Shown: piece after piece, positions 1 to 64,000 of the stretch
How positions within the stretch are numbered: the stretch's first letter is position 1
Layout: every line of letters begins with the position of its first letter
Assembly: GCA_032718475.1 (NCBI GenBank)
Contig: JAUCBJ010003973.1
Location: forward strand, 29,077 to 93,076
Source of the DNA: Nemertoderma westbladi
Taxonomy: Eukaryota > Animalia > Xenacoelomorpha
Reading direction: 5' to 3'
Length of the DNA stretch: 64,000 bases
Notes under the pieces: model-generated
Database searches by the model: none
Seen by the model: the letters and a program-made list of their open reading frames with translations, nothing else
What the model was told of the DNA's origin: nothing
Made by a program: the position numbers and the translations under genes

Positions 1-202
1 AACTCTTGTTTATTGTTTTTTGGTTACTTTCAACTCACCTATGTAACCTGCTCCTTTCAGCCTTTGCTAACCCTGTAACCGGACACTAGTGAAAGTGACT
101 TTAGTTTTGGTGATTTCAGGATTAGCAGAATAGGAGCTAGGAGGGTCTCCTACAGCCCTATTTGACACAAGTGCCAATGTTTTATTTTACTTTTTTTACC
201 GG

Positions 203-2958
203 CAGTCGGTGAGAAGTCAAAAATTGGACTTGAGTCCAAAATTGGACTTCGACTCCAGTTCAAGTCCAAAATTGGACTTCTGTGAGTCCAATATTGGACT
301 TCAAATCAGCCAATTGTTCCAGGGCCTTGGGTAATAGGATCGGGCGGGATTTTTTTTCTTTAATCGAAAATATATCAAAAAATAAGAGTTTTGAACAGGG
401 GGACCTGAAATTCACCAGGGGGAACGTTTTTTATAAGGCTTTGAATTTTTACAAAAGTCCAATATTGGACTTTAAGTCCAATTTTGGACGTGACATTGAG
501 AATCGAACTTAAAGGTACATGAAGCATGACAGATGAGAGACAGCCAGACAGCTGTTAAGTTATGGAAAGTTACCTTTGCAGCTCTGTATGTATCTTCAGT
601 GTACTGACTGTACTGTACTTAGAATATAATGGTACATTCTAGCATTCTAGGTACTTTGTACTTTACTTTTAGCATATTGTTTAGTTCACAATTTACATTC
701 ATGTTATGTCTAACCTTACAGCCTTATGTACCCAGGACTTTATAGTGTCTTTAGGACTAGATTAGATTATGCTCCAACAAATATTTAATTACAAATTATA
801 TTTAGTGGATACTGGTAGCAATGCCAGGTTAGCCAACTGCAGCTGCTGCTAAGGCTAACTACAGTACAAGCTACGATTTCGTCTAAGGCTACGGGAGCCC
901 TATCAGAAAGAAATACTACAAGTTGATGCTACCACCATCTCTTCTAATTTTTCCATACAACAGGAAGGGTATTATAAAACAGCTGGATAACAGGATAATG
1001 AAATGGGATTAGTAACTGATTAACGCGTTGGGGTCTCCACTAGTGTTAGACCGGAGCTCCGGCTCCGGTCCGGATCCGGCCCGGAAAATGGTGCTCCGGT
1101 TCCGGTCCGGCTCCGGCTAAAATATGACCGGAGGACCGGAGCTCCAGTATAAAACTGTAAAAGACAGACAGAGACACACAATGTACAGATGTACAATGCA
1201 CAATCAGTTGTCCACAGTCACAGTCATCTAGTCTAGTCAGCTAGTCCATCATAGTACAGCCAGACAGCTGCACTGGCCTACCAGGTGCCAGGCTGAGGCT
1301 ACAAAGACAGGCCAGTCAGTACACTAGTACCTACAGTACTGTACTACCTACTCACTCTCTGACTCTGTCTAGCCTGTCGCTGTCACTAGCCTAGTACAGT
1401 AGTATTAGTACTAGTACCTATACCTCTACCTCTACCTGTTGCCTGTCTACATCTACAGATCTACTGGCAGACTGAGTTCGAATGCTATCAACCATTCTTC
1501 TATTGCATCGTTGATCTGAGTTGTTTTGTTAGATTTAATATGTAATAAAACTACCCGACTACCGTCAGACCGTAATGCTGTAATGTACTGGTTTATGAGT
1601 ATAAAGTATAAACAAAGTCAGAAAGTGGAGAAGTTGGCTCACTAAATGTAGCTGTGTAGTGGACTAACTGCAACATGCTGACATGCCAGGTCGTATTATA
1701 GTACAGTCTGACAGTGCAGCGCAGCAGTGGTACCGGTACCTTTAGGTCATACAGTCATACCAGGCTTCAATATATTTTTTTAATTTTACCTACCCGGTCC
1801 GGCTCCGGTTCCGGCTCCGGTACTTTTGGAATTTACCCGGTCCGGTTCCGGCTCCGGCAAAAATCTGGCTCCGGTCTAACGCTAGTCTCCACATAATAAG
1901 TACAGAAGTAACAAGTAACACACGTCATAATCATAAACCAATTGAGGGAAAGGAACATATTACAGAGGCAGGCTTTTCTAACTAAAACAATAAACGGCCA
2001 CTTTTGACTTTACCAATTGAAGGAGCCCTATAACCTCACCACATACTACTACTACAATCGGCATGATTCATTGCAGCTGCATTATATATATAGCAATATA
2101 GGCCCTATTATGTATTAAGAATGCTGTGCCGGCTTGTTGACAAAAGTGCGCCTCCACAACTCCCTTACACTCTTACAGCCTTATCACCCATGACATTTGC
2201 TAGATCATCCGCATCTTCAAGGCCAGTGTCCTTTTAAGACAGTAAGAAAGATGCGTCTCAAGAAAGTCATGGGCTGTCCACCATGCTTATTCACTCCATG
2301 AGGTGCACTGGCTGGTCCTCACGGCTTAAAAAGCGATGTCCTGCAAAGCGGAGGCGGCTTTGTTCTAGTGTCAAGCTTGGGGGAACCAATGACTGAATGA
2401 GACACCTCCAACTCCAATGTTATATAGTGTCTGGTTGGAGATGTAGAGATGTGTGCATTGTACTTGACACAGTGAAGTGAACCTAATCAAAACAATTAGT
2501 CAATAAACATTAACTCAATAACATAATAAGTTACAGTTTACAGTAGTCTTATTTTTGCCATACGAAAATACCTCAGGTATGGCAGTATGGGTATGAATGA
2601 ACTATACAGCTATAAATCAACTACGCTACCGCGGTATACACCGCTAAGGCAGTAAGGCTACCGCAAAGCTATACCACTACCGCAAAAAGTAACTACTAAT
2701 GTCTGACTGTACGTGTGCGATCCCTGTTTATAATACATATAATAATTAATTTGATCATTAAAATAATGTTGCATTTTAATTATGTAATATATATGTACTG
2801 ATACGGGATGCAGTTTTGATTTAAATACCGATATACAGTATGGCAGCATGGGTACACTTGGAGTTGTACTAAAGTCCAATATTGGACTTTGGAGTCCAAA
2901 ATTGGACTTGAAGTCTAAAATTGGACTTGAAGTCCAATTTTTGACTTCTCACCGACTG
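203..2958. mobile_element. Non-autonomous TIR DNA transposon with CAG termini and 5-bp TSD (superfamily unassigned)
   Basis: Ends cagtcggtgagaagtcaaaa... and ...ttttgacttctcaccgactg are inverted; ACCGG flanks both ends (198-202, 2959-2963); subterminal palindromic repeats gtccaaaattggac at both ends; no transposase ORF. Confidence 0.8.
1041..1884. mobile_element. hAT-type MITE nested in the 203-2958 element
   Basis: TIRs tagtgttagaccggagc / gctccggtctaacgcta; 8-bp TSD GTCTCCAC (1033-1040, 1885-1892); subterminal ctccgg repeats. An 8-bp TSD with TAG ends is typical of hAT. Confidence 0.85.
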
Positions 2959-3859
2959 ACCGGGAGAAAAAGTAAAATCAATGCAAAATTATGGCTCTAT
3001 GGTGCATTATTATGTGGCAATATTATTCAATATTATTGCAGGTTGCTGTGTTGCCGACTTTGCAAAAGCTGTGCCCAACAAAAAGTTACAATATTCAGAT
3101 ATTACGGGGACAACTTTTTCCCTACTAGTGGGGAAAAAAAGTAGGCCTACTACTTTTTCTCCCGATTTTAGGGCATATTCAAGCAAAAAAGTAACAATAT
3201 AAAAATATAAGTTCTTTAAGCTCTGTACTTCGTTTTATATGTCTACCATCTGATCAGCCACCCCACTGCACCCCTACCAGTAGCCTTTTTAAGTATAAGC
3301 CTTTTTAAACTAATAGGCCTACTGAATATGTTTTAATTTTAAATATTATATTTCACAACACTTAGACACTACCCTAGGCCTACATCAGTTTATTTTTTTA
3401 CCTTTGCAATACAGTAACAAACAAGCTAACAACTACTGAACTAGGGCAACTATGACTTCTGTCTGTAGCTGACTATGCTGCTATGAAATTCAAATTTGGG
3501 GTATAACTCAAATTTAGAGAATTAACCTAACCTTGTATTAAAATTGAGGTAATTCCAAAATTGGGTCTATAATTTGAAATTTGAGGTATTCTCAAATTTG
3601 ATGATCTCCCTGACTGCAGTATGCATGGGGTAACACGAGGCCTGGTGCTGGCCTATATTGTGATTGTACTGTTGTAGTACATCATAGGCGTACTGGACCG
3701 GTATCGGTATGCAGTACTGCAGTAGTTTAGCATTACTCTGTTAATATACAGGTTGACTGAAAGGAGCTTATCAACCAGCAGTTTGATGCCATCAATCAAT
3801 GATGCCGATGACAACAGGCAACAGCAACAGGCCGGTAAACCGGTGGCAGTAGGTCATTA

Positions 3860-3978
3860 AAGGTGATGTGATCGTTGACGATGCAATTAAAGCCAGGATT
3901 TTTTCAAAGGTTCTGGCAGAGAATTACTGTAACGATGATGGTAATTGCCCCCCTTTCAGTCGTGCGGTGCCAAATAAT
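3860..3978 (+). pseudogene. 5' piece of the CR1-like LINE ORF2, separated from the rest by the hAT insertion
   Basis: Reads GDVIVDDAIKARIFSKVLAENYCNDDGNCPPFSRAVPNN and continues in frame across the TSD into THISDITFNPSVVLKIL at 9512, resembling the CR1 pre-RT linker. Confidence 0.7.
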
Positions 3979-4944
3979 TAGGGCTCGATCGGAGCTCCGG
4001 CCTCCGGCTCCGGCTCCGGCCATTTTGGCACCTCCGGCTCCTGCTCCGGCTCCGGTAAAAATATTGCCGGAGTTAATTTTTTAATAAAGTAGGCCTATCA
4101 GTAGGGAACATACCCTTAAATAAGCTCCAAAAGTGGGTTCTTATTTAAGGAAAATGGCTCTTATTTAGGGGTTTTTGGGCCTTTTTTGGATATTTTTTCG
4201 ACATAATATGCAAGATCTTGTTTCAGTAAAAAATACCGCATAATTTTATTTCACAATATAAAAGTTGGTTCTTTCTTGAACATAATGCAAAAAACCAGAA
4301 AACATTTCACCGTCCGGTTTTTTTTCTACAAGCGTTTTAAAATTGCATCAAAAATACGACCAGTTCCTAAATAAGAGGGATTTTTTAAATTTACCTTATT
4401 TAAGACATCGAAATTGTACACAAATACTAAAAGTCCTTAAATAAGAACTTTTTGACATGGGTTTCTTATTTAGGTATACAATTTCATTCCAAAATCTGCA
4501 TACTCCTTAAATAAATTAAATATTTCTCATTTCTCACAGAGAGTAGAAGCAGTTCCGCGACAATAATAATATTGCTCCTCAAAAGACAGAAAGAGGGCCC
4601 TTACTGCATCAGGGACGCGTTTTTCGACAGAGCCCCGTCACCTGAAACAGCCAGTGCCGCTAGTCGATGGGGTTGACTTGTTGGCGAGAGGCTATTATGA
4701 GGCGCAATACGCATTGCGTATCTCCTTCTGTCAACCAATACTGCCCTCATTTCTCATATATTAAATTAAATAAATTAAATTAAATATCCTTATATAATGT
4801 CTCTTATAACCTCGTCTCCCAGCCCCATCCTCCTTCTGCCCTTATCTGCTTATGACAGTTATGACCTCCTACCTGCCTAACCTTGACAGGACATTGCAAG
4901 ATGCAGAGATAAGGGAGCTTCTTAGCTTAATTGGATAGGTGCAA

Positions 4945-6155
4945 AAATGCACAACGAACAACAATGAGCAATAATGAGGAACAACGACTGAACGAGCAAC
5001 AATGAGCAACAACGAGTAACATTGAGAAACACCGAGCAACAATGAGTAATAATAAAGTACAACAATGAGCAACAACGAGAAACAGCGAGCAACAATGAGG
5101 AACAACGACTGAACGAGCAATAATAAAGTACAACAACGAGCAACAATGAGCAACAACGAGTAACAATGAGTAATATTGAGCAACAACGAGCAACAGCGAG
5201 CAGCAATGAGGAACAACGACTGAACGAGCAATAATAAAGTACAACAACGAGCAACATTGAGAAACAACGAGCAACAATGAGCAATAATAAAGTACAACAT
5301 CGAGAAACAACGACCCATAATTAGGACATGAGGAACAACGAGTAACAATGAGCAACAATGACAATGAGTAACAACGAGTAACATTGAGCAATAATAAAGT
5401 ATAACAACGAGTAACATTGAGCAACAATGAGAAACACTGAGCAACAATGAGCAATAATAAAGAACAACAACCAGACAACGAGCAACAATGAGCAACAACG
5501 AGAAACAACGAGCAATAATGAGCAACAACGACTGAACGAGCAACAACGAGTTATATTGAGCAACAACGAGATATATTGAGCAACAATGAGCAATAATAAA
5601 GTATAACAACGAGCAACAATGGGCAACAACGACTGAACGAGCAACAACGAGTAATATTGAGCAACAATGAGCAATAATAAAGTACAACATCGAGAAACAA
5701 CGAGCAACAATGAGGAACAACGATTGAACGAGCAATAATAAAGTACAACAACGAGCAACAATGAGTAACAATGAGCAATAATGAGCAACAATGAGCAATA
5801 ATAGAGTACAACGAGCAACAACGAGCAATAATAAAGTACAACTAACTCGCAACAATGAGCACCAACAAGCAACAATGACCAACAACGAGCAACAATGAGC
5901 AATAATAAAGTACAACAACGAGCAACAATGAGGAACAACGATTGAACGAGCAATAATAAAGTACAACAACGAGCAACAATGAGTAACAATGAGCAATAAT
6001 GAGCAACAACGAGCAATAATAGAGTACAACGAGCAATAATAAGGTACAACTAACGAGCACCAACAAGCAACAATGACCAACAACGTGCAACAATGACCAA
6101 CAATGACCAACAATGAGAAATAATAAAGCACAACAAGCAGCAATGAGCAACAAAC
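4945..6155. repeat. Low-complexity tandem array (aacaacgagc / aacaatgagc / aataataaagt units)
   Basis: Degenerate 9-12 bp units visible directly; source of the spurious Cys/Leu-rich minus-strand ORFs. Confidence 0.95.
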
Positions 6156-6619
6156 TGCGTCGAACCGGATTGAATGTGGGGGGGAGCCACGTTCAAGTGA
6201 GCGAAGCCTTAGCATATGGGTGCTATTAACGAGTTGTCTGTCGTCGTTGTGAATTTTTTATTGGTAATAACTCGGTCATTCCTTGATGAAATTAAACGAA
6301 ACTTAGTATGTATGTAGTATGTCAAAAGATTAGAAATAATCTGAAGTTTAGTTTGGTAAAAAACAAACGAACGCAATGAGGCAAATTAAGGAGACGAATA
6401 TTGTGTTGAACGACCTCTGGCTCTGACTAACGAAAGACAACATGTTAATGGGGTGGGGCCCCTATCAGCTAGGGCTAGCTAAGGCTTTGCTCACTTCATG
6501 CTGCGCAGAGGTCCCACAAACGTGTCCCACTCCCTGACTCCTGCCTGAGCCAGTTGAGCCAAAACGTCATCCAGTCATCATCTTTAACCTTCATAACGTC
6601 TATCAGCTGCCCAATGATG

Positions 6620-7460
6620 AGGACATGAGGAACAACGAGTAACAATGAGCAACAATGACAATTAGTAACAACGAGTAACATTGAGCAATAATAAAGTATA
6701 ACAACGAGTAACATTGAGCAACAACGAGCAACAATGAAAAACACTGAGCAATAATAAAGAACAACAGCGAGCAACAATGAGCAACAACGAGAAACAACGA
6801 GCAATAATGAGCAACAACTACTGAACGAGCAACAACGAGTTATATTGAGCAACGAGATATATTGAGCAACAATGAGCAATAATAAAGTACAACACCGAGA
6901 AACAACGAGCAACAATGAGCAATAATAAAGTACAACAACGAGAAACAACGACCAATAATTAGGACATGAGGAACAACGAGTAACAATGAGCAACAATGAC
7001 AATGAGTAACAACGAGTAACATTGAGCAATAATAAAGTATAACAACGAGTAACATTGAGCAACAATGAGAAACACTGAGCAATAATAAAGAACAACATCG
7101 AGCAACAATGAGCAACAACGAGCAATAATGAGCAACAACGACTGAACGAGCAACAACGAGTTATATTAAGCAACAACGAGATATATTGAGCAACAATGAC
7201 TGAACGAGCAACAACGAGTAATATTGAACAACAACGAGCAACAATGAGGAACAACGATTGAACGACCAATAATAAAGTACAACAACGAGCAACAATGAGT
7301 AACAATGAGCAATAATGAGCAACAACGAGCAATTATAAAGTACAACTAACGACCAACAATGAGCACCAACAAGCAACAATGACCAACAACGAGCAACAAT
7401 GACCAACAATGAGAAATAATAAAGCACAACGAGCAGCAATGAGCAACAACGAGCAACAAA
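6620..7460. repeat. Second block of the same array; part of a local duplication (about 6060-6612 resembles about 7345-7908)
   Basis: Same units; the unique flank aaactgcgtcgaaccggattgaatgtggg...gtctatcagctgcccaa occurs twice. Confidence 0.9.
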
Positions 7461-9511
7461 CTGCGTCGAACCGGATTGAATGTGGGGGAGAGCCACGTTC
7501 AAGAGAGCGAAGCCTTAGCATATGGGTGCTATTAACGAGTTGTCTGTCGTCGTTGTAAATTTTTTATCGCTAATAACTCGGTCATTCCTTGATGAAATTA
7601 AACGAAACTTAGTATGTATGTAGTCTGTCAAAAGATTAGAAATAATCTGAAGTTTGGTAAAAAACAAACGAACGCAATGAGGCAAATTAAGGAGACGAGT
7701 ATTATGTTGAACGACCTCTGACTAACGAAAGACAACATGTTAATGGCTGAATGGGGTGGGGTCCCTATCAGCTAGGGCTAGCTAAGGCTTTGCTCACTTC
7801 ATGCCGCGCAAAGGTCCCACGAACGTGTCCCACTCCTGCCTGAGCCAGTTGAGCCAAAACGTCATCCAGTCATGATATTTAACCTTCATAACGTCTATCA
7901 GCTGCCCAACCGAACCATCTTTGTGCCTATTGACATGACATAGACATTGGTTTTTCACTTTTTTCACACCTTTCAAGTACAACATTTTGGACAATCCATC
8001 TAAGTGGGGCATAACGTGGAGCAGAAGAGGAAATGCAGGACACAAGTTAGTTTTTCGAAACTCTGCGGCGATGTCCAGTTACTTGAGTCCTGTTTCATCG
8101 AAATACGTGACAATGTATGTGCGCTCAGATGGGCGATGGGCTATTCTTTTGAATATCAATGGGCTATTCTATGCTACCGTGTGAGGTAAGAATGCCAGTG
8201 CTAGCAACTTCATTATGATACGATATTCTATAGAGGATTTATAGAGTGCAGTGCAACCATTGTCCTTATCCTTAACCCAACAATTAGCAATATACAGACT
8301 GACATAAATCAAAGAATTATGAAAGAAGTGTAACACATACTGTAAGGAATAAGAAATATTTATTTTATTTAAGGAATGTGCAGATTTTGGAATACAATTG
8401 TATTCCTAAATAATAAACCCAGGTCAAAAAGTTATTATTTAGGGACTTTTAGTATTTATGTGTACAATTTCGATCTTAAATAAGGTAAATTTAAAAAATC
8501 CCCCTTATTTAGGAACTAGTCGTATTTTTGATGCAATTTTAAAACGCTTGTAGAAAAAAAACTGGACGGTGAAATGTTTTCTGGTTTTTTGCTTTATGTT
8601 CAAGAAAGACCCAACTTTTACATTGTGAAATAAAATTATGCGGTATTTTTTCCTGAAACAAGTTATTGCATATTATATCGAAAAAATATCCAAAAAAGGC
8701 CCAAAAACCCCTAAATAAGAGCCATTTTCCTTAAATAAGAACCCACTTTTGGAGCTTATTTAAGGGTATGTTCCCTACTGCCTATTATATTATATTTCGT
8801 GCATATTCTAATCTGAACAATTATTTAACACTATAAGTCCAGAAGTCTGTAAGTACTGTAGTACAGCTTCAATATCAAGTACAATCTGATAATACTGCAG
8901 TATTTACTTAAAGTCAATGACTGACTGACTGTACTGCAGTACAGGCTGACTGGTACTGGCCAGCTGGCTGACTAGCAGACTATTACAGATAGGGCCTACT
9001 TTAAAAAATTGTAATTTTGCTGGATTGTACACTGTCAGACTGTAGGCCTATCACTGCAGCCATTTACTGCTGTCTTGCCAGCATACTGTACTGCAGTACT
9101 GGTACACGTACGGTAGGGGGTAGGCTACCTACAGTACACATCTCTACCACAGTTAGACAGTTAGCTAGGTAGGTACTGTAGGTAATTTTTAGCCGTCAGC
9201 GTCAGGCCGTCGCCGTCAGCATCAATCAGGCCGTCGCCGTCAGCGTCAGGCCGTCTGTCCATGATAAATTAATTACTTAAATTTTAAATTGAAAATTCGT
9301 AAATCTATAAATTATGAAATTAATTAGACCTACAGTATGATTGATTATGAGCGATTGGTGAACGATAACCATACTTTATTTTTTTTAAATAAATAATTAA
9401 ATTTTTAAAATTTTTTAAAAACTCCGGCTCCTGCTCCGGCCAAATTGTCCAACTCCGGCTCCTGCTCCGGCTCCGGCCAAATCCCAACTCCGATCGAGCC
9501 CTACAAATAAT

Positions 9512-11290
9512 ACACATATTAGCGACATTACTTTTAATCCCAGTGTAGTACTTAAGATTTTACGAGACCTACCATGAAAGTCTGGCTCAACACCAGATGG
9601 CATGCCTAGCTTATTATACCGTAGTTTGGCTACACAGCTAGCAACGCCTTTGTCTGTTATGTTTGAAATATCTTTCAGTTTACATGTGTTACCCAATATC
9701 TGGCTTACAGCAATTGTAGTACCCCTGTTCAAGAAAGATGACCCGTCCAACCCATACAACTACCGGCCAATTTCTTTGACTTGCATTGCCTGCAAAATAA
9801 TGGAAACTTGTATTAAAAATGAACTTTTAAAGTACCTACTTTCGAATGGCCTAATTTCTAAAATTCAACACGGCTTTCTCAAACGCCGCTCAACTGCAAC
9901 TCATCTCCTCGAGTGCACGAACGATTGGTACAAATTATTAGATAATAAACAGAACATCGATATTATTTATATCGACTTCGAGAAGGCCTTCGATAAGGTG
10001 GTACACTCTAAACTTTTACAAAAACTGGCCGCGTATGGGATTTCAGGTAATCTATTTGACTGGATAGTCGCCTTCTTAGCTAATCGTAGTCAACGTGTTT
10101 TAGTTGGATACAAATACTCAGATTATGTTGACGTCAAATCAGGAACACCCCAAGGAAGCGTCTTGGGGCCGAATTTGTTCCTAGTTTTTGTAAACGATTT
10201 GCCTTCGGAATTTACAAATGTAGGTTGCAAACTATTTGCTGACGATTTAAAATTATATGTTAACAGTAATAATCCGGCAAACATTCAAAATGCGTTGGAT
10301 AGATTAGCCAGTTGGAGTAAAACCTGGCAGCTCAATGTCGCTGCGCACAAATGTCATGTACTTCACCTTGGTACACGCACACCGAGTGAGTACACTCTCA
10401 ACGGTTCTATTCTAGAACTCAAGGAGAGTTGTAAGGACCTAGGTATTATCGTTACCAAAAATCTGTGTTTCAGCAAATACTGCAGCCAACAAGTAACCAA
10501 GGCTGCAAGGCGTATAAAATGTGCAATATAATATTTAGGTGCTTCCACACTTCCTGACTTCTAATGTCAATGTACTTATTACGGCTTATAAGGCGTATGT
10601 TCGCCCACTGTTAGAGTATTGTACTGTGGTTTGGTCTCCTCACCAAATTTTTAATATAAAATTGGTTGAGCGCATCCAACGATATTTCACCAGACGATTG
10701 TTTTCAAGATGCCAGTTAACACACATAGATAACAGTTACTCTAATAGATTAATACACTTGAAACTCCAACCATTAGAAGTTAGGCGAATTATTTTTGATA
10801 TCCGTATGGTTTATAATATTTGTCACAATAACATTGACCTTCATTTTAACGATTTTTTCTCGCATGTGCAACGGCAAGGTTTGCGAGGCCATAACTGATA
10901 ACAGGAAACTGTTTGCTCAGCCTAGCAGGCTAGTCGTTGTCAGAAATCGTTTTGCCAGCCGTATAGTCTGATAGTATCCGTGTGGAATTCCTTGCCCTCA
11001 GATGCCGTTAATGCACGTAATTTGTATATTTTTAATTGCCATATACGTCATATTGATTTTAGTCACTTGTGTCATTTTGTTTAAATATGCACACATTATA
11101 CCCCGCCTCGTATTTTGATTTGATTTTTTTTATATTTTCTCTGTTCATAATGACTGACCGTGTTTTACCATTTTATTTTTTTAGTTTGCAATATTTTTAC
11201 TTAATTCCAATAGAGATACGCTCGTAAGTGCAACATTGCCTGGGTTATCTTCTCCCTCCATACATATAATTGTTCAATTAAAGGTCTAAT
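9512..11290 (+). pseudogene. CR1-group non-LTR retrotransposon (LINE) ORF2 reverse transcriptase, degenerate, with 3' UTR
   Basis: ORF 9602-10531 has RT motifs NYRPISLT, QHGF, IYIDFEKAFDKV, GTPQGSVLGP, LFADD; 10539-10898 has the CR1-type C-terminus (YKAYVRPLLEYCTVVWSP...LVERIQRYFTRR); stops and frameshift present; 3' limit approximate. Confidence 0.9.
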
Positions 11291-13598
11291 TCAATTGCAT
11301 TTTGTGAATATGTATGTCATTAAGATTAATTTTAAATAATTAATTATTTTATTTGTCGGTGCAATTATTTGGAGTGCAATTACATTACATTACATTACAT
11401 AAAGGAATCTTCAAATGAACAAAATGTAATATTTTGAAAAAAGTGAAAATTGAAAACTGAAAAGTGAAACCCTTCTAACAATTAACCTAAATCTTATTGT
11501 AGATACATTCTGACATTGTTTATGAAAAACATTTTTTTGTCTTTTTGGGTAGTTTTTTAGGTAATATTGAGCTTTTTTGTGTTATTTTTTGTATTTTTTT
11601 GTGTTTTTTGTGTGTATTTTTTTTTTTTTTGGGGTAATTCGTAGGACCCTAAAAAACCATAAAAAACCAATTTTTTCGCCTTTTTTTAAAAGTTGGTTAA
11701 ACCAAAAAAGAAAAAACCATAAAAAACCAATGGTGAGAAAAACCATTGGTCAGTTGGTTGCCAACCGCTTCACACAGCATGTGGCATACTGTAACATTAT
11801 GTAACAAGCTGTTGAAACGTTTATAATCTTTTATAATAATCTATTTTCTTCTACATTCTACTGTTCTATAATCTTATATAATATAATATAATCTATAATT
11901 AATAATCTTTTATAATAATAATATAATAATCTTTTAAGGCTAATAATGCCAAGGAATGCCTGTTCACCACCACGGATGATATTCCAAAGTAAACCTTCCA
12001 TTATGTTTTCCAAAGTTGCCTTGGTTCCCATTTATCGACCACTCACAAGGATGAAAGCTAGGGTTGGTCTAGGCTGAAGCATTTAAAGCATTATTCAGCA
12101 ATTATTCATTATCTGATTATTGCTGAAGCAATAATTTGCACTCTTTTGTACTATTTTTGCACTTTATTGTACTCTTTTGTACTATTTTGTACTTTCTGAC
12201 TTTTTTGTACAGATTCGTCGGACCGAAGGTATGCCATACTTTGAAATCAGGTGCTGCAGTGCAGTACAGCAGTATGGCAGTATGGTATTGGTGGTATCAG
12301 GTATAGGCCTACATCTGTCTGTCTGTCATACATCAGTACTACACTACCAGACTACATACTGACATACCGCTGTAACGGTACTGACTACTGAGTACTGACA
12401 TACTGCAGTACTGACCTTCACAGCCTGATAGCTGTCAGCGTTCGGCTGTAGGCCTGTACAGCCAGAGCCAGACAGCAGTACAACAGTTGTAGGCCATAGG
12501 CTGTGGGTCTGTCTGTACTGCTGTACACACAGTCTGACTGTGCTGCAGTACGGTCAGACGGTACCACAGTCAGACAGTACCAGTACAATACCGGTGTAAC
12601 AGAGAATTTTCACTCCCATGCAAAATCACTCACCAGTTAAAATTCCATAGTGTGTTCCAGTGGTCAGGTGGTAGCGGTTTAAATCCCAGATAATACCTTC
12701 ACCAGCAAAGTGCATCAATCAGTGTACCTTCGGAGCTGAAGGGCTGGAGATGGAGCGCGAACTTTGTTCCAATTCAGAGCGAACTTTGTTCCAGTTCACA
12801 GTGAACTTTGTTCCTACAAAATATAATTATAGTCTGTCTGTCTCGTAAACCTATGTACTGCGAATTTTGTTCCTATGAAAGCGAATTTTGTTCCACTCAC
12901 AATTACAGTACTGAGTTCTGCCGTAGCTAATTTACGGTATATGAATAACAACACGCATGCTGAAATTATCTTCCATGCCGTCCGTCATCTTTCCCACGAT
13001 TTAACACAATAGTATTAGATTGAATAGGAAACGTTTACTTACTTGGAGAATCATTATTAATATAATTTAATTTTGATTTAGAAATTATCTTACCGCCAGT
13101 ATTCACAGCCGCTCCACTTTTGTTATGGAATATATTAATGTAGGATTTTTGTACAAATATTGAATTTTTATACAGTAATAATAAATTCTTATAATATTGA
13201 TTTACTAAGAATACTTAGTTTGTACGTAATGTACATAATAGTAATACGCGTGCCCTACCTAGTGTCAGATTATCCTATGTCCCAAAGGATAACAATAATT
13301 ACGGTAATGTTTGCGACTTTGAAATTAAACATTTGAAACACCCAATCATTCATTCAGTTTCCCAGTCTCCGTTCAGCCGTTGGCCGGAAAATGTCGTAGA
13401 AAATCTATACCACTCGGGACCGACCTAAATTAATACCGGTACTGGTGCCACATACCCTAGATGTAAAGGTTGTAAAGTACTTGTTGTAGGGTAACGTGGC
13501 TCATCAACTGCGGGTAACGTTATGGGAATGGTTATCGCAATGGGAAATTTTTCAATTTTATCAATTTTGACATTAAACATTATAGCGGCTCTATTATA

Positions 13599-14216
13599 GG
13601 GATGCAGTCACTTCCCCAATAGGACACTTCCCCAATAGGACACTTCCCCAATAGGACACTTCCCCAATAGGACACTTCTCCAATAAGTCACTTCCCATTA
13701 AAAATGTATTTTAAGTCACTTGCCCAATATACTGTATTTCATTTTTAACCGAAATTATGTCACTTTACCAATAGGTCACTTGCGCAATACTCGACTTACA
13801 GAAAGTCACTCGCCCAATAAGTTTTTTGAGACCATAATTTCCATTCACTACATATTCTGCCTGTTCCTATAGGTCTAATACATCACATAATCAGATAGTG
13901 GCGCACATTGAGCGCAAGTGAAAATAGTGATCCTCAGCACAAATTGACCGCAGGTGAAATAATTTATAGTTTATTGTTTTGGTTAGAAAACACTGCCTCT
14001 GAAGCCTGCTCCTTTCCATTAATGTTCTTAATTAAATAAAGCTAAATCTCAAAGTATTGGGCAAGTGTCATATTCTAAAACTGGCCTATTGGGATAGTGA
14101 CCATACCAGATCTAGTTATTTGGGAAATGACTCATAGGGAAAGTGTCTTAAGGTTAATATTATTGGGCAAAAGTTTCATTGGGGAAGTGTCCCTATTGGG
14201 CATCTGACAGTTAACC
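13599..14216. mobile_element. MITE-like element with 17-bp subterminal repeats
   Basis: Tandem ggacacttccccaata(g) copies at 13607-13700, degenerate copies further in, and inverted copies at about 14055-14205; no clear TSD. Confidence 0.55.
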
Positions 14217-15489
14217 ATATTTTATACTTATCTGCATAGAATGATGCATTTAAATAGGACAATATAGATCTTATAATGACCGATCTGATTATAGATAACA
14301 AATAATTGTTTGATTTTGAATATTCACATCCTATGCATGCATATTGCTTATTGCATAGTTATGTTAGTGGTAAACTACTCATTAAGTAAGATATACTAAA
14401 TATTGTTAGAAAAAATTGTCAGTACAAAGTCACTTGCACTACAATTTCACTAGTTGTTGCAGAATTATCTTTAATTAATGTGGGGCGAGCGACGAAAGTA
14501 AGCGAGCTTAGCATACAGGTACCACTAACTCAATCGGTATGTCTGTTGTTCTGTCGATCTGTTGTTCTGTCGTTCTGTTGTTCTGTCGTGTCAAATTTTA
14601 AACGTTAATAACTCAGCCAAATGATTGATATTTAACCAAACTTGGTACACATGTAGTCTGGCCAAAGTTTAGAAATTTTCCAAGTTGAATTTTCGCGTGG
14701 TCTTCGAGAAGCTAAGATAATAGCAGTTAATTAGTTAATTAAGTTGATTAGTGTAAAAACATCAATTTCAACCTGCCTCCTTAAAGGATATTAATTATTT
14801 TCTAGTATAAGATTTAAATAATTATACTTAAAATTTATACAGCTGTAGCCCCCATACAACATTCCATTATAGTTTTTAATTTGTTCAAGTGATTTGCTTT
14901 AATAAATGTGTCTTTAATTGATCTAAACGTAATTAAAGCGGCACAATTATTGAGTACAAATTTAATCCTTCCCATTATTGGTCAACATAGTCTCTGCGGG
15001 GGGTGTAGAGCTGCTAGCTGGCACCAGGGCAGAGGGGAATTGTACTGTAATAGGCAGCCAGTAGTATTGATATAGCAACACAGACATAACTCCAACCACA
15101 CTGCGTGTATTTCAATTCCTATTGACTCTATACTATAAATGTTGTATTACTTACTATCTCAGGTGACAGAAGATATAATGACATAAATACTCATGGCTGT
15201 TGTAGGCTTATATCTGAAGTAGTTTATTCCGCAATATATTTGTCTGGTTATTTTTTAATTGAATTTTTGCAAAGTGGTAAAATTAATGTTCTTAAAAATA
15301 ATATTATTATTTTATATGTAACCTAGGAAATTAGCTACATATTTTCGCTGCAGCTTTAAGAGTGTACATTGATTTAATATTATTTTAATACCCATATTAC
15401 TATCGGCATACGATGCGTTGGCGTTGTATCACACATCTCCACATAGATGTATCAGCAGTTACTCGCACAGTTTCGAAACTTCGCATAGT

Positions 15490-15935
15490 TATAACTGTAT
15501 AAAGATCGTCAGTCTTGGTTTAGGAAAAATATTTTAATGCAAAACAGGACGAGCGATGAGCGCAACGAGGCATATAATGAAGACCAGTACTGCGTAGACT
15601 GTGTTCCTATATACCATACCTGGCTTCGCCTATGGAAGGCATCGATAGTTATAAAGATCGTCAGTCTGCGTTTAAGAAATATATTTAAATACAAAACAGG
15701 ACGAGCACAACGAGGCTTATAAAGAAAACGAGTACTGCGTTGACTATATTATTATATAAACCACCTGGCTTCACACATTGATCGCATCCCGAGTTATTAT
15801 TATTATAAAGATCGTCCTAGCCTGCGTTTAAGAAATATATTTAAATTCAAAACAGGACGAACGCAACGAGGCTTATAATGAAAACGAGTACTGCGTTTAT
15901 TATATTCCTATAAACCACCTGGCTTTGCATATTGA
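15490..15935. repeat. Three diverged tandem copies of an approximately 150-bp unit
   Basis: ataaagatcgtc...caaaacaggacga...caacgaggc...gtactgcgt...cctggctt recurs at about 15498, 15651 and 15805. Confidence 0.8.
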
Positions 15936-16179
15936 ACGTGCGATTGGAAATAAGTTCGTGCTACCCTTCCGTGGGCAGTAGATGTCGCGGTTATGTATTG
16001 GTGGGTGGGAAGGTTGGGGGGGGGGGGGGTGCAGATTAAAAGGGCTGAACACGTACTGTACCCCTTTCTTTAATTGATTGGTCGTGTGGGTAAATTTCTC
16101 AAATACTGATTTTGTGATACAGTCGCTCAGTTTTAATTTGTATCTCATAACTGGGCCTCGTGCTGCGCGAAGGCCCCAC

Positions 16180-17227
16180 GGCGTAAGTTGGCAAATTTTG
16201 GTGCTAGCACCAAATTTCGTACACATCACCAAAAAGTACAAGTTTGCGATGTCCAGTGCTATTTTTATTGATTCCATCGGATTCAGGACCCTCATAAACC
16301 CGTATAACGCAAGAAACAAGGTGATATTATCTACTGATCAGTTTGCATATTTTCCAAAATTTGGTGCTGGCACAACAATATTCACCCACCGGCGAAAAAT
16401 ACAAGTTTGAGAACTCTTATGAAATTTTTACTGATTCCATTGAATTCAGAACCATCACAAACCAGTATAACGCAAGAAACAAGGTGACACAATCAATTGA
16501 TATATTAGATGGTTTTCAAAATTTGGTGCTAGCACCACATTTTGCACCCACATCCGAAAAATACAAGTTTGAGATGTCTAGTTCGATAATTATATATTCC
16601 ATTGAATTCAGAACAGCCATAAACCTATAAAACGCAAGAAATAAATTGTCACAAGCAATTTTATCTATTGAATGGATTTTCAAAATTTCGTGCTCGCACC
16701 AAAATTTGCACACAGCACCAAAAAATACAAGTTTGATACGCTTGGTGCAACTCGTATATATTTCATCGAATCTAGAACCCCAAAAAACCGCAATTGCGTA
16801 AAAAACAAGTTTCAAACAATCAATTTACAAAATTGACTTATTTCAAAATTTGGTGCTGGCACCAAAATTTGGCACCCACCGAAAAAAACAAGTTTGAAAT
16901 TTCTAAATCAATTTATATTAATTCCATCAAATTTCTAACACCAAAAAACCGGTGTAAATCAAAAATAGAGATGTTACAATTCATATTTAATGAAATGTAA
17001 TTTTCAAAAAAAGTCTCAAAAAAAGTGCCAAAAGTAGGGTTAAAAATGGTGCTATAACTCGAAAAGTACCCAATATTTTTGTAAACGGTTTTCACTACTA
17101 GGAAGACAATCGATTTTTAGGAAAAGTCATAAAATTTCATATTCCCAACTGCGTTTGTTTCAGAATTATAATAAAAAAACCACGGGGGGGTCATATTGAC
17201 CCCCCCCCCCGGGTTTAATAGGTTTAA
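16180..17227. mobile_element. Fragment of a TTAA-type (piggyBac-like) non-autonomous element with an internal array of about 165-bp repeats
   Basis: Repeating tttggtgct(a/g)gcac...aaatacaagtttga...ttccat unit; ends gacccccccccccgggtttaataggtTTAA, and the TTAA runs directly into gag codons (TTA AAG ACC CTA GAT = LKTLD). Other end not found. Confidence 0.45.
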
Positions 17228-19403
17228 AGACCCTAGATGCACCTTACGAACTCAATGCATCAAACAACATCACTGCAATAGCGCAGGCACTACCGATCTG
17301 GCTGAGGAACAAGTGGAGAAAGATCGCCTTCTCCACCCGGGAGAAGAAAGGTGCGGAGCCAGGGCTAGAGGAGATGTCGAACTTCCTTAATTATGAAGCA
17401 TAATTGATTACAGACCCAGTCTACAGCGAGGACAGTTTGGGTAGGGTACCGAAGGCAGAATGCAGCCGATCTAAACCAGAACATGGTTCGGCGGATGCGT
17501 TTCCGTGAGTGGGACAGTCGCTACCGCATGCAGGTACGCAGGGGACTTGTAGTCCACAAGCAGCTGGGAGTAGGGCCACACCGTGGCAGGGACAGAAACA
17601 AAATAACAATACAAACAAATACAATCCCAATAACCCCAGTAGGCCGAGTCCAAACAACCAAAACACTAAACCGCTAGATATGAATCTATGCGCGATACGT
17701 GAAGCACTATACAAGGAAGGCTACAATCCAAAATACAAATGCCAATTACATAAAAACGCATTCCACAAGACCATGAACTGCAAGCATTGGCAGGCGTTGC
17801 TTAAACAAGATCGGGTAGCCTATGCTGGCATAAATGGACTATGTCATCGATGCGTGGTAGGAGGACACGGATTCGAAGAGTGTAAAGAAACACCAATAAA
17901 ACACGGCAAGATAGATGGAAGTAGAGGCCAAACAATGGCTACAAGCACCATGGGAGCGAAGAGAAGGGGAATGATACTACTCGGGATGGTACCGGTTAGG
18001 ATAATAGGAGAGAGTGGGCGGTCGGTCACGACGTTAATGTTGGTCGACAGCAGAGCAGCGTTCACGCTAGCGGAAAGTTGTGTGGCCGAAAAGATAGGGT
18101 TGCAGACGAGGCCAAGCAAGACGGCAGTAACTACTATCTCGAGTAAGGATGAGGTCTTGAGGATGAGAACGGGACTTTGCGAAATATCAGCGATAGCACC
18201 AGGGTGCGATTATGGGGCGACCATCCGAATAATAGAATCGATTAATATTAACGTCAGACGACCCACGAAGATCAAGGTCGAGCAATATACCTGGACTATA
18301 TAAAAAAGTACCTGGACAATATCGATTTATCCATGCCCGAGCTGGATGTCCCGAAAGTATCTCTCATAGTCGGCATGGACTGCCCGACAGCCCACATGAG
18401 ACTTCAGACCATATTCGGGAATGACAGGGAGCGAGACCCGATGGCCATTCTCACGCCATTTGGATGGACGCTCACTGGCCCAATTAAGACGAGGACACCG
18501 TTTGATGTGTCCGAGACATCAGGGTGCATGCTGTCCGGTGCTGTTGAGGACATAGAGGAGAAACCAAAGACGGGCTTTGGGGAGGTCCCATATGGGAAGC
18601 GGCCCGAGGGAGGACACCAGGAGTCGGGGATGGGTATGGATCTGGATCCACGTATTGAAAGGGTGGAGGATCAGTCCAGAGATATACCGCCGATAGATAA
18701 GTCAGGAGGAGAAGCAACAGCAAGAGAGTGGGTGGAGGAGAATGGGTTCGGCGCAAAGGACCTAGAGGCAATGGGATGGAACATAGATGTTCCAGGTGAG
18801 TATCGGTATGAGGGTGGAGAAGAGTGGATGGCGAGAGATCTGGAGAGATGTCCGGAACAGACGCCGGTCCAATTGAGAAGCATACCGATGGGGAGGAGGT
18901 CGAGTAGGAGGACAGGGTGGAAGGGGAGAAGATGTGGGAAGATTAGACCAAGGGCGGAGAAGCCGATAATGAAGAGTGACAAGGGAGGCAGGAAAGTTGC
19001 AGGAGGCGTGTTGTACACGCACATGGGGCTGGCAGAGTGCGAAGGGGCATTAAATGGTAAGCTGTTATGCGTACCGAGGGATGACCGGGGGTCATCGGGT
19101 GCTTTAATTTCGGTGTACATATTGAGGGGGAGGCCAGCAGAGGTGGCATGTACCAGTGAGGATGGCATGAGGGGCGCCATTCTACCGCCAAGTGATGACA
19201 AGATGGTGGGTGGCATTTTGCTGCTAGGGGACCACGAGGAGATCAGTGAGATGACGGAAAGACCAGATTTAAGGGTGGAGGAGAAGGGAAGGTCTATTCC
19301 AGGTGAGTCGGAATTGACAGGGAGAATGGGGCGAGGAATAAGAGGACCTACAGGGGGGCAGTGGGAGAGTTGCCTGCTGGAAGAATCGCCCTTAGGTTGT
19401 TGA
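17224..19403 (+). pseudogene. Disrupted gag-protease of copy A
   Basis: Fragments with CHRCVVGGHGFEEC knuckle, TLMLVDSRA protease motif and LTPFGWTLTGP match ORF 32555-36040; several stops and frameshifts. Confidence 0.85.
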
Positions 19404-19689
19404 GTCGTCCAATATATTGGACTGAAGGGGGTGGGAATGAGGGCGAGACGCCCTTCCCACACATAAAAATAAAAAATAAAAAAAAATAATAGATATTATG
19501 AAGATGGTAGATAGAGATAGAGATAGTGGATAGATAGAGGGTAGATAGGATAGATGGTAGATTGTAGATAGAGATAGTGGATAGATAGATGGTAGATAGA
19601 TGATAGATAGATGATAGATAGTAGATATTAGTAGGTAGTTAGAATTATGCACGTCGGAAGGGTACAATAATGTACCAACGTACCTAGTT

Positions 19690-20060
19690 TGAGTACCGTA
19701 GAACCTGTGGGCACTGAGGGAGCCATGTGACAAATTGGGAGGTATGTACGCTTACCGGTGTAGTAGGGTATATAGTACCGTAGAACCTGTGGGCACTGAG
19801 GGAGCCATGTGACAAATTGGGAGGTATGTACGCATACCGGAGTAGTAGGGTATATAGTACCGTAGAACCTGTGGGCACTGAGGGCGCCACGTAAGGAATT
19901 GGGAGGTATGTACGCATACCGGAGTAGTAGGGTACATAGTACCGTAGAATTTGTGGCACTGAGGGCGCCACGCGAGGAATTCGGGGGTATGTACGCATAC
20001 CGGAGTAGTAGGGTACATAGTACCGTAGAACTTGTGGGCACTGAGGTCGCCACGTGAGGA
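19690..20060. repeat. About 78-bp tandem array (4-5 units), preceded by a (gata)n-like tract at 19490-19630
   Basis: gtaccgtagaacctgtgggcactgaggg...ggtatgtacgc..accgg.gtagtagggta recurs at 78-bp spacing. Confidence 0.9.
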
Positions 20061-21027
20061 ACTGAGAAGGCAGATAAGATAATAGCACAGGTAGGGGGGA
20101 ACATAAATAAAATAAAATAAAATTAGAGGAAATAGGCACTTTGAGGGGTATATTTGCAAAATATACCAAGAAAGTATAACCTAGGACATAGGCCATTACT
20201 GAACGAAACTTGTATCATCTTGTTTAACGCCACTCACTTAAATTAAGCCTTTGTAAGGCCCACCAATTGGGTGAGCGCGGGAAAGTTCGTGATGGCGGAG
20301 AGGTTAGTAAAGAAGAGAAAGGCGGAGAGAGCATGAAACGGGCGAGACCGGGAGTGATGAGTCATATCACCTCCGAGAGGGGGGGTTAAGACGCGTCATG
20401 TAGACGAACGTATAATACTGTATAATGTATATAATATATAATTATAATAATTAATTATTATATATAACTCGTATGTATATTATACAATATATACCGTAGT
20501 CAAGTACAACCTTTTTCCAATTAGCTACTGGGACTGGGGACTAATTGACTAGAACAGCAGCACAAGACTTAGACGGATCCCACTAACATGGTGCACACAT
20601 GTGTGGGACCCAATAAGTGTGTGGAGAGTGAAAACGAAAATGGGGGAATGGGGGAAGTATGGGGAGGAGGTGTTGGCATGTGAGGAAGTGAAAGGAGTGC
20701 GATTCAAGTGTGGGGAGCGAGCATGGAGGAGGATGAGTCCCAAGGGACTGGTGAGAGAGGAAGGGACAGCAAGGTCCGTGAGGAAAATTTGAGGAAGGTT
20801 AGAAAAAATTGTGTGGAGAGTGAGGACAATGATCTCAAACAGAAACACCAGATACCTTGGTGCAACATAGCTCGCGATTGCACCAAGGATGGGTAGTAAC
20901 AACAGACCCAAGGGTCTGGTCTGGAAAGCCGACCCCGAGAAGAAAACAGCGGATTGGATTCCAGTGGAATTGAAGCGCACTTAAGGTTGATGCTATCCTC
21001 TCACCAGGAAGATAGCATGGGGGGGAG

Positions 21028-21687
21028 TGTAAGCAGATTCAATTCCCTACATTACCCACCAAAAATGGGACCAGTGGCATTTTACCAATATAGTTGGCGA
21101 TGCGACATTACCAATATATAATCTCGCCTCATAACCAACTTGGGGGGGGGGGGGGCGACACACGCCCTAAGCCACAGAGAGAGGTGAGAGGTCAAACTAC
21201 CTCATAGGGACAACCCAGCTAGCGAGGCTATCACCTGGGAATAACACCTACAGGGAGTGGCGAAGTGACAATTAGTATATAAGCCAATAGCGGGCAGGGA
21301 AGCATGTGGGGAAGGGCAGGAGGGCATCCATTGGGTACCAAAGGCCACAGTAGCGTAGAGGTGAAACCAATATGTATCAACCATATAGTTACTCTAATTA
21401 ATGATTTACCGGTCAGTTGATTATCACACAGTTGCGAACCGGCATAGTTTTTACCATCATTTCATATCCGCTGCTGTCGTCATTTATGCTATACTGATTA
21501 TTGTTACTACAGTACTATACCTGCATACATCTGACTGTGCTGTTATTTCTGAGATCTTTAATACGGAGAAACAAACTCTATTATTTTCCCCTACGGCCTT
21601 CGGCCAAAGATACTAGACCAGCAGCCCAGCAGCCAAGTGACGCGTACAACCTTACCCGGTCGGGATCTGAGAGTCGATCCCGTCACA
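21028..21687 (+). repeat. 3' LTR of copy A (660 bp)
   Basis: Begins TGTAAG right after the PPT; ends gatcccgtcACA like the LTRs at 30140 and 41207; tatataa at about 21276. Confidence 0.8.
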
Positions 21688-22206
21688 GATATTGTTGGTT
21701 ATCAATATTTATTGGATTCACATACTAATGCCCAATGTACTTCTACCAACTGACCTGACTCCCCACCATTAATTTTGGTCCAATTATAATGGCACTGGAA
21801 CTGCCAGAGCCTGTGCCGAATTACATTGGATGGTGTAAGTTATGTATTTGTTCGATGTTGCTACTCACTACTCAACTCAGGGCTGGAAAGCTTGTTAGCA
21901 GACCTCATCTATTTATATAGATTTTGATTAGTGCTTTAATTTATACACTATACTCTAGGGCTAGGCCTATCAGATTGCAGCTCAATAATAATTACTAAAA
22001 ATACACAAAAGCTCCAGGTTCTCTCATTGGATACCATGGCGGGTTGTTCGTTTGTTAAGCCATTGTCTGTACCAGCTTGCTGCTAATAGGCTAGGCGCTG
22101 ATGGTTGCTTGCGCTGGTATCCATATCTAAATGTTATTTTTTGTAACTTCAACCTTAAGTTTTGGACATATTTATGCCTACAAATTCTCACTCGACAGCT
22201 TTAAAA

Positions 22207-22474
22207 AAGTAAGTAAAGTAAATTTTCCTCGGCCGCTAAGGCCAGGGATTACGCACAAAGTCTGACGACTTATTTCCAGTGCGGTCCCCCCAGAACTTTA
22301 CTCCCCAGAGGAAACTCCAGTACTCATTTAGCTACCACTTAAGGATGCAAGGCAGAGATGCGCCCTGGCTGGTCGCTTTAAACCATTCGTGCCGAAACGA
22401 AAACTGCCCTGGCCCATGTGAGGGTCGAACCCACGACCTACGGGAGATGTGAATTCAATGCAACCACTACACCA
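22207..22474 (-). mobile_element. tRNA-derived SINE
   Basis: Minus strand has A box TGGTGTAGTGG, B box GGTTCGACCC, a body of about 200 bp and a (tttac/ttac)n tail. Confidence 0.65.
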
Positions 22475-23102
22475 AGGTGGAACCTTATTATTGATCTTCG
22501 ATCTGTCGAGCTTTAATTAAATCCGACAAATTTATTGGCATATGTCAAAATCGTAACGAAAGAAAATTGCTATTATTGACCCACTCACTTTTTGTAACAG
22601 AGTGTTAGTTCGCCAAGGCTCCGCCAACTTCGTGGCTCGCCCCACTCACTCTTCAACAATATTGATTTTACTTTAAGCACTAAATTAACTTTCACTTTGT
22701 TATATGTCCCCCAAACCCAGTTATGGGTTTGCCCCCAGATTTGGCCTCTGCCCCCCCCCCCCCCCCCCCCCAGATATCAAGGTCACTACCATACGGGCCT
22801 GAGTACCAGAGTACTGCAGTACTGAAATATAAGTGCACTGGCTGGCACTTTGAATTTTCGACTGAAACATTGGCCATCTTTGAATATACCACAATTTTAT
22901 AAACCTTGCCAATGAAATCAGCACATTATAAAACCTCAGTAGCCAAACTATACGGCCAAATTACCACTTTTGGCTATTTGAAAATTTCGAGCTACTTGTA
23001 ATTTTGGTGCTCTTTTAGTGTCTATTATAAAATAAACAATTAAGATTTTATTCTAATTTCGCTTTCGATTACTAAGAATTAATTCGACTAACCAAAAAAG
23101 CA

Positions 23103-25400
23103 TGTAAGGGTCCAGTAGTATACCGCTTACCAGATCCTAGTAACGATGTATCTTACTATGAGACTCTAGTAATGTATACGGGCTTGTACAGTATCTGACA
23201 ACAAATCCCAGTCCAGGATATCTAAACAAACAGATACAATACACAAACGACTACTGGCGAGGAACAGAGCCTTGTATCTATTCTATGTACGTGAGCGGGT
23301 CTAATGCCTACGTACTAGACAGAAGGATACCTGTCCTCTAACCGGTGAGGCAGATGTACAGTTACAGTAACAGACCAAACTCACGGGAAAACAATCCCCG
23401 CGCAGCGAATCCTAACTATCACTGACAGTCCTAAATACAGTAACTTGCCGCGGTGTGATTTATATGGTTTATATACGAGCTAGTGGGTTAACAGACCTAG
23501 CGTAACAACACTGACAGTCCTAAATCAGTCGAAAAGGGGTCGTACCTAAATGTAACAATAACTGATCCCCCTGTACGAAATCAGTCTAAAGGGTCAAGCC
23601 TAAATGTAACAATACCGTTGTCCAGACAAACAACAGTTTAATAACGAAAATGAAATACTCCTTATTTTGCCGCAACTAAATCAGATCCTAATTTTACAAA
23701 TACAGATAATTTCCACCTAAAGTAATGTATAGTACGCTATAGCTAGTAGAACTTTAAGGGCAATATGTTTTAGGGCGTGTGTGTGTGGGTGTGTTACAAA
23801 TAAAACAATTTCGTGTAATTCCTTTTACTAGGTTTTAGTGATTTTCTGACTAAATGATACCGTGCGCTAGCTACTAAAATAAACTAGTCGCGTTTTGTAG
23901 AACTTTATACTCACGAATGACGTCAAAGCTCTCTCCTTCCTATCCACAACCCAATGGGCAACCACAGTGTTAGTAACTACACCCGTGATCGGCACTAATA
24001 CCAGATTCTGGTTGTAAGATAAGAATAGGGGTTAATCGCTACCGTACGTTAGCTGATCTGGTATACTAATTTAATTCTAGAACTTTGTTGCTGCGGTAGT
24101 TAGCAGCAATACCTATCAGTACGTGGCAAGGCGCGGTAGGATATTAATAAACCTCCCTAGGCCAAGCAGTGTGCCGGTAGCAGAAATGCTCCTTGCCTGA
24201 TCAAATAGCTAACTCCAGACAGGGGGGGGGGGGGGGGGGGGTACTAATGTACGTTCTACAAAGCGAACCGGTACCAAACAGTCAGTGCTACGACTCACTA
24301 AATTATGGAACATATGCTGTCCGTACCTAATATGTACTCGCGTACTGACGAATGGCAATAGTTCGCACCTGTAGGAAGTACAGGTTAACCCAGGGGTTCG
24401 TAGGACTTGACAAAGGGGGGGGGGGGGGTGTCTGGATATAATTATTTGATCCTAAATTTGCGGCGTCCAGTACGGCGTCACGCTTACCCTGATCTATAGG
24501 TCTTACGGCGGGCAAGGGCGTCGAACAAAGTCTTACCTTCTCACAAAGCGGGCGCTGCATAGCAAGTGGAGTATTTCGAAGGGGCAAAGGGGGTGCGCGG
24601 TCAATCCAATGTGGGCGCTAGCGTGTTGTGGACATCTCTTCCCTGCGTTGCTTACGGCCTAACGGTCTAGGCTGCCATCTCCCTGATGTTCGGCTGTCCC
24701 GAAGTTGGACCAAAAGAAAACATGTCAGGAATTTGCAGTATATTTACAGTTTTACAAAAGGGTTTATCAAATAAAGTTTCAACAAGAAACCGAATTAACT
24801 AAATTTACAAGAATAAACGATCTAAGAAGGGGGTAAGGTATGTATGACGTGATAAGAGAGAAGATAATAACGTGATAACCGAAGGCAAACCGGCCTTTTA
24901 TACTAGAAATTGCACATGGAAACTAAACAGAATTTTCCACAGCTTCACCATTGAGCAATGAAGTGCTTCGTGCTCTATGATTGGCCCAGCTCATAGTTCA
25001 ACGCAGTCCGGCCCTTACACTAATCTGGGACATGGAATCCTAACAGAATTTTCCACTGCCTCACATTTGAGCAATAAGATAATTTATGCCCTATGATTGG
25101 CCTGGCTCATCATTCGCTACGCTGTACGCTTCTCATTGGCCTACCAATTAGCACCACACGAAAATAAATGGCCCCAAAATACAAATTTCCCGACTGGGAT
25201 TCGAACACGTAACCTATGTAATGTAACCAACGCCTTAACCATCTGACCACTACGCCACGAGAGTACCTAAGGGTTTTATGTGTACAAATATGAATAGGCA
25301 TATTACATTACTGTAACTCAATCAAAATACGTCGGATTTTCGAAAGTTTTTACGTTAAAGTTAAACTACAAATGCTACCTTATAGTGAAATAATTCATCA
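23103..25400 (-). repeat. 3' LTR of the BEL/Pao element (2298 bp)
   Basis: Direct repeat of 51936-54228; by eye only about five substitutions and two G-run length differences. Confidence 0.97.
25176..25258 (-). ncRNA. tRNA(Ser/Leu)-like Pol III cassette within the LTR (second copy 54004-54086)
   Basis: GTAGTGGTCAGATGGTTAAGGCGTTGG (A box / D-arm-like), GTTCGAATCCC (B box), then TTTT; acceptor stem does not form, so not a canonical tRNA. Confidence 0.55.
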
Positions 25401-26252
25401 CCGCTCCATGAAAACAGTAAGTAAGGCTGTTTTCACCAATCGAAATATAAAATATCTACAAACTATTTCTAAATTTACTGGTAGGGCCTAAAATATAAAA
25501 TATAATCACTATCTAATTATTGCATACTTAATATTGCAGATATGGCGTAAATACAATCGATCGTACATACAAATACAAATTTACTAATCAACTTTAGTGC
25601 CTAAAATACAAAAAAAAGGCTTTCGGTTATCAAGGTAAGCAAATTAAACAAATCAGAACAAATAAATCAAACAAATCAAACAAATAAATCAAACAAATCA
25701 AACAAATAAATCAAACAAATCAAACAAATAAATCAAACTCTTTTGATAAATCTTTATATATTGTAAATATACATAATAAACCTTCACCAAATTAAATCAA
25801 TCCAAATATAATATAAACACAATGCGCTAATAACTTCCAATAGTGTCTTAAAAGGTCCTCCTGACGAGCTTAAAAGTTCGTCCTGCTGGTCTGGATATCT
25901 TCTCCTGAGCACTAATTGCTAACGGTAGGCTCGCAAGCCTTCCTTTCCATATCTCGCTCCTCCAAACCCAACATTCAAACATAATGTCCAATATAAATAT
26001 CCAAATAAAATATCCAAATAAAATATCCAAATATAATATCCAAATATAATATCCAAATCGGTAGGCTCGCAAGCCTTCCTTCCACTCGCTTCCTATTCCT
26101 TCGCTGAGCGGGCTCGTCCACGTCCTCTAGTGCGATTGGGGGGTGGTCGAGGTCGAACTGGGCTCGGCCTTCGGCGTCGAGTCGTCGGTGGTTCCAAAAC
26201 GCTAGGAAAGGGGACGACGGGAGTTTCGCACATCCGTCGTGCGCTCAATCCT

Positions 26253-27893
26253 CTAAATCCTCGTCCGATTCCAACTGTCGACAACGCTAGGAGGAAGTCG
26301 AAAAGGTAGGACCGTTCCGTCCGTTGACACCTCGCTCTCTGACGTCGTTTGAATCCTAATGGGTTCAGTCAAAGCGTATCCTGTCCCTCCGCGTGGTTCT
26401 CTAGCAAGGGAAACCGTGCCCCGAGTCATCCGGATTTGCGACTTCGATGTCGTCCTCTCGGCGACATTCACTATCTTCTTAATCTCTTGTCCGGCCTTCT
26501 GGGCTTTGAGTATACGAAATTGCTGATCATCCTGTGGGTGACGCGTCTTCTCCGCTAACGGCGTGGCCTTGAAGCCAGTCTCACGCAAAACGTCGGTCTC
26601 GTCCAGAATGCACGAGGTTACGCGTTTGTGATAAAATGCGCTCCGGTATGCCCAAGCTATCGAATGCCAGGCTCCTCGATTCCGCTGTTCAACTCGCAGT
26701 TTATCGAATTCTCCGGCGGTAATCTTGTTCACCACAGTTTGAAAGTTCCAAGTATTCTTGTTGTCCGGGTGCACTTGTAAGAAATAGTCCCGCACAACTT
26801 TGAATCCACTGTCCAATGGCAATATATCCAATACCTCCAACAATTCATCGTACTGAGGCATAGCCGATACATATCCTTCCTTTGACATTATGAGAGGGTT
26901 TACGGCCCAAAATCCCAAATGTGCTCTCATAGGGAAGCGGCGTCGCTGCGTCGATACATGCTCGTCTGCTAGATCCTCCCAATGGTCGAATAATTGTCGA
27001 ACGATTTTAACTGACATGTGCTCATAGGGGACGTCTCTAAGTTGACATTCAGATGCCCTATGGCCCTTAATATTACAATAAGTACACTGCGCCACGAAAC
27101 GCCAGCAAGTGTAGAAAGTGTGCGAACGTTGATCCCCGCACCAGTTGCATACTAAATCCGGTAGAGATATGTGCTTCGCTCCGCACTTCTTTGCGTGATG
27201 GCCAGTTGCTCCACATCTGCCACAAATAGTGTTGGCAGGATACCAAACTCGCTCATAGATGAGGTCTCCGATGGGGCGAGCGCTACCGTCCACGTGATAA
27301 TTCTCATCATCCGGGTCAGTCGGTATGTTCGTCTCCGTAGGTTGTACACAAACCATGGCATCGCTTTTCTCTAACTCGCGTATCTCAGTTTGCGTCTTCC
27401 TTGGAAGGTTCTCTTCTATTTCTATGAGTTGCCGTAACGGTTCGTCTATTAGCGCCAACTCGGTCGGATCCACATCGTCATGATGGGCGGTAGGCTCGCG
27501 AGCCTTCCAGGATCCTTCCGGGCGTTCGAATTCCGCGTGGCGTTCCCCGTCATAGGGTACTAACGTTAACATCGACGGTCTGTCGACTAGACTTCCCGCG
27601 TGAGTGAGATAGACGTCCCTGAAAACGCTAAGTCCTGCTCGCGTGAAAACTTCGCAGTGCGCATCGGTGTTATAAAAGGGTTGGAGAAATCGTCGGAATA
27701 CATCAGTATGCGTCCTTCCTCCATCGTAAAAGGTATGTCCTTCGCCAAGACATAACGGGTGTCGCTTTAAGGTTCTGGATACTACGTCCGCGATGAAACA
27801 AACGTTAACCGAAGATTCTATCGCTAAATAGTATTGCAAGATTATCCGCGGAGGTGAAGTAATCGCCCAATACACGCAACCTCGCCACTTCAA
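26253..27893 (-). pseudogene. ORF3 C-terminal part: ExoIII-like motif and three CCHC zinc knuckles, frameshifted from the middle part
   Basis: YYLAIE; CGRCGATGHHAKKC, CNWCGDQRSHTFYTC, CTYCNIKGHRASEC; then FDHWEDLADEHVSTQRR...LGFW, matching FEEWADVGAMTRQR...WGFF in ORF 37413-39956. Confidence 0.75.
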
Positions 27894-29594
27894 CTGTGAC
27901 TCGACTCGTTTACGCCGGGGGTATCTCCCTCTCCGTATACGTCCGTGTATTTGTTCCTCTTACTCTCCTTGTAATCCCAACTGAACATTAGATATGAGAT
28001 ATAACCCGTCCCAGTTTTTAGCGTGTTATACTCTCTAAAGTATCCTTGCTCAATAGCCCAAAGCAACAATGGTCTAGTATCCACGTATGGCGTAGGCAAT
28101 CGGTCCTCTTCCGTGGGCATCCCTGCAAAGTCGCTAATGAGGTCATCCCGTACGCCGGATCCGATCTTGACGATGCTCTTATCCAACACAACGTCTCGCA
28201 CGGCCTTTGGCAACATCCTAGCTTCTATGCTACAAGCCAGGTCCATGGATTTAACTATCCGTTTTATCATCGCGTGTCTTTGCGTCGTTCCTTCCGGCAT
28301 AGGCATCTTCCTATCACTCCTCTGTCGGCTGAAGACATGCAACACGCCATCTGGTGCTCTAATCTGTATCGTCTTTGAAGTGAGGCTTTGCTGATGGCTT
28401 CCTCCTTCATTATCATAAAACATATATCCATTCTCTTTCAGAGATCGGCTAGTCACGTCCCAATCGTCGAGTAAATCGTCGGTAGGGTTCCAAATTCTCC
28501 CAATCGACTTTTCATCATCGAAACTAATAGGTTTACCAGTCCAATTGGTCGCGATATCGGTGTCGGTCTCAAACGTCCCAACTCCGATCCATAATCGAAT
28601 CGTTTTCGTCAGATATCCTCGCAAGATACAAGGTGCGATATCCGTCCCCGCGCGATCCACTTCCTTAACGTCCGTGATATGTGGAGGCACGTTGCGTACG
28701 ATTTTTTGAACTATTACTTTACGCAACTCGGTTGATTCTAACACATCACCGAAGGTGACCGATGGGAGGAAATCCAGGTTCGAGATGATCTCCGGGTGTT
28801 CAACTATAGGGATCTCGTAAGTTGTCTCCTTCCGGGTCGGTATACTAATAGGAAAACTAGTTGGTCTCGCAACCGGTACTATTGCTCCAGTAGAATGGGG
28901 CTGAGGTTCTCGCGTCATCTCAACGTGAGGTATCTGTAGTCTCTGCGACAAACGCTGAGCAAAGGTGATACTATCGAAGAGCTCGGGTGTCATCTCCTTG
29001 GGTTCGGTTTGATCGTGGGATATCCAATAGAATGGTAGGCTCGCGAGCCTTCCGCCGAACTCCTCGATCTCGCCTTTCTCGTACGCCTTGTACGCCCTGT
29101 AGAGGCTCAAAGCTTCCCGCTTCTCTTGTGTCGACTTATTAGACTCGTCCACTACCATGCTGTAGACGTCTGGTTCGACTAATTTTGGTTCGTAAATAAC
29201 GATCTCACCCGCGTTCGGTCCACTCATCTTAAATGAATGATACGGATTTGTCAAAGGGTATCCGCCTTCTTGGTAACGTAGACTTTGGTGGTGTGAACAT
29301 CGCGCTAATATCGGCTCGGGGTTCTCCGAGTTCAACCGCATAGGAATCGCGTTGTCTTGCTCGCGCATACACGCTCCACATTTATAAAACAGTTTGTATA
29401 CGGAAAACGCGTCCTTGGTCTCTGGATCCGCTCCTCGAGCGCGTCTATAAAGATGCATTCCTTCAAATTCGTCTCTAGCTGCAGGTAAAGGTTCGTTTAC
29501 CGTCAAATATTGCAGCGTATGATACAATCGGCGTATTTCGGTGTCTGGATCCTCGCAAATGTCGCTAGCGTCGCATAACGCATCGTAGGGATAT
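27890..29594 (-). pseudogene. ORF3 middle part: DEDDy-like 3'-5' exonuclease domain (ExoI and ExoII)
   Basis: GYMFYDNEGG (DxE), QIRAPDGVLHVF, LPKAVRDVVLDKSIVKIGSGVRDDL resemble WRN/EXD2/RNase D-family motifs. The first ~92 aa of the listed 661-aa ORF are only antisense LTR sequence. Confidence 0.75.
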
Positions 29595-29599
29595 AACGC

Positions 29600-30140
29600 T
29601 GTTAGCTTATTCAATCCCGCCAACACCCCATAAAGTTGTAAGCCGATAAGCAATATTGGGAGCCGCGAGATTGGGCAATTAACCAACTCGCGCCATCCCA
29701 ATAAGAGTGGGAAGGAAGCACACAATAGAGGGTCAGGGGCCAAACCCCTAACCCAGAGAGAACACAGTGGAGTGAACGGGAATACTCCACGGGGCGCCAA
29801 CAAGGGTATCAACCAATCAGAGGGGGGAATGGCATCGATTGAGTAGCAATTAGGCCAACCGTGCAGTATAGCCACTTGGCAGTAATATTACCTATTCAGT
29901 TATCACAGTGCAGCAGTGCTAGCGTAGGGTACAGCCAATTAGTTTAGTTAGGGGATCACGGGACTTTAGTTACCGTATCCCGCCTTGTACACATTTACAA
30001 TATATCCATATCTTATAACCTCCTATTATACACCGAACTTCAGAACTCAGTCACTTTATTTCATCCTTATACACGGCGGGGACGCGTGGACTAAATTACC
30101 ACAACCGGATAAATCGGGATCCCCCTTGGATCCCGTCACA
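29600..30140 (+). repeat. 5' LTR of copy B
   Basis: Direct repeat of 40667-41207; gtatag (about 29866) with an initiator-like TCAGTT about 30 bp downstream. Confidence 0.97.
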
Positions 30141-30245
30141 GTAACTAAATCGGTGCTGCTTCCCCAGCTAAACTCAGTAACTAAAGCCAGCTGCCGCCCT
30201 AGACAAACTCTATAAACACTAGCCACCGAAATCTGCAGAAGAGAG

Positions 30246-32774
30246 ATGAGCGATTCGGGCGAGACACCACCGCGGACCCCGGACGAAGACCTAACGATCC
30301 GCGAGGCCGCGACCAAACGATACAGGCCCACGACGCCGGAGCCATCGATAGTGGGCGGACCGGAAGTCGAGGATGAGGGGGGCCTGGAGCTCGAAGCCGA
30401 GCCAAGAGAAAGGGAGAGCGAGAAGGAGGGAGAAAGAGCGGAGTCGACACGGGACGGAGAAAGGCGCGCCGATGTCGCCGGCCAGCTACCGGCCGAGGGC
30501 GAGGAGCGGCCCACCGAAACGGTGACGGTGGGGCCGACGGTGCGACGCCGGACGCGAAGAGACGGAACAAAGATCGGTACCGATGTCGCCGGCCAGCTAC
30601 AGGCCGAGGGCGACGGACGGCCCACCGGAACGGCGACGGTGGAGCCGCCGGTACGACGTCGAACCCGGAGGGAGAGGGGAGAAGTCGGCGACGAGGACGT
30701 CGGGGTTTCTGAGCGACTCCGACGCGCTTACATCGCAACCCGGAGGGTACTAAACGATGCTAAGAAGAAAGGGGCGAAAGTGGACGAGGTGAGACTGAGG
30801 AAGCGACTAGGTGAGTCGGATAAACACTTTAGTTATCTAATACACTTTGAGCAGAGAGAGCTAGCCGAAACGAGGGCACATGAGATTGCCGTGGAACTAT
30901 TGGAACTGTGGGAGCGTGGGGGTATGGAACCTAGTGTAGGGCCAGTGTACATAGGGCCATACTCGGTCGATGCCCGGGGAATAAAACCGGTGGGTTGGAG
31001 GGGACTCGAAGGGGGCGAATCCGAGGTTAACTCCGAGGATTCGGCCTCGTCGGTCGGAGAAAGTTCCGGGAAGCGGGGGAGAGCCAGTGGGTCGGGAAGG
31101 CGGAGGGAATCCGTTACAACCGATAAGTCTGCTACATCCTCCGTAAAAGAAAGACGGGTGAGAGAGATAGAGGCCAGACACCGTCTCAATCTAGCGGTGG
31201 AAGCTAATAGAGAAGTAGGTAGACGGCTAGAGGAGGGGAGAGTGATGCTAGAGAGGGAAGCGGTGTCGATTAAAGAGTTAAGGGAAAGGGGCGAAAGGGC
31301 CGCGAGGAACCTTAGGGAGTATGACGAGATAGAGTTGAGGGAAGAGAGGGAACGTGAGGCGAGAAAGGAAAGTGAACGCAGGGAGCGTGAGGCGAAAGAG
31401 GAAAGTGAACGCAGGGAGCGTGAGGCGAGAGAGGAAAGTGAACGCAAAGAGCGTAAGGCGAGAAGAAGAGAGGGGATTGTGAGAGAGATGGAATTGGTCG
31501 AGCAGAGAGAACGGGAGTCTAGCGAGAGAGTAGCAAGGGAGGAGAGTGGCAGAATAGAGTTAGAGAAACGGCGAGAGAAACTCCTAGAGTATACAGCTGT
31601 ACACGCGCGCGATTTGGAACGGGCGCGGGCGGGAGTGTCTGAAAGCGGGGCCGGCTCGAGTATTTTTGAGGAGCCGAGGGCCGTAGATACATTTATTAAT
31701 GCCCCACTGACAGGGACCGCACGACAGACCCAGAACTGGTGTGACCGTACGGGCGGGGGGGGTAATAATAATGATGGTAAAGTAGGCGTTGTTAATATTG
31801 ATAATACCGTATGGGACAACACTAATCAAACCTTTATTGCAGGAAATACTTTACCTAGTGGTAGTAATTTAAATTTAAATCAGAACAATCCTAGTGTTAA
31901 TGTAGGAGATAATCCTAATATTGATGTAGTTACGCAAAATAATTCAAATAATCAAAATAATAATCCAAATTCGAACCTACAAAATAATTTAAATAACGCG
32001 ATCACGCAAAATAATTCGAATAATTTAAATAATGACCTAAATCCGAATTTACAAAATAATTCGGATAACGTGGCCGCCCAGAGTAATACAAACGATTTTG
32101 TTTTGGGCGAGCAAATTAATTCCGTTTCCAATATGGGTGTTATTAGTGTAGACACGTCGGGCCTACGTAACCAGGGAGCAGAGGGCCTGGTAGGCCACGT
32201 AGTTAGTAGACAGGGGGCAGAGGGCCTGGTAGGCCGCGTAGTTGGTAGACAGGAAGTAGAGGGCCTGGAAGGCCACGCAATAGCAGAGGGAGAGGCGGAG
32301 GTGAATAGACCCGACTGCGGTAGGGTTGATGTGTCGACTAGAGAGACATATAGTAGTGGGGCGAGAGGTAGCGAAGTTAGATGTAGCGAGTGGGGGGGGG
32401 CTACGAGCACCCCACGACAGAAAGTTAGCGGCGAGAGGGGGGGGGGGCAGAGAGTGTCCCACAGCCGTCAGCGGACAATGCGAGGGCCGAACAAGGTAAA
32501 CCGCAACAACCGGCGACGGAAAGTAATAAGGGGATTGCGAGTATCCCCAGCGGCGTGCGATCGAGCAGAGAAAGACAGGTTGACGTCGCGAGAGGGCAGA
32601 CGGAGCGTCGAGCCCGATCAGAGGAGGAAAGAAGAACAGTGGGGTTTAACCGGGAGGTCGACGAGAGATCTCGTGAGCGGGAATATTCCACTGATAGGAG
32701 AAGAGAGGAAGAGAGTAGTAGAAGTATCGCCGCAAACGATAGAAGAGCGAGGACGGACAGCGAGCCGTCGGTAG
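30246..32774 (+). CDS. N-terminal part of copy B Gag (Glu/Arg coiled-coil-like and Asn-rich segments); true frame probably shifts at the G11 run 32437-32447
   Basis: ATG 106 bp after the LTR; the homologous copy C reads ERGGAENVPQ...EEGRRTVEFNRE in one frame, matching the next ORF after this G run. Confidence 0.7.
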   Translation: MSDSGETPPRTPDEDLTIREAATKRYRPTTPEPSIVGGPEVEDEGGLELEAEPRERESEKEGERAESTRDGERRADVAGQLPAEGEERPTETVTVGPTVRRRTRRDGTKIGTDVAGQLQAEGDGRPTGTATVEPPVRRRTRRERGEVGDEDVGVSERLRRAYIATRRVLNDAKKKGAKVDEVRLRKRLGESDKHFSYLIHFEQRELAETRAHEIAVELLELWERGGMEPSVGPVYIGPYSVDARGIKPVGWRGLEGGESEVNSEDSASSVGESSGKRGRASGSGRRRESVTTDKSATSSVKERRVREIEARHRLNLAVEANREVGRRLEEGRVMLEREAVSIKELRERGERAARNLREYDEIELREEREREARKESERREREAKEESERREREAREESERKERKARRREGIVREMELVEQRERESSERVAREESGRIELEKRREKLLEYTAVHARDLERARAGVSESGAGSSIFEEPRAVDTFINAPLTGTARQTQNWCDRTGGGGNNNDGKVGVVNIDNTVWDNTNQTFIAGNTLPSGSNLNLNQNNPSVNVGDNPNIDVVTQNNSNNQNNNPNSNLQNNLNNAITQNNSNNLNNDLNPNLQNNSDNVAAQSNTNDFVLGEQINSVSNMGVISVDTSGLRNQGAEGLVGHVVSRQGAEGLVGRVVGRQEVEGLEGHAIAEGEAEVNRPDCGRVDVSTRETYSSGARGSEVRCSEWGGATSTPRQKVSGERGGGQRVSHSRQRTMRGPNKVNRNNRRRKVIRGLRVSPAACDRAEKDRLTSREGRRSVEPDQRRKEEQWGLTGRSTRDLVSGNIPLIGEERKRVVEVSPQTIEERGRTASRR

Positions 32775-35700
32775 TCGAGGTGAGAACGGAGAGTCAGTGG
32801 GGTCGGACTCCGGGAGATTGCCGTCGCCCCGGAGGGATGCGATCCGGTGAGACGCATTACACGTCGAGAGAGGGGTACGCGATGTACCGGTACGAAGATG
32901 AAAACAGTGGAGAGGGGGGTCGAAGAGAAACTTTCCGACGGAATATACCTACCGATCGAGAATACGGTAGCCGCGGGGAGGATTATTCGAGAAGAATAAA
33001 CTTCGATCCCGAGCAACATATGCAGACTGTAGGGCATACTGTAGGTCTTACTGCACATACCGTAGGCCATACTGAGAGAGGCAATGTAGGCGATAGGATA
33101 GCGCGGACAACGGGATTAAACCCGGAAGTCGCGGAATACATACCGGCGAGTAGGCCAGAAGCTGATAGGCCTATAGCGGTACCGGCACAGCAGTATGACT
33201 ACAGCATGCAGGGACATAACATATACCCAGGGGAGGGGGGAATTATTGCGGATAGGTGTATGGGCCCCAACATATTAACATCAACCCCAGTACCAAACAT
33301 ACCGGTGGGGGGGGGACAGGGTGACATTCCCCCATCACAATATCAACAATATACCCCAACAGGAACAAGAACAACGAGACCCCTAGATGAAAACAGGTCG
33401 TGTGATACAGACATATGGAGGGGGCCGCTACCCCCGATGACATATCCGAGTCAGAGAAGATCAAGAAATAGGACGGACGAACCGCACCAGACAGGGGAAA
33501 CTATACAGCACCCGTCGAATCCATTGGAAGCGCAGGCAATGGGGATGGCCACGTTGATCGATGCGTTGAAGACAAGGATCGAACTACCACCCGTGGAACC
33601 ATTCAAATTCGATGGGAGTAGGCCGGAAGAATACCTACAGTTTCGGCGAATGTATAGTAACGAAATACTAACAAAAAACTTGACGCAGGCGGAGTGCCTA
33701 AAGTATCTACAAGTGTACACGGGAGGCCCAGCATACGATATCGTGAGGCAATACCAGGGAATAGAGGGCGGCTTCACGACAGCATGGCGGGCACTGGATA
33801 GAGAATACGGGCACCCGGCCAAGATCATCAGGCAAACGCTGAGAGGCATAACATCGGGTGGCCTACAGGATAATCCCGTTAGCATTAAGACGTTTGCTAA
33901 CAAAGTCGAGAAGGCGCTGATCGTGCTGAAGACGCTAGACGCGCCATACGAGCTCAACGCGTCCAATAACATTACCACGATAGCGCAGGCACTACCGAGC
34001 TGGCTGCGCAACAAATGGAGGAAGATCGCTTTCTCCACCCGAGACAAGAAGGGTGCGGAACCAGGTTTAGAAGAAATGTCAAACTTCTTAAATTACGAGG
34101 CTGAACTAATAACGGACCCAGTCTATAGTGAAGATAGCCTGGGAAAGGCACCAAAGACAGATCACTACAGGCCCAAGCCAGAGCACAATACATCAAACGC
34201 ATTGCCGAGGCTCAGACAATCATTGCCATACGCAGCGACGCAGGGGACTACAAGTCCACAGACAAACGAAGATAAGACAACATCAAGGGACGGACAGGGG
34301 AACAATAACAACATAAATAAACATAACCCCAGTACGTCCAGTAGGCCAAACCCAGTCAATAAGAATAGTAGGGACTTTGGTACGAATATAACTGCAATAC
34401 GCAACGCATTGTATAAAGAGGGCTACGACCCAAAGAGCAAATGCCAGTTACACGCAAATGCGCTTCATAAAACCATGAACTGCAGGTACTGGCAGGCGCT
34501 ACCGAGGCAAGACCAGATAGATTACGCGTCGAGCAATAAAATCTGCTCGCGATGTGTAAAGAGTGGACACAAGGCCAGGGAATGCCAAGAGAAGCCGGTC
34601 AAGTTTGGCCAAAGGAGAGGCCAGACGATGGCAACGAGCACAGTAGGGGCGAAGAAGAGAGGAACAGTGCTACTTGGAATAGTACCAGTACGAGTGATCG
34701 GGGAAGGCAATCGATCAGTAACAACACTAATGCTGGTTGATAGTGGAGCTGCCTTCACACTAGTTGAGGAATGGATAGCCGAAGAAATAGGGTTGAGAAC
34801 GAGGCCAAGCAGGATGGCGGTGACAACCATCTCTAGCAAGGACGAGGTCCTAGAGATGAGGACAGGACGGTGCGCAATTGCAGCAGTGGCACCAGGATGC
34901 GATTATGGGGCAACCATCGACCCCATCCAAGTAATAGAGTCAATTAACATCAATGCCAGGCGGCCAACCAACATCGAGGTCGAGCAATACAAATTCCTGG
35001 ACAACATTGACTTCTCAATCCCAGACGTGGACGTTAGGAAGGTATCCATCATAGTAGGCATGGACTGCCCAACGGCCCACGAGAGAATGCAGACGGTCTT
35101 CGGCGAAGATAAGCAGAGCGACCCGGTGGCCATACTAACGCCATTCGGGTGGACGCTGACAGGCCCAATTAAGAGTAATATACCATTCCATGTGTCCGAG
35201 AGTTCAGGATGCATGGTGCCAGGAACTGACGAGATAGAGGAGAGGCCAGAGATGGGCAATAGTGGTAGACAGCTAGAAGTAGAAGCAACACCAAGAGAGT
35301 GGGCGGAGGAGAATGGTATGGATGCAGAAGATCTAGAGACGATGGGTTGGAATAAGGGTCCCAGCAAGTATCGGTATGGAGATGGGGAGCAGCGGACGGT
35401 GGAGTGTCGGGAGGACAAACCGGAGAAGTGCCCGGTGGAGTGTCCAGAGGAGCGCCCGGAAGAGACGCCGGTCCGGTTGAGAGGCATACCGACAAGGGGG
35501 AAGCCGAGTAAGAATACAAGATGGAAAGGGAAAGGATGTGAGACGATCAGACCAGGGGCAGAGAAACCCATGAATAAACATATGGTGGACAAAGGAGGCG
35601 GGAGAGTAGGAGGCGTGCTGCGTACGCACGCGGAACTGACAGAGTGCGAGGGGGCATTACATGGGCAGACGTCGTGTACACCGAAGGACGAACGGGGGTC

Positions 35701-36040
35701 GTTGAAGCCTTTAATGCCAGCACACATATTAAGGGGGAGGCCAGCAGAGGTGGCATCTAAGATTAAGGAGAAGAACAGGGGCGGCATTATACCGCCGGGT
35801 GACACGTTGAAGGGTGGCACTTTGCCGCCAAGGGACGACCACGAGATCAGAAACATAAATAGGAGACAGCATTTGCCAAAACAGGAGAAAAGACCACCTA
35901 TCGAATTGACAAGGAGAGTGGAGCGAAGAATTAGAGAACCTATAGGGGGGCAGTGGGAGAGTTGCCTGCTGGAGGAATCACCCCTTGGGTCGCTAAGTTG
36001 TCCAACAGGTTGGACTGGGATGGAAGAGTTAGATCCGTAA
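32555..36040 (+). CDS. gag: BEL-type Gag core, zinc knuckle, aspartic protease and integrase-tail remnant (1161 aa)
   Basis: PFKFDGSRPEEYLQF, AWRALDREYGHP, LPSWLRNKW (BEL gag-like); CSRCVKSGHKAREC; LMLVDSGA protease; LTPFGWTLTGP; ECEGALHG...PLMPAHILRGRP resembles the integrase end EIEAILNTRP...LTPAHLL; no YxDD. Confidence 0.85.
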   Translation: MRSSRERQVDVARGQTERRARSEEERRTVGFNREVDERSREREYSTDRRREEESSRSIAANDRRARTDSEPSVVEVRTESQWGRTPGDCRRPGGMRSGETHYTSREGYAMYRYEDENSGEGGRRETFRRNIPTDREYGSRGEDYSRRINFDPEQHMQTVGHTVGLTAHTVGHTERGNVGDRIARTTGLNPEVAEYIPASRPEADRPIAVPAQQYDYSMQGHNIYPGEGGIIADRCMGPNILTSTPVPNIPVGGGQGDIPPSQYQQYTPTGTRTTRPLDENRSCDTDIWRGPLPPMTYPSQRRSRNRTDEPHQTGETIQHPSNPLEAQAMGMATLIDALKTRIELPPVEPFKFDGSRPEEYLQFRRMYSNEILTKNLTQAECLKYLQVYTGGPAYDIVRQYQGIEGGFTTAWRALDREYGHPAKIIRQTLRGITSGGLQDNPVSIKTFANKVEKALIVLKTLDAPYELNASNNITTIAQALPSWLRNKWRKIAFSTRDKKGAEPGLEEMSNFLNYEAELITDPVYSEDSLGKAPKTDHYRPKPEHNTSNALPRLRQSLPYAATQGTTSPQTNEDKTTSRDGQGNNNNINKHNPSTSSRPNPVNKNSRDFGTNITAIRNALYKEGYDPKSKCQLHANALHKTMNCRYWQALPRQDQIDYASSNKICSRCVKSGHKARECQEKPVKFGQRRGQTMATSTVGAKKRGTVLLGIVPVRVIGEGNRSVTTLMLVDSGAAFTLVEEWIAEEIGLRTRPSRMAVTTISSKDEVLEMRTGRCAIAAVAPGCDYGATIDPIQVIESININARRPTNIEVEQYKFLDNIDFSIPDVDVRKVSIIVGMDCPTAHERMQTVFGEDKQSDPVAILTPFGWTLTGPIKSNIPFHVSESSGCMVPGTDEIEERPEMGNSGRQLEVEATPREWAEENGMDAEDLETMGWNKGPSKYRYGDGEQRTVECREDKPEKCPVECPEERPEETPVRLRGIPTRGKPSKNTRWKGKGCETIRPGAEKPMNKHMVDKGGGRVGGVLRTHAELTECEGALHGQTSCTPKDERGSLKPLMPAHILRGRPAEVASKIKEKNRGGIIPPGDTLKGGTLPPRDDHEIRNINRRQHLPKQEKRPPIELTRRVERRIREPIGGQWESCLLEESPLGSLSCPTGWTGMEELDP

Positions 36041-36214
36041 AAGGTGCGGGCAGAGGTGTTACCTGTCTTCTAGAAGGGGCACCTTGAAGCGGAGTTAGAG
36101 TGAAGTTTAGTCGTCCAAATTTTGGACTGAGGGGGGTGGGATTGAGGGCGAGACGCCCTTCCCACACAAATAAAAATAAAAATAAAATAAAAATAATAGT
36201 ACATAGTAGGCAGA

Positions 36215-36915
36215 AATTAGCTAAGAGGTACGTAGTACCTAGTTAGTTAGTTAATAGGTACGTAGTACCTAGTTAGAGTTAGTTAGTTAATAGGTACGTA
36301 GTACCTAGTTAGAGTTAGTAGGTACCTAGTACCAATAGTTAGAGTTAGAGTTAGAGGGTACGTAATGCCTAGTTAGAGTTAGAGCTAGAGAGTAGGTAGT
36401 ACCGATAGAGTTAGAGTTAGTAGGTACGTAGTACCAATAGTTAGAGTTAGAGTTAGAGGGTACGTAATGCCTAGTTAGAGTTAGAGCTAGAGAGTAGGTA
36501 GTACCGATAGAGTCAGAGTTAGTAGGTACGTAGTACCAATAGTTAGTTAGAGTTAGAGGGTACGTAGTACCGATAGAGTTAGAGTTAGTAGGTACCTAGT
36601 ACCAATAGTTAGAGTTAGAGTTAGAGGGTACGTAATGCCTAGTTAGAGTTAGAGCTAGAGAGTAGGTAGTACCGATAGAGTTAGAGTTAGTAGGTACGTA
36701 GTACCAATAGTTAGTTAGAGTTGGAGGGTACGTAGTACCGATAGTTAGAGAGTTAGTAGGTACGTAGTACCTAGTTAGAGTTAGAGTTAGAGGGTACGTA
36801 ATGCCTAGTTAGAGTTAGAGTTGGAGGGTAGGTAGTACCGATAGAGTTAGAGTTAGTAGGTACGTAGTACCTAGTTAGAGTTAGAGTTAGAGGGTACGTA
36901 GTACCACTAGTTAGA
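36215..36915. repeat. Tandem array of gttaga / ggtacgtagtacc units between gag-PR and ORF3
   Basis: Short units with higher-order repetition visible directly. Confidence 0.95.
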
Positions 36916-37412
36916 GAGAGAGAGTAAGAGGCAAAAGGGGGTAAAAATAGGATATAGATATTAGTTAGGAGTAAGTAGAGTTAGTAGCGAGAGGGGGGCA
37001 TATGAGTGCAGCTGGATAAATCGTGTGGCCACACGACGCATACTGCTGTACTGCATAGGCCCACTGAGTAGGCCAGAATATGGATCAGAGAGAGAATAGA
37101 ATAAATCCATAGGCAGTAGTAAGTACTAGGACAGTAGAATCAAAGCAAAATAAATAAATAAATAGAATAGGGCTAAAAAATCGAAAATAGTGGTAACACA
37201 AAGAAAGTCGTTCTAGAACATAATAAAAGTAACGGACGGAAATTGTAAATTAGGCTGATTTACTAGCTCCGAAATTAATTAGGTTAAATTAAGCTTGAAA
37301 GGCGCAGTTAAGTAGAAAAGTAGGCCATTATCGAACTGTAGGAAACATCTCAATACATCACTCATCTGTATTGCGCCTTGGTAAGGCACCACCCTACAGG
37401 TGAGCGAGTGTA

Positions 37413-39956
37413 GTGTTCGGAATGGCGAGTAAGCTGATCAGGAAGAGAAAGGCGGAGTCGGGAGGAAAAGAAATATTGGTGGATTTCACCGAAAGACACC
37501 CGGAGGAGAAGACGAGAGGATACTACGAGAGGTTGGAAAGGGGTCACGCGGCACGAGCGCTGCAGGATCACTTCCGGGAGGCGCACGAACAGCGGTTGGT
37601 CGGGACCTACGGGACGCTGTCGCTGGACAACGCGATCTTCCAACACTTCCACTACGTGGTGAAAGGAGACGAGGCGAAGTTCGGGATTCCGAAGTATCCG
37701 AGGGAGTCGCCAAGGAAGGACTGGAAAAGATTCATAGAGTCCGTCAACAGAGGAGGATATATGATCCTAGATGACGAGGGAACCGTGGAAGACGAAGCGG
37801 GTTCGAGACGAGGAACGGCAGGGTCGGCCAGGACCATACTCTTGCATTTGGCAGCGCCAAATGGGGACATCTTCTTATTCGACCTAGGGACGTATGGGAA
37901 GAAGGACGGGCCGAAATTAGATCGACTACCGAAAGCGGTACAGGTCTTAGCAAGAGAGAAGTCGACGACGAAAGTGGGATCGGCGATCCGCGAGGACGCG
38001 GAGAGGATCATCGGTCCGGACGCCACCAACCTCCTGGATATGCAGAAAGTCTTTATGGCTATGACGGCACCGGATGGATTGGGGGTGGTCGAGAACTCAG
38101 GCCAATGCGGGGCGGTGGCGATGGGCCAATTATTGGGGCTCGTATGCCACAAACCAATGGATTGGGGGAAGTTTAGGGAAGAATACGGAGCAGAACTAGC
38201 GAACTCGCTGAAGTGGGGAGCGAGACCGGGAAAGCAGGAGGTATATCAGTTTCGCAGAGGAGCGATAAAGGTATATCAGAAGCGATATATCCTGCAGGAG
38301 GACTGGATGATGATAAGTTTACTTAACTTATTCATGACCGTAGTTATCGAAAGAGAACCAGGGGCATTTCTGTTATCGGGATCACCCCTAAGCTACAGGA
38401 GAGCCTTTAAAGTGGCCTTTGACGGTCTGGTAGACCACCCGGGGCTGAAGGGCGAGTCGGTGTACTACAACAGCCGACATCTGGTAGACGGGGAGACAGA
38501 CACACCGTATCAGAGATGGGAGCAGCTAGAGATGGATAGACGGGAAGCAAAGCGACTGGAAGAAGTCGCTAGACGGGAGAGGATAGAAGCAGAGGAGAGG
38601 GAAGAGGAGGCCAGGGCACAGAGCTACGGCTTCGAGGAACAGGCGGGTCTGGACGAGCTTCATTGGACTTCGTCAGGGAGTTCGGGGGAGTCTCTAGGGA
38701 GAGAATTGGGATGGACGGTGGGATCGCCGAAACAGTCGACGTCGGGGTTGCACGCGGTGCCCATACCAGCGGGCGCCGAGGGCGACCAACCGCCAAGGAA
38801 GTTAAGGGAGCTAGAGGGATGGAGAGTTACGGGCGAGAGCCAAGGCGGGAAGGGACATAGTGGATCCACCGAGATACCGGGATTGGAGACACTACCGGAA
38901 GAGGAGGACGACGACGACGAGTTCGGAGAGATACCGCCCATCGAGAGGATAGGCCACTCGGACACGGACTGGGTTGGCGGGAGGGTGGTGACGGCCAGTG
39001 GGGCGAGGGCCTTCTGGAACAGATCCGGCAAGCGGACCTGGGTGCACGAGGGGCCGGCGATGGATTTCGCGGGGAGCACCATCAGGTTGGGCGAGCAACC
39101 GGGGACGGCACCACGGATAGTATTCGGGGAGACGATGCCCGAGAGGGGCGGAGAGATCGACGTAAACAGGGAGAGCAACGTGGAGAAGTTTGCCTACCAG
39201 CGACTCCATAGACCGCGGAGATCGCTTGGGACGAAGGACGAGGTGGGACGCGAGACATTGGTACTCGGCTGCGACTACTGTGGGAGACAGACCCATCGGG
39301 AAAGCAGCTGCCTATACCGGTTCCAACGGGGAACCTTTTGTCTCTATTGTAGAGAACCGAGTCACAGGATGGGGGCGTGTCCACGGTTGCATAACCGATG
39401 TCCAAAGTGCCACTTTCGGGGACACTACGGACGCGAGTGCGACTGGATGAGCGACGAGGAGAAGTTCACGAGGTTCGAGGAGTGGGCCGACGTCGGGGCC
39501 ATGACGCGCCAGCGCATGAAGGCCCAAGAGTTCAAGTGGGGTTTCTTCCTCATAAACCAGGAGACCCACATGGAAATCATAAAGCGAAGGTTACCGTTTA
39601 CCTATCAAGAGGTAGCTACGGCGGCATCGTTCGCCGGAGTTATGAACACGCAACGGTACCTGGACAGGTGGACACCAGAGAACCGGAGGGAGTTTAGGGA
39701 TTTCTTGGCGGAACACGTGCCAAAGGCAATGAAGATGATTCTATGGGACGCCACACGAGGGAAACAACCAGGCCATTCTGAGGGGCCACCGGCGAAGCGG
39801 TATCGGGCTTTAATAACACCAGCGCCCAAGGAGCCGACGACCGGGATCAGCAAGGAAGTGGCAGCAAAGGTCCGGAAACAGAAAGCGGACGATGCCAGAG
39901 GAGCAGTGATAACCAAGAAACGGGCCAGGGAAGAGGACGTGAGGAGGAACAGATAG
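37413..39956 (+). CDS. Intact ORF3 of copy B: DEDDy-like 3'-5' exonuclease, acidic linker and three CCHC zinc knuckles (likely start MASKLIRKRK, about 844 aa)
   Basis: GYMILDDEGT (ExoI), LLHLAAPNGDIFLFD, LPKAVQVLAREKSTTKVGSAIREDA (ExoII), LLDMQ, YILQED (ExoIII-like); CDYCGRQTHRESSC, CLYCREPSHRMGAC, CPKCHFRGHYGREC; basic NLS-like stretches at both ends. Confidence 0.8.
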   Translation: MFGMASKLIRKRKAESGGKEILVDFTERHPEEKTRGYYERLERGHAARALQDHFREAHEQRLVGTYGTLSLDNAIFQHFHYVVKGDEAKFGIPKYPRESPRKDWKRFIESVNRGGYMILDDEGTVEDEAGSRRGTAGSARTILLHLAAPNGDIFLFDLGTYGKKDGPKLDRLPKAVQVLAREKSTTKVGSAIREDAERIIGPDATNLLDMQKVFMAMTAPDGLGVVENSGQCGAVAMGQLLGLVCHKPMDWGKFREEYGAELANSLKWGARPGKQEVYQFRRGAIKVYQKRYILQEDWMMISLLNLFMTVVIEREPGAFLLSGSPLSYRRAFKVAFDGLVDHPGLKGESVYYNSRHLVDGETDTPYQRWEQLEMDRREAKRLEEVARRERIEAEEREEEARAQSYGFEEQAGLDELHWTSSGSSGESLGRELGWTVGSPKQSTSGLHAVPIPAGAEGDQPPRKLRELEGWRVTGESQGGKGHSGSTEIPGLETLPEEEDDDDEFGEIPPIERIGHSDTDWVGGRVVTASGARAFWNRSGKRTWVHEGPAMDFAGSTIRLGEQPGTAPRIVFGETMPERGGEIDVNRESNVEKFAYQRLHRPRRSLGTKDEVGRETLVLGCDYCGRQTHRESSCLYRFQRGTFCLYCREPSHRMGACPRLHNRCPKCHFRGHYGRECDWMSDEEKFTRFEEWADVGAMTRQRMKAQEFKWGFFLINQETHMEIIKRRLPFTYQEVATAASFAGVMNTQRYLDRWTPENRREFRDFLAEHVPKAMKMILWDATRGKQPGHSEGPPAKRYRALITPAPKEPTTGISKEVAAKVRKQKADDARGAVITKKRAREEDVRRNR

Positions 39957-40666
39957 AGTTCCCGGAGACGAGGGAATGAGACTGAGACTGGGAAGTGGTG
40001 CGCCTGGAAGGCGCCGCATGTAACGTACGAACTATTAAGTATAAATTTAATTAATGCAAATAACCCATATAAGTGCAATTTGTATGTACGTACGTAGTGA
40101 TTAGCAGTAAATACATACGTTTGGAGTAAGTACTATAGTCGTACAACCTTTCTCAATTAGCTACTGGGACTGGGGGACAATTGACTATGGCACTATGGAC
40201 GAGACGCCAGACAATTTCACACTTCTTGAGTGCGACGGCACGAGAGGGGGGGGAGATTCGTCAGAAGGAAAGAGACAGTCAAAGTGGGGTTGAGAATCGG
40301 AATAAGAGTGCGAAGTGCGGAGAGAGTGCGAACGCAATTCTAGTGTGGGGGGGGGGAGAATAAGAGGCTGAGTGAGGGACGGGGAGGTCCGGGGGTATGA
40401 GAGAGTTAGAGTGAGAGTGAAGGCGGGGTAGGGCGAAAGTGTTGGGGAAACAAAAGTCGTGTGAAGAGGTGAGCGCGATCGGCCCGACATGAGACGCCAG
40501 GCACACAGGGTAGCGTTATCATACCCATAGGGGGCGGCCTGGAAAGCCAGCTCCAAGAGAAAAGAATTCCACCCCACACCCGATACTAGATCGGGATCCA
40601 GCGGGATTGTAGCGCACTTTTTTGGTTGATGCTATCTTCTTACCGGGAAGATAGCATGGGGGGGAG

Positions 40667-41207
40667 TGTTAGCTTATTCAATCCCGCCAACACCCCATAA
40701 AGTTGTAAGCCGATAAGCAATATTGGGAGCCGCGAGATTGGGCAATTAACCAACTCGCGCCATCCCAATAAGAGTGGGAAGGAAGCACACAATAGAGGGT
40801 CAGGGGCCAAACCCCTAACCCAGAGAGAACACAGTGGAGTGAACGGGAATACTCCACGGGGCGCCAACAAGGGTATCAACCAATCAGAGGGGGGAATGGC
40901 ATCGATTGAGTAGCAATTAGGCCAACCGTGCAGTATAGCCACTTGGCAGTAATATTACCTATTCAGTTATCACAGTGCAGCAGTGCTAGCGTAGGGTACA
41001 GCCAATTAGTTTAGTTAGGGGATCACGGGACTTTAGTTACCGTATCCCGCCTTGTACACATTTACAATATATCCATATCTTATAACCTCCTATTATACAC
41101 CGAACTTCAGAACTCAGTCACTTTATTTCATCCTTATACACGGCGGGGACGCGTGGACTAAATTACCACAACCGGATAAATCGGGATCCCCCTTGGATCC
41201 CGTCACA
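40667..41207 (+). repeat. 3' LTR of copy B
   Basis: Direct repeat of 29600-30140, preceded by the PPT. Confidence 0.97.
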
Positions 41208-41437
41208 AACGCATTGTATTCCGCGCGTAATTCCTCCGTTCTTTTGTTGTATGCGTCCAACCGCTGTCGCGTAACATTCGGGTCCGCCTTGGATTTAGCG
41301 AGCTTGGCCGTACTCCTAGCCATACTCTCCACTCCAAACACACTAAAGTTTTTAGGTCCATAACGATTGAATGGCGCCTGGTGCTCCTGTTCTTGCGTAA
41401 ACCCTTGACGTAACTCTTTATACATCTTCTCCGCCAT
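41208..41437 (-). CDS. N-terminal 76 codons of ORF3 of the BEL/Pao element, cut off by the nested insertion
   Basis: MAEKMYKELR...RAEYNA joins in frame to LYPYDALC at 29594 once the insert and one AACGC copy are removed. Confidence 0.8.
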
Positions 41438-42170
41438 TGTATACGAATATATGCGGTTACATATCGTTACGTTTCTACTAGATGAAGCACAAAATAGAGG
41501 TTAGATGTGAGGTGACTTAGAGTTTGTCGGCTTTTGGCTCAACTCTGCTCTAAACCCCAACCCATTTTGCCTAATGATTTCGGGTTCGCGTGATTTCGCA
41601 CTGGCTCCTAATCCAAAAAATGTGCCGATAAAAAACGAATTCCGGGTAAACTAGCCGCGAGTCTAAAATACTCACCTTTTAATTTCCCAAACTACGTTTC
41701 CCAAGAAAATAATGCAGTCGAGAATTAATTGGTCAAAATAATAGTAGACACGACTACGTAGAACAAGACCGATTTTCTTTTTCCAAAAAAAATTTATCGG
41801 TAGGCTCGCAAGCCTTCCATCCGCTCTTGTCCTCCCCAATTTTAATTTTATCTAGCTGTATTCTAGAATTTGCTTTCACTGGAGAATCGTTTTTCTTAAA
41901 TTTAAATCCAAATAAATGGATTTGTCTAATAAATTTTGAAAAATTGTCTCACTTGTGGGTTCCAAGTGGAATTCCATTCCTACTGTACACACAATCCCGC
42001 TCCTATGTGATACATAAGGGTACTACCCTCCATGTTCACGTATAAAGACAATGGAATTCCACCGCTGTCTCTATCTACAGTGAAGAGGATTACAAATGCA
42101 CGTACAGTAATACAAATACAAATAACTAAAATACAGTAGGTCTATGTGGCGGCCAACAAAGGTCCCACAT

Positions 42171-45100
42171 CTATTTGCTAATATTGGGTGGAGATTTGTA
42201 GTCTCCCGTCTCGTTTCTAGTCTCCTCAAGGAGCACGAGACGTTGTACAGGTCTGTCTACGGTACGGCCGTCGATAGTCCGTACAGTAACTGTTCTCACT
42301 ATACCAGATGTAGGGTGCGTGGTCAAAATGACTCCAGTCAGCCAAAACCGTCTTCTCAGATTAGCTTCAGCCAATAAAACATGGTCACCACGTTTTAAAC
42401 ACCGGGTATTTAGATACCAGGAAGTTCTGGTTGAAATAGAGGGCAAATAATATTTCTGCCATATTTCCCAGAATTTATTTGCAAGTAATTGAGTGATTTT
42501 CCAAGCCTTGTTGCCGTATCCGTCACTATCAACGGGTACCGAAATGGGCAACAATGTCGTCGGCGCCTGCATAAGCAGGTGCGCTGGTGTCAAGGCAAAC
42601 TGTACGTCGTTATTGTCTGGGATCAAAGCGATCGGTCTGGTATTTAAGATTGCTTCGATTTCTATTAGTAACGTCGTCAGTTGGTCGTCTGTCAAGATGT
42701 GTTGCGTCGGTACGACTTTAGCCATAGCTGTCTTTATTGAGCCAATCAGCCTTTCCCAAACGCCGCCTCTCCACGGACTGTCTGGAGTATTGAAAAACCA
42801 AACAATACGGTGAGGACGTAGTTCCTCGGAAATCTGGTTTTGGTCCAATTTTCTCAAAGCTCTGGTTATCTCGTTCCGTGCACCCACAAAGTTTGTCCCT
42901 TGGTCGCAGTATATGGATTTGACCAATCCACGTCTAGCGATAAATCGCCGTAAGGCTAGGATAAAGGCATTGGTGGACAAGTCTGTCACTCGCTCTATAT
43001 GGACAGCTCTGCTGGCCATGCAGGTGAAGATCAATCCCCAACGTTTTACCTGTACCCTTCCGCGTTTCGCGATTATGGGTCCAAAACAGTCTATCCCTGT
43101 CTCAGTGAAAGGGGGTCTAAACGCCTGTAATCTCGCTAATGGTAGTTCACTCATTTCTTGGTGTCCTATCCTCGCGTGCACCTTCTTACAAATAATACAG
43201 TTCCGTGTTACCGAACTCAGTGCCTTACTAGGTCTAATCAGTACAAACCTCGAGCGTAAGTGTGATAGACAGTGGTGTCTACCTACGTGTTTGAGTTGTA
43301 CATGTGCGTCCAGTATCATAGCGCGCTGTAATTCATGGTGTTGCGGTATGATGATAGGATACCTAAAGTCAAGTGCAAAGTCGATGTTTTGGAGTCTGGA
43401 CTTGTGACAAAGTAAGCCCCGGTAAATAATCGGACTCCAACTCAAAATCGGTGAAGACTTAATCTGTTTACCTTGTTTGATCGCTGTGAACTCTCGTGCG
43501 AAATATCGCAATTGATAATGTCGAATGATATCAACTTCACAGTGGCCAATTTCCTTTAAGGTAAGTCTTCTAGGAAAGTCGCGTTTGCCTCTGGCATATT
43601 GTCTCAATCGTTTGAGCCATGCTAACTTGCGGCACGCGTCAGTCCATGATCTAGTTAGGTTTACTATCCTGTCAACGTAAGTGTTAGTGACGTCATCGGG
43701 TAAGGTGTAGTCGTAATGTGGATACTTGTCTGGACTTGGTAGGCCCACGGGCCTTCCGGTAGGTTTGTCTGAGTCCCCAAGTACGTCAATCTCTACGGTC
43801 TTACCTTTGCCGTCCGCACCTAATGTGTCGACTGGCAGTAATGGTTTCAACTCTACAGTGTCAGTGTGTTCCTGTGAGCCTGTAAGCTTCCTAACCTTAG
43901 TCACACGCTTACCTGTAGGTAAGTCAAGTACCTTCTTCGAGCGGAGTGTAATCCCTGTGGCCACATCTCTGTCGTCCAAAGAAGTCAAATTCGGTACGTC
44001 TCTAAAAGTCCGCTCCAATGGGTCTTCTAATGGAGTGTCTAGTAGACAGTCTGGTGAAGCGTCTGGTGAACAGTCTGGTGAGACGTCTGGTGAGACATAG
44101 CGCGGAACATCCGGCGAAATGTCCGGTCGTCGGTCCCAAAGTCTGTCTAGCGTAACTTCCGTCAGAAAGTCTGGTTCAAAGTCTGGTGGACAGTCGGTCG
44201 AGATGTCTGGTGAACAGTCTGGTGAGACGTCCGGTAGACATTCTGTCGAGAGTTCCATCAAACAATCTGGCGAAGAATCCGGAGAACAATCTGGTGTCTC
44301 TTCTGGTGAATAGTCTGGCGAGTAATCTGGTGAACAATCCGGCGAAACGTCTGGTGAAATCTCCCGCGGAACATCCGGCGAAGGATTCATACAAGCGTCT
44401 GGTCGAGTGTCTGGCGAGACGTCTGGCGTAATGTCAGGTCTGGCGTCCAGGTCATCAGATTTCGTCCGTCCTTTTTTCCTCTTGACCTTGGCGTTGGCTT
44501 TCGCTTTAGACTTGACAACCTTGTCGAGTTTTATCTCGGCACCCTCTGGTATGGTGTTGGTTGTCGCGTCGAATAACGGTGGCCATTCGTCTGATGGTCG
44601 CTGTAGGAAATCGGGTCCTCTAAACCAAAAGGATTTATTGTCCGGTTTACAAAAGTCAAGTGGTTGCATCCCCCGTGACGCGATGTCAGCTGGGTTCAGC
44701 TTCCCTGGACAGTGACGCCAATCTTGTTTGAGCGACCGGTCTAATATTTCAGCCCGTCTGTTGGCTACGAAAGTCTTGAACTCAAATGCTTCGTTGTTTA
44801 TGTACCAAAGTACCAACGTCGCATCCGTCCAATATGTGACCTTCAAGTTAGCCTCCAGCTCGCGTTGAACTAGACTGACAATATCGGTGGATATCGTCCC
44901 GGCTTGCAGCTCCCCACGAGGTACAGTCATATACTTCAATGGCATTGTTCTAGCCCTTGAAGTAACGAGAGATACATCGTAGCTGTCCGATGTCACTTGT
45001 CGTCTAAGGTATAAAGTAACCCCCAATCCATCCTTGCTAGCGTCACTAAAGCTGTGAAGCTCTAAATCGGCAGGAAAGGTGGTTTGCAAAGGAAAGTATA

Positions 45101-48100
45101 CCCTCGGTATGGTATAGTCTTGTAGGAACGTCAGTTGGGCTTCCCAGTCCCTCCATCGCTCAGCTAACTTTTCTGGGATGGGATCGTCCCATTCCAGTCC
45201 GGCTTGCCAAATGCTGCGGAGTATGATCCTGGCATGTAGGATCACTGGACTAATGAAACACAATGGGTCATACAATCGACTCATGGTCGATAAGCAAGTC
45301 CTCTTTGTGAGAGGTCTAGTCTGGTCGTTGGACCTTACACGTACCCTAAAATTGTCGGTGTTAGGGTCCCAACTAAGTCCTAATACTTTGGTCGTCGGCT
45401 GAGGTTCTAGGTCTAAGTCCAAGTCACCTCCGCTACGATCCGTCGGGTCAAATGAGTTCAACAGTTCGGGTTCGTTGGAAGCGAACTTCGTCAGGTGAAA
45501 TCCGCCCTCAGCGAGACAATCCTGGAGTTGGTGTGCTACGGTTGTAGCGCGCTCCAAGGTGTCACAACTCTTGAGGCCGTCATCCACGTAGAAATCTCGT
45601 TCCACGGTCCGAACTACTTCTGGGTCAAATTGGTCTCGTCTGTCTAATGCTGTCTGCTTCAATGCGTACATGGTGCAGTTGGGGCTGTCCCTGGCTCCGA
45701 ATACTCTTACCTGCATTTGGTAAGTTTCTGGCGGAAGTTGTAAGTTTCCGTCCGGATACCAAAGAAACCTCAAACTGTCCCTGTCCCGCTCCAAAGCCTT
45801 AATCTGGTGAAACATGGCCTCTACGTCACAGGTGAAAGCCACTTTGCGTTGTCTAAAACGCATTAGGACTCCCATGAGGTAATTATTCATATTCGGCCCG
45901 TCCATCAGTTCGCTATTCATAGACATCCCTTGGTAAAGCGCAGCGCAGTCGTTGACTACACGCACCTTGCCAGGTTTGTCCGGGTGTCGAACAAAATGAT
46001 GTGGCAGGTAATATGTCTGGTCTGTAGTTACCTCAGGATTTAACATCCTAATGGCGTATCCCTTTTGGAGATACGTCTGAAGTTGTGCGTTGTATTGCAT
46101 ATGGGCCGTCTCGTCTCGCAACAATCGCTGCCTTATTGATTTGAGTCGCCTCAAAGCAAGCGGGTAATTGTTAACGAGCTTAGGTTGTCCATTGCACCAC
46201 AACATACCAACCTCATAGTGGCCATTCGCGGTCTGGCGAATGGTATCTCTCATAATATTTAATGACCGTTTTTCCTGTTCTGACATAGCGGTCTCGTAAC
46301 TACCGGGTTCTGCTGAGTCCTGTTCCAACCATTGTATGGTCCGTTCAGTCAGCAGTCGGTCAAGCGCTGCTTGCACTGCGCCATGGTCCTCGTCCACGTC
46401 TTCGTCCGCTGCGGTGGCTAGTGTCAATGTGTCTGGTAGGCTCGCAAGCCTTCCGGTGTCACTAGTCGGCGTCGAATTGTCGTGCGGCGGTTTGACAACC
46501 TTTTGATCTGTCAGTAGGCTCGCAAGCCTTCCAAGATCAACGACCGGTGTCGAAGCCTGGTGGGTGGGGTCAATGACCTTCGGATTTTTCGGTAGGCTCG
46601 CAAGCCTTCCAAAATCCTCGTTCATCGAGTCATCCACGGCAACAACCCTTTGGCCTTCAGTAGTCAATACAACCTGGTCTACTGCAAGTAGTTGTAAGTC
46701 AGAGGTCCGTATGGTCGTGTCCAGATCGGTTACGTCAGTATCGGTGGCGTCTGCGTTAGTGACGCAAGTCTGTCGTAGTGCCGTCCGTACAATTGGACCA
46801 TGGGAGTGTGAAGGAGAATTATCTATCGTGTTAGTCAATAAACTACACGTACTTAAAACGTCGTCCTCCTGGTCACTTACCTCTAGTGAACGTATTGGTG
46901 CTCTAGTATACCAACCTATGGGAGTTCTACATGCGTAGGGGTTGCCCGCTGTAATAACAGATGGGCGTGTCTCCCATACCTGATGTAAGTTAAACTGGTC
47001 TGTCCCAATTAACATCGCAATGGAACGATAATTGACAGGACATTCCGGTATTCCAAGGTGTCGGAAATACTTACGATCTTCCGGTGATTGCTCTGGCACA
47101 GGGCCGAGCAAGTTACTAAAGTCCTTCGTAGCTGCAAAGGTCAAAATTCTTACCGGAAGTAATGAACGCTCCTCCTTGCTGTGTTCCGCTTTGGAAAGAA
47201 GAGTGTCTAAAGTTAGTTTTACTCTCGTCACAGGAATCGCTCTCTTACCATGCATGCTGCTTACAGTATACTGAGCAGTCTTACCTTGACTCAAGTCCGT
47301 AACTACGTCGGCTACTTGTTCGTCGACATAGCTATGCGATGACGCAGAGTCTAAGATGGCGTATATACGCTTGCTCCCTCGGGTTCCGGTAATCTTTATA
47401 GGAATCACGCTAAACCCTTTCAATTGGTTCTGTGTGAGGAGCGTTATCGATGGCTGTTCCTCACCTGCATGCACGTAGAAAGTGTCGTCTTCCTCCTCGT
47501 CCTCGTCCGATGATCCTGACTGATCCATACAGTCGGTATAAAAGGTACGGATCTCGCGCGGCGCACGCTCCTTATAAAGCGCGTCGCATCTAGCCGCTTT
47601 ATCGGGATGCTCTCGTCGAAAGCGTCTGGTCGGAGTATGACTGGTTGTGTGAAGCAACGCGTCATGGTTACGTCCACACAGAGAACATGTATCGTCGCTC
47701 GGGCAATCCTTCCGGACGTGTCCTGGCTTCATACATCTCCAACAGGAATCTAGAGATCGGATTTGGAGTCTCCTCTTCTCGATCCCTAACTCTTTAAAAG
47801 CGCGACATCCACGTAGTTTATGTCCGCTATGGTTTCTGCCGTTCCGCTCGCAGTATGAGCATCCCACAAAGTCCGCCGGCAACTGTTGTCGTGGCTGCGT
47901 GGTGCCTATAGGCGTCAGAACTTTAGAAGTCTCAGTAGGGGTGGCGTAAGTAACGGCTTTCGCGTTCGTCGGAAACGGTTTAGTCCGATTCGGCGCAGAA
48001 ACAGTTATCCCTTCCGCCGCGATATGGTGATCGGTATAGTTCGATCGAGTCTCGATCACGGCCTCCCGTGAAATAAGTTGATAGACATCGGTGAGTTTTA

Positions 48101-48779
48101 ATAACCCTCCGGCCTCTTCACGCTGGTACTCGATGCGTCGCCATTCTCGTCGTAGTCGATGATGAAGTCGACCGATTATTCGAATGAGAACCGTCGGTGC
48201 GTTAGCGTACTCGAGTTGTCCAATGGACCGTAAAGTCCCTATAGCGTTCTTTATTTCGTCCGCGAGTCGTAGAAGGTCGATCGGTCTCGAAATGTTGCCT
48301 CCTCTGCAGAGGTCTTCAATGATGGATTTAGCCATGGCGACATTACCGCCGTAAATCGAATACAAAAGGTCGTACGCCAACTCAAAGGCATCGGGAACTC
48401 CAATAAAGGTTTCCGCTAATCGTTTCGGCTCACCAGACAGGACTTGGAGCAAGTAGTTAAACTTCTCCGTCGAGGTGAAAGCACACTTAGCGATCTGGGA
48501 CTCTACGTAGTCTACCAGTGTGCGCCAGTGTTTCGCGTTGCCAGAGAACTTCGGCGGTTGCTGTGCCGGTAATCCGTGTCTAGCCGCGAATTTCGCAATC
48601 TCGCTAACTAAATCCAACTGTCCGCGTCCCTGTTCGGCGGCGTCGTCCAGTCGCTCCCTTCCGCGCGTTGTTCGTCGGTAGGAATTATTAACGGGATCTT
48701 CTTCTCGATGTGTCGGAGTCCGTCTAGTCTCCTGTTCTCTCCTCGGTGGTCGATGTTGTCTAGGTTGTTCCAACTCCAC
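42171..48779 (-). CDS. pol: BEL/Pao Gag core, aspartic protease, reverse transcriptase, RNase H and integrase (2202 aa)
   Basis: PPKFSGNAKHW gag motif; three Cys/His clusters including CWRCMKPGHVRKDC; AILDSAS protease; DVEAMFHQI and FYVDDGL RT; HSFSDAS RNase H; H..H/CIIC, IDCFGP, CDQGTNF, GGVWERLI integrase. Confidence 0.97.
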   Translation of the reverse strand: MELEQPRQHRPPRREQETRRTPTHREEDPVNNSYRRTTRGRERLDDAAEQGRGQLDLVSEIAKFAARHGLPAQQPPKFSGNAKHWRTLVDYVESQIAKCAFTSTEKFNYLLQVLSGEPKRLAETFIGVPDAFELAYDLLYSIYGGNVAMAKSIIEDLCRGGNISRPIDLLRLADEIKNAIGTLRSIGQLEYANAPTVLIRIIGRLHHRLRREWRRIEYQREEAGGLLKLTDVYQLISREAVIETRSNYTDHHIAAEGITVSAPNRTKPFPTNAKAVTYATPTETSKVLTPIGTTQPRQQLPADFVGCSYCERNGRNHSGHKLRGCRAFKELGIEKRRLQIRSLDSCWRCMKPGHVRKDCPSDDTCSLCGRNHDALLHTTSHTPTRRFRREHPDKAARCDALYKERAPREIRTFYTDCMDQSGSSDEDEEEDDTFYVHAGEEQPSITLLTQNQLKGFSVIPIKITGTRGSKRIYAILDSASSHSYVDEQVADVVTDLSQGKTAQYTVSSMHGKRAIPVTRVKLTLDTLLSKAEHSKEERSLLPVRILTFAATKDFSNLLGPVPEQSPEDRKYFRHLGIPECPVNYRSIAMLIGTDQFNLHQVWETRPSVITAGNPYACRTPIGWYTRAPIRSLEVSDQEDDVLSTCSLLTNTIDNSPSHSHGPIVRTALRQTCVTNADATDTDVTDLDTTIRTSDLQLLAVDQVVLTTEGQRVVAVDDSMNEDFGRLASLPKNPKVIDPTHQASTPVVDLGRLASLLTDQKVVKPPHDNSTPTSDTGRLASLPDTLTLATAADEDVDEDHGAVQAALDRLLTERTIQWLEQDSAEPGSYETAMSEQEKRSLNIMRDTIRQTANGHYEVGMLWCNGQPKLVNNYPLALRRLKSIRQRLLRDETAHMQYNAQLQTYLQKGYAIRMLNPEVTTDQTYYLPHHFVRHPDKPGKVRVVNDCAALYQGMSMNSELMDGPNMNNYLMGVLMRFRQRKVAFTCDVEAMFHQIKALERDRDSLRFLWYPDGNLQLPPETYQMQVRVFGARDSPNCTMYALKQTALDRRDQFDPEVVRTVERDFYVDDGLKSCDTLERATTVAHQLQDCLAEGGFHLTKFASNEPELLNSFDPTDRSGGDLDLDLEPQPTTKVLGLSWDPNTDNFRVRVRSNDQTRPLTKRTCLSTMSRLYDPLCFISPVILHARIILRSIWQAGLEWDDPIPEKLAERWRDWEAQLTFLQDYTIPRVYFPLQTTFPADLELHSFSDASKDGLGVTLYLRRQVTSDSYDVSLVTSRARTMPLKYMTVPRGELQAGTISTDIVSLVQRELEANLKVTYWTDATLVLWYINNEAFEFKTFVANRRAEILDRSLKQDWRHCPGKLNPADIASRGMQPLDFCKPDNKSFWFRGPDFLQRPSDEWPPLFDATTNTIPEGAEIKLDKVVKSKAKANAKVKRKKGRTKSDDLDARPDITPDVSPDTRPDACMNPSPDVPREISPDVSPDCSPDYSPDYSPEETPDCSPDSSPDCLMELSTECLPDVSPDCSPDISTDCPPDFEPDFLTEVTLDRLWDRRPDISPDVPRYVSPDVSPDCSPDASPDCLLDTPLEDPLERTFRDVPNLTSLDDRDVATGITLRSKKVLDLPTGKRVTKVRKLTGSQEHTDTVELKPLLPVDTLGADGKGKTVEIDVLGDSDKPTGRPVGLPSPDKYPHYDYTLPDDVTNTYVDRIVNLTRSWTDACRKLAWLKRLRQYARGKRDFPRRLTLKEIGHCEVDIIRHYQLRYFAREFTAIKQGKQIKSSPILSWSPIIYRGLLCHKSRLQNIDFALDFRYPIIIPQHHELQRAMILDAHVQLKHVGRHHCLSHLRSRFVLIRPSKALSSVTRNCIICKKVHARIGHQEMSELPLARLQAFRPPFTETGIDCFGPIIAKRGRVQVKRWGLIFTCMASRAVHIERVTDLSTNAFILALRRFIARRGLVKSIYCDQGTNFVGARNEITRALRKLDQNQISEELRPHRIVWFFNTPDSPWRGGVWERLIGSIKTAMAKVVPTQHILTDDQLTTLLIEIEAILNTRPIALIPDNNDVQFALTPAHLLMQAPTTLLPISVPVDSDGYGNKAWKITQLLANKFWEIWQKYYLPSISTRTSWYLNTRCLKRGDHVLLAEANLRRRFWLTGVILTTHPTSGIVRTVTVRTIDGRTVDRPVQRLVLLEETRNETGDYKSPPNISK
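44035..44450 (-). repeat. In-frame 12-bp-unit repeat in pol encoding (x)SPD units
   Basis: PDVSPDCSPDYSPD... lies between the RNase H and integrase motifs. Confidence 0.9.
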
Positions 48780-48815
48780 GCTGGTCCGTGATCGATCCGA
48801 CGGTTGCGCTTCGAG

Positions 48816-51014
48816 TCATTCTTCGAGTTGAGCTATTCTGTCCGTCATCTCGGTGAACTGTTTAGCGCTGATCGTTTCCGCTGGTTTCAACGTGGGTTTC
48901 TGTTGGGGTGTTTCTCGTGGAGGATTGTCGATATAGGGATTCGTCGACCTCTCCTCTCGTTTGTAATCTTCCGCCGCTCCAGTACGGAATATTTCCCGTT
49001 CCGTCGACTCCGAGTCACTAGATGAGTCGCTATCGTCCGGATAAGGTGGTTGGCGGGTTCGTGTCCGGCGTATTATCCTTGGTCGAGTTCGTTGTGATCT
49101 GGGATCTACGGCTCTCCGTTGTTCGGCAGGCTCGCAAGCCTTCCACGAAGTCGTAGGTCTCGTTAAACATTGGGTGAGAGGTCTAGTAAAAACATCGGAG
49201 TTAAGCTCTATTGTAGGTTTATAAATGACTGGGTTCGCGCAGCACGTCACAGGTTTAACTTGTAATGGTTTACTCACCTGTTTTACTGTCATAAACGCAG
49301 GTTCGTCTCTCTCTACAAGTAAACTACGGCTTACAGTAGGTGGACTACTTATCTTACCTGCTAAAATTGGCGATGAAGTCGCCCTAGGTTGCGGTATTTC
49401 CGTCATAACAAACCTGTTGCCTTGCGTCGAATGCACAGGCGTTATTTCCTTAGGTTTCGTAACAAAGACCGGTTTTATCGGAGTCGTGGGTTTGAGCATA
49501 GGAATAACTTGGGGAAAACGTTTACAGTAATCCTCGATGAACTCCTCTCCTCGATCTATCGCTCCCACGCTTCCTTCCTCGATCCGCTTCTGTATTCCGC
49601 GATATCGAGCTTCCATACGATCCAGGGCAGACAAGTCGTGTCCAGTTCGCGATCTTATAGATCTATCTCTCGCGTCGAGTTCGAGGTCCGCTTGCGCGAT
49701 CGCTGTCTCGCGCGATCTACGATTCAATTCGAACTGTAGTTGCATCTCTCTTTCGCGTCGATCTGCATCCTGTTGTTGTGCCGCTAACTCCGCTTCCTGT
49801 ATAGCTAAACGAGCGTTTATTTGTCGCGCCTCCAACTTGGCACGAGCGTCGGATGCTGCTTTCTTCCGTGCTAACTCAGCTGCGTTTACCGCCGCAACTC
49901 GTGCTAGCTCGTCAGCCGCTGCCTGTCGTGCTAGCTCGTCAGCTGCTGCCGCCTGTCGTGCTAACTCGTCGGCTGCTGCCGCCGCGGCCGCTTCTCGCGC
50001 TAAGTCCTCCTCCAGTCTCCGCATCTCTGATGCTTCGAACTCAGCCTGCGCTTGAAGTTTCGCAAGTTTCGCTACGTCCTCTCTGCGCTGTTTTTCTCCT
50101 TCGATGGCGATCTGTGCCATCTGTAGTTGCGCTTCTTCCTCGGCGACTTGTTGTCGGCGTGCGACCTCCTGTTGTTGTCGAATAATTACAGACGCTGTTC
50201 TACTAACGTCGCCAACGTCGCCAACGTCGCTCCGTACGCTAACGAACGATCTATCCAGTGGTGGATGTTGGTAGGCTCGCGAGCCTTCCGTAGTGAGAAC
50301 TTCCGTCGTCCCTCGCGGTTCGACTTCCAGTTCGTCGATCGGTACGCCGCATCTACGAAGAAAATTGGTCAGCGTTTCCAACCTTCCGTCCAGGCAGTAG
50401 AGTTCTTCTTCCTCTTCGGGTTGTAACAACGCGTCCGAAACTGACTCACCTAGCAGTTGGTCGAACTGCTCCTGTTGAGCCAATCTTATCACAGACTTAA
50501 ACTGGATAAGGCTTTCTCTCGCACTTACCAATTTATCTACTATCTTTACCTGAGTAAAGTTGTCGCCACGCAACTCTGCAAGTTCGTGCAAACCTTTAAG
50601 TTTATCTACGGAGGCATGTACCCTACTTTCTATCCTTACCTGTAAGGTGTAGAACTCGTATCTCGACATCGGGGCGGTTAACTCGCGTAAAACGCGAAAA
50701 CCTTCTCCGAGGTTCCGAGTAATCTGGACCATGTGTCCTCCTATACTTCTAATAACGTTCTCCTGGCTTCCAGTCGAACTTACCATGTCCGGTTCCCGCG
50801 ATCTAGTCTGCGGGACGGTAAGGAAATCTTCGATTCTGCCGTCGCCACGCATTGCGATTTCCGGTATTTCCGTTCGGGGTACCGGCGACGCAAGCGGTGT
50901 GACATCGGTGGAATCTCGGGTTCTCCTTCTCGGTTCGTCTACTGTCGATCTGTCCGGGTCGCACGAGTCATAGTCGGTAGGTGGGTATCTCGTCGAATGG
51001 GGTGTGTCACTCAT
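48816..51014 (-). CDS. gag: N-terminal part of the BEL/Pao Gag-Pol polyprotein (732 aa, long Ala/Glu/Arg coiled-coil-like region)
   Basis: First long ATG ORF after the 5' LTR; in the same frame as 42171-48779 and separated from it by a single TGA. Confidence 0.75.
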   Translation of the reverse strand: MSDTPHSTRYPPTDYDSCDPDRSTVDEPRRRTRDSTDVTPLASPVPRTEIPEIAMRGDGRIEDFLTVPQTRSREPDMVSSTGSQENVIRSIGGHMVQITRNLGEGFRVLRELTAPMSRYEFYTLQVRIESRVHASVDKLKGLHELAELRGDNFTQVKIVDKLVSARESLIQFKSVIRLAQQEQFDQLLGESVSDALLQPEEEEELYCLDGRLETLTNFLRRCGVPIDELEVEPRGTTEVLTTEGSRAYQHPPLDRSFVSVRSDVGDVGDVSRTASVIIRQQQEVARRQQVAEEEAQLQMAQIAIEGEKQRREDVAKLAKLQAQAEFEASEMRRLEEDLAREAAAAAAADELARQAAAADELARQAAADELARVAAVNAAELARKKAASDARAKLEARQINARLAIQEAELAAQQQDADRREREMQLQFELNRRSRETAIAQADLELDARDRSIRSRTGHDLSALDRMEARYRGIQKRIEEGSVGAIDRGEEFIEDYCKRFPQVIPMLKPTTPIKPVFVTKPKEITPVHSTQGNRFVMTEIPQPRATSSPILAGKISSPPTVSRSLLVERDEPAFMTVKQVSKPLQVKPVTCCANPVIYKPTIELNSDVFTRPLTQCLTRPTTSWKACEPAEQRRAVDPRSQRTRPRIIRRTRTRQPPYPDDSDSSSDSESTEREIFRTGAAEDYKREERSTNPYIDNPPRETPQQKPTLKPAETISAKQFTEMTDRIAQLEE

Positions 51015-51935
51015 GTCTTATTATATACGTCAAGTACGGGTAATAAAATGTCAAGTGTCTGAATGTTGAAGTGTCAAACTTACCTAACCGGTACAAATAA
51101 ATCAACAAGTCAGAATGTCGAAATGTCAAAATGTCGAAATGTACAAATGTCAAACTTACCTTGATATATATATATATATCATATATATACCCTAACCGGT
51201 ACAAATAAACTAACAAAGTATATAATAAAATAAGTAGTAATCTAGCCTACCGGCTAAATTTGTACGAATAAGTGAGATAACGGTATACGTTAACAAAATG
51301 TAGATCAACAAGTATAAACAATAGGCCAAACAGCAACGTCTAACGGGAAAATAAGTACCAACAACACTACTAATAGACAGTGAAACCCACAAATTTTGAG
51401 TACTACTGTGCTTTCTTAAGTTTGAACGACGCGAGTCGTAAAACTTACGTTCCTTTGATCTTCCAGTCGTACAAATTCCCAAATACAAACCGGACGTGGG
51501 TCTTTCCGTTTTTCGGCGGCGCGGACGAATTTATTGTCTCCCAAACTTTGCGAAAAGCGGTCTAATCCTCGAAGCGGTCCAGAAATGAGTCCTTGAGTCC
51601 TGAAAAGGTCGAAGGTGAGAGTTTTACTTCTACGCTTACGAAAAATCTTCCTAGGTACCGATACAAATTGGTCTTTAAACCCTATGTACCTTTTCAAGTA
51701 CCGAAAAGTAACACCGCACACACACGGCGTAAAACAAAGTGCTACAAACTAACTGTTAGCTAGTCAAATATTAAATACGAAAGTACTAGCTACCCTAAAA
51801 GCCTACTGAAGCAGGGGACGTTCTAAATTACTAAATTTACTAACCTTAATTTTTAAATATCTCCTACTTTCAATAGCTAACAAATCTAGGCCATACTATA
51901 CACTAATTTCAGAATTTGTATAATATACTTCCTAC

Positions 51936-54228
51936 TGTAAGGGTCCAGTAGTATACCGCTTACCAGATCCTAGTAACGATGTATCTTACTATGAGACTCT
52001 AGTAATGTATACGGGCTTGTACAGTATCTGACAACAAATCCCAGTCCAGGATATCTAAACAAACAGATACAATACACAAACGACTACTGGCGAGGAACAG
52101 AGCCTTGTATCTATTCAATGTACGTGAGCGGGTCTAATGCCTACGTACTAGACAGAAGGATACCTGTCCTCTAACCGGTGAGGCAGATGTACAGTTACAG
52201 TAACAGACCAAACTCACGGGAAAACAATCCCCGCGCAGCGAATCCTAACTATCACTGACAGTCCTAAATACAGTAACTTGCCGCGGTGTGATTTATATGG
52301 TTTATATACGAGCTAGTGGGTTAACAGACCTAGCGTAACAACACTGACAGTCCTAAATCAGTCGAAAAGGGGTCGTACCTAAATGTAACAATAACTGATC
52401 CCCCTGTACGAAATCAGTCTAAAGGGTCAAGCCTAAATGTAACAATACCGTTGTCCAGACAAACAACAGTTTAATAACGAAAATGAAATACTCCTTATTT
52501 TGCCGCAACTAAATCAGATCCTAATTTTACAAATACAGATAATTTCCACCTAAAGTAATGTATAGTACGCTATAGCTAGTAGAACTTTAAGGGCAATATG
52601 TTTTAGGGCGTGTGTGTGTGGGTGTGTTACAAATAAAACAATTTCGTGTAATTCCTTTTACTAGGTTTTAGTGATTTTCTGACTAAATGATACCGTGCGC
52701 TAGCTACTAAAATAAACTAGTCGCGTTTTGTAGAACTTTATACTCACGAATGACGTCAAAGCTCTCTCCTTCCTATCCACAACCCAATGGGCAACCACAG
52801 TGTTAGTAACTACACCCGTGATCGGCACTAATACCAGATTCTGGTTGTAAGATAAGAATAGGGGTTAATCGCTACCGTACGTTAGCTGATCTGGTATACT
52901 AATTTAATTCTAGAACTTTGTTGCTGCGGTAGTTAGCAGCAATACCTATCAGTACGTGGCAAGGCGCGGTAGGATATTAATAAACCTCCCTAGGCCAAGC
53001 AGTGTGCCGGTAGCAGAAATGCTCCTTGCCTGATCAAATAGCTAACTCCAGACAGGGGGGGGGGGGGGGGTACTAATGTACGTTCTACAAAGCGAACCGG
53101 TACCAAACAGTCAGTGCTACGACTCACTAAATTATGGAACATATGCTGTCCGTACCTAATATGTACTCGCGTACTGACGAATGGCAATAGTTCGCACCTG
53201 TAGGAAGTACAGGTTAACCCAGGGGTTCGTAGGACTTGACAAAGGGGGGGGGGGGGTGTCTGGATATAATTATTTGATCCTAAATTTGCGGCGTCCAGTA
53301 CGGCGTCACGCTTACCCTGATCTATAGGTCTTACGGCGGGCAAGGGCGTCGAACAAAGTCTTACCTTCTCACAAAGCGGGCGCTGCATAGCAAGTGGAGT
53401 ATTTCGAAGGGGCAAAGGGGGTGCGCGGTCAATCCAATGTGGGCGCTAGCGTGTTGTGGACATCTCTTCCCTGCGTTGCTTACGGCCTAACGGTCTAGGC
53501 TGCCATCTCCCTGATGTTCGGCTGTCCCGAAGTTGGACCAAAAGAAAACATGTCAGGAATTTGCAGTATATTTACAGTTTTACAAAAGGGTTTATCAAAT
53601 AAAGTTTCAACAAGAAACCGAAATAACTAAATTTACAAGAATAAACGATCTAAGAAGGGGGTAAGGTATGTATGACGTGATAAGAGAGAAGATAATAACG
53701 TGATAACCGAAGGCAAACCGGCCTTTTATACTAGAAATTGCACATGGAAACTAAACAGAATTTTCCACAGCTTCACCATTGAGCAATGAAGTGCTTCGTG
53801 CTCTATGATTGGCCCAGCTCATCGTTCAACGCAGTCCGGCCCTTACACTAATCTGGGACATGGAATCCTAACAGAATTTTCCACTGCCTCACATTTGAGC
53901 AATAAGATAATTTATGCCCTATGATTGGCCTGGCTCATCATTCGCTACGCTGTACGCTTCTCATTGGCCTACCAATTAGCACCACACGAAAATAAATGGC
54001 CCCAAAATACAAATTTCCCGACTGGGATTCGAACTTGTAACCTATGTAATGTAACCAACGCCTTAACCATCTGACCACTACGCCACGAGAGTACCTAAGG
54101 GTTTTATGTGTACAAATATGAATAGGCATATTACATTACTGTAACTCAATCAAAATACGTCGGATTTTCGAAAGTTTTTACGTTAAAGTTAAACTACAAA
54201 TGCTACCTTATAGTGAAATAATTCATCA
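51936..54228 (-). repeat. 5' LTR of the BEL/Pao element (2293 bp)
   Basis: Direct repeat of 23103-25400; reads TGATGAAT...CCCTTACA on the minus strand. Confidence 0.97.
53720..53970 (-). promoter_or_regulatory. Putative LTR Pol II promoter (CCAAT boxes plus TATAAAA)
   Basis: Minus-strand TATAAAA at 53724-53730 with three upstream GGCCAAT motifs (about 53810, 53927, 53965), two within a short internal duplication. Confidence 0.55.
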
Positions 54229-55140
54229 AAGCATATTATGGTTTAATGGTTATACTAAATTCTTAAAGGGTGATGTATTTTGAGTAATTTTATCAATTCC
54301 GAAAAGTGCTGATATGGTATGGGTGCCAGGAACTCCTCATATCTCGAAAACTACTGGAACTATTAAATTTTGATTTGTCTCATACAAGGACATACTTTTA
54401 GTTAGGGTCAAGTACTTTCAACGCGATAGACCTATTGTTTCTGGGGTTCTATCTAGGAGAAATAACTGGCCCACTAAATTTAGGGGCTTTGCAGCAGCTT
54501 GGCGGGTGGGTCGTATCTATACACTAGTAGGTCATGATTACATATTTCATTTTATTTGTCGTATTTTATGTACATTTTAATAATTCTCGTTGTACAGTAC
54601 AGTGTACGTCAAGTCGTTAGACATGATTATTACTGTAAAAAAAAAGCTACTGACTGCACTGGGTACTGGCTGAAATATTAACATTCTGGAAATAGTAGAT
54701 TTTGTAACGGACATTTGTGCGTGTTGTGGCATTGGGTGTGTTAGTTTGCGTGATAGTACAAATAACAGCTATTCTCAGTGTGTTTACTGTAGCGAACCGA
54801 AACCCTATTGCAGACTAATCTCAGTTGCACTATAACAGTTAATATACCCCCGATGGAAGGCCCTTGGAGAGACCGGTCTCGAGCTTTCCCTGCGCATTAG
54901 CCGCTTGTCTTCCACCCATTCTTCCACATCTGTTGGATAGGGAATAGACATAGCGGCGCTAACGCAGCCAAGAAGGGCAGCTCGGGTCCGTGTCGGGCCA
55001 GGGATAGGGGGCGGCTTACCATTGCCGGCCCTATACAAACTCAAGTTATTATCGTAAATTAGTTAACTAGTTAATTATATCGACTCATTGGTTCACTTCT
55101 GTTGAATTATTAATATATTTGCCCATTATTGATAACAATT

Positions 55141-56893
55141 ATGGATACTCCTAATGACGATTCAATAGATAATCTCGATACACAGTGACAACGACTCGTC
55201 GAGGAATATAACCGGAGTATGAGAATCATTTATGGATTTCCATTGCCTCGTCCACTGGTACTTGGATGTAGCCTTCATTGAAGATGATTTAAAATATTAT
55301 ATTGAACCAAATGGAAATATATGTGAAATGTCTAGTTATGAATCTATAAGAATAACGCGTTGAGAACCCGGTTCATTGGATACGTTATGGAAACCAGTAG
55401 AACTGACCACCAAAGTGGTAATGCTGAATGGTTACATACAGTCCATGCTATTCACAGTTTTGGTGTTATGATCTATGATAACGAAGGCTCAGTGCCGGAT
55501 CATGAGCTCGGTTCTACTCAGTTGATTCATATCCGCTGCCTCACTGCGGAGCCATGCACATTTTCACGCATACTTGTCGTGGCACCAACAGTGTTTTCCC
55601 AGCCTTGACAGCCTATCAACGCCGTGCGAAACATCAACAGTTTGTCAAAGCGGAGGCTTATGTCAACGACACAAACCGATACCCAGCCATGGGAATAGAT
55701 GCAGCATTATTGCCACAACCCATACTGGACATTCTCCTGGACGAATCAGTTTATAAACTCGGTTCAGCCATATATCAGGAATTGACTGACGATTTTCCTA
55801 TAGTCAATGACATACCATATCCCTTTCCTTTGTTGACACCAAACTCATTCTTCCTTGGGCGCAATCCTGGGTCTTTTTCCGGGTTACGTACCAACGCAAC
55901 ACCAACGATACGTATAGCAGAGTTGACCGTACGTCCTCTGGCCACATTGAGTTTCAAGGCTGGAACTTTAAAGAAACCGATCACGAAATGTATTCCCAAG
56001 TTTATGGTGATTCATATTCGCCTTATTACTTTTAATGACCACTCACCAACCCTGGCGCTGTATACAGCTTTATGAGCATTCCCCTGCACCCCTCGCTAGC
56101 GATATACCACATATTTGAGAACCAAGCATTATCAGGATGGCTTGCAGATGTTTATAGCCGCATGTTGAGAGCGCACCCGTTGTTGTTGGGAACACAACTC
56201 GCCAAACTCGACGAACTCGGTAAATTCCTGAACTTTAAATGCTCTCGGTGTTTCCTAACCCCCCCTCGCCAACATTGACAGTCAATTCCACGTGAAATCA
56301 CTGTCTCAGCAAGAGCTACGCTGCTCCGCAGCGGAGGAGATGGCCAGCGGCGGCTTTCGCTATATTCTGAGATGTATGTCTTTCCAATCTCCACCAATCT
56401 GTGATTGAGAGACCCATTATTAAACCTGGTTTCTCGGTTGGACAAATACAAACCGACATTATGGACGCCCCCGACCAAGCGGAGGAACCAATCCAACTAG
56501 AAGTGACCTCAGTAGCCGCCCCTGTCATGCTCACTCCCGACAATGAGTCCGCCTTGATTGATTGGTATCACGGGACAGAGCGGCTCACGGTTCGAGGTTT
56601 CCACTATGCGTTATTCTGCAAACACGTCCATTGCGCACATTGCAGTCTTCACACACACAAAGCTCCCACCCAACCTGGAGTTCTTAGTGAGCACCTCACC
56701 GCTAATCGTATCGAACTTTATTGTCCCTACTGCCGTGTTAATGATGACCATATCTTCTTCTCCTGTTTGGTCTTTGCCACACAGTGCGAGCGTTGCCAAC
56801 TCAAGGGACATAGTAGTCCAAGCTGCCCCTTTGGCTCTGACATCGAGATAGAAGATGAAACAAATGTTACCAGGTATATTAGATAATGGGAAG
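55141..56893 (+). pseudogene. Third, divergent and decayed exonuclease-zinc-knuckle ORF3, truncated by copy C
   Basis: Fragments GVMIYDNEGS, LLPQPILDILLDESVYKLGSAIYQEL, GWNFKETDHEMYSQVYG, CAHCSLHTH, CPYCRVNDDHIFFSC, CERCQLKGHSSPSC are colinear with the other two ORF3s; multiple frameshifts; start approximate. Confidence 0.75.
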
Positions 56894-57829
56894 TGTGACG
56901 GGATCAGGGATCCCGAATGGGTAATTGTAATACGCATCACAGTTCTGCTTGGGGATGGTGCTAACAGCTTTGGCCGAGGCCGTTGGGGAAAAACAATAGA
57001 GTTACTGTTGTCTCTCGATGTTAGAAAAATGTCCGATGATAGCACACTGAATAACAGCAGAAATGCAGATAAACTGGTTACAAGTATGATAGTGCCGATG
57101 ACGGTCAATAATTCCGCTGGAACCCGATCTAATATCGGGTGTGGGGTGGAGTTCTTTTCTCGGGGTTGGCTTTCCAGGCCGCCCCCCTGGGTATGATATT
57201 GCTACCCCTCCTTGGTGCAATCGCGAGCTATGTAGCACCAAGGTATCTGGCGTCTCTGTTCGAGACAATTGTGGACTCTCTTCACATAATTTTCAAAAAT
57301 ACCTCACTCCAATGTCCCTCTAATCTCACTCTCGGACCCCTCTGTCCCTTACTCTCTCTCTCTCACGGACCTCGTTGTCCCTCACTCTCCCTTGCTGCTC
57401 GCTCCCCACACTTGAATTGCACTTCTCTCACTCCCTCGTGCGCCAACACCTCCTCTCCATGCTTCCCTCGTACTCCTCTCATTCTCCTCTCGGAACTTAC
57501 CCCAGTCCATCGGCTTGTGGCAGACAAGCCTCATGAGCTGGCGCATCGCCACTGCTTCACAATGTCCTGTGCCCGCTCCGTGCTCCCCCCGGAACCTGCC
57601 CCAGTCCATCGGCTTGTGGCAGACAAGGCCCATGAGCTGGCCCATCCCCACTGCTTCACAATGTCCTGTGTTCTCTACCACTTCCAAAGTGCCAATTTTC
57701 CTTAGTCTGACCCCTGTCTGTGCTATCATCCTATCTACCTTGCTACTTACTTCTTACCCTTAAGAACTTCTTACCACTAAGTGCCCTACTATTACTATGC
57801 TATTTTTTATTGCTATTTTGCTTTACTTT

Positions 57830-58450
57830 CTTACTACGTGGCGCTCTCGGTGCCCACAACCTCTAACTTGGTACTATGTACCGGGTACCCTAATACTGCT
57901 ACTACCTACATAATGCTACTACCTAATACCTACATACCACACCCTTTACTCTCTCACTACATGGCGCTTTCGGTGCCCACAACCCCTCTGCTACTACCTC
58001 TATGGTATACCTACATACCATACCCTTCACTCTCTTTCTACGTGGCGCTTTCGGTGCCCACAACCCCTCTGCTACTACTTCTATGGTATACCTACATACC
58101 ATACCCTCTACTCTTTTTCTACGTGGCGCTTTCAGTGCCCACAACCCCTCTACTTTCTTTCTACGTGACGCTTTCGGTGCCCACAACCCCTCTGCTACTA
58201 CTTCTATGGTATACATACATACCATACCCTCTACTCTTTTTCTATGTGGCACTTTGAGTGCCCACAACCCCTCTACTTTCTTTCTACGTGACGCTTTCGG
58301 TGCCCACAACCCCTCTGCTACTACTTCTATGGTATATCTACATACCATGCCCTCTACTCTCTTTCTACGTGGCGCTTTCGGTGCCCACAACTTCTAACTC
58401 TCTCGGTACTATGTACCGTGCTACTCCGGTACTATGTACCCTGCTACTAC
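57830..58450. repeat. Tandem array (mixed ~81-bp and ~39-bp units) in copy C, followed by ctaactt-type low complexity to about 58625
   Basis: ctacgtggcgctttcggtgcccacaacccctct recurs about 9 times. Confidence 0.9.
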
Positions 58451-58657
58451 TCTCGTGGTATGTCTATATACCACACTCCCTAATTTCTAACTTCTAACGA
58501 GCCTCTTACTCTTACTAACTTCTACTAACTTTCTAACTTCTTACTTCTTACTAACTTCTACTAACTTTCTAACTACTACTTACTATCTAACTATCTACTA
58601 CTACTACTTTCTAACTTTCTACTATCTTATTACTTATTTATTATTTGCTTTTACTTA

Positions 58658-61600
58658 TTATTTATTATATTTTGTGTAGGAAGGGCGTCTCGCCCTCATT
58701 CCCACCCGCCTCAGTCCAACATTTGGACGACTAAACTCTAAGGTGCCCCTTCTATTAGGCAGCACTTTCCTACAGCCCTCCTGTAGGTCTTCCTGTCCTT
58801 TGCTCCTATCGTGCCTCCTATTCTCACCTCCACCGACCGGACTCTTCCGTCCTCGTCGGGGTAAGTATCTACCACTCTTGCTAGCCTCCTCCACCACCCT
58901 AAAATCGGGTCTTCCAGTCGCCTTCTTGATTTCCTCATGGTCCCCTGGTAGCAAAATGCCACCCTTCATCTTGTCGTCACCTGGCGGTAGAATGAAAATA
59001 AATCGAAAGAATAGATAGAACAGAATGGATAATACTAATCCTATCCCTTTCCACCTTGTCTTCTTACTTGACCTCCCCCTTTTCGGTATGCCTCTCAACC
59101 GGACCGGCGTCTCTTCCGGACACTCCACCGGACACTCCTCCGGAAACTCCTCCGGACATCTCGCCGTCCACTCTTCTCCATCCTCATACCAATAGTTGCC
59201 GGGAACATCCTTGTTCCATCCCATCGTCTCTAAGTCTTCCGCGTCGAATCCATTCTCCTCCGCCCACTCTCTTGCTGCTACTTCCCCTCCTGAATCATCT
59301 AATGACGGTATATCTCTGGAATTATCCTCTATTCTTTCAACATGCTCCACTATGCATGGTTTCAGACCCATACCCAATTCCTGGTATCCTTCCCCGGGCT
59401 GCTTCTCACATGGGACCTCCCCATCGCCCATCTCTGGTTTCTCCTCTACATCCTTAACGGTGCCTGATAGCATGCGCCCTGATGTCTCCGACACCCTGAA
59501 TGGAGTCTTGGCTTTAATTGGGGCGCTAAGCGTCCATCCGAACTGCGTGAGAATCGCCGTCGGATCCCGCTGCTTATTCTCTCCGAATATGGTCCTTACT
59601 CTCTCATGGGCCGTCGGACAATCCATTCCGACTATGATGGATACCTTCGAGACGTCCACTTTCGGTATTGAGAAATCGATATCGTCCAGGAACCGATATT
59701 GCTCGACCTCGATCTTAGCTGGTCGCCTGGTGTTTATGTTAATCAATTCTATAATCTGAATGGGGTCGATGGTTGCCCTATAATCACATCCCGGTGCTAT
59801 TGCTGATATCTCGCACCATCCTGTCCTCATCTCCAGGACCTCTTCCTTACTCGAGATAGTAGTTACCGCCATCCTACTCGGCCTCGTCTGTAACCCTATC
59901 TCCTCGGCCACCCAATTCTCCACGAGCGTGAAGGCTGCTCCACTGTCGACCAGCATCAGTGTTGTAACTGATCGACCGCTCTCTCCTGTTATCCTCACTG
60001 GTACTACCCCGAGTAGTACTTTCCTTTTTCTCCTTGCTCCTGCCGTGCTCGTAGCCATAGCTTGGCCTCCAGTCTCATCGGTGTTTCTCTACACTCTCCG
60101 AATCTGTGTCCTTCTACCACGCATCGATGACATAGTCCGTTTGTATCTGTGTAGGCTACACGATCTTGTTTAGGCAACGCTTGCCAATGCTTATAACTCA
60201 TGGTCTTATGGTCCATCCCTATGCAATTGACATTCGTATCCTGGATTGTAGCGCTCCCTGTATAGCCCTTCACGTATTGCGCGTAGATTCATATCTACCG
60301 GTTTAGTGTTTTGGTTATTTGGACTCGGCCTACTGGGTGTGTTGGGATTATATTTGTTCGTGTTGTTATTTTGTTTCTGTCCCTGCCACGGTGTGGCCCT
60401 ACTCCCAGCTAACTGTGGACTTGTAGTCCCCTGCGTGGCCGCATGTGGTAGCGACTGTCTCACTCTCGGGAATGGATCTGCCGGATTATGTTCGGGTTTA
60501 GGCCTGTTGTATTCAGCTTTCGGCGCCTTCCCCAAACTATCCTCACTGTAGACTGGGTCTGTAATCAACTCCGCTTCGTAATTGAGGAAGTTTGACATTT
60601 CCTCTAGGCCCGGTTCCGCACCTTTCTTCTCCCGGGTGGAGAAGGCGATCTTCCTCCATTTGTTCCTTAGCCAGATTGGCAGTGCCTGCGCTATCGTGGT
60701 GATGTTATTCGATGCGTTGAGTTCGTATGGCGCATCCAAGGTCTTTAGCACGATTAGCGCCTTCTCGACCTTATTCGCGAAAGTCTTTATACTAACAGGG
60801 TTATCCTGTAGGCCACCCGTTGTTATTCCCCTCAAGGTCTGCCGGATGATCTTGGCAGGGTGTCCATATTCCCTGTCTAGGGCCCGCCATGCAGTCGTGA
60901 AGCCACCCTCGATGCCCAGATACTGCCTCACGATGTCGTACGCTGGGCCTCCTGTGTATACCTGTAAATATTTTAGGCACTCCGCCTGCGTCTGGTTTTT
61001 AGTTAATATTTCGTTGCTGTACATGCGCCGGAATTGCAGGTATTCTTCCGGCCTGCTTCCGTCGAATTTATATGGTTCAATTGGTGGCAGCTCGATCCTG
61101 GTCTTAAGCGCATCGATAAGTGTTGCCATACCCATCTCCTGTGCTTCCAATGGGTTCGACGGATGCTGTACAGGCTCTCCAGTTGGGTGTGGTTTGCCCG
61201 TCGGGCCTGTTGATTTCTTCTGTGTCGGATATATCATTGGGGGTAACGGCCCCCTCCATATCTCCGTGTCGCATGATCTGCTCTGGTCCAGGGGGTTCGA
61301 TGTTCTTATTCTCGGTTGAGTGTTTTGCTGATATTGTAATGGGGGAATGTCACCCTGCCCCCCCCCCCCCCCCCCCACCTGTGTTTTGTTTGGTACTGGG
61401 GTTGATGTTAATATATTGGGGCCCACACACCTATCGGCAATAACTCCCCCCTCCCCTGGGTATATGTTATGTCCCTGCATATTATAGTCATACTGGTGTG
61501 CAGGTACCGGTATAGGCCTATCCACCTCTTTCCTACCTACCGGTATGTACGCCGCAACTTCCGGATCTAATTCCGTCTTCCGCGCTACCCTATCGCCTAC

Positions 61601-62935
61601 ACTATCTCTTCCAGCATGGCCTATAGTATGTGCAGTAAGGCCTACAGTATGTCCTGCAGTCTGCCTGTGTCCCTCCGGACCGAAGTTTAATCTTCTCTAA
61701 TATTCCAAGAAGTCCTCCCCACGACTACCGTACTCTCGATCGGCAGCTAGATCCCGTCAGGAAGTTTCTCTTCAATCCCCTCTCCTGTTCTCCTCCTCGT
61801 ACTGGTACATCCTGTACCCTTCTCCCGGCGTATGGTATATCTCGCCAGGCTGCGTCTCTCCGGGGCGACGGCAATCTCCCGGAGTTCGACCCCACTGACT
61901 CTCCAACTCCATTTCTGCTACCGACGGTTCGCTGTCCGTCCTTGCTCTCTGGTTGCTTGTAGCAATGCTTCTTCTATTCTCTTCACTTCTTCTCTCTTCA
62001 GTGTAGCACTCCCGATCATGAGATCTCTCTTCGACCTCCCGGTTAAACTCCACTGTTCTTCTTCCCTCTTCCGACTGACATCTTCTCGCTCGCCCGCTCC
62101 CAGCGCCAACATATCTCTCTCTGCCCTGTTGGACGCTCCTGGGGATACTCACCATCTCCCTACTATTCTCCGTCGTCGTGTGCTGCAGTTCACCTAACTC
62201 GCCCCGTGCATTATCCGCCGATGCCTGTGGGACATTCTCTGCCCCCCCTCTCTCGCCACTAATCTCTCGTGGTGGGGTGTCCGTAGCCCCCCCCCCCCCA
62301 CTCGCCATTCTTACTTTACTACCTCCTACTTCGCTTCTATGCCCCTCTTGTGGGACATTCTCTGCCCCCCCCCCCCCCCCCCCCCCCTCTCGCCACTAAT
62401 CTCCCATGGTGGGGCGCCCGTAGACCCCCCCCACCCCAACTCGCCACTTCTTACTTCACTACCTCCTACTTCGCTTCTACGCCCCTCTTGTGGGACATTC
62501 TCTGCCCCCCCCCTCTCGCCACTAATCTCCCCTCCCGTGGTGGGGCGCCCGTAGCCCCCCCCCCCCCCCCCACTCGCCACTTCTTACTTCACTACCTCCT
62601 ACTTCGCTTCTACGCCCCTCTCTAGTCGACGCATTATCTCTACTATGGCTGGGTCTATTCACCCCCGCCTCTCCCTGTGCAACTGCGTGGCCTTGCAGGC
62701 TCCCGTCGGGTTGACTCACCCCCGCTACTCCCTGCCTAACTATGTGGCCTTGCAGGCTCCTGTTGGGGTGACTCACCCCTGCTACTCCTTGCGTAACTAC
62801 GTGGCCTTGCAGGCTCTCGCTGACTGGACCACCTGTGTCCCCAACATTCATATTAATAGCACCGTTATCAATGATATTGTTATCTGAATTATTTAAATTA
62901 CTTAAATTGGGTTGGTGTAGTGGCGTAAATATCAC
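58658..62935 (-). pseudogene. Fragmented gag-protease of copy C
   Basis: PYKFDGSRPEEYLQF..., CHRCVVEGHRFGEC and LMLVDSGA spread over several frameshifted ORFs. Confidence 0.85.
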
Positions 62936-64000
62936 GTAATGATGAGTTCCCCACTGAACCGCCCAAATCAGGTAACCCGCCCGTCCGGTGGAAAGGAAAC
63001 TGATAACTAAACGCTCCAGTGTGGTGTCTGTGCAGGCCGATCCCTACACAGCACCATAGTAATACAGAATATAGACAGAATATAAACAGATAACAAACAA
63101 TAAATAAGATGCATTTACAAAAGATAAAATAATATAAGTGAATACGTAAAATGAATAAGGAATCTGTACTACTAAAGAACTGTGCCATAAAACAACGATA
63201 TCACCTTCCACTCTTGTCACCAAACCAACTGAACCAATATTGCTAATCTGTGTCTAATGTACCCCGGTAGTGCGGATGAATATTCCCTAGTAATGAGCCA
63301 GACTGGGGTTTAAGACCCCAGCCTGGCACCCGTAAGTAGCAAAAACCCTAATTAAGTACATAATCCTACTACCTAAAACTAAAACCTACTGAAACCCCCC
63401 CAATATAACAATAAATACGTACTACATAATGTAGTACATATTGACCGCCTAATTGTACATTCCTATCTCTGGCAAGGCTAATATCCCATCTCCCTGCTAC
63501 CTCTGTCTTGCTACAGGTGTGGCCTGGCGGCCAACCTATCCCCAACCACGTGCTCTTTGTATACCTCGTTTGTAATCCACCTAGTCCCATGTCTGTATTG
63601 ATACCTTGAGAGTTGACTTGGTGGAAGGCGTACGTAGTAACCTAATACTAATATTCCTGGAAATCACTGCAGCCCAGTCCCCCCCCCCCCCCCCCCCGTG
63701 TGCCCTGTAACTAGTCAGTTCCGTAGTCCTACCTACACCTACAGTACAAACGCTACAGTAATTACCCCTACAGTACAAACATTAGGCTTGGGTGGGAAAC
63801 CCATGGTACTAATATAATATATGTGTGGGTTTGGGAAGGGTAAGGTTCCGGTTGTTGGACACACTCCCCCTTGGGAGTGTAAATGATTTACACTCCCATA
63901 TCCAAAGGCACGAGCCATGTAAAAGCTTCTGTGGGATGTAACTGGCCCTTCGCCCCGCAACCCAGTTTTTCCCCCATACGCTAAAATACTCTGAAACCTA

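Follow-up and report, generated by a model that had tools for sequence, protein, structure and literature searches.

A near-invariant 20-nt hairpin motif dispersed through a BEL/Pao retrotransposon of Nemertoderma westbladi, a putative docking tag on the element's RNA

RESULTS

The window, a 64,000-nt stretch of Nemertoderma westbladi DNA, harbors a BEL/Pao LTR retrotransposon (Table 1) whose interior measures 14.9 kb and whose LTRs agree at 2288 of 2293 aligned bases; the element is young. As expected of the BEL/Pao group, a single ORF2 polyprotein combines DUF1759, knuckles, Peptidase_A17, integrase, and DUF5641, and the LTRs carry TG...CA ends with a target-site duplication, but no TGG-type tRNA primer-binding site, also expected of the group, lies directly downstream of the 5' LTR, and a tRNA scan gave no match. 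Searches with the ORF2 polyprotein returned 1367 homologs, the best ~46% identical in the RT region. A Pfam search of ORF1 gave no match, and homolog searches with ORF3a and ORF3b found none, atlas matches below 0.9 being treated as leads only. One of the three knuckle-like motifs of ORF3b was scored by Pfam zf-CCHC (E ~0.001, under the curated cut-off). The C-terminal region of ORF3a weakly resembles an EXD2/WRN-type 3'-5' exonuclease domain (DEDDy-type); this profile match was the best of 313 window frames (E 0.041, above 1000 shuffles; atlas lead 0.84), and the region gave no Pfam or PDB match and a single-sequence model with a pLDDT of 29. The preliminary description had assigned motif copies to gag, pol, and ORF3. 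Their coding location stood, but both of its gag copies belong to ORF1 and precede an in-frame stop, and the DUF1759 capsid-like domain and knuckles are encoded in ORF2, not ORF1; its ORF3, which does contain copies, is two overlapping frames in this copy of the element.

Table 1. Features of the BEL/Pao element and positions of the 20-nt motif in the window
Feature	Coordinates	Strand	Remarks
BEL/Pao LTR retrotransposon	23103..54228	-	~19.5 kb without nested insertion; TG...CA ends, 5-bp target-site duplication
5' LTR	51936..54228	-	2293 bp; no motif copy
3' LTR	23103..25400	-	2298 bp; no motif copy
ORF1	48819..51017	-	733 codons stop to stop; in-frame TGA at end; copies 1 and 2 inside
ORF2	42174..48815	-	DUF1759 capsid-like domain, zinc knuckles, protease, RT/RNase H region, integrase; four motif copies
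ORF3a, 3' part	27893..29594	-	5' part ~41213-41437; copy 8 inside
ORF3b frame	26256..27959	-	three Cys/His knuckle-like motifs; copy 9 inside
Nested gag-protease element	29600..41207	+	541-bp identical LTRs, 5-bp duplication; splits ORF3a; no motif copy
Copy 1	50270..50289	-	loop CGCG; flank C.A; ORF1 phase 2
Copy 2	49125..49144	-	loop UGCG; mismatch A.G; flank U.G; ORF1 phase 1
Copy 3	46591..46610	-	loop UGCG; flank U.G; protease-RT interval, first of three at 78-nt period
Copy 4	46513..46532	-	loop UGCG; basal pair G-U; flank U.G
Copy 5	46435..46454	-	loop UGCG; flank C.A
Copy 6	43738..43757	-	variant: closing pair C-G replaces U-A, loop CGUG; insertion between RNase H and integrase
Copy 7	41799..41818	-	non-coding spacer separating ORF2 from ORF3a
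Copy 8	29034..29053	-	loop CGCG; flank C.A; ORF3a phase 0
Copy 9	27489..27508	-	loop CGCG; flank U.G; ORF3b phase 1
Copy 10	26060..26079	-	3' untranslated region; flank A.G
Copy 11	25924..25943	-	3' untranslated region; flank A.G

Our motif scan recovered exactly 11 copies of the 20-nt hairpin motif, all within the interior and all (11 of 11) on the element's sense strand, with the positions, variants, and shared orientation first described. Eight copies are exact, those at 46513 and 49125 carry one mismatch each, and that at 43738 carries three, at a chance expectation of 0.01 matches with up to 3 mismatches (mean of 100 dinucleotide shuffles). A covariance model built from the 11 copies gave them minus-strand scores of 33.5-39.3 bits; besides the copies' own reverse strands nothing in the window exceeded 9.2 bits, so that there is neither a twelfth copy nor a decayed relic, and the claimed absence from the LTRs and the nested element was thereby substantiated. 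The LTRs, nested element, and flanks (the other 49 kb of the window) hold zero copies, and the window shows no copies outside the family, no copies in both orientations, and no target duplications. The motif is the sole dispersed repeat of the interior, and the nested and neighboring gag-protease elements contain no analogous dispersed motif except short G/C runs. Exact-motif scans gave 0 matches in viral contigs, where no related loci with DNA were present either, 2 single matches in metagenome contigs, and 2 in bacterial genomes; a bacterial REP-like origin was rejected, given ~2.2 bacterial-genome matches expected by chance and one site per locus.

The 11 copies amount to 8 clusters, since those at 46435, 46513, and 46591 recur at a 78-nt period and those at 25924 and 26060 are 136 nt apart. 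The clusters are evenly spaced at 1.1-2.8 kb (CV 0.34, p 0.006, n=8 clusters; p 0.012 when conditioned on gaps >200 nt). The first copy lies 1.65 kb into the interior, inside ORF1, and the 5' leader contains none. Purine-rich runs precede the non-coding copies; the coding copies lack them. Together with flank covariation and the constant YGYG loop, described below, the even spacing is newly noted here.

The predicted hairpin comprises 2 bp, a 1x1 mismatch, 5 bp, and a YGYG loop, and the motif extends one base on either side of the 20-mer. In line with the fold and internal mismatch proposed earlier, all variants keep the predicted stem: its seven pairs are retained in 56/56 cells (8 distinct rows), the stem variants being a double substitution (U-A to C-G) and a G-C to G-U change for which pairing is possible on the sense strand alone. 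Formal covariation, with 1 pair double-changed, was not above shuffles (272/500 as high). The loop is YGYG in every copy, with both Gs invariant (11/11) and UGCG commonest (7/11). The bases flanking the 20-mer form U.G five times, C.A four times, and A.G twice, never a Watson-Crick pair, with a permutation p of 0.003 (0.008 without 2 neighbor copies) that is post hoc, from 1 of 10 offsets examined. CpG decay was rejected as an explanation for the C/U and G/A variation, given that the interior is not CpG-depleted (observed/expected 1.2-1.33) and that independent decay predicts Watson-Crick flank pairs too, of which none is present. The upper stem reached a probability of at least 0.84 in 6/11 sense contexts and at least 0.90 in 7/11 antisense contexts, the folding energy is nearly equal on both strands and does not pick one, and 1/11 60-nt windows beat all 200 shuffles. 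Although the formal covariation and folding results count against it, the motif likely folds into a small hairpin in the element RNA.

Among close-neighbor copies, 4/5 are predicted to pair with one another instead of folding locally, an option, allowed by mutually complementary loops, that the preliminary description had not considered. The copies could accordingly be RNA-RNA contact sites whose hairpins kiss and convert to 20-bp duplexes, with nucleocapsid as chaperone, which would zip a pair of packaged genomes in register or compact a single RNA; we regard this as unlikely, and it may coexist with protein docking. The loops UGCG, CGCG, and CGUG are all mutually complementary via G-C and G-U pairs; with the stem fixed, ranks 4, 15, and 20 of 256 in self-dimer energy (-19.7, -15.5, and -13.0 kcal/mol; median -4.2) fall to these three loops, not in the order named, and copy-to-copy duplexes are predicted to be better than local hairpins by 5.8 and 5.5 kcal/mol in two clusters. 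Kissing and extended duplex formation are predicted to be favorable, albeit with a loop of only 4 nt that uses G-U pairs. Any-to-any pairing would also account for the uniform stem sequence, beyond mere pairing. However, by simple arithmetic ~1 in 7 tetraloops is self-complementary with wobbles by chance, the loop has changed independently just twice, UGCG, though commonest, is the weaker kisser, copy 6 pairs worse with other copies (-7.4 to -10.1), and the covarying flank pair is more readily a feature of a local hairpin. Precedents include the retroviral palindromic kissing loops that form extended duplexes and the kissing MuLV GACG tetraloop (PMC5874298), as well as the Ty1 kissing loops (PMC5454406). 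HIV-1 DIS/SL1, MuLV GACG, and Ty1 SL1a-SL3a share with the motif a self-complementary loop, a short stem, a destabilizing internal mismatch, and, as predicted here, an extended duplex, but they are one to few distinct hairpins near the 5' end, where known dimer signals cluster (PMC5874298), and not a genome-long repeat.

The copies are under constraint at the nucleotide level, beyond protein selection. The motif is not protein-driven, because three copies are non-coding and the other eight are read in three phases, as previously described: phase 0 (GRLASL four times and GRPVGL), phase 1 (WKACEP/WKAREP), and phase 2 (EGSRAY). The earlier argument that protein selection cannot explain the copies is further strengthened by the identical codon set, to which the ORF's codon usage assigns a probability of ~1e-4 per GRLASL copy, and by placement in insertions: 3/4 ORF2 copies occupy columns in which none of the 22 aligned homologs has a residue, and the remaining one sits at the margin of an insertion of this kind (low-identity windows contain 32% of ORF2 residues). 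The motif-derived peptide is absent among the 120 listed polyprotein homologs. Between 78-nt tandem units 1 and 2, the motif matches at 19/20 positions and the spacer at 32/58 (55%; Fisher p 7e-4); unit 3, whose spacer (18-19/58) is possibly non-homologous, was left out of this test. In the sister contigs, zero of the 40 variable places shown, out of 852, fall in a copy against ~0.5 expected, which makes this comparison powerless.

These data bear on the idea that the motif is a functionless by-product, a micro-insertion or template-switch hot spot spread by reverse transcriptase and recently homogenized. Reverse transcriptase can stall at hairpins, template switching yields direct orientation, and the copies are located where insertions are tolerated. 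We nonetheless judge this very unlikely: decayed copies are lacking, 9/11 copies have no flanking direct repeat of at least 3 nt, the tandem-unit spacer has drifted to little more than half identity with the motif nearly unchanged, and the variants preserve the stem with a spacing more even than random.

The motif may alternatively be a near-palindromic DNA site for a dimeric element or host protein, accrued by tandem duplication in the manner of the VANDAL/VANC anti-silencing system of Arabidopsis. As DNA it consists of two 10-bp inverted half-sites, the strand-symmetric folding fits such a site, and the 78-nt array, whose copy number varies among sister contigs (a joint skipping 80 nt), fits a VANC-like spread. 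VANC target motifs are likewise short and specific to a family, share one orientation in their arrays, and expand through tandem repeats (PMC5735166); the element that bears them also has an accessory gene. They are, however, 9-bp, dense, and non-coding (PMC5735166), and they are non-palindromic, belong to a DNA transposon, and lack a pairing constraint. Nor does a DNA palindrome predict the closing-pair double change, the anti-correlation of the flank bases, or the lack of single changes that break the stem; the LTRs, seat of transcriptional control, lack copies, and searches of ORF1, ORF3a, and ORF3b yielded no DNA-binding domain. Overall, a DNA site appears quite unlikely.

DISCUSSION

Our best explanation, to which we give an even chance, is that the motif is a dispersed, element-specific hairpin tag putatively docked by the element's own zinc knuckles for selective RNA packaging. 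The candidate reader domains are the knuckles encoded in ORF2 and ORF3b, those of ORF2 (Gag) being the likelier reader and those of ORF3b the second candidate, whose reading of the motif would point to export or RNP marking instead of packaging. The hairpin would form in RNA, closed below by a non-Watson-Crick pair, and a knuckle could bind the exposed loop G, by analogy with the Rous sarcoma virus (RSV) nucleocapsid and the UGCG loop it binds; many such sites, spaced at 1-3-kb intervals, may then confer avidity and condense an RNA of ~15-17 kb. Copies likely multiply via local duplication, after which the flanks would drift and the motif would be retained. The preliminary description had proposed a distributed RNA signal read by the element, a proposal that gains from the nucleotide constraint, the preserved stem, the knuckles in ORF2 and ORF3b, and the UGCG precedent. 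Shared orientation does not speak for RNA, because tandem-duplicated DNA motifs such as those of VANDAL also share orientation. Folding is strand-symmetric.

The closest comparison for docking is SL-C of RSV micro-psi, in which the loop is UGCG, bound by the N-terminal knuckle of nucleocapsid, and G218, an exposed nucleocapsid contact, matters for Gag specificity in vitro (PMC7291142, PMC7599994), although in cells the loop plays a secondary part in packaging (PMC7291142). At the sequence level, the same loop occurs in most copies here, the second loop G bound by nucleocapsid is invariant, and the element encodes CCHC knuckles. SL-C differs in being one loop in a three-way junction of the 5' leader, and the BEL/Pao element instead has 11 free-standing predicted hairpins over 13 kb, eight of them coding and mostly U-A-closed. 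The copies do not form one folded packaging domain in the 5' leader. Retroviral psi signals sit in that leader, which here is empty of copies, and the 4-nt loop match may be chance; both count against a docking tag. Packaging selectivity would also be weakened, because any ORF3 subgenomic RNA would carry 4-5 copies too.

Dispersed packaging signals are known from ssRNA viruses and HBV (PMC6281560). Like those of MS2, STNV, parechovirus, and HBV pregenomic RNA, the motif provides multiple predicted stem-loops with a shared sequence along the genomic strand, coding regions included, and spacing matters in those systems. The viral signals, however, show variation around a short recognition motif and are ligands of capsid protein, whereas in this LTR retrotransposon the entire 20-mer is nearly invariant and the reader is only putative; this far greater uniformity also speaks against a docking tag.

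A host factor for transport, export, or anti-decay might read the hairpin instead, or the copies might mark internal plus-strand priming sites, readings that we consider the most improbable. Host stem-loop readers, Egalitarian among them, can serve transposon RNAs, but Egl signals require two helices, each of 6 bp or more, with 3' bulges (PMC13186709), and the motif hairpin, with 2+5 bp and a symmetric 1x1 mismatch, does not have this form. An Rfam 15 scan of the window, which also counts against a host reader, gave 0 matches above the gathering threshold. Resemblance to the histone stem-loop, which we take to differ in stem length and loop, was rejected. The purine-rich runs and even spacing would suit internal priming, but a polypurine-tract primer is not a hairpin, and no purine run precedes the coding copies.

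Accessory proteins possibly acting on an LTR element's own RNA have parallels in Cer1 CERV export in C. elegans and in the DEDDy ORF3 of bdelloid LTR elements, to which the weak exonuclease resemblance of ORF3a may correspond. These elements are of the Ty3/gypsy type and the passages available report no repeated hairpin; a term look-up in the CERV paper gave no cis-element passage. Returning to the docking tag, its combination with copy-to-copy pairing is conceivable if doubtful: a genome-length zipper would replace a single 5' packaging/dimer signal, with 11 loops that present G to zinc knuckles and complement each other, and nucleocapsid would turn docking sites into RNA-RNA links holding two genomes in register for packaging and template switching.

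The selection and condensation of their own RNA by LTR retrotransposons are poorly defined, even in Ty1 and Ty3, for which further packaging sites beyond the main region are suspected but have yet to be mapped (PMC4974528), and no BEL/Pao RNA cis-signal surfaced in the literature searched. The presence in one element of a sharply bounded, near-invariant 20-nt motif, compensatory variants, and two candidate readers makes the docking tag directly testable. If true, it would show the logic of dispersed packaging signals reaching beyond ssRNA viruses into retrotransposons, hint at how giant elements handle RNA length, and provide a new pair of small RNA tag and protein.

Distribution of the motif

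The 20-nt motif is real, sharply bounded and under constraint. Scanning both strands recovered all eleven copies of the preliminary description and none besides at ≤3 mismatches, compared with a chance expectation of mean 0.01 matches in 100 dinucleotide shuffles. A covariance model trained on the eleven copies and searched against the 64 kb with filters off assigned them minus-strand scores of 33.5-39.3 bits. Their own reverse strands apart, the maximum across the 64 kb was 9.2 bits, in agreement with the reported absence of the motif from the LTRs and the nested element; because nothing else exceeds this score, no decayed copies are present in the 64 kb. A de novo k-mer search returned the motif as the sole dispersed repeat in the interior of the big element, with no counterpart in the nested and neighboring elements, while Rfam contained no family for it and public prokaryotic and viral collections yielded chance matches only. 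With the tandem triple and the 3' pair collapsed, the eight resulting clusters lie 1.1-2.8 kb apart, a spacing more regular than chance would give (p = 0.006, or 0.012 if every gap is required to exceed 200 nt). The interior (25401-29599 and 41208-51935) also holds 99 perfect stems of at least 5 bp, versus 62 ± 8 in 20 Markov resamples, an excess that the motif copies explain only in part.

Features of the big element and its surroundings
Feature	Coordinates	Strand	Description
BEL/Pao LTR retrotransposon (big element)	23103-54228	-	~19.5 kb without nested insertion
5' LTR	51936-54228	-	
3' LTR	23103-25400	-	
ORF1	48819-51017	-	733 codons; without Pfam match; terminates at in-frame TGA
ORF2	42174-48815	-	2214 codons; DUF1759, knuckles, Peptidase_A17, integrase zinc domain, DUF5641
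ORF3a, 3' part	27893-29594	-	
ORF3b	26256-27959	-	
Nested gag-protease element	29600-41207	+	11.6 kb; 541-bp identical LTRs; interrupts third ORF
Motif copies	25924-50289	-	eleven copies
Tandem triple	46435, 46513, 46591	-	78-nt period
3' pair	25924, 26060	-	
Skipped tandem segment	46533-46614		
In-frame TGA	48816-48818	-	followed by C
10-base complement	51926-51935	-	complements 53200-53209
tRNA-like LTR stretch	54020-54090 / 25190-25260	-	A-box match 54085, B-box match 54034
TGGTCC-led stretch	53516-53550	-	
EXD2/WRN-type exonuclease lead	27780-28480	-	weak match
RNase H-integrase insertion	44014-44450		
Related gag-protease element	17225-19537	+	
Related gag-protease element	58591-62700	-	
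Inverted-repeat element	4099-8780		440-bp terminal inverted repeats (94%) enclosing 10-nt tandem arrays
Separate RVT_1 fragment	9578-10528		

Constraint at the nucleotide level

The earlier argument that protein selection is insufficient to account for the copies held, as three are non-coding and eight are spread over three reading phases. For the four copies encoding GRLASL, the codon set has a probability of ~1e-4 each under ORF2 codon usage. When ORF2 was aligned to 22 of the 120 homologs listed, three of its four copies fell in columns empty in every one of the 22, and the fourth bordered such an insertion; only 32% of ORF2 is as poorly conserved as the copy sites. Between units 1 and 2 of the tandem, the motif is identical at 19/20 positions and the spacer at 32/58 (Fisher p = 7e-4), unit 3, whose spacer matches no better than chance, having been left out. 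Together with flanks that are mostly unrelated between copies and the lack of a flanking direct repeat at 9 of the 11, this contrast suggests that the copies originate by local duplication and that selection afterwards preserves the motif alone. That they represent a neutral by-product is considered less likely. The same grading applies to a VANDAL/VANC-like DNA site; motifs in that system are described as likewise family-specific, same-orientation and tandem-derived (PMC5735166). Low-depth contigs from two runs skip approximately one 78-nt unit, indicating that tandem copy number varies among sister elements.

Predicted hairpin

The proposed fold with an internal mismatch was reproduced in prediction, as a tetraloop on a 5-bp helix that a 1x1 mismatch separates from 2 basal bp (~-9 kcal/mol). 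The seven stem pairs are intact in 56/56 cells (8 distinct rows), and the whole stem is nearly invariant in sequence. Its variants are one double change, in which C-G replaces U-A, and one G-U in place of G-C, the latter paired on the sense strand and unpaired on the antisense; the remaining variants are confined to the mismatch or loop, which reads YGYG in every copy with both Gs invariant. Covariation is seen between the bases flanking the stem, which are U.G in five copies, C.A in four, A.G in two and Watson-Crick in none, with a permutation p of 0.003, or 0.008 without two neighboring copies, for a post hoc test at one among ten offsets. U.G and C.A adopt similar wobble geometries, and the tandem triple contains both. 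Formal covariation was not above shuffles (272/500 as high), only 1 of 11 60-nt copy contexts beat all shuffles, and local folding was equally good on the antisense (7/11 at ≥0.90) and sense (6/11 at ≥0.84) strands. Owing to these three results and the post hoc nature of the flank test, the RNA reading is favored, not proven.

Every observed loop is complementary to every other, the loops rank 4, 15 and 20 of 256 by self-dimer energy, and neighboring copies are predicted to pair mutually 5.5-5.8 kcal/mol better than as local hairpins. These modeled properties would suit the main rival, in which the copies act as RNA-RNA pairing sites, with precedents described for retroviral (PMC5874298) and Ty1 (PMC5454406) dimer signals; we regard it as rather unlikely. 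The hairpin geometry does not fit an Egalitarian-type signal as described in PMC13186709.

Host element and neighboring elements

The 2.3-kb LTRs are identical at 2288/2293 aligned bases, with TG...CA ends and a 5-bp duplication, and the best relatives of ORF2 share ~46% identity in the RT region. The family is large and diverse, with 15,740 and 7,237 contig records in two DNA runs (the runs covered were 4 of the 7 listed) and contig identity classes spanning 99+ to under 90%. The TGA between ORF1 and ORF2, with a capsid-like domain downstream, is not among the differences listed (40 of 852), though that list does include several letters unique to this copy; readthrough of the TGA is possible. 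No tRNA-type primer site was found after the 5' LTR. The first 10 bases past this LTR complement an LTR-internal segment, ending exactly at the LTR boundary, a property of 0.2% of interior 10-mers; this possibly reflects self-priming, which we take to be loosely like that of Tf1. The upstream part of the LTR carries a tRNA-like stretch, at which the two LTRs differ and in which a tRNA scan called no tRNA. Also inside the LTR, a TGGTCC-led stretch soon after a CA looks like the remnant of a primer-binding site, as though capture of an older leader had enlarged the LTR.

Downstream of ORF2 lie ORF3a and the overlapping frame ORF3b, the latter with three knuckle-like motifs; homologs of either were not detectable. 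Of 313 window frames scored with a profile built from 120 bacterial EXD2-type exonucleases, the ORF3a C-terminus ranked top (E = 0.041; 9.1 bits versus ≤4.4 in 1000 shuffles), and an atlas lead (0.84) pointed to PF01612 clusters, leaving the exonuclease assignment a lead only. An ExoIII-like segment was found by eye in the ORF3b frame. The two frames may constitute one exonuclease-like, three-knuckle gene, frame-broken in this copy. DEDDy ORF3s are described in bdelloid LTR elements (PMC5408684), and CERV offers a precedent for an accessory export protein (PMC10309623).

The three related gag-protease elements, including the nested one, are 69-85% alike and contain neither an RT match in the frames scanned nor the hairpin motif. 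They have in common with the RNase H-integrase insertion of the big element a 12-nt PDxS-coding repeat.

Candidate function

Judged from sequence, the copies are candidate dispersed RNA recognition signals. The simplest model, given the knuckles in ORF2 and ORF3b, is that each copy would be a repeated docking site for them, a proposal by analogy to which we assign even chances. Retroviral knuckles are reported to bind loop-exposed guanines (PMC7599994). In the UGCG loop of Rous sarcoma virus SL-C, the second base, G218, is exposed, touches nucleocapsid and matters in vitro for Gag specificity, the loop being secondary for packaging in cells (PMC7291142). Similarly, the loop is UGCG in 7 of the 11 motif copies and has a second-position G in all 11. 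Counting against docking in packaging, the 5' leader has no motif copy, and copies also occur in the ORF3 region. A Ty1/Ty3 review describes packaging sequences as not clearly defined, with scattered sites probably contributing (PMC4974528). Full-text searches of a literature set with few subscription journals brought up no description of a hairpin repeated along any LTR element, BEL/Pao or other. Under the docking model, repeated sites would provide avidity and condensation of the long RNA, like the dispersed packaging signals of ssRNA viruses and HBV (PMC6281560; PMC8472981).

Follow-up and report, generated by a model that had tools for sequence, protein, structure and literature searches.

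A third gene in BEL/Pao retrotransposons encoding a predicted DEDDy-type exonuclease domain and three zinc knuckles

Juno and Vesta, LTR retrotransposons from bdelloid rotifers, are Gypsy-like. As the earlier note on this DNA pointed out for bdelloid rotifer retroelements, these elements are known to carry a DEDDy ORF, an RNase D-like third ORF in the place of env that is common also to Athena/Terminon and for which roles in 3′-end processing or silencing have been proposed (PMC5408684; PMC6431247). The locus described here likewise encodes a predicted DEDDy exonuclease in a third ORF downstream of pol, replacing env, but where the rotifer elements have a dUTPase and GPY/F-type integrases it belongs to BEL/Pao and adds a triple knuckle and a helical block; the Juno/Vesta text does not use the term "CCHC" and names knuckles only for gag and pol. 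Compared by description, acquisition in Juno/Vesta was recent and repeated according to the paper, whereas we see deep co-divergence and purifying selection, and the near-neutral intragenomic variation of the rotifer elements was examined only for env and GDSL ORFs (PMC5408684; PMC6431247). The DEED motif of Juno/Vesta also differs, with element B (below) reading D-E-D-E and E at ExoII occurring in 2 of 35 four-acid homologs.

The closest architecture is that of Trypanosoma brucei RNase D (TbRND; PDB 7c42-7c4c; PMC7797062), in which a DEDD exonuclease (Z 12.3 against our model) is followed by tandem CCHC knuckles that match our family profile (E 6.8e-6). TbRND is a cellular mitochondrial enzyme with four knuckles and a 28-residue linker that trims guide-RNA U-tails, its CCHC domain being needed for strong RNA binding and boosting cleavage; the protein of B, by comparison, has three knuckles, a long linker and an extra helical block, and is retrotransposon-encoded. 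Trypanosomatid ZFD RNase D is delimited by > 80% similarity between its members, as against 17% identity here, and the likeness to the TbRND family is probably convergent. Nibbler/Mut-7, EXD2, WRN-exo, EXD1 and Egalitarian share the fold and the ExoI/II/III layout and include both active and binding-only members, but their identity is 11-19% and none has the triple-knuckle module. Dada (DEDDy; PMC3706591) and KolobokD (DEDDh; PMC9587614) are also transposon-borne carriers of a DEDD 3′-5′ exonuclease, though they are DNA transposons with the domain in or beside the transposase and a proposed action on DNA ends. Roo and the mosquito glycoprotein carriers (PMC8742986; PMC13524379) share both the BEL/Pao family and the gene slot, but their third genes are fusion glycoproteins rather than a soluble nuclease-knuckle protein. 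Our literature search returned no DEDDy third gene for BEL/Pao, and none with the knuckle module described here.

Nested elements and their cargo genes

Within a 64-kb window (the whole stretch of Nemertoderma westbladi DNA that was analysed), LTRs, frames, motifs and profiles confirmed the observation that BEL/Pao elements carry an env-position gene, here called the cargo gene, for a DEDDy exonuclease with three CCHC knuckles. One BEL/Pao element on the + strand (B) is inserted within the homologous, broken cargo gene of another (A). The features of B are:

29600..30140, + strand: 5′ LTR (LTR pair)
30216..32774, + strand: ORF1, gag-region, of low complexity
32429..36040, + strand: ORF2, with DUF1759 gag, a knuckle and an aspartic protease (Pfam)
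36226..36914, no strand: tandem array (repeat) separating ORF2 from the cargo gene
37422..39956, + strand: intact cargo ORF of 844 aa, upstream of the 3′ LTR
40667..41207, + strand: 3′ LTR (LTR pair), with a hairpin, then a short purine tract, just before it

The LTRs of B are identical at 541/541 bases, with TG...CA ends and a 5-bp target duplication. ORF1 had no Pfam match, while ORF2 matched DUF1759 (E 7.9e-11) and the protease (E 5.2e-5), its best matches being BEL polyproteins. Past the protease, a BEL pol profile search detected neither RT nor RNase H nor integrase; B, with gag and protease only, is a non-autonomous BEL/Pao derivative and not the full-length element it had been taken for. 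Its family appears to be multi-copy and recently mobile, going by the identical LTRs and the thousands of contigs matching B. The cargo ORF, placed earlier at 37413-39956, is indeed intact but probably starts elsewhere: the open frame spans 37404 to 39956, its first ATG lies at 37422, and 37413 is a GTG at which a start is improbable. The total length of B is 11.6 kb.

Element A, whose cargo gene lies in three pieces, comprises:

51936..54228, − strand: 5′ LTR, 2.3 kb (LTR pair)
48816..51017, − strand: gag-region ORF, the stop at its end being in the frame of the next ORF
42171..48815, − strand: gag-pol ORF with DUF1759, knuckles, protease region, RT, Peptidase_A17 (RNase H region), integrase and DUF5641
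41208..41437, − strand: 5′ piece of the cargo gene, reaching the B insertion point
27890..29599, − strand: middle piece, with a long N-terminal extension, ExoI and ExoII
26253..27959, − strand: 3′ piece, in another frame, with ExoIII, three knuckles and the helical block
23103..25400, − strand: 3′ LTR (LTR pair)

The LTRs of A agree at 2288 of 2293 aligned bases, with a 5-bp target duplication and the TG...CA ends of BEL/Pao (Belpaoviridae) LTRs, and the order gag, protease, RT, RNase H, integrase, with BEL-type domains, is likewise that of BEL/Pao; among the relatives listed, 120/120 carry PF05380. At about 19.5 kb without B, and with its 2.3-kb LTRs, A exceeds, as does the 11.6-kb B, the ranges in the ICTV profile for BEL/Pao (elements 4.2-10 kb, LTRs 0.2-1.2 kb). 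Its cargo gene had been described as split; it is broken, but by two lesions, the B insertion and a frame change between 27959 and 27890 that separates ExoII from ExoIII. TGG is absent directly after the 5′ LTR in A and B (first TGG at +43 and +212), so the primer of both may be unusual, and a search for an 18-nt tRNA-Arg or tRNA-Gly primer site found no LTR-adjacent TGG in either. Common to A and B is a hairpin immediately before the purine tract; Rfam gave no match, and a splice-acceptor scan without a control returned 0 candidates before B's ATG and three before A's.

Further traces of the gene lie beyond A:

55141..56886, + strand: copy C, a cargo gene decayed by stops and frame changes (family profiles)
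57484..57687, − strand: duplicated 99-bp exonuclease-domain remnant in a decayed B-like element, B3 (sequence match)

Copy C is homologous and decayed, as claimed, but under the strict pattern only two of the three claimed knuckles are complete, and it ends at 56886, stopping 10 bases short of the LTR end (~56896) of another B-like element; a profile search found no pol or LTR of its own within the 64-kb window. Searching the window with exonuclease and knuckle profiles built without window sequences, we recovered all three genes, with exonuclease iE values of 1e-29 (B), 4.5e-13 (A) and 1.7e-4 (C) and knuckle-module iE values of 1e-26 (B), 3.2e-16 (A) and 8e-6 (C), in agreement with the earlier proposal of three homologous ORFs. 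That homology rests on the family profiles and not on pairwise scores, because the latter are weak (~25-37% similarity confined to short stretches, with E between 1e-4 and 1e-7 against a small database).

Domains and predicted fold of the cargo protein

In the protein of B, a DEDDy-like domain is followed by a charged helix, a disordered linker, three knuckles, a helical block and a basic tail, the conserved parts being:

37644..38360, + strand: DEDDy-type 3′-5′ exonuclease domain (D117, E119, D192, Y289, E293)
39270..39440, + strand: three CCHC-type zinc knuckles (C617-C673; starts C617, C640, C660)
39441..39731, + strand: conserved helical block after the knuckles (alignment, predicted model)

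ExoI (D117-x-E119) and ExoII (D192), aligned to EXD2 and also found in the pieces of A, are of DEDDy type, whereas ExoIII of B (Y289-x3-E293) and of A reads Y-x3-E instead of Y-x3-D, with E in 6 and D in 29 of the 35 four-acid homologs. The predicted model of the domain has a DnaQ-like/RNase H-like DEDDy fold, bearing out the family assignment that had been made from motifs, and every one of its top structural matches is a DEDD nuclease. At their head stand DEDDy enzymes that act on RNA, namely Nibbler (Z 14.0 with rmsd 3.5 and 201 aligned), RNase D (Z 13.0), RRP6 (12.8) and T. brucei RNase D (12.3); WRN (12.9) and Klenow (12.0), which act on DNA, also match. Scores within 1 unit count as tied, and because of such ties no single donor can be named. 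Foldseek gave 42 matches at E ≤ 0.001, with Egalitarian among the top ones and Nibbler and EXD1 among the nearest, and the family profile matched EXD2 at E 2.4e-11. The Atlas pointed to PF01612 (score 0.94, in a cluster with 34% of members carrying it); Pfam matched PF01612 in 2 of 40 homologs, both below cut-off, and nothing in the B cargo protein, and phmmer with the B exonuclease alone against PDB returned 0 sequences at E ≤ 10. DEDDy folds thus act on DNA too, as the WRN and Klenow scores show, which counts against the predicted RNA substrate. An early model built from 3 sequences (pLDDT 34.5) was discarded.

Knuckle 3 of B fits C-x2-C-x4-H-x4-C exactly, and knuckles 1 and 2 have x5 in place of the first x4. 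PF00098 matched 3 of 24 members, below cut-off, and the knuckle profile gave weak matches to Lin28, nucleocapsids and Air2; derivation from the BEL gag nucleocapsid, for which the match was weak (hhalign probability 17.7, E 0.0014), was not accepted. For the helical block, Atlas matches were all < 0.9, a PDB profile search matched only the knuckles, and the fold searches, which matched the exonuclease domain, gave no fold. Across the family the linker between exonuclease and knuckles spans 120-523 residues (median 218), and a basic cluster lies C-terminal to the exonuclease domain in 62 of 75 proteins (counted without a control). A hydrophobic window of at least 1.9 occurs in 3 of 75 family proteins, B not among them; with this and its N-terminal nuclease fold, the predicted product does not resemble an envelope glycoprotein.

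The gene in other BEL/Pao elements

A motif scan through the knuckle module yielded 120 metagenome loci, and because the homologs were found via this module, its presence in all of them is partly built in. Of the 44 loci for which 3 kb or more of upstream sequence is available, 38 have the end of a BEL integrase before the gene, in keeping with the env position described before, and no other retroelement class was found upstream among the 38 of 96 listed flanking ORFs scanned. In the available DNA, no pol was found upstream of copy C, L012 or L008/L032/L072. A word-index protein search found no homolog with either B or a 31-row alignment as query, and viral contigs yielded no relative and 0 motif matches.

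Divergence of the cargo gene tracks that of RT-RNase H (Mantel rho 0.91 over 24 elements), in line with the great age proposed for it. Among 63 scorable exonuclease domains, 35 have all four catalytic acids, which persist across lineages of ~20-30% identity, and 20 have at most one; we counted 3 active/dead changes of catalysis on element trees that lack an outgroup, and one lineage (L047 and L059) is without the exonuclease domain, its knuckle module kept. Long open pol frames are found in a clade of 11 dead-exonuclease elements and in the two without the domain, and in carrier L013 a primer site that begins with TGG immediately follows the repeat. Neutral evolution was not seen: pairwise omega is 0.08-0.56 across the exonuclease and knuckle domains, purifying selection persists in dead exonuclease domains (omega 0.21-0.56, 6/6 pairs), and 25 of 33 variants in the B gene are synonymous among the variants listed, versus 23-33% expected, a signal whose source may be autonomous relatives aligned to the same stretch. 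The pol-less elements B and L022 retain the gene, that of L022 being broken, and the pol-less copies B2 and B3 lost it. Judged by these sequence comparisons, many BEL/Pao elements have long carried this third gene, passing it on together with pol while selection maintained it.

Possible roles of the cargo protein

Most likely, the cargo protein is an RNA-binding accessory protein with optional 3′-5′ trimming; RNA binding would be the core and the nuclease the option, because catalysis was repeatedly lost while the knuckle module was kept. More specifically, and tentatively, at somewhat under even confidence, we predict that the product of this old third gene binds RNA of the element that encodes it and either guards the 3′ end of that RNA or trims it. 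The knuckle module would grip single-stranded RNA, much as the four-knuckle CCHC domain of TbRND does, and the long flexible linker would let the exonuclease domain reach the free 3′ end. Non-templated RNA tails restrict retroelements; in four-acid lineages the domain might trim the 3′ end, including such tails that mark RNA for decay, and in acid-less lineages it could act as an end-binding clamp. The protein may be made from its own message, because in both A and B its ORF stands apart, with an AT-rich spacer in front of it. That pol-less B and L022 kept the gene fits a benefit to the encoding RNA, but this cis-benefit argument is weak because autonomous relatives may supply the selection signal, B2 and B3 lost the gene and L022 broke it. 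Nor do conserved acids prove cleavage, because Egalitarian keeps all five DEDDy residues and does not need them, according to bioRxiv 10.1101/2025.08.03.668247. The Glu in place of Asp at ExoIII of B also counts against this reading, and is found as well in 6 of the 35 "active" rows.

Possible, though on balance unlikely, is suppression of small-RNA silencing in trans, or a decoy role against it: the protein would bind siRNA or piRNA precursors and degrade or sequester them, or compete with host factors of the Nibbler/Mut-7/EXD1 type. Nibbler and EXD1 act on small RNAs and are among the nearest folds. Dead variants would suit a decoy, such small-RNA action is in part described in PMC5408684, and the B family appears multi-copy and recently mobile; retention by pol-less elements, however, is not required of a trans-acting protein, and Rodriguez et al. 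report no clear link between DEDDy ORF and copy number, with small RNAs covering ORF3s as they do other ORFs. Catalysis, and even the whole domain, has been lost in some lineages, as would befit an RNA adaptor without catalysis that exports, localises or packages unspliced element RNA, like CERV of Cer1 or Egalitarian, with the nuclease incidental. Such an adaptor has parallels in Egalitarian, a top Foldseek match that binds stem-loop RNA via its DEDDy domain, and in an LTR element encoding a separate export factor (PMC10309623), and the basic cluster (62/75 proteins, without a control) and the hairpin before the purine tract of A and B speak for it; we nonetheless hold it to be improbable, the four acids in 35/63 domains being more readily accounted for if most lineages have a use for metal-dependent cleavage.

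Slightly less probable again is a helper of reverse transcription or integration, acting by primer trimming, as the earlier note had suggested, or by proofreading or cDNA 3′-end polishing. Dada DEDDy domains are proposed to process 3′ ends (PMC3706591), no TGG adjoins the 5′ LTR of A or B, which makes an unusual primer possible, and co-divergence with RT-RNase H is tight. But the 11-element dead clade and the two domain-less elements keep a long open pol and L013 has its TGG primer site directly after the repeat, which weakens primer trimming, and the gene is a separate ORF outside the packaged polyprotein. The least probable reading, and a largely refuted one, is that the gene is cargo evolving neutrally or a host gene of the ordinary kind captured here: the loci with no pol in their available upstream DNA would suit it, but it is contradicted by the upstream BEL integrase in 38/44, the Mantel rho of 0.91, the low omega in two domains and the synonymous excess in B.

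The third-gene slot of BEL/Pao LTR retrotransposons, so far called env-like, holds a conserved soluble protein that was overlooked by Pfam and travelled with pol over very deep divergence. How animal LTR elements deal with RNA surveillance is poorly known, and non-env third genes almost all lack assays; here an intact ORF with clear catalytic residues, together with natural dead variants and a domain deletion, makes nuclease and binding roles separable. Alongside the rotifer cases, this points to a recurrent usefulness of DEDDy nucleases for retroelements. It is conceivable, if doubtful, that animal BEL/Pao retrotransposons include a large and deep branch whose members have had from an early stage an RNA-3′-end enzyme of their own, an RNase D-like nuclease directed by its three zinc knuckles, which opposes RNA decay or small-RNA silencing by the host, with the dead forms as decoys; if true, animal LTR elements would have a counter-defence gene as widely distributed among them as env.

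Gene copies and elements in the window

The window holds three copies of a cargo gene, an ORF in env position before the 3' LTR encoding a predicted DEDDy-like exonuclease, a linker, and three CCHC knuckles followed by a helical block (together, the knuckle module). That the three copies are related, as the earlier note had claimed, was borne out by profiles built without window sequences, which matched both domains in each.

Elements and decayed copies in the window
51936-54228 and 23103-25400, minus strand: LTRs of element A, BEL/Pao (self-comparison and Pfam)
51017 to 42171, minus strand: gag-pol of A (Pfam)
29600-30140 and 40667-41207, plus strand: identical LTRs of element B, nested in A, with a 5-bp duplication
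55141-56886: copy C, a decayed cargo gene
about 17200-21670, plus strand: B2, a decayed B-like element
about 56896-63000, minus strand: B3, a decayed B-like element

The LTRs of A agree at 2288 of 2293 aligned bases and are accompanied by a 5-bp target duplication. B runs from gag and protease through a tandem array to the cargo ORF. Both elements had been described as full-length, which in coding terms fails for B, where the BEL pol profile found no RT, RNase H or integrase. B lies inside A's own cargo gene, which carries an additional frame change between 27959 and 27890, and its insertion is a secondary event because contigs lacking B span the site in two public sequencing runs (loose ends at 41208 in three records of X1, which may be the window's own source, and one of X3). 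Neither a pol nor an LTR belonging to copy C was seen within the window. The gag-protease regions of B2 and B3 are 69-77% identical to that of B; B3 retains a duplicated 99-bp exonuclease piece and a short integrase tail, and B2 yielded no piece of the cargo gene. A B-like element lies within or beside a cargo gene on two occasions (B within A's gene, and the B3 LTR end at about 56896, 10 bases past the copy C stop), which, with two cases, may be chance.

Several further features were recorded. The N-terminal parts of B ORF1 and ORF2 (within 30216-32774 and 32429-33000) resemble one another at 26% across a stretch of 200 aa, with E about 1e-4, which suggests an old internal duplication or just shared low complexity. 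An in-frame stop at 48816-48818, upstream of DUF1759, separates A's gag-region ORF from its gag-pol ORF and is either a lesion or a read-through site; a 12-bp repeat encoding an SPD-rich peptide (44014-44400) occupies the RNase H to integrase interval of A's pol, and a similar peptide repeat stands at the end of B ORF2. Neither A (51900-51935) nor B (30141-30175) has a TGG-starting primer site adjoining the 5' LTR, GTA directly following the terminal CA in both; among metagenome loci, TGG lies immediately past the repeat of L013 and three bases further in L023. Hairpins of -12.8 to -17.1 kcal/mol, calculated without a shuffle control, immediately precede a short purine tract and the 3' LTR in A (25401-25446), B (40621-40666) and B2 (20982-21027). 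Elsewhere are a non-LTR-type RT fragment (9578-10531; RVT_1 E 2.9e-33) and inverted repeats (4099-4539 and 8340-8780) flanking a 10-bp satellite (4951-7459).

Fold and catalytic residues of the cargo protein

The B cargo ORF encodes 844 aa from an ATG at 37422 and has no Pfam match, with residues 60-340 linked in the ESM Atlas to PF01612 clusters (score 0.94; 34% of the cluster's members carry PF01612). A full HMMER search returned 72 proteins at E <= 0.001, almost all of which matched in the C-terminal region, and a profile seeded from B residues 81-330 found the N-terminal domain in 34 of 75 collected proteins. Profile comparison of a 31-row family alignment gave EXD2 at E 2.4e-11, followed by the knuckles of Lin28 and T. 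brucei RNase D, Egalitarian and WRN. The structure model made from this alignment (mean pLDDT 62, with values mostly of 70-90 for residues about 100-310 and 620-770 and below 50 for 409-610) matched Nibbler at Z 14.0 (rmsd 3.5, 201 aligned), and also RNase D, WRN, RRP6, T. brucei RNase D, EXD1 and viral DEDDy proteins; the top matches were tied within about 1 Z unit, so we name no donor. Profile and predicted structure agree with the DEDDy-type fold first proposed from motifs. In B the catalytic positions are D117, E119, D192, Y289 and E293, and the knuckles start at C617, C640 and C660. Across the family alignment the knuckle Cys and His ligands vary little or not at all, and the helical block behind them is conserved, with no family assigned in the searches made.

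Uninterrupted ORFs with 300 residues or more ahead of the module numbered 103, and the exonuclease domain was present in 92 of them. Removal of 17 near-copies from the 92 left 75, and exclusion of 12 gapped at catalytic columns left 63 for scoring. All four acids are kept in 35 of these, two or three in 8 and at most one in 20, and the tree shows three switches between active and dead states. Eleven elements with a dead domain form a clade that is well supported in pol, and purifying selection continues to act on their domain; two loci (L047, L059) carry the knuckle module with the exonuclease domain absent. Judged from sequence, the four-acid set is common yet optional in the family. Both exonuclease-less loci are BEL elements (L059:6880-9648, L047:3341-6529) with an acidic, repetitive, coiled N-terminal region in place of the domain. 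A deep-branching lineage (L010, L044, L077, L079) has His for Tyr in ExoIII (D-E-D-H-D).

Carriers, age and selection

A scan with a degenerate DNA motif for knuckles 2-3 yielded at least 120 metagenome loci (about 300 estimated), counts in which A-like proteins are unsampled because the motif derives from B-like proteins. The module profile, partly built from these loci, matched beyond the motif in 118 of the 120 listed; L071 was rejected as a bacterial chance match. Flanks were examined for 80 loci, 67 of whose contigs belong to one accession series and so are not independent hosts. Upstream sequence reached 3 kb or more in 44 of them; in this set a same-strand integrase match lay upstream in 36, and RT, RNase H and integrase together in 27; a pol profile added L022 and L063, placing an integrase end upstream in 38 of 44 and upholding the env position within BEL elements. 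Peptidase_A17 was found in all four pols examined by Pfam. Of the other six loci, L005 and L052 showed no pol in the 2.3-3.3 kb ahead of the exonuclease, L008 and L032, which encode one protein, showed none in about 2 kb, the decayed L012 showed none in 9 kb, and the last is L071. A second case of pol deletion is L022:5684-10931, which runs from one repeat through gag, an integrase tail and a cargo gene containing a stop to another repeat, with a GIY-YIG ORF nearby. The contigs of L033 and L060, like those of L062 and L065, have ends identical over 111 bases; the elements in the first two are permuted, as would be expected of multi-copy or one-LTR circular forms.

For 24 loci with RT-RNase H, knuckle-module and pol distances correlate closely (Mantel rho 0.91, a value reached in 0 of 5000 permutations) and the trees share 14 of 21 splits; the exonuclease, compared with pol in 20 loci, gives rho 0.82, and 7 of 17 splits are shared. 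Because these carrier pols diverge widely (28-35% identity to A's pol) and track the gene distances, the gene, by sequence comparison, spans deep BEL lineages, in keeping with the old age suggested for it earlier. Among the pols closest to A's (39-46%) are those of elements whose names come from corals, sea urchins, mussels, tunicates and a fish, and A sits on a long branch nearer to these than to the 24 loci (unrooted; one tree omits 11 unnamed rows). The gene may have arisen once, long ago, and been lost in some lineages, or it may have been transferred more than once.

The selection claimed for the ORF is likewise evident. Across 13 locus pairs (12 for each domain; one saturated), omega lies between 0.10 and 0.56 in the exonuclease and between 0.08 and 0.44 in the knuckle module. 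Two runs contributed 8934 and 4949 contigs aligned to the B gene; of 498 variant rows, 33 of the best-supported 40 fell within the ORF, 25 of them synonymous, above the 23-33% expected (p <= 7e-7). None of the 12 indel rows listed, of 56, falls inside it; larger deletions within the ORF are present at low depth.

Possible functions and standing of the gene

The family's anatomy resembles that of T. brucei RNase D, in which CCHC knuckles grip the RNA that the DEDD domain trims (PMC7797062). Our leading, still tentative, reading is that the cargo protein would guard or trim its element's own RNA; it is somewhat less probable that it would serve as a suppressor or decoy of small-RNA silencing. 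By analogy with Egalitarian, the pattern of catalytic loss suggests that binding alone can suffice. A non-catalytic adaptor for export or localisation is unlikely in our judgement, a reverse transcription helper slightly more so. With both domains under constraint, we consider neutral cargo or a host gene very improbable.

A DEDDy third gene in an LTR element is an already known kind, since such ORFs are described for the rotifer Juno and Vesta elements and for Terminons (PMC5408684, PMC6431247); DEDD nucleases also occur in Dada and KolobokD. The ICTV profile gives only env-like third genes for BEL/Pao. The main texts of two surveys, one of BEL/Pao (PMC3118150) and one of Daphnia (PMC2996953), and those of PMC12440569 and PMC13524379 do not use the word 'exonuclease', and PMC6338049 mentions it for the rotifer case only. 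The openly available literature searched contained no report of the cargo gene in BEL/Pao. The cargo gene is genuine, old and under selection, many BEL/Pao elements carry it, and its BEL/Pao host family, its knuckle fusion and its breadth appear undescribed.
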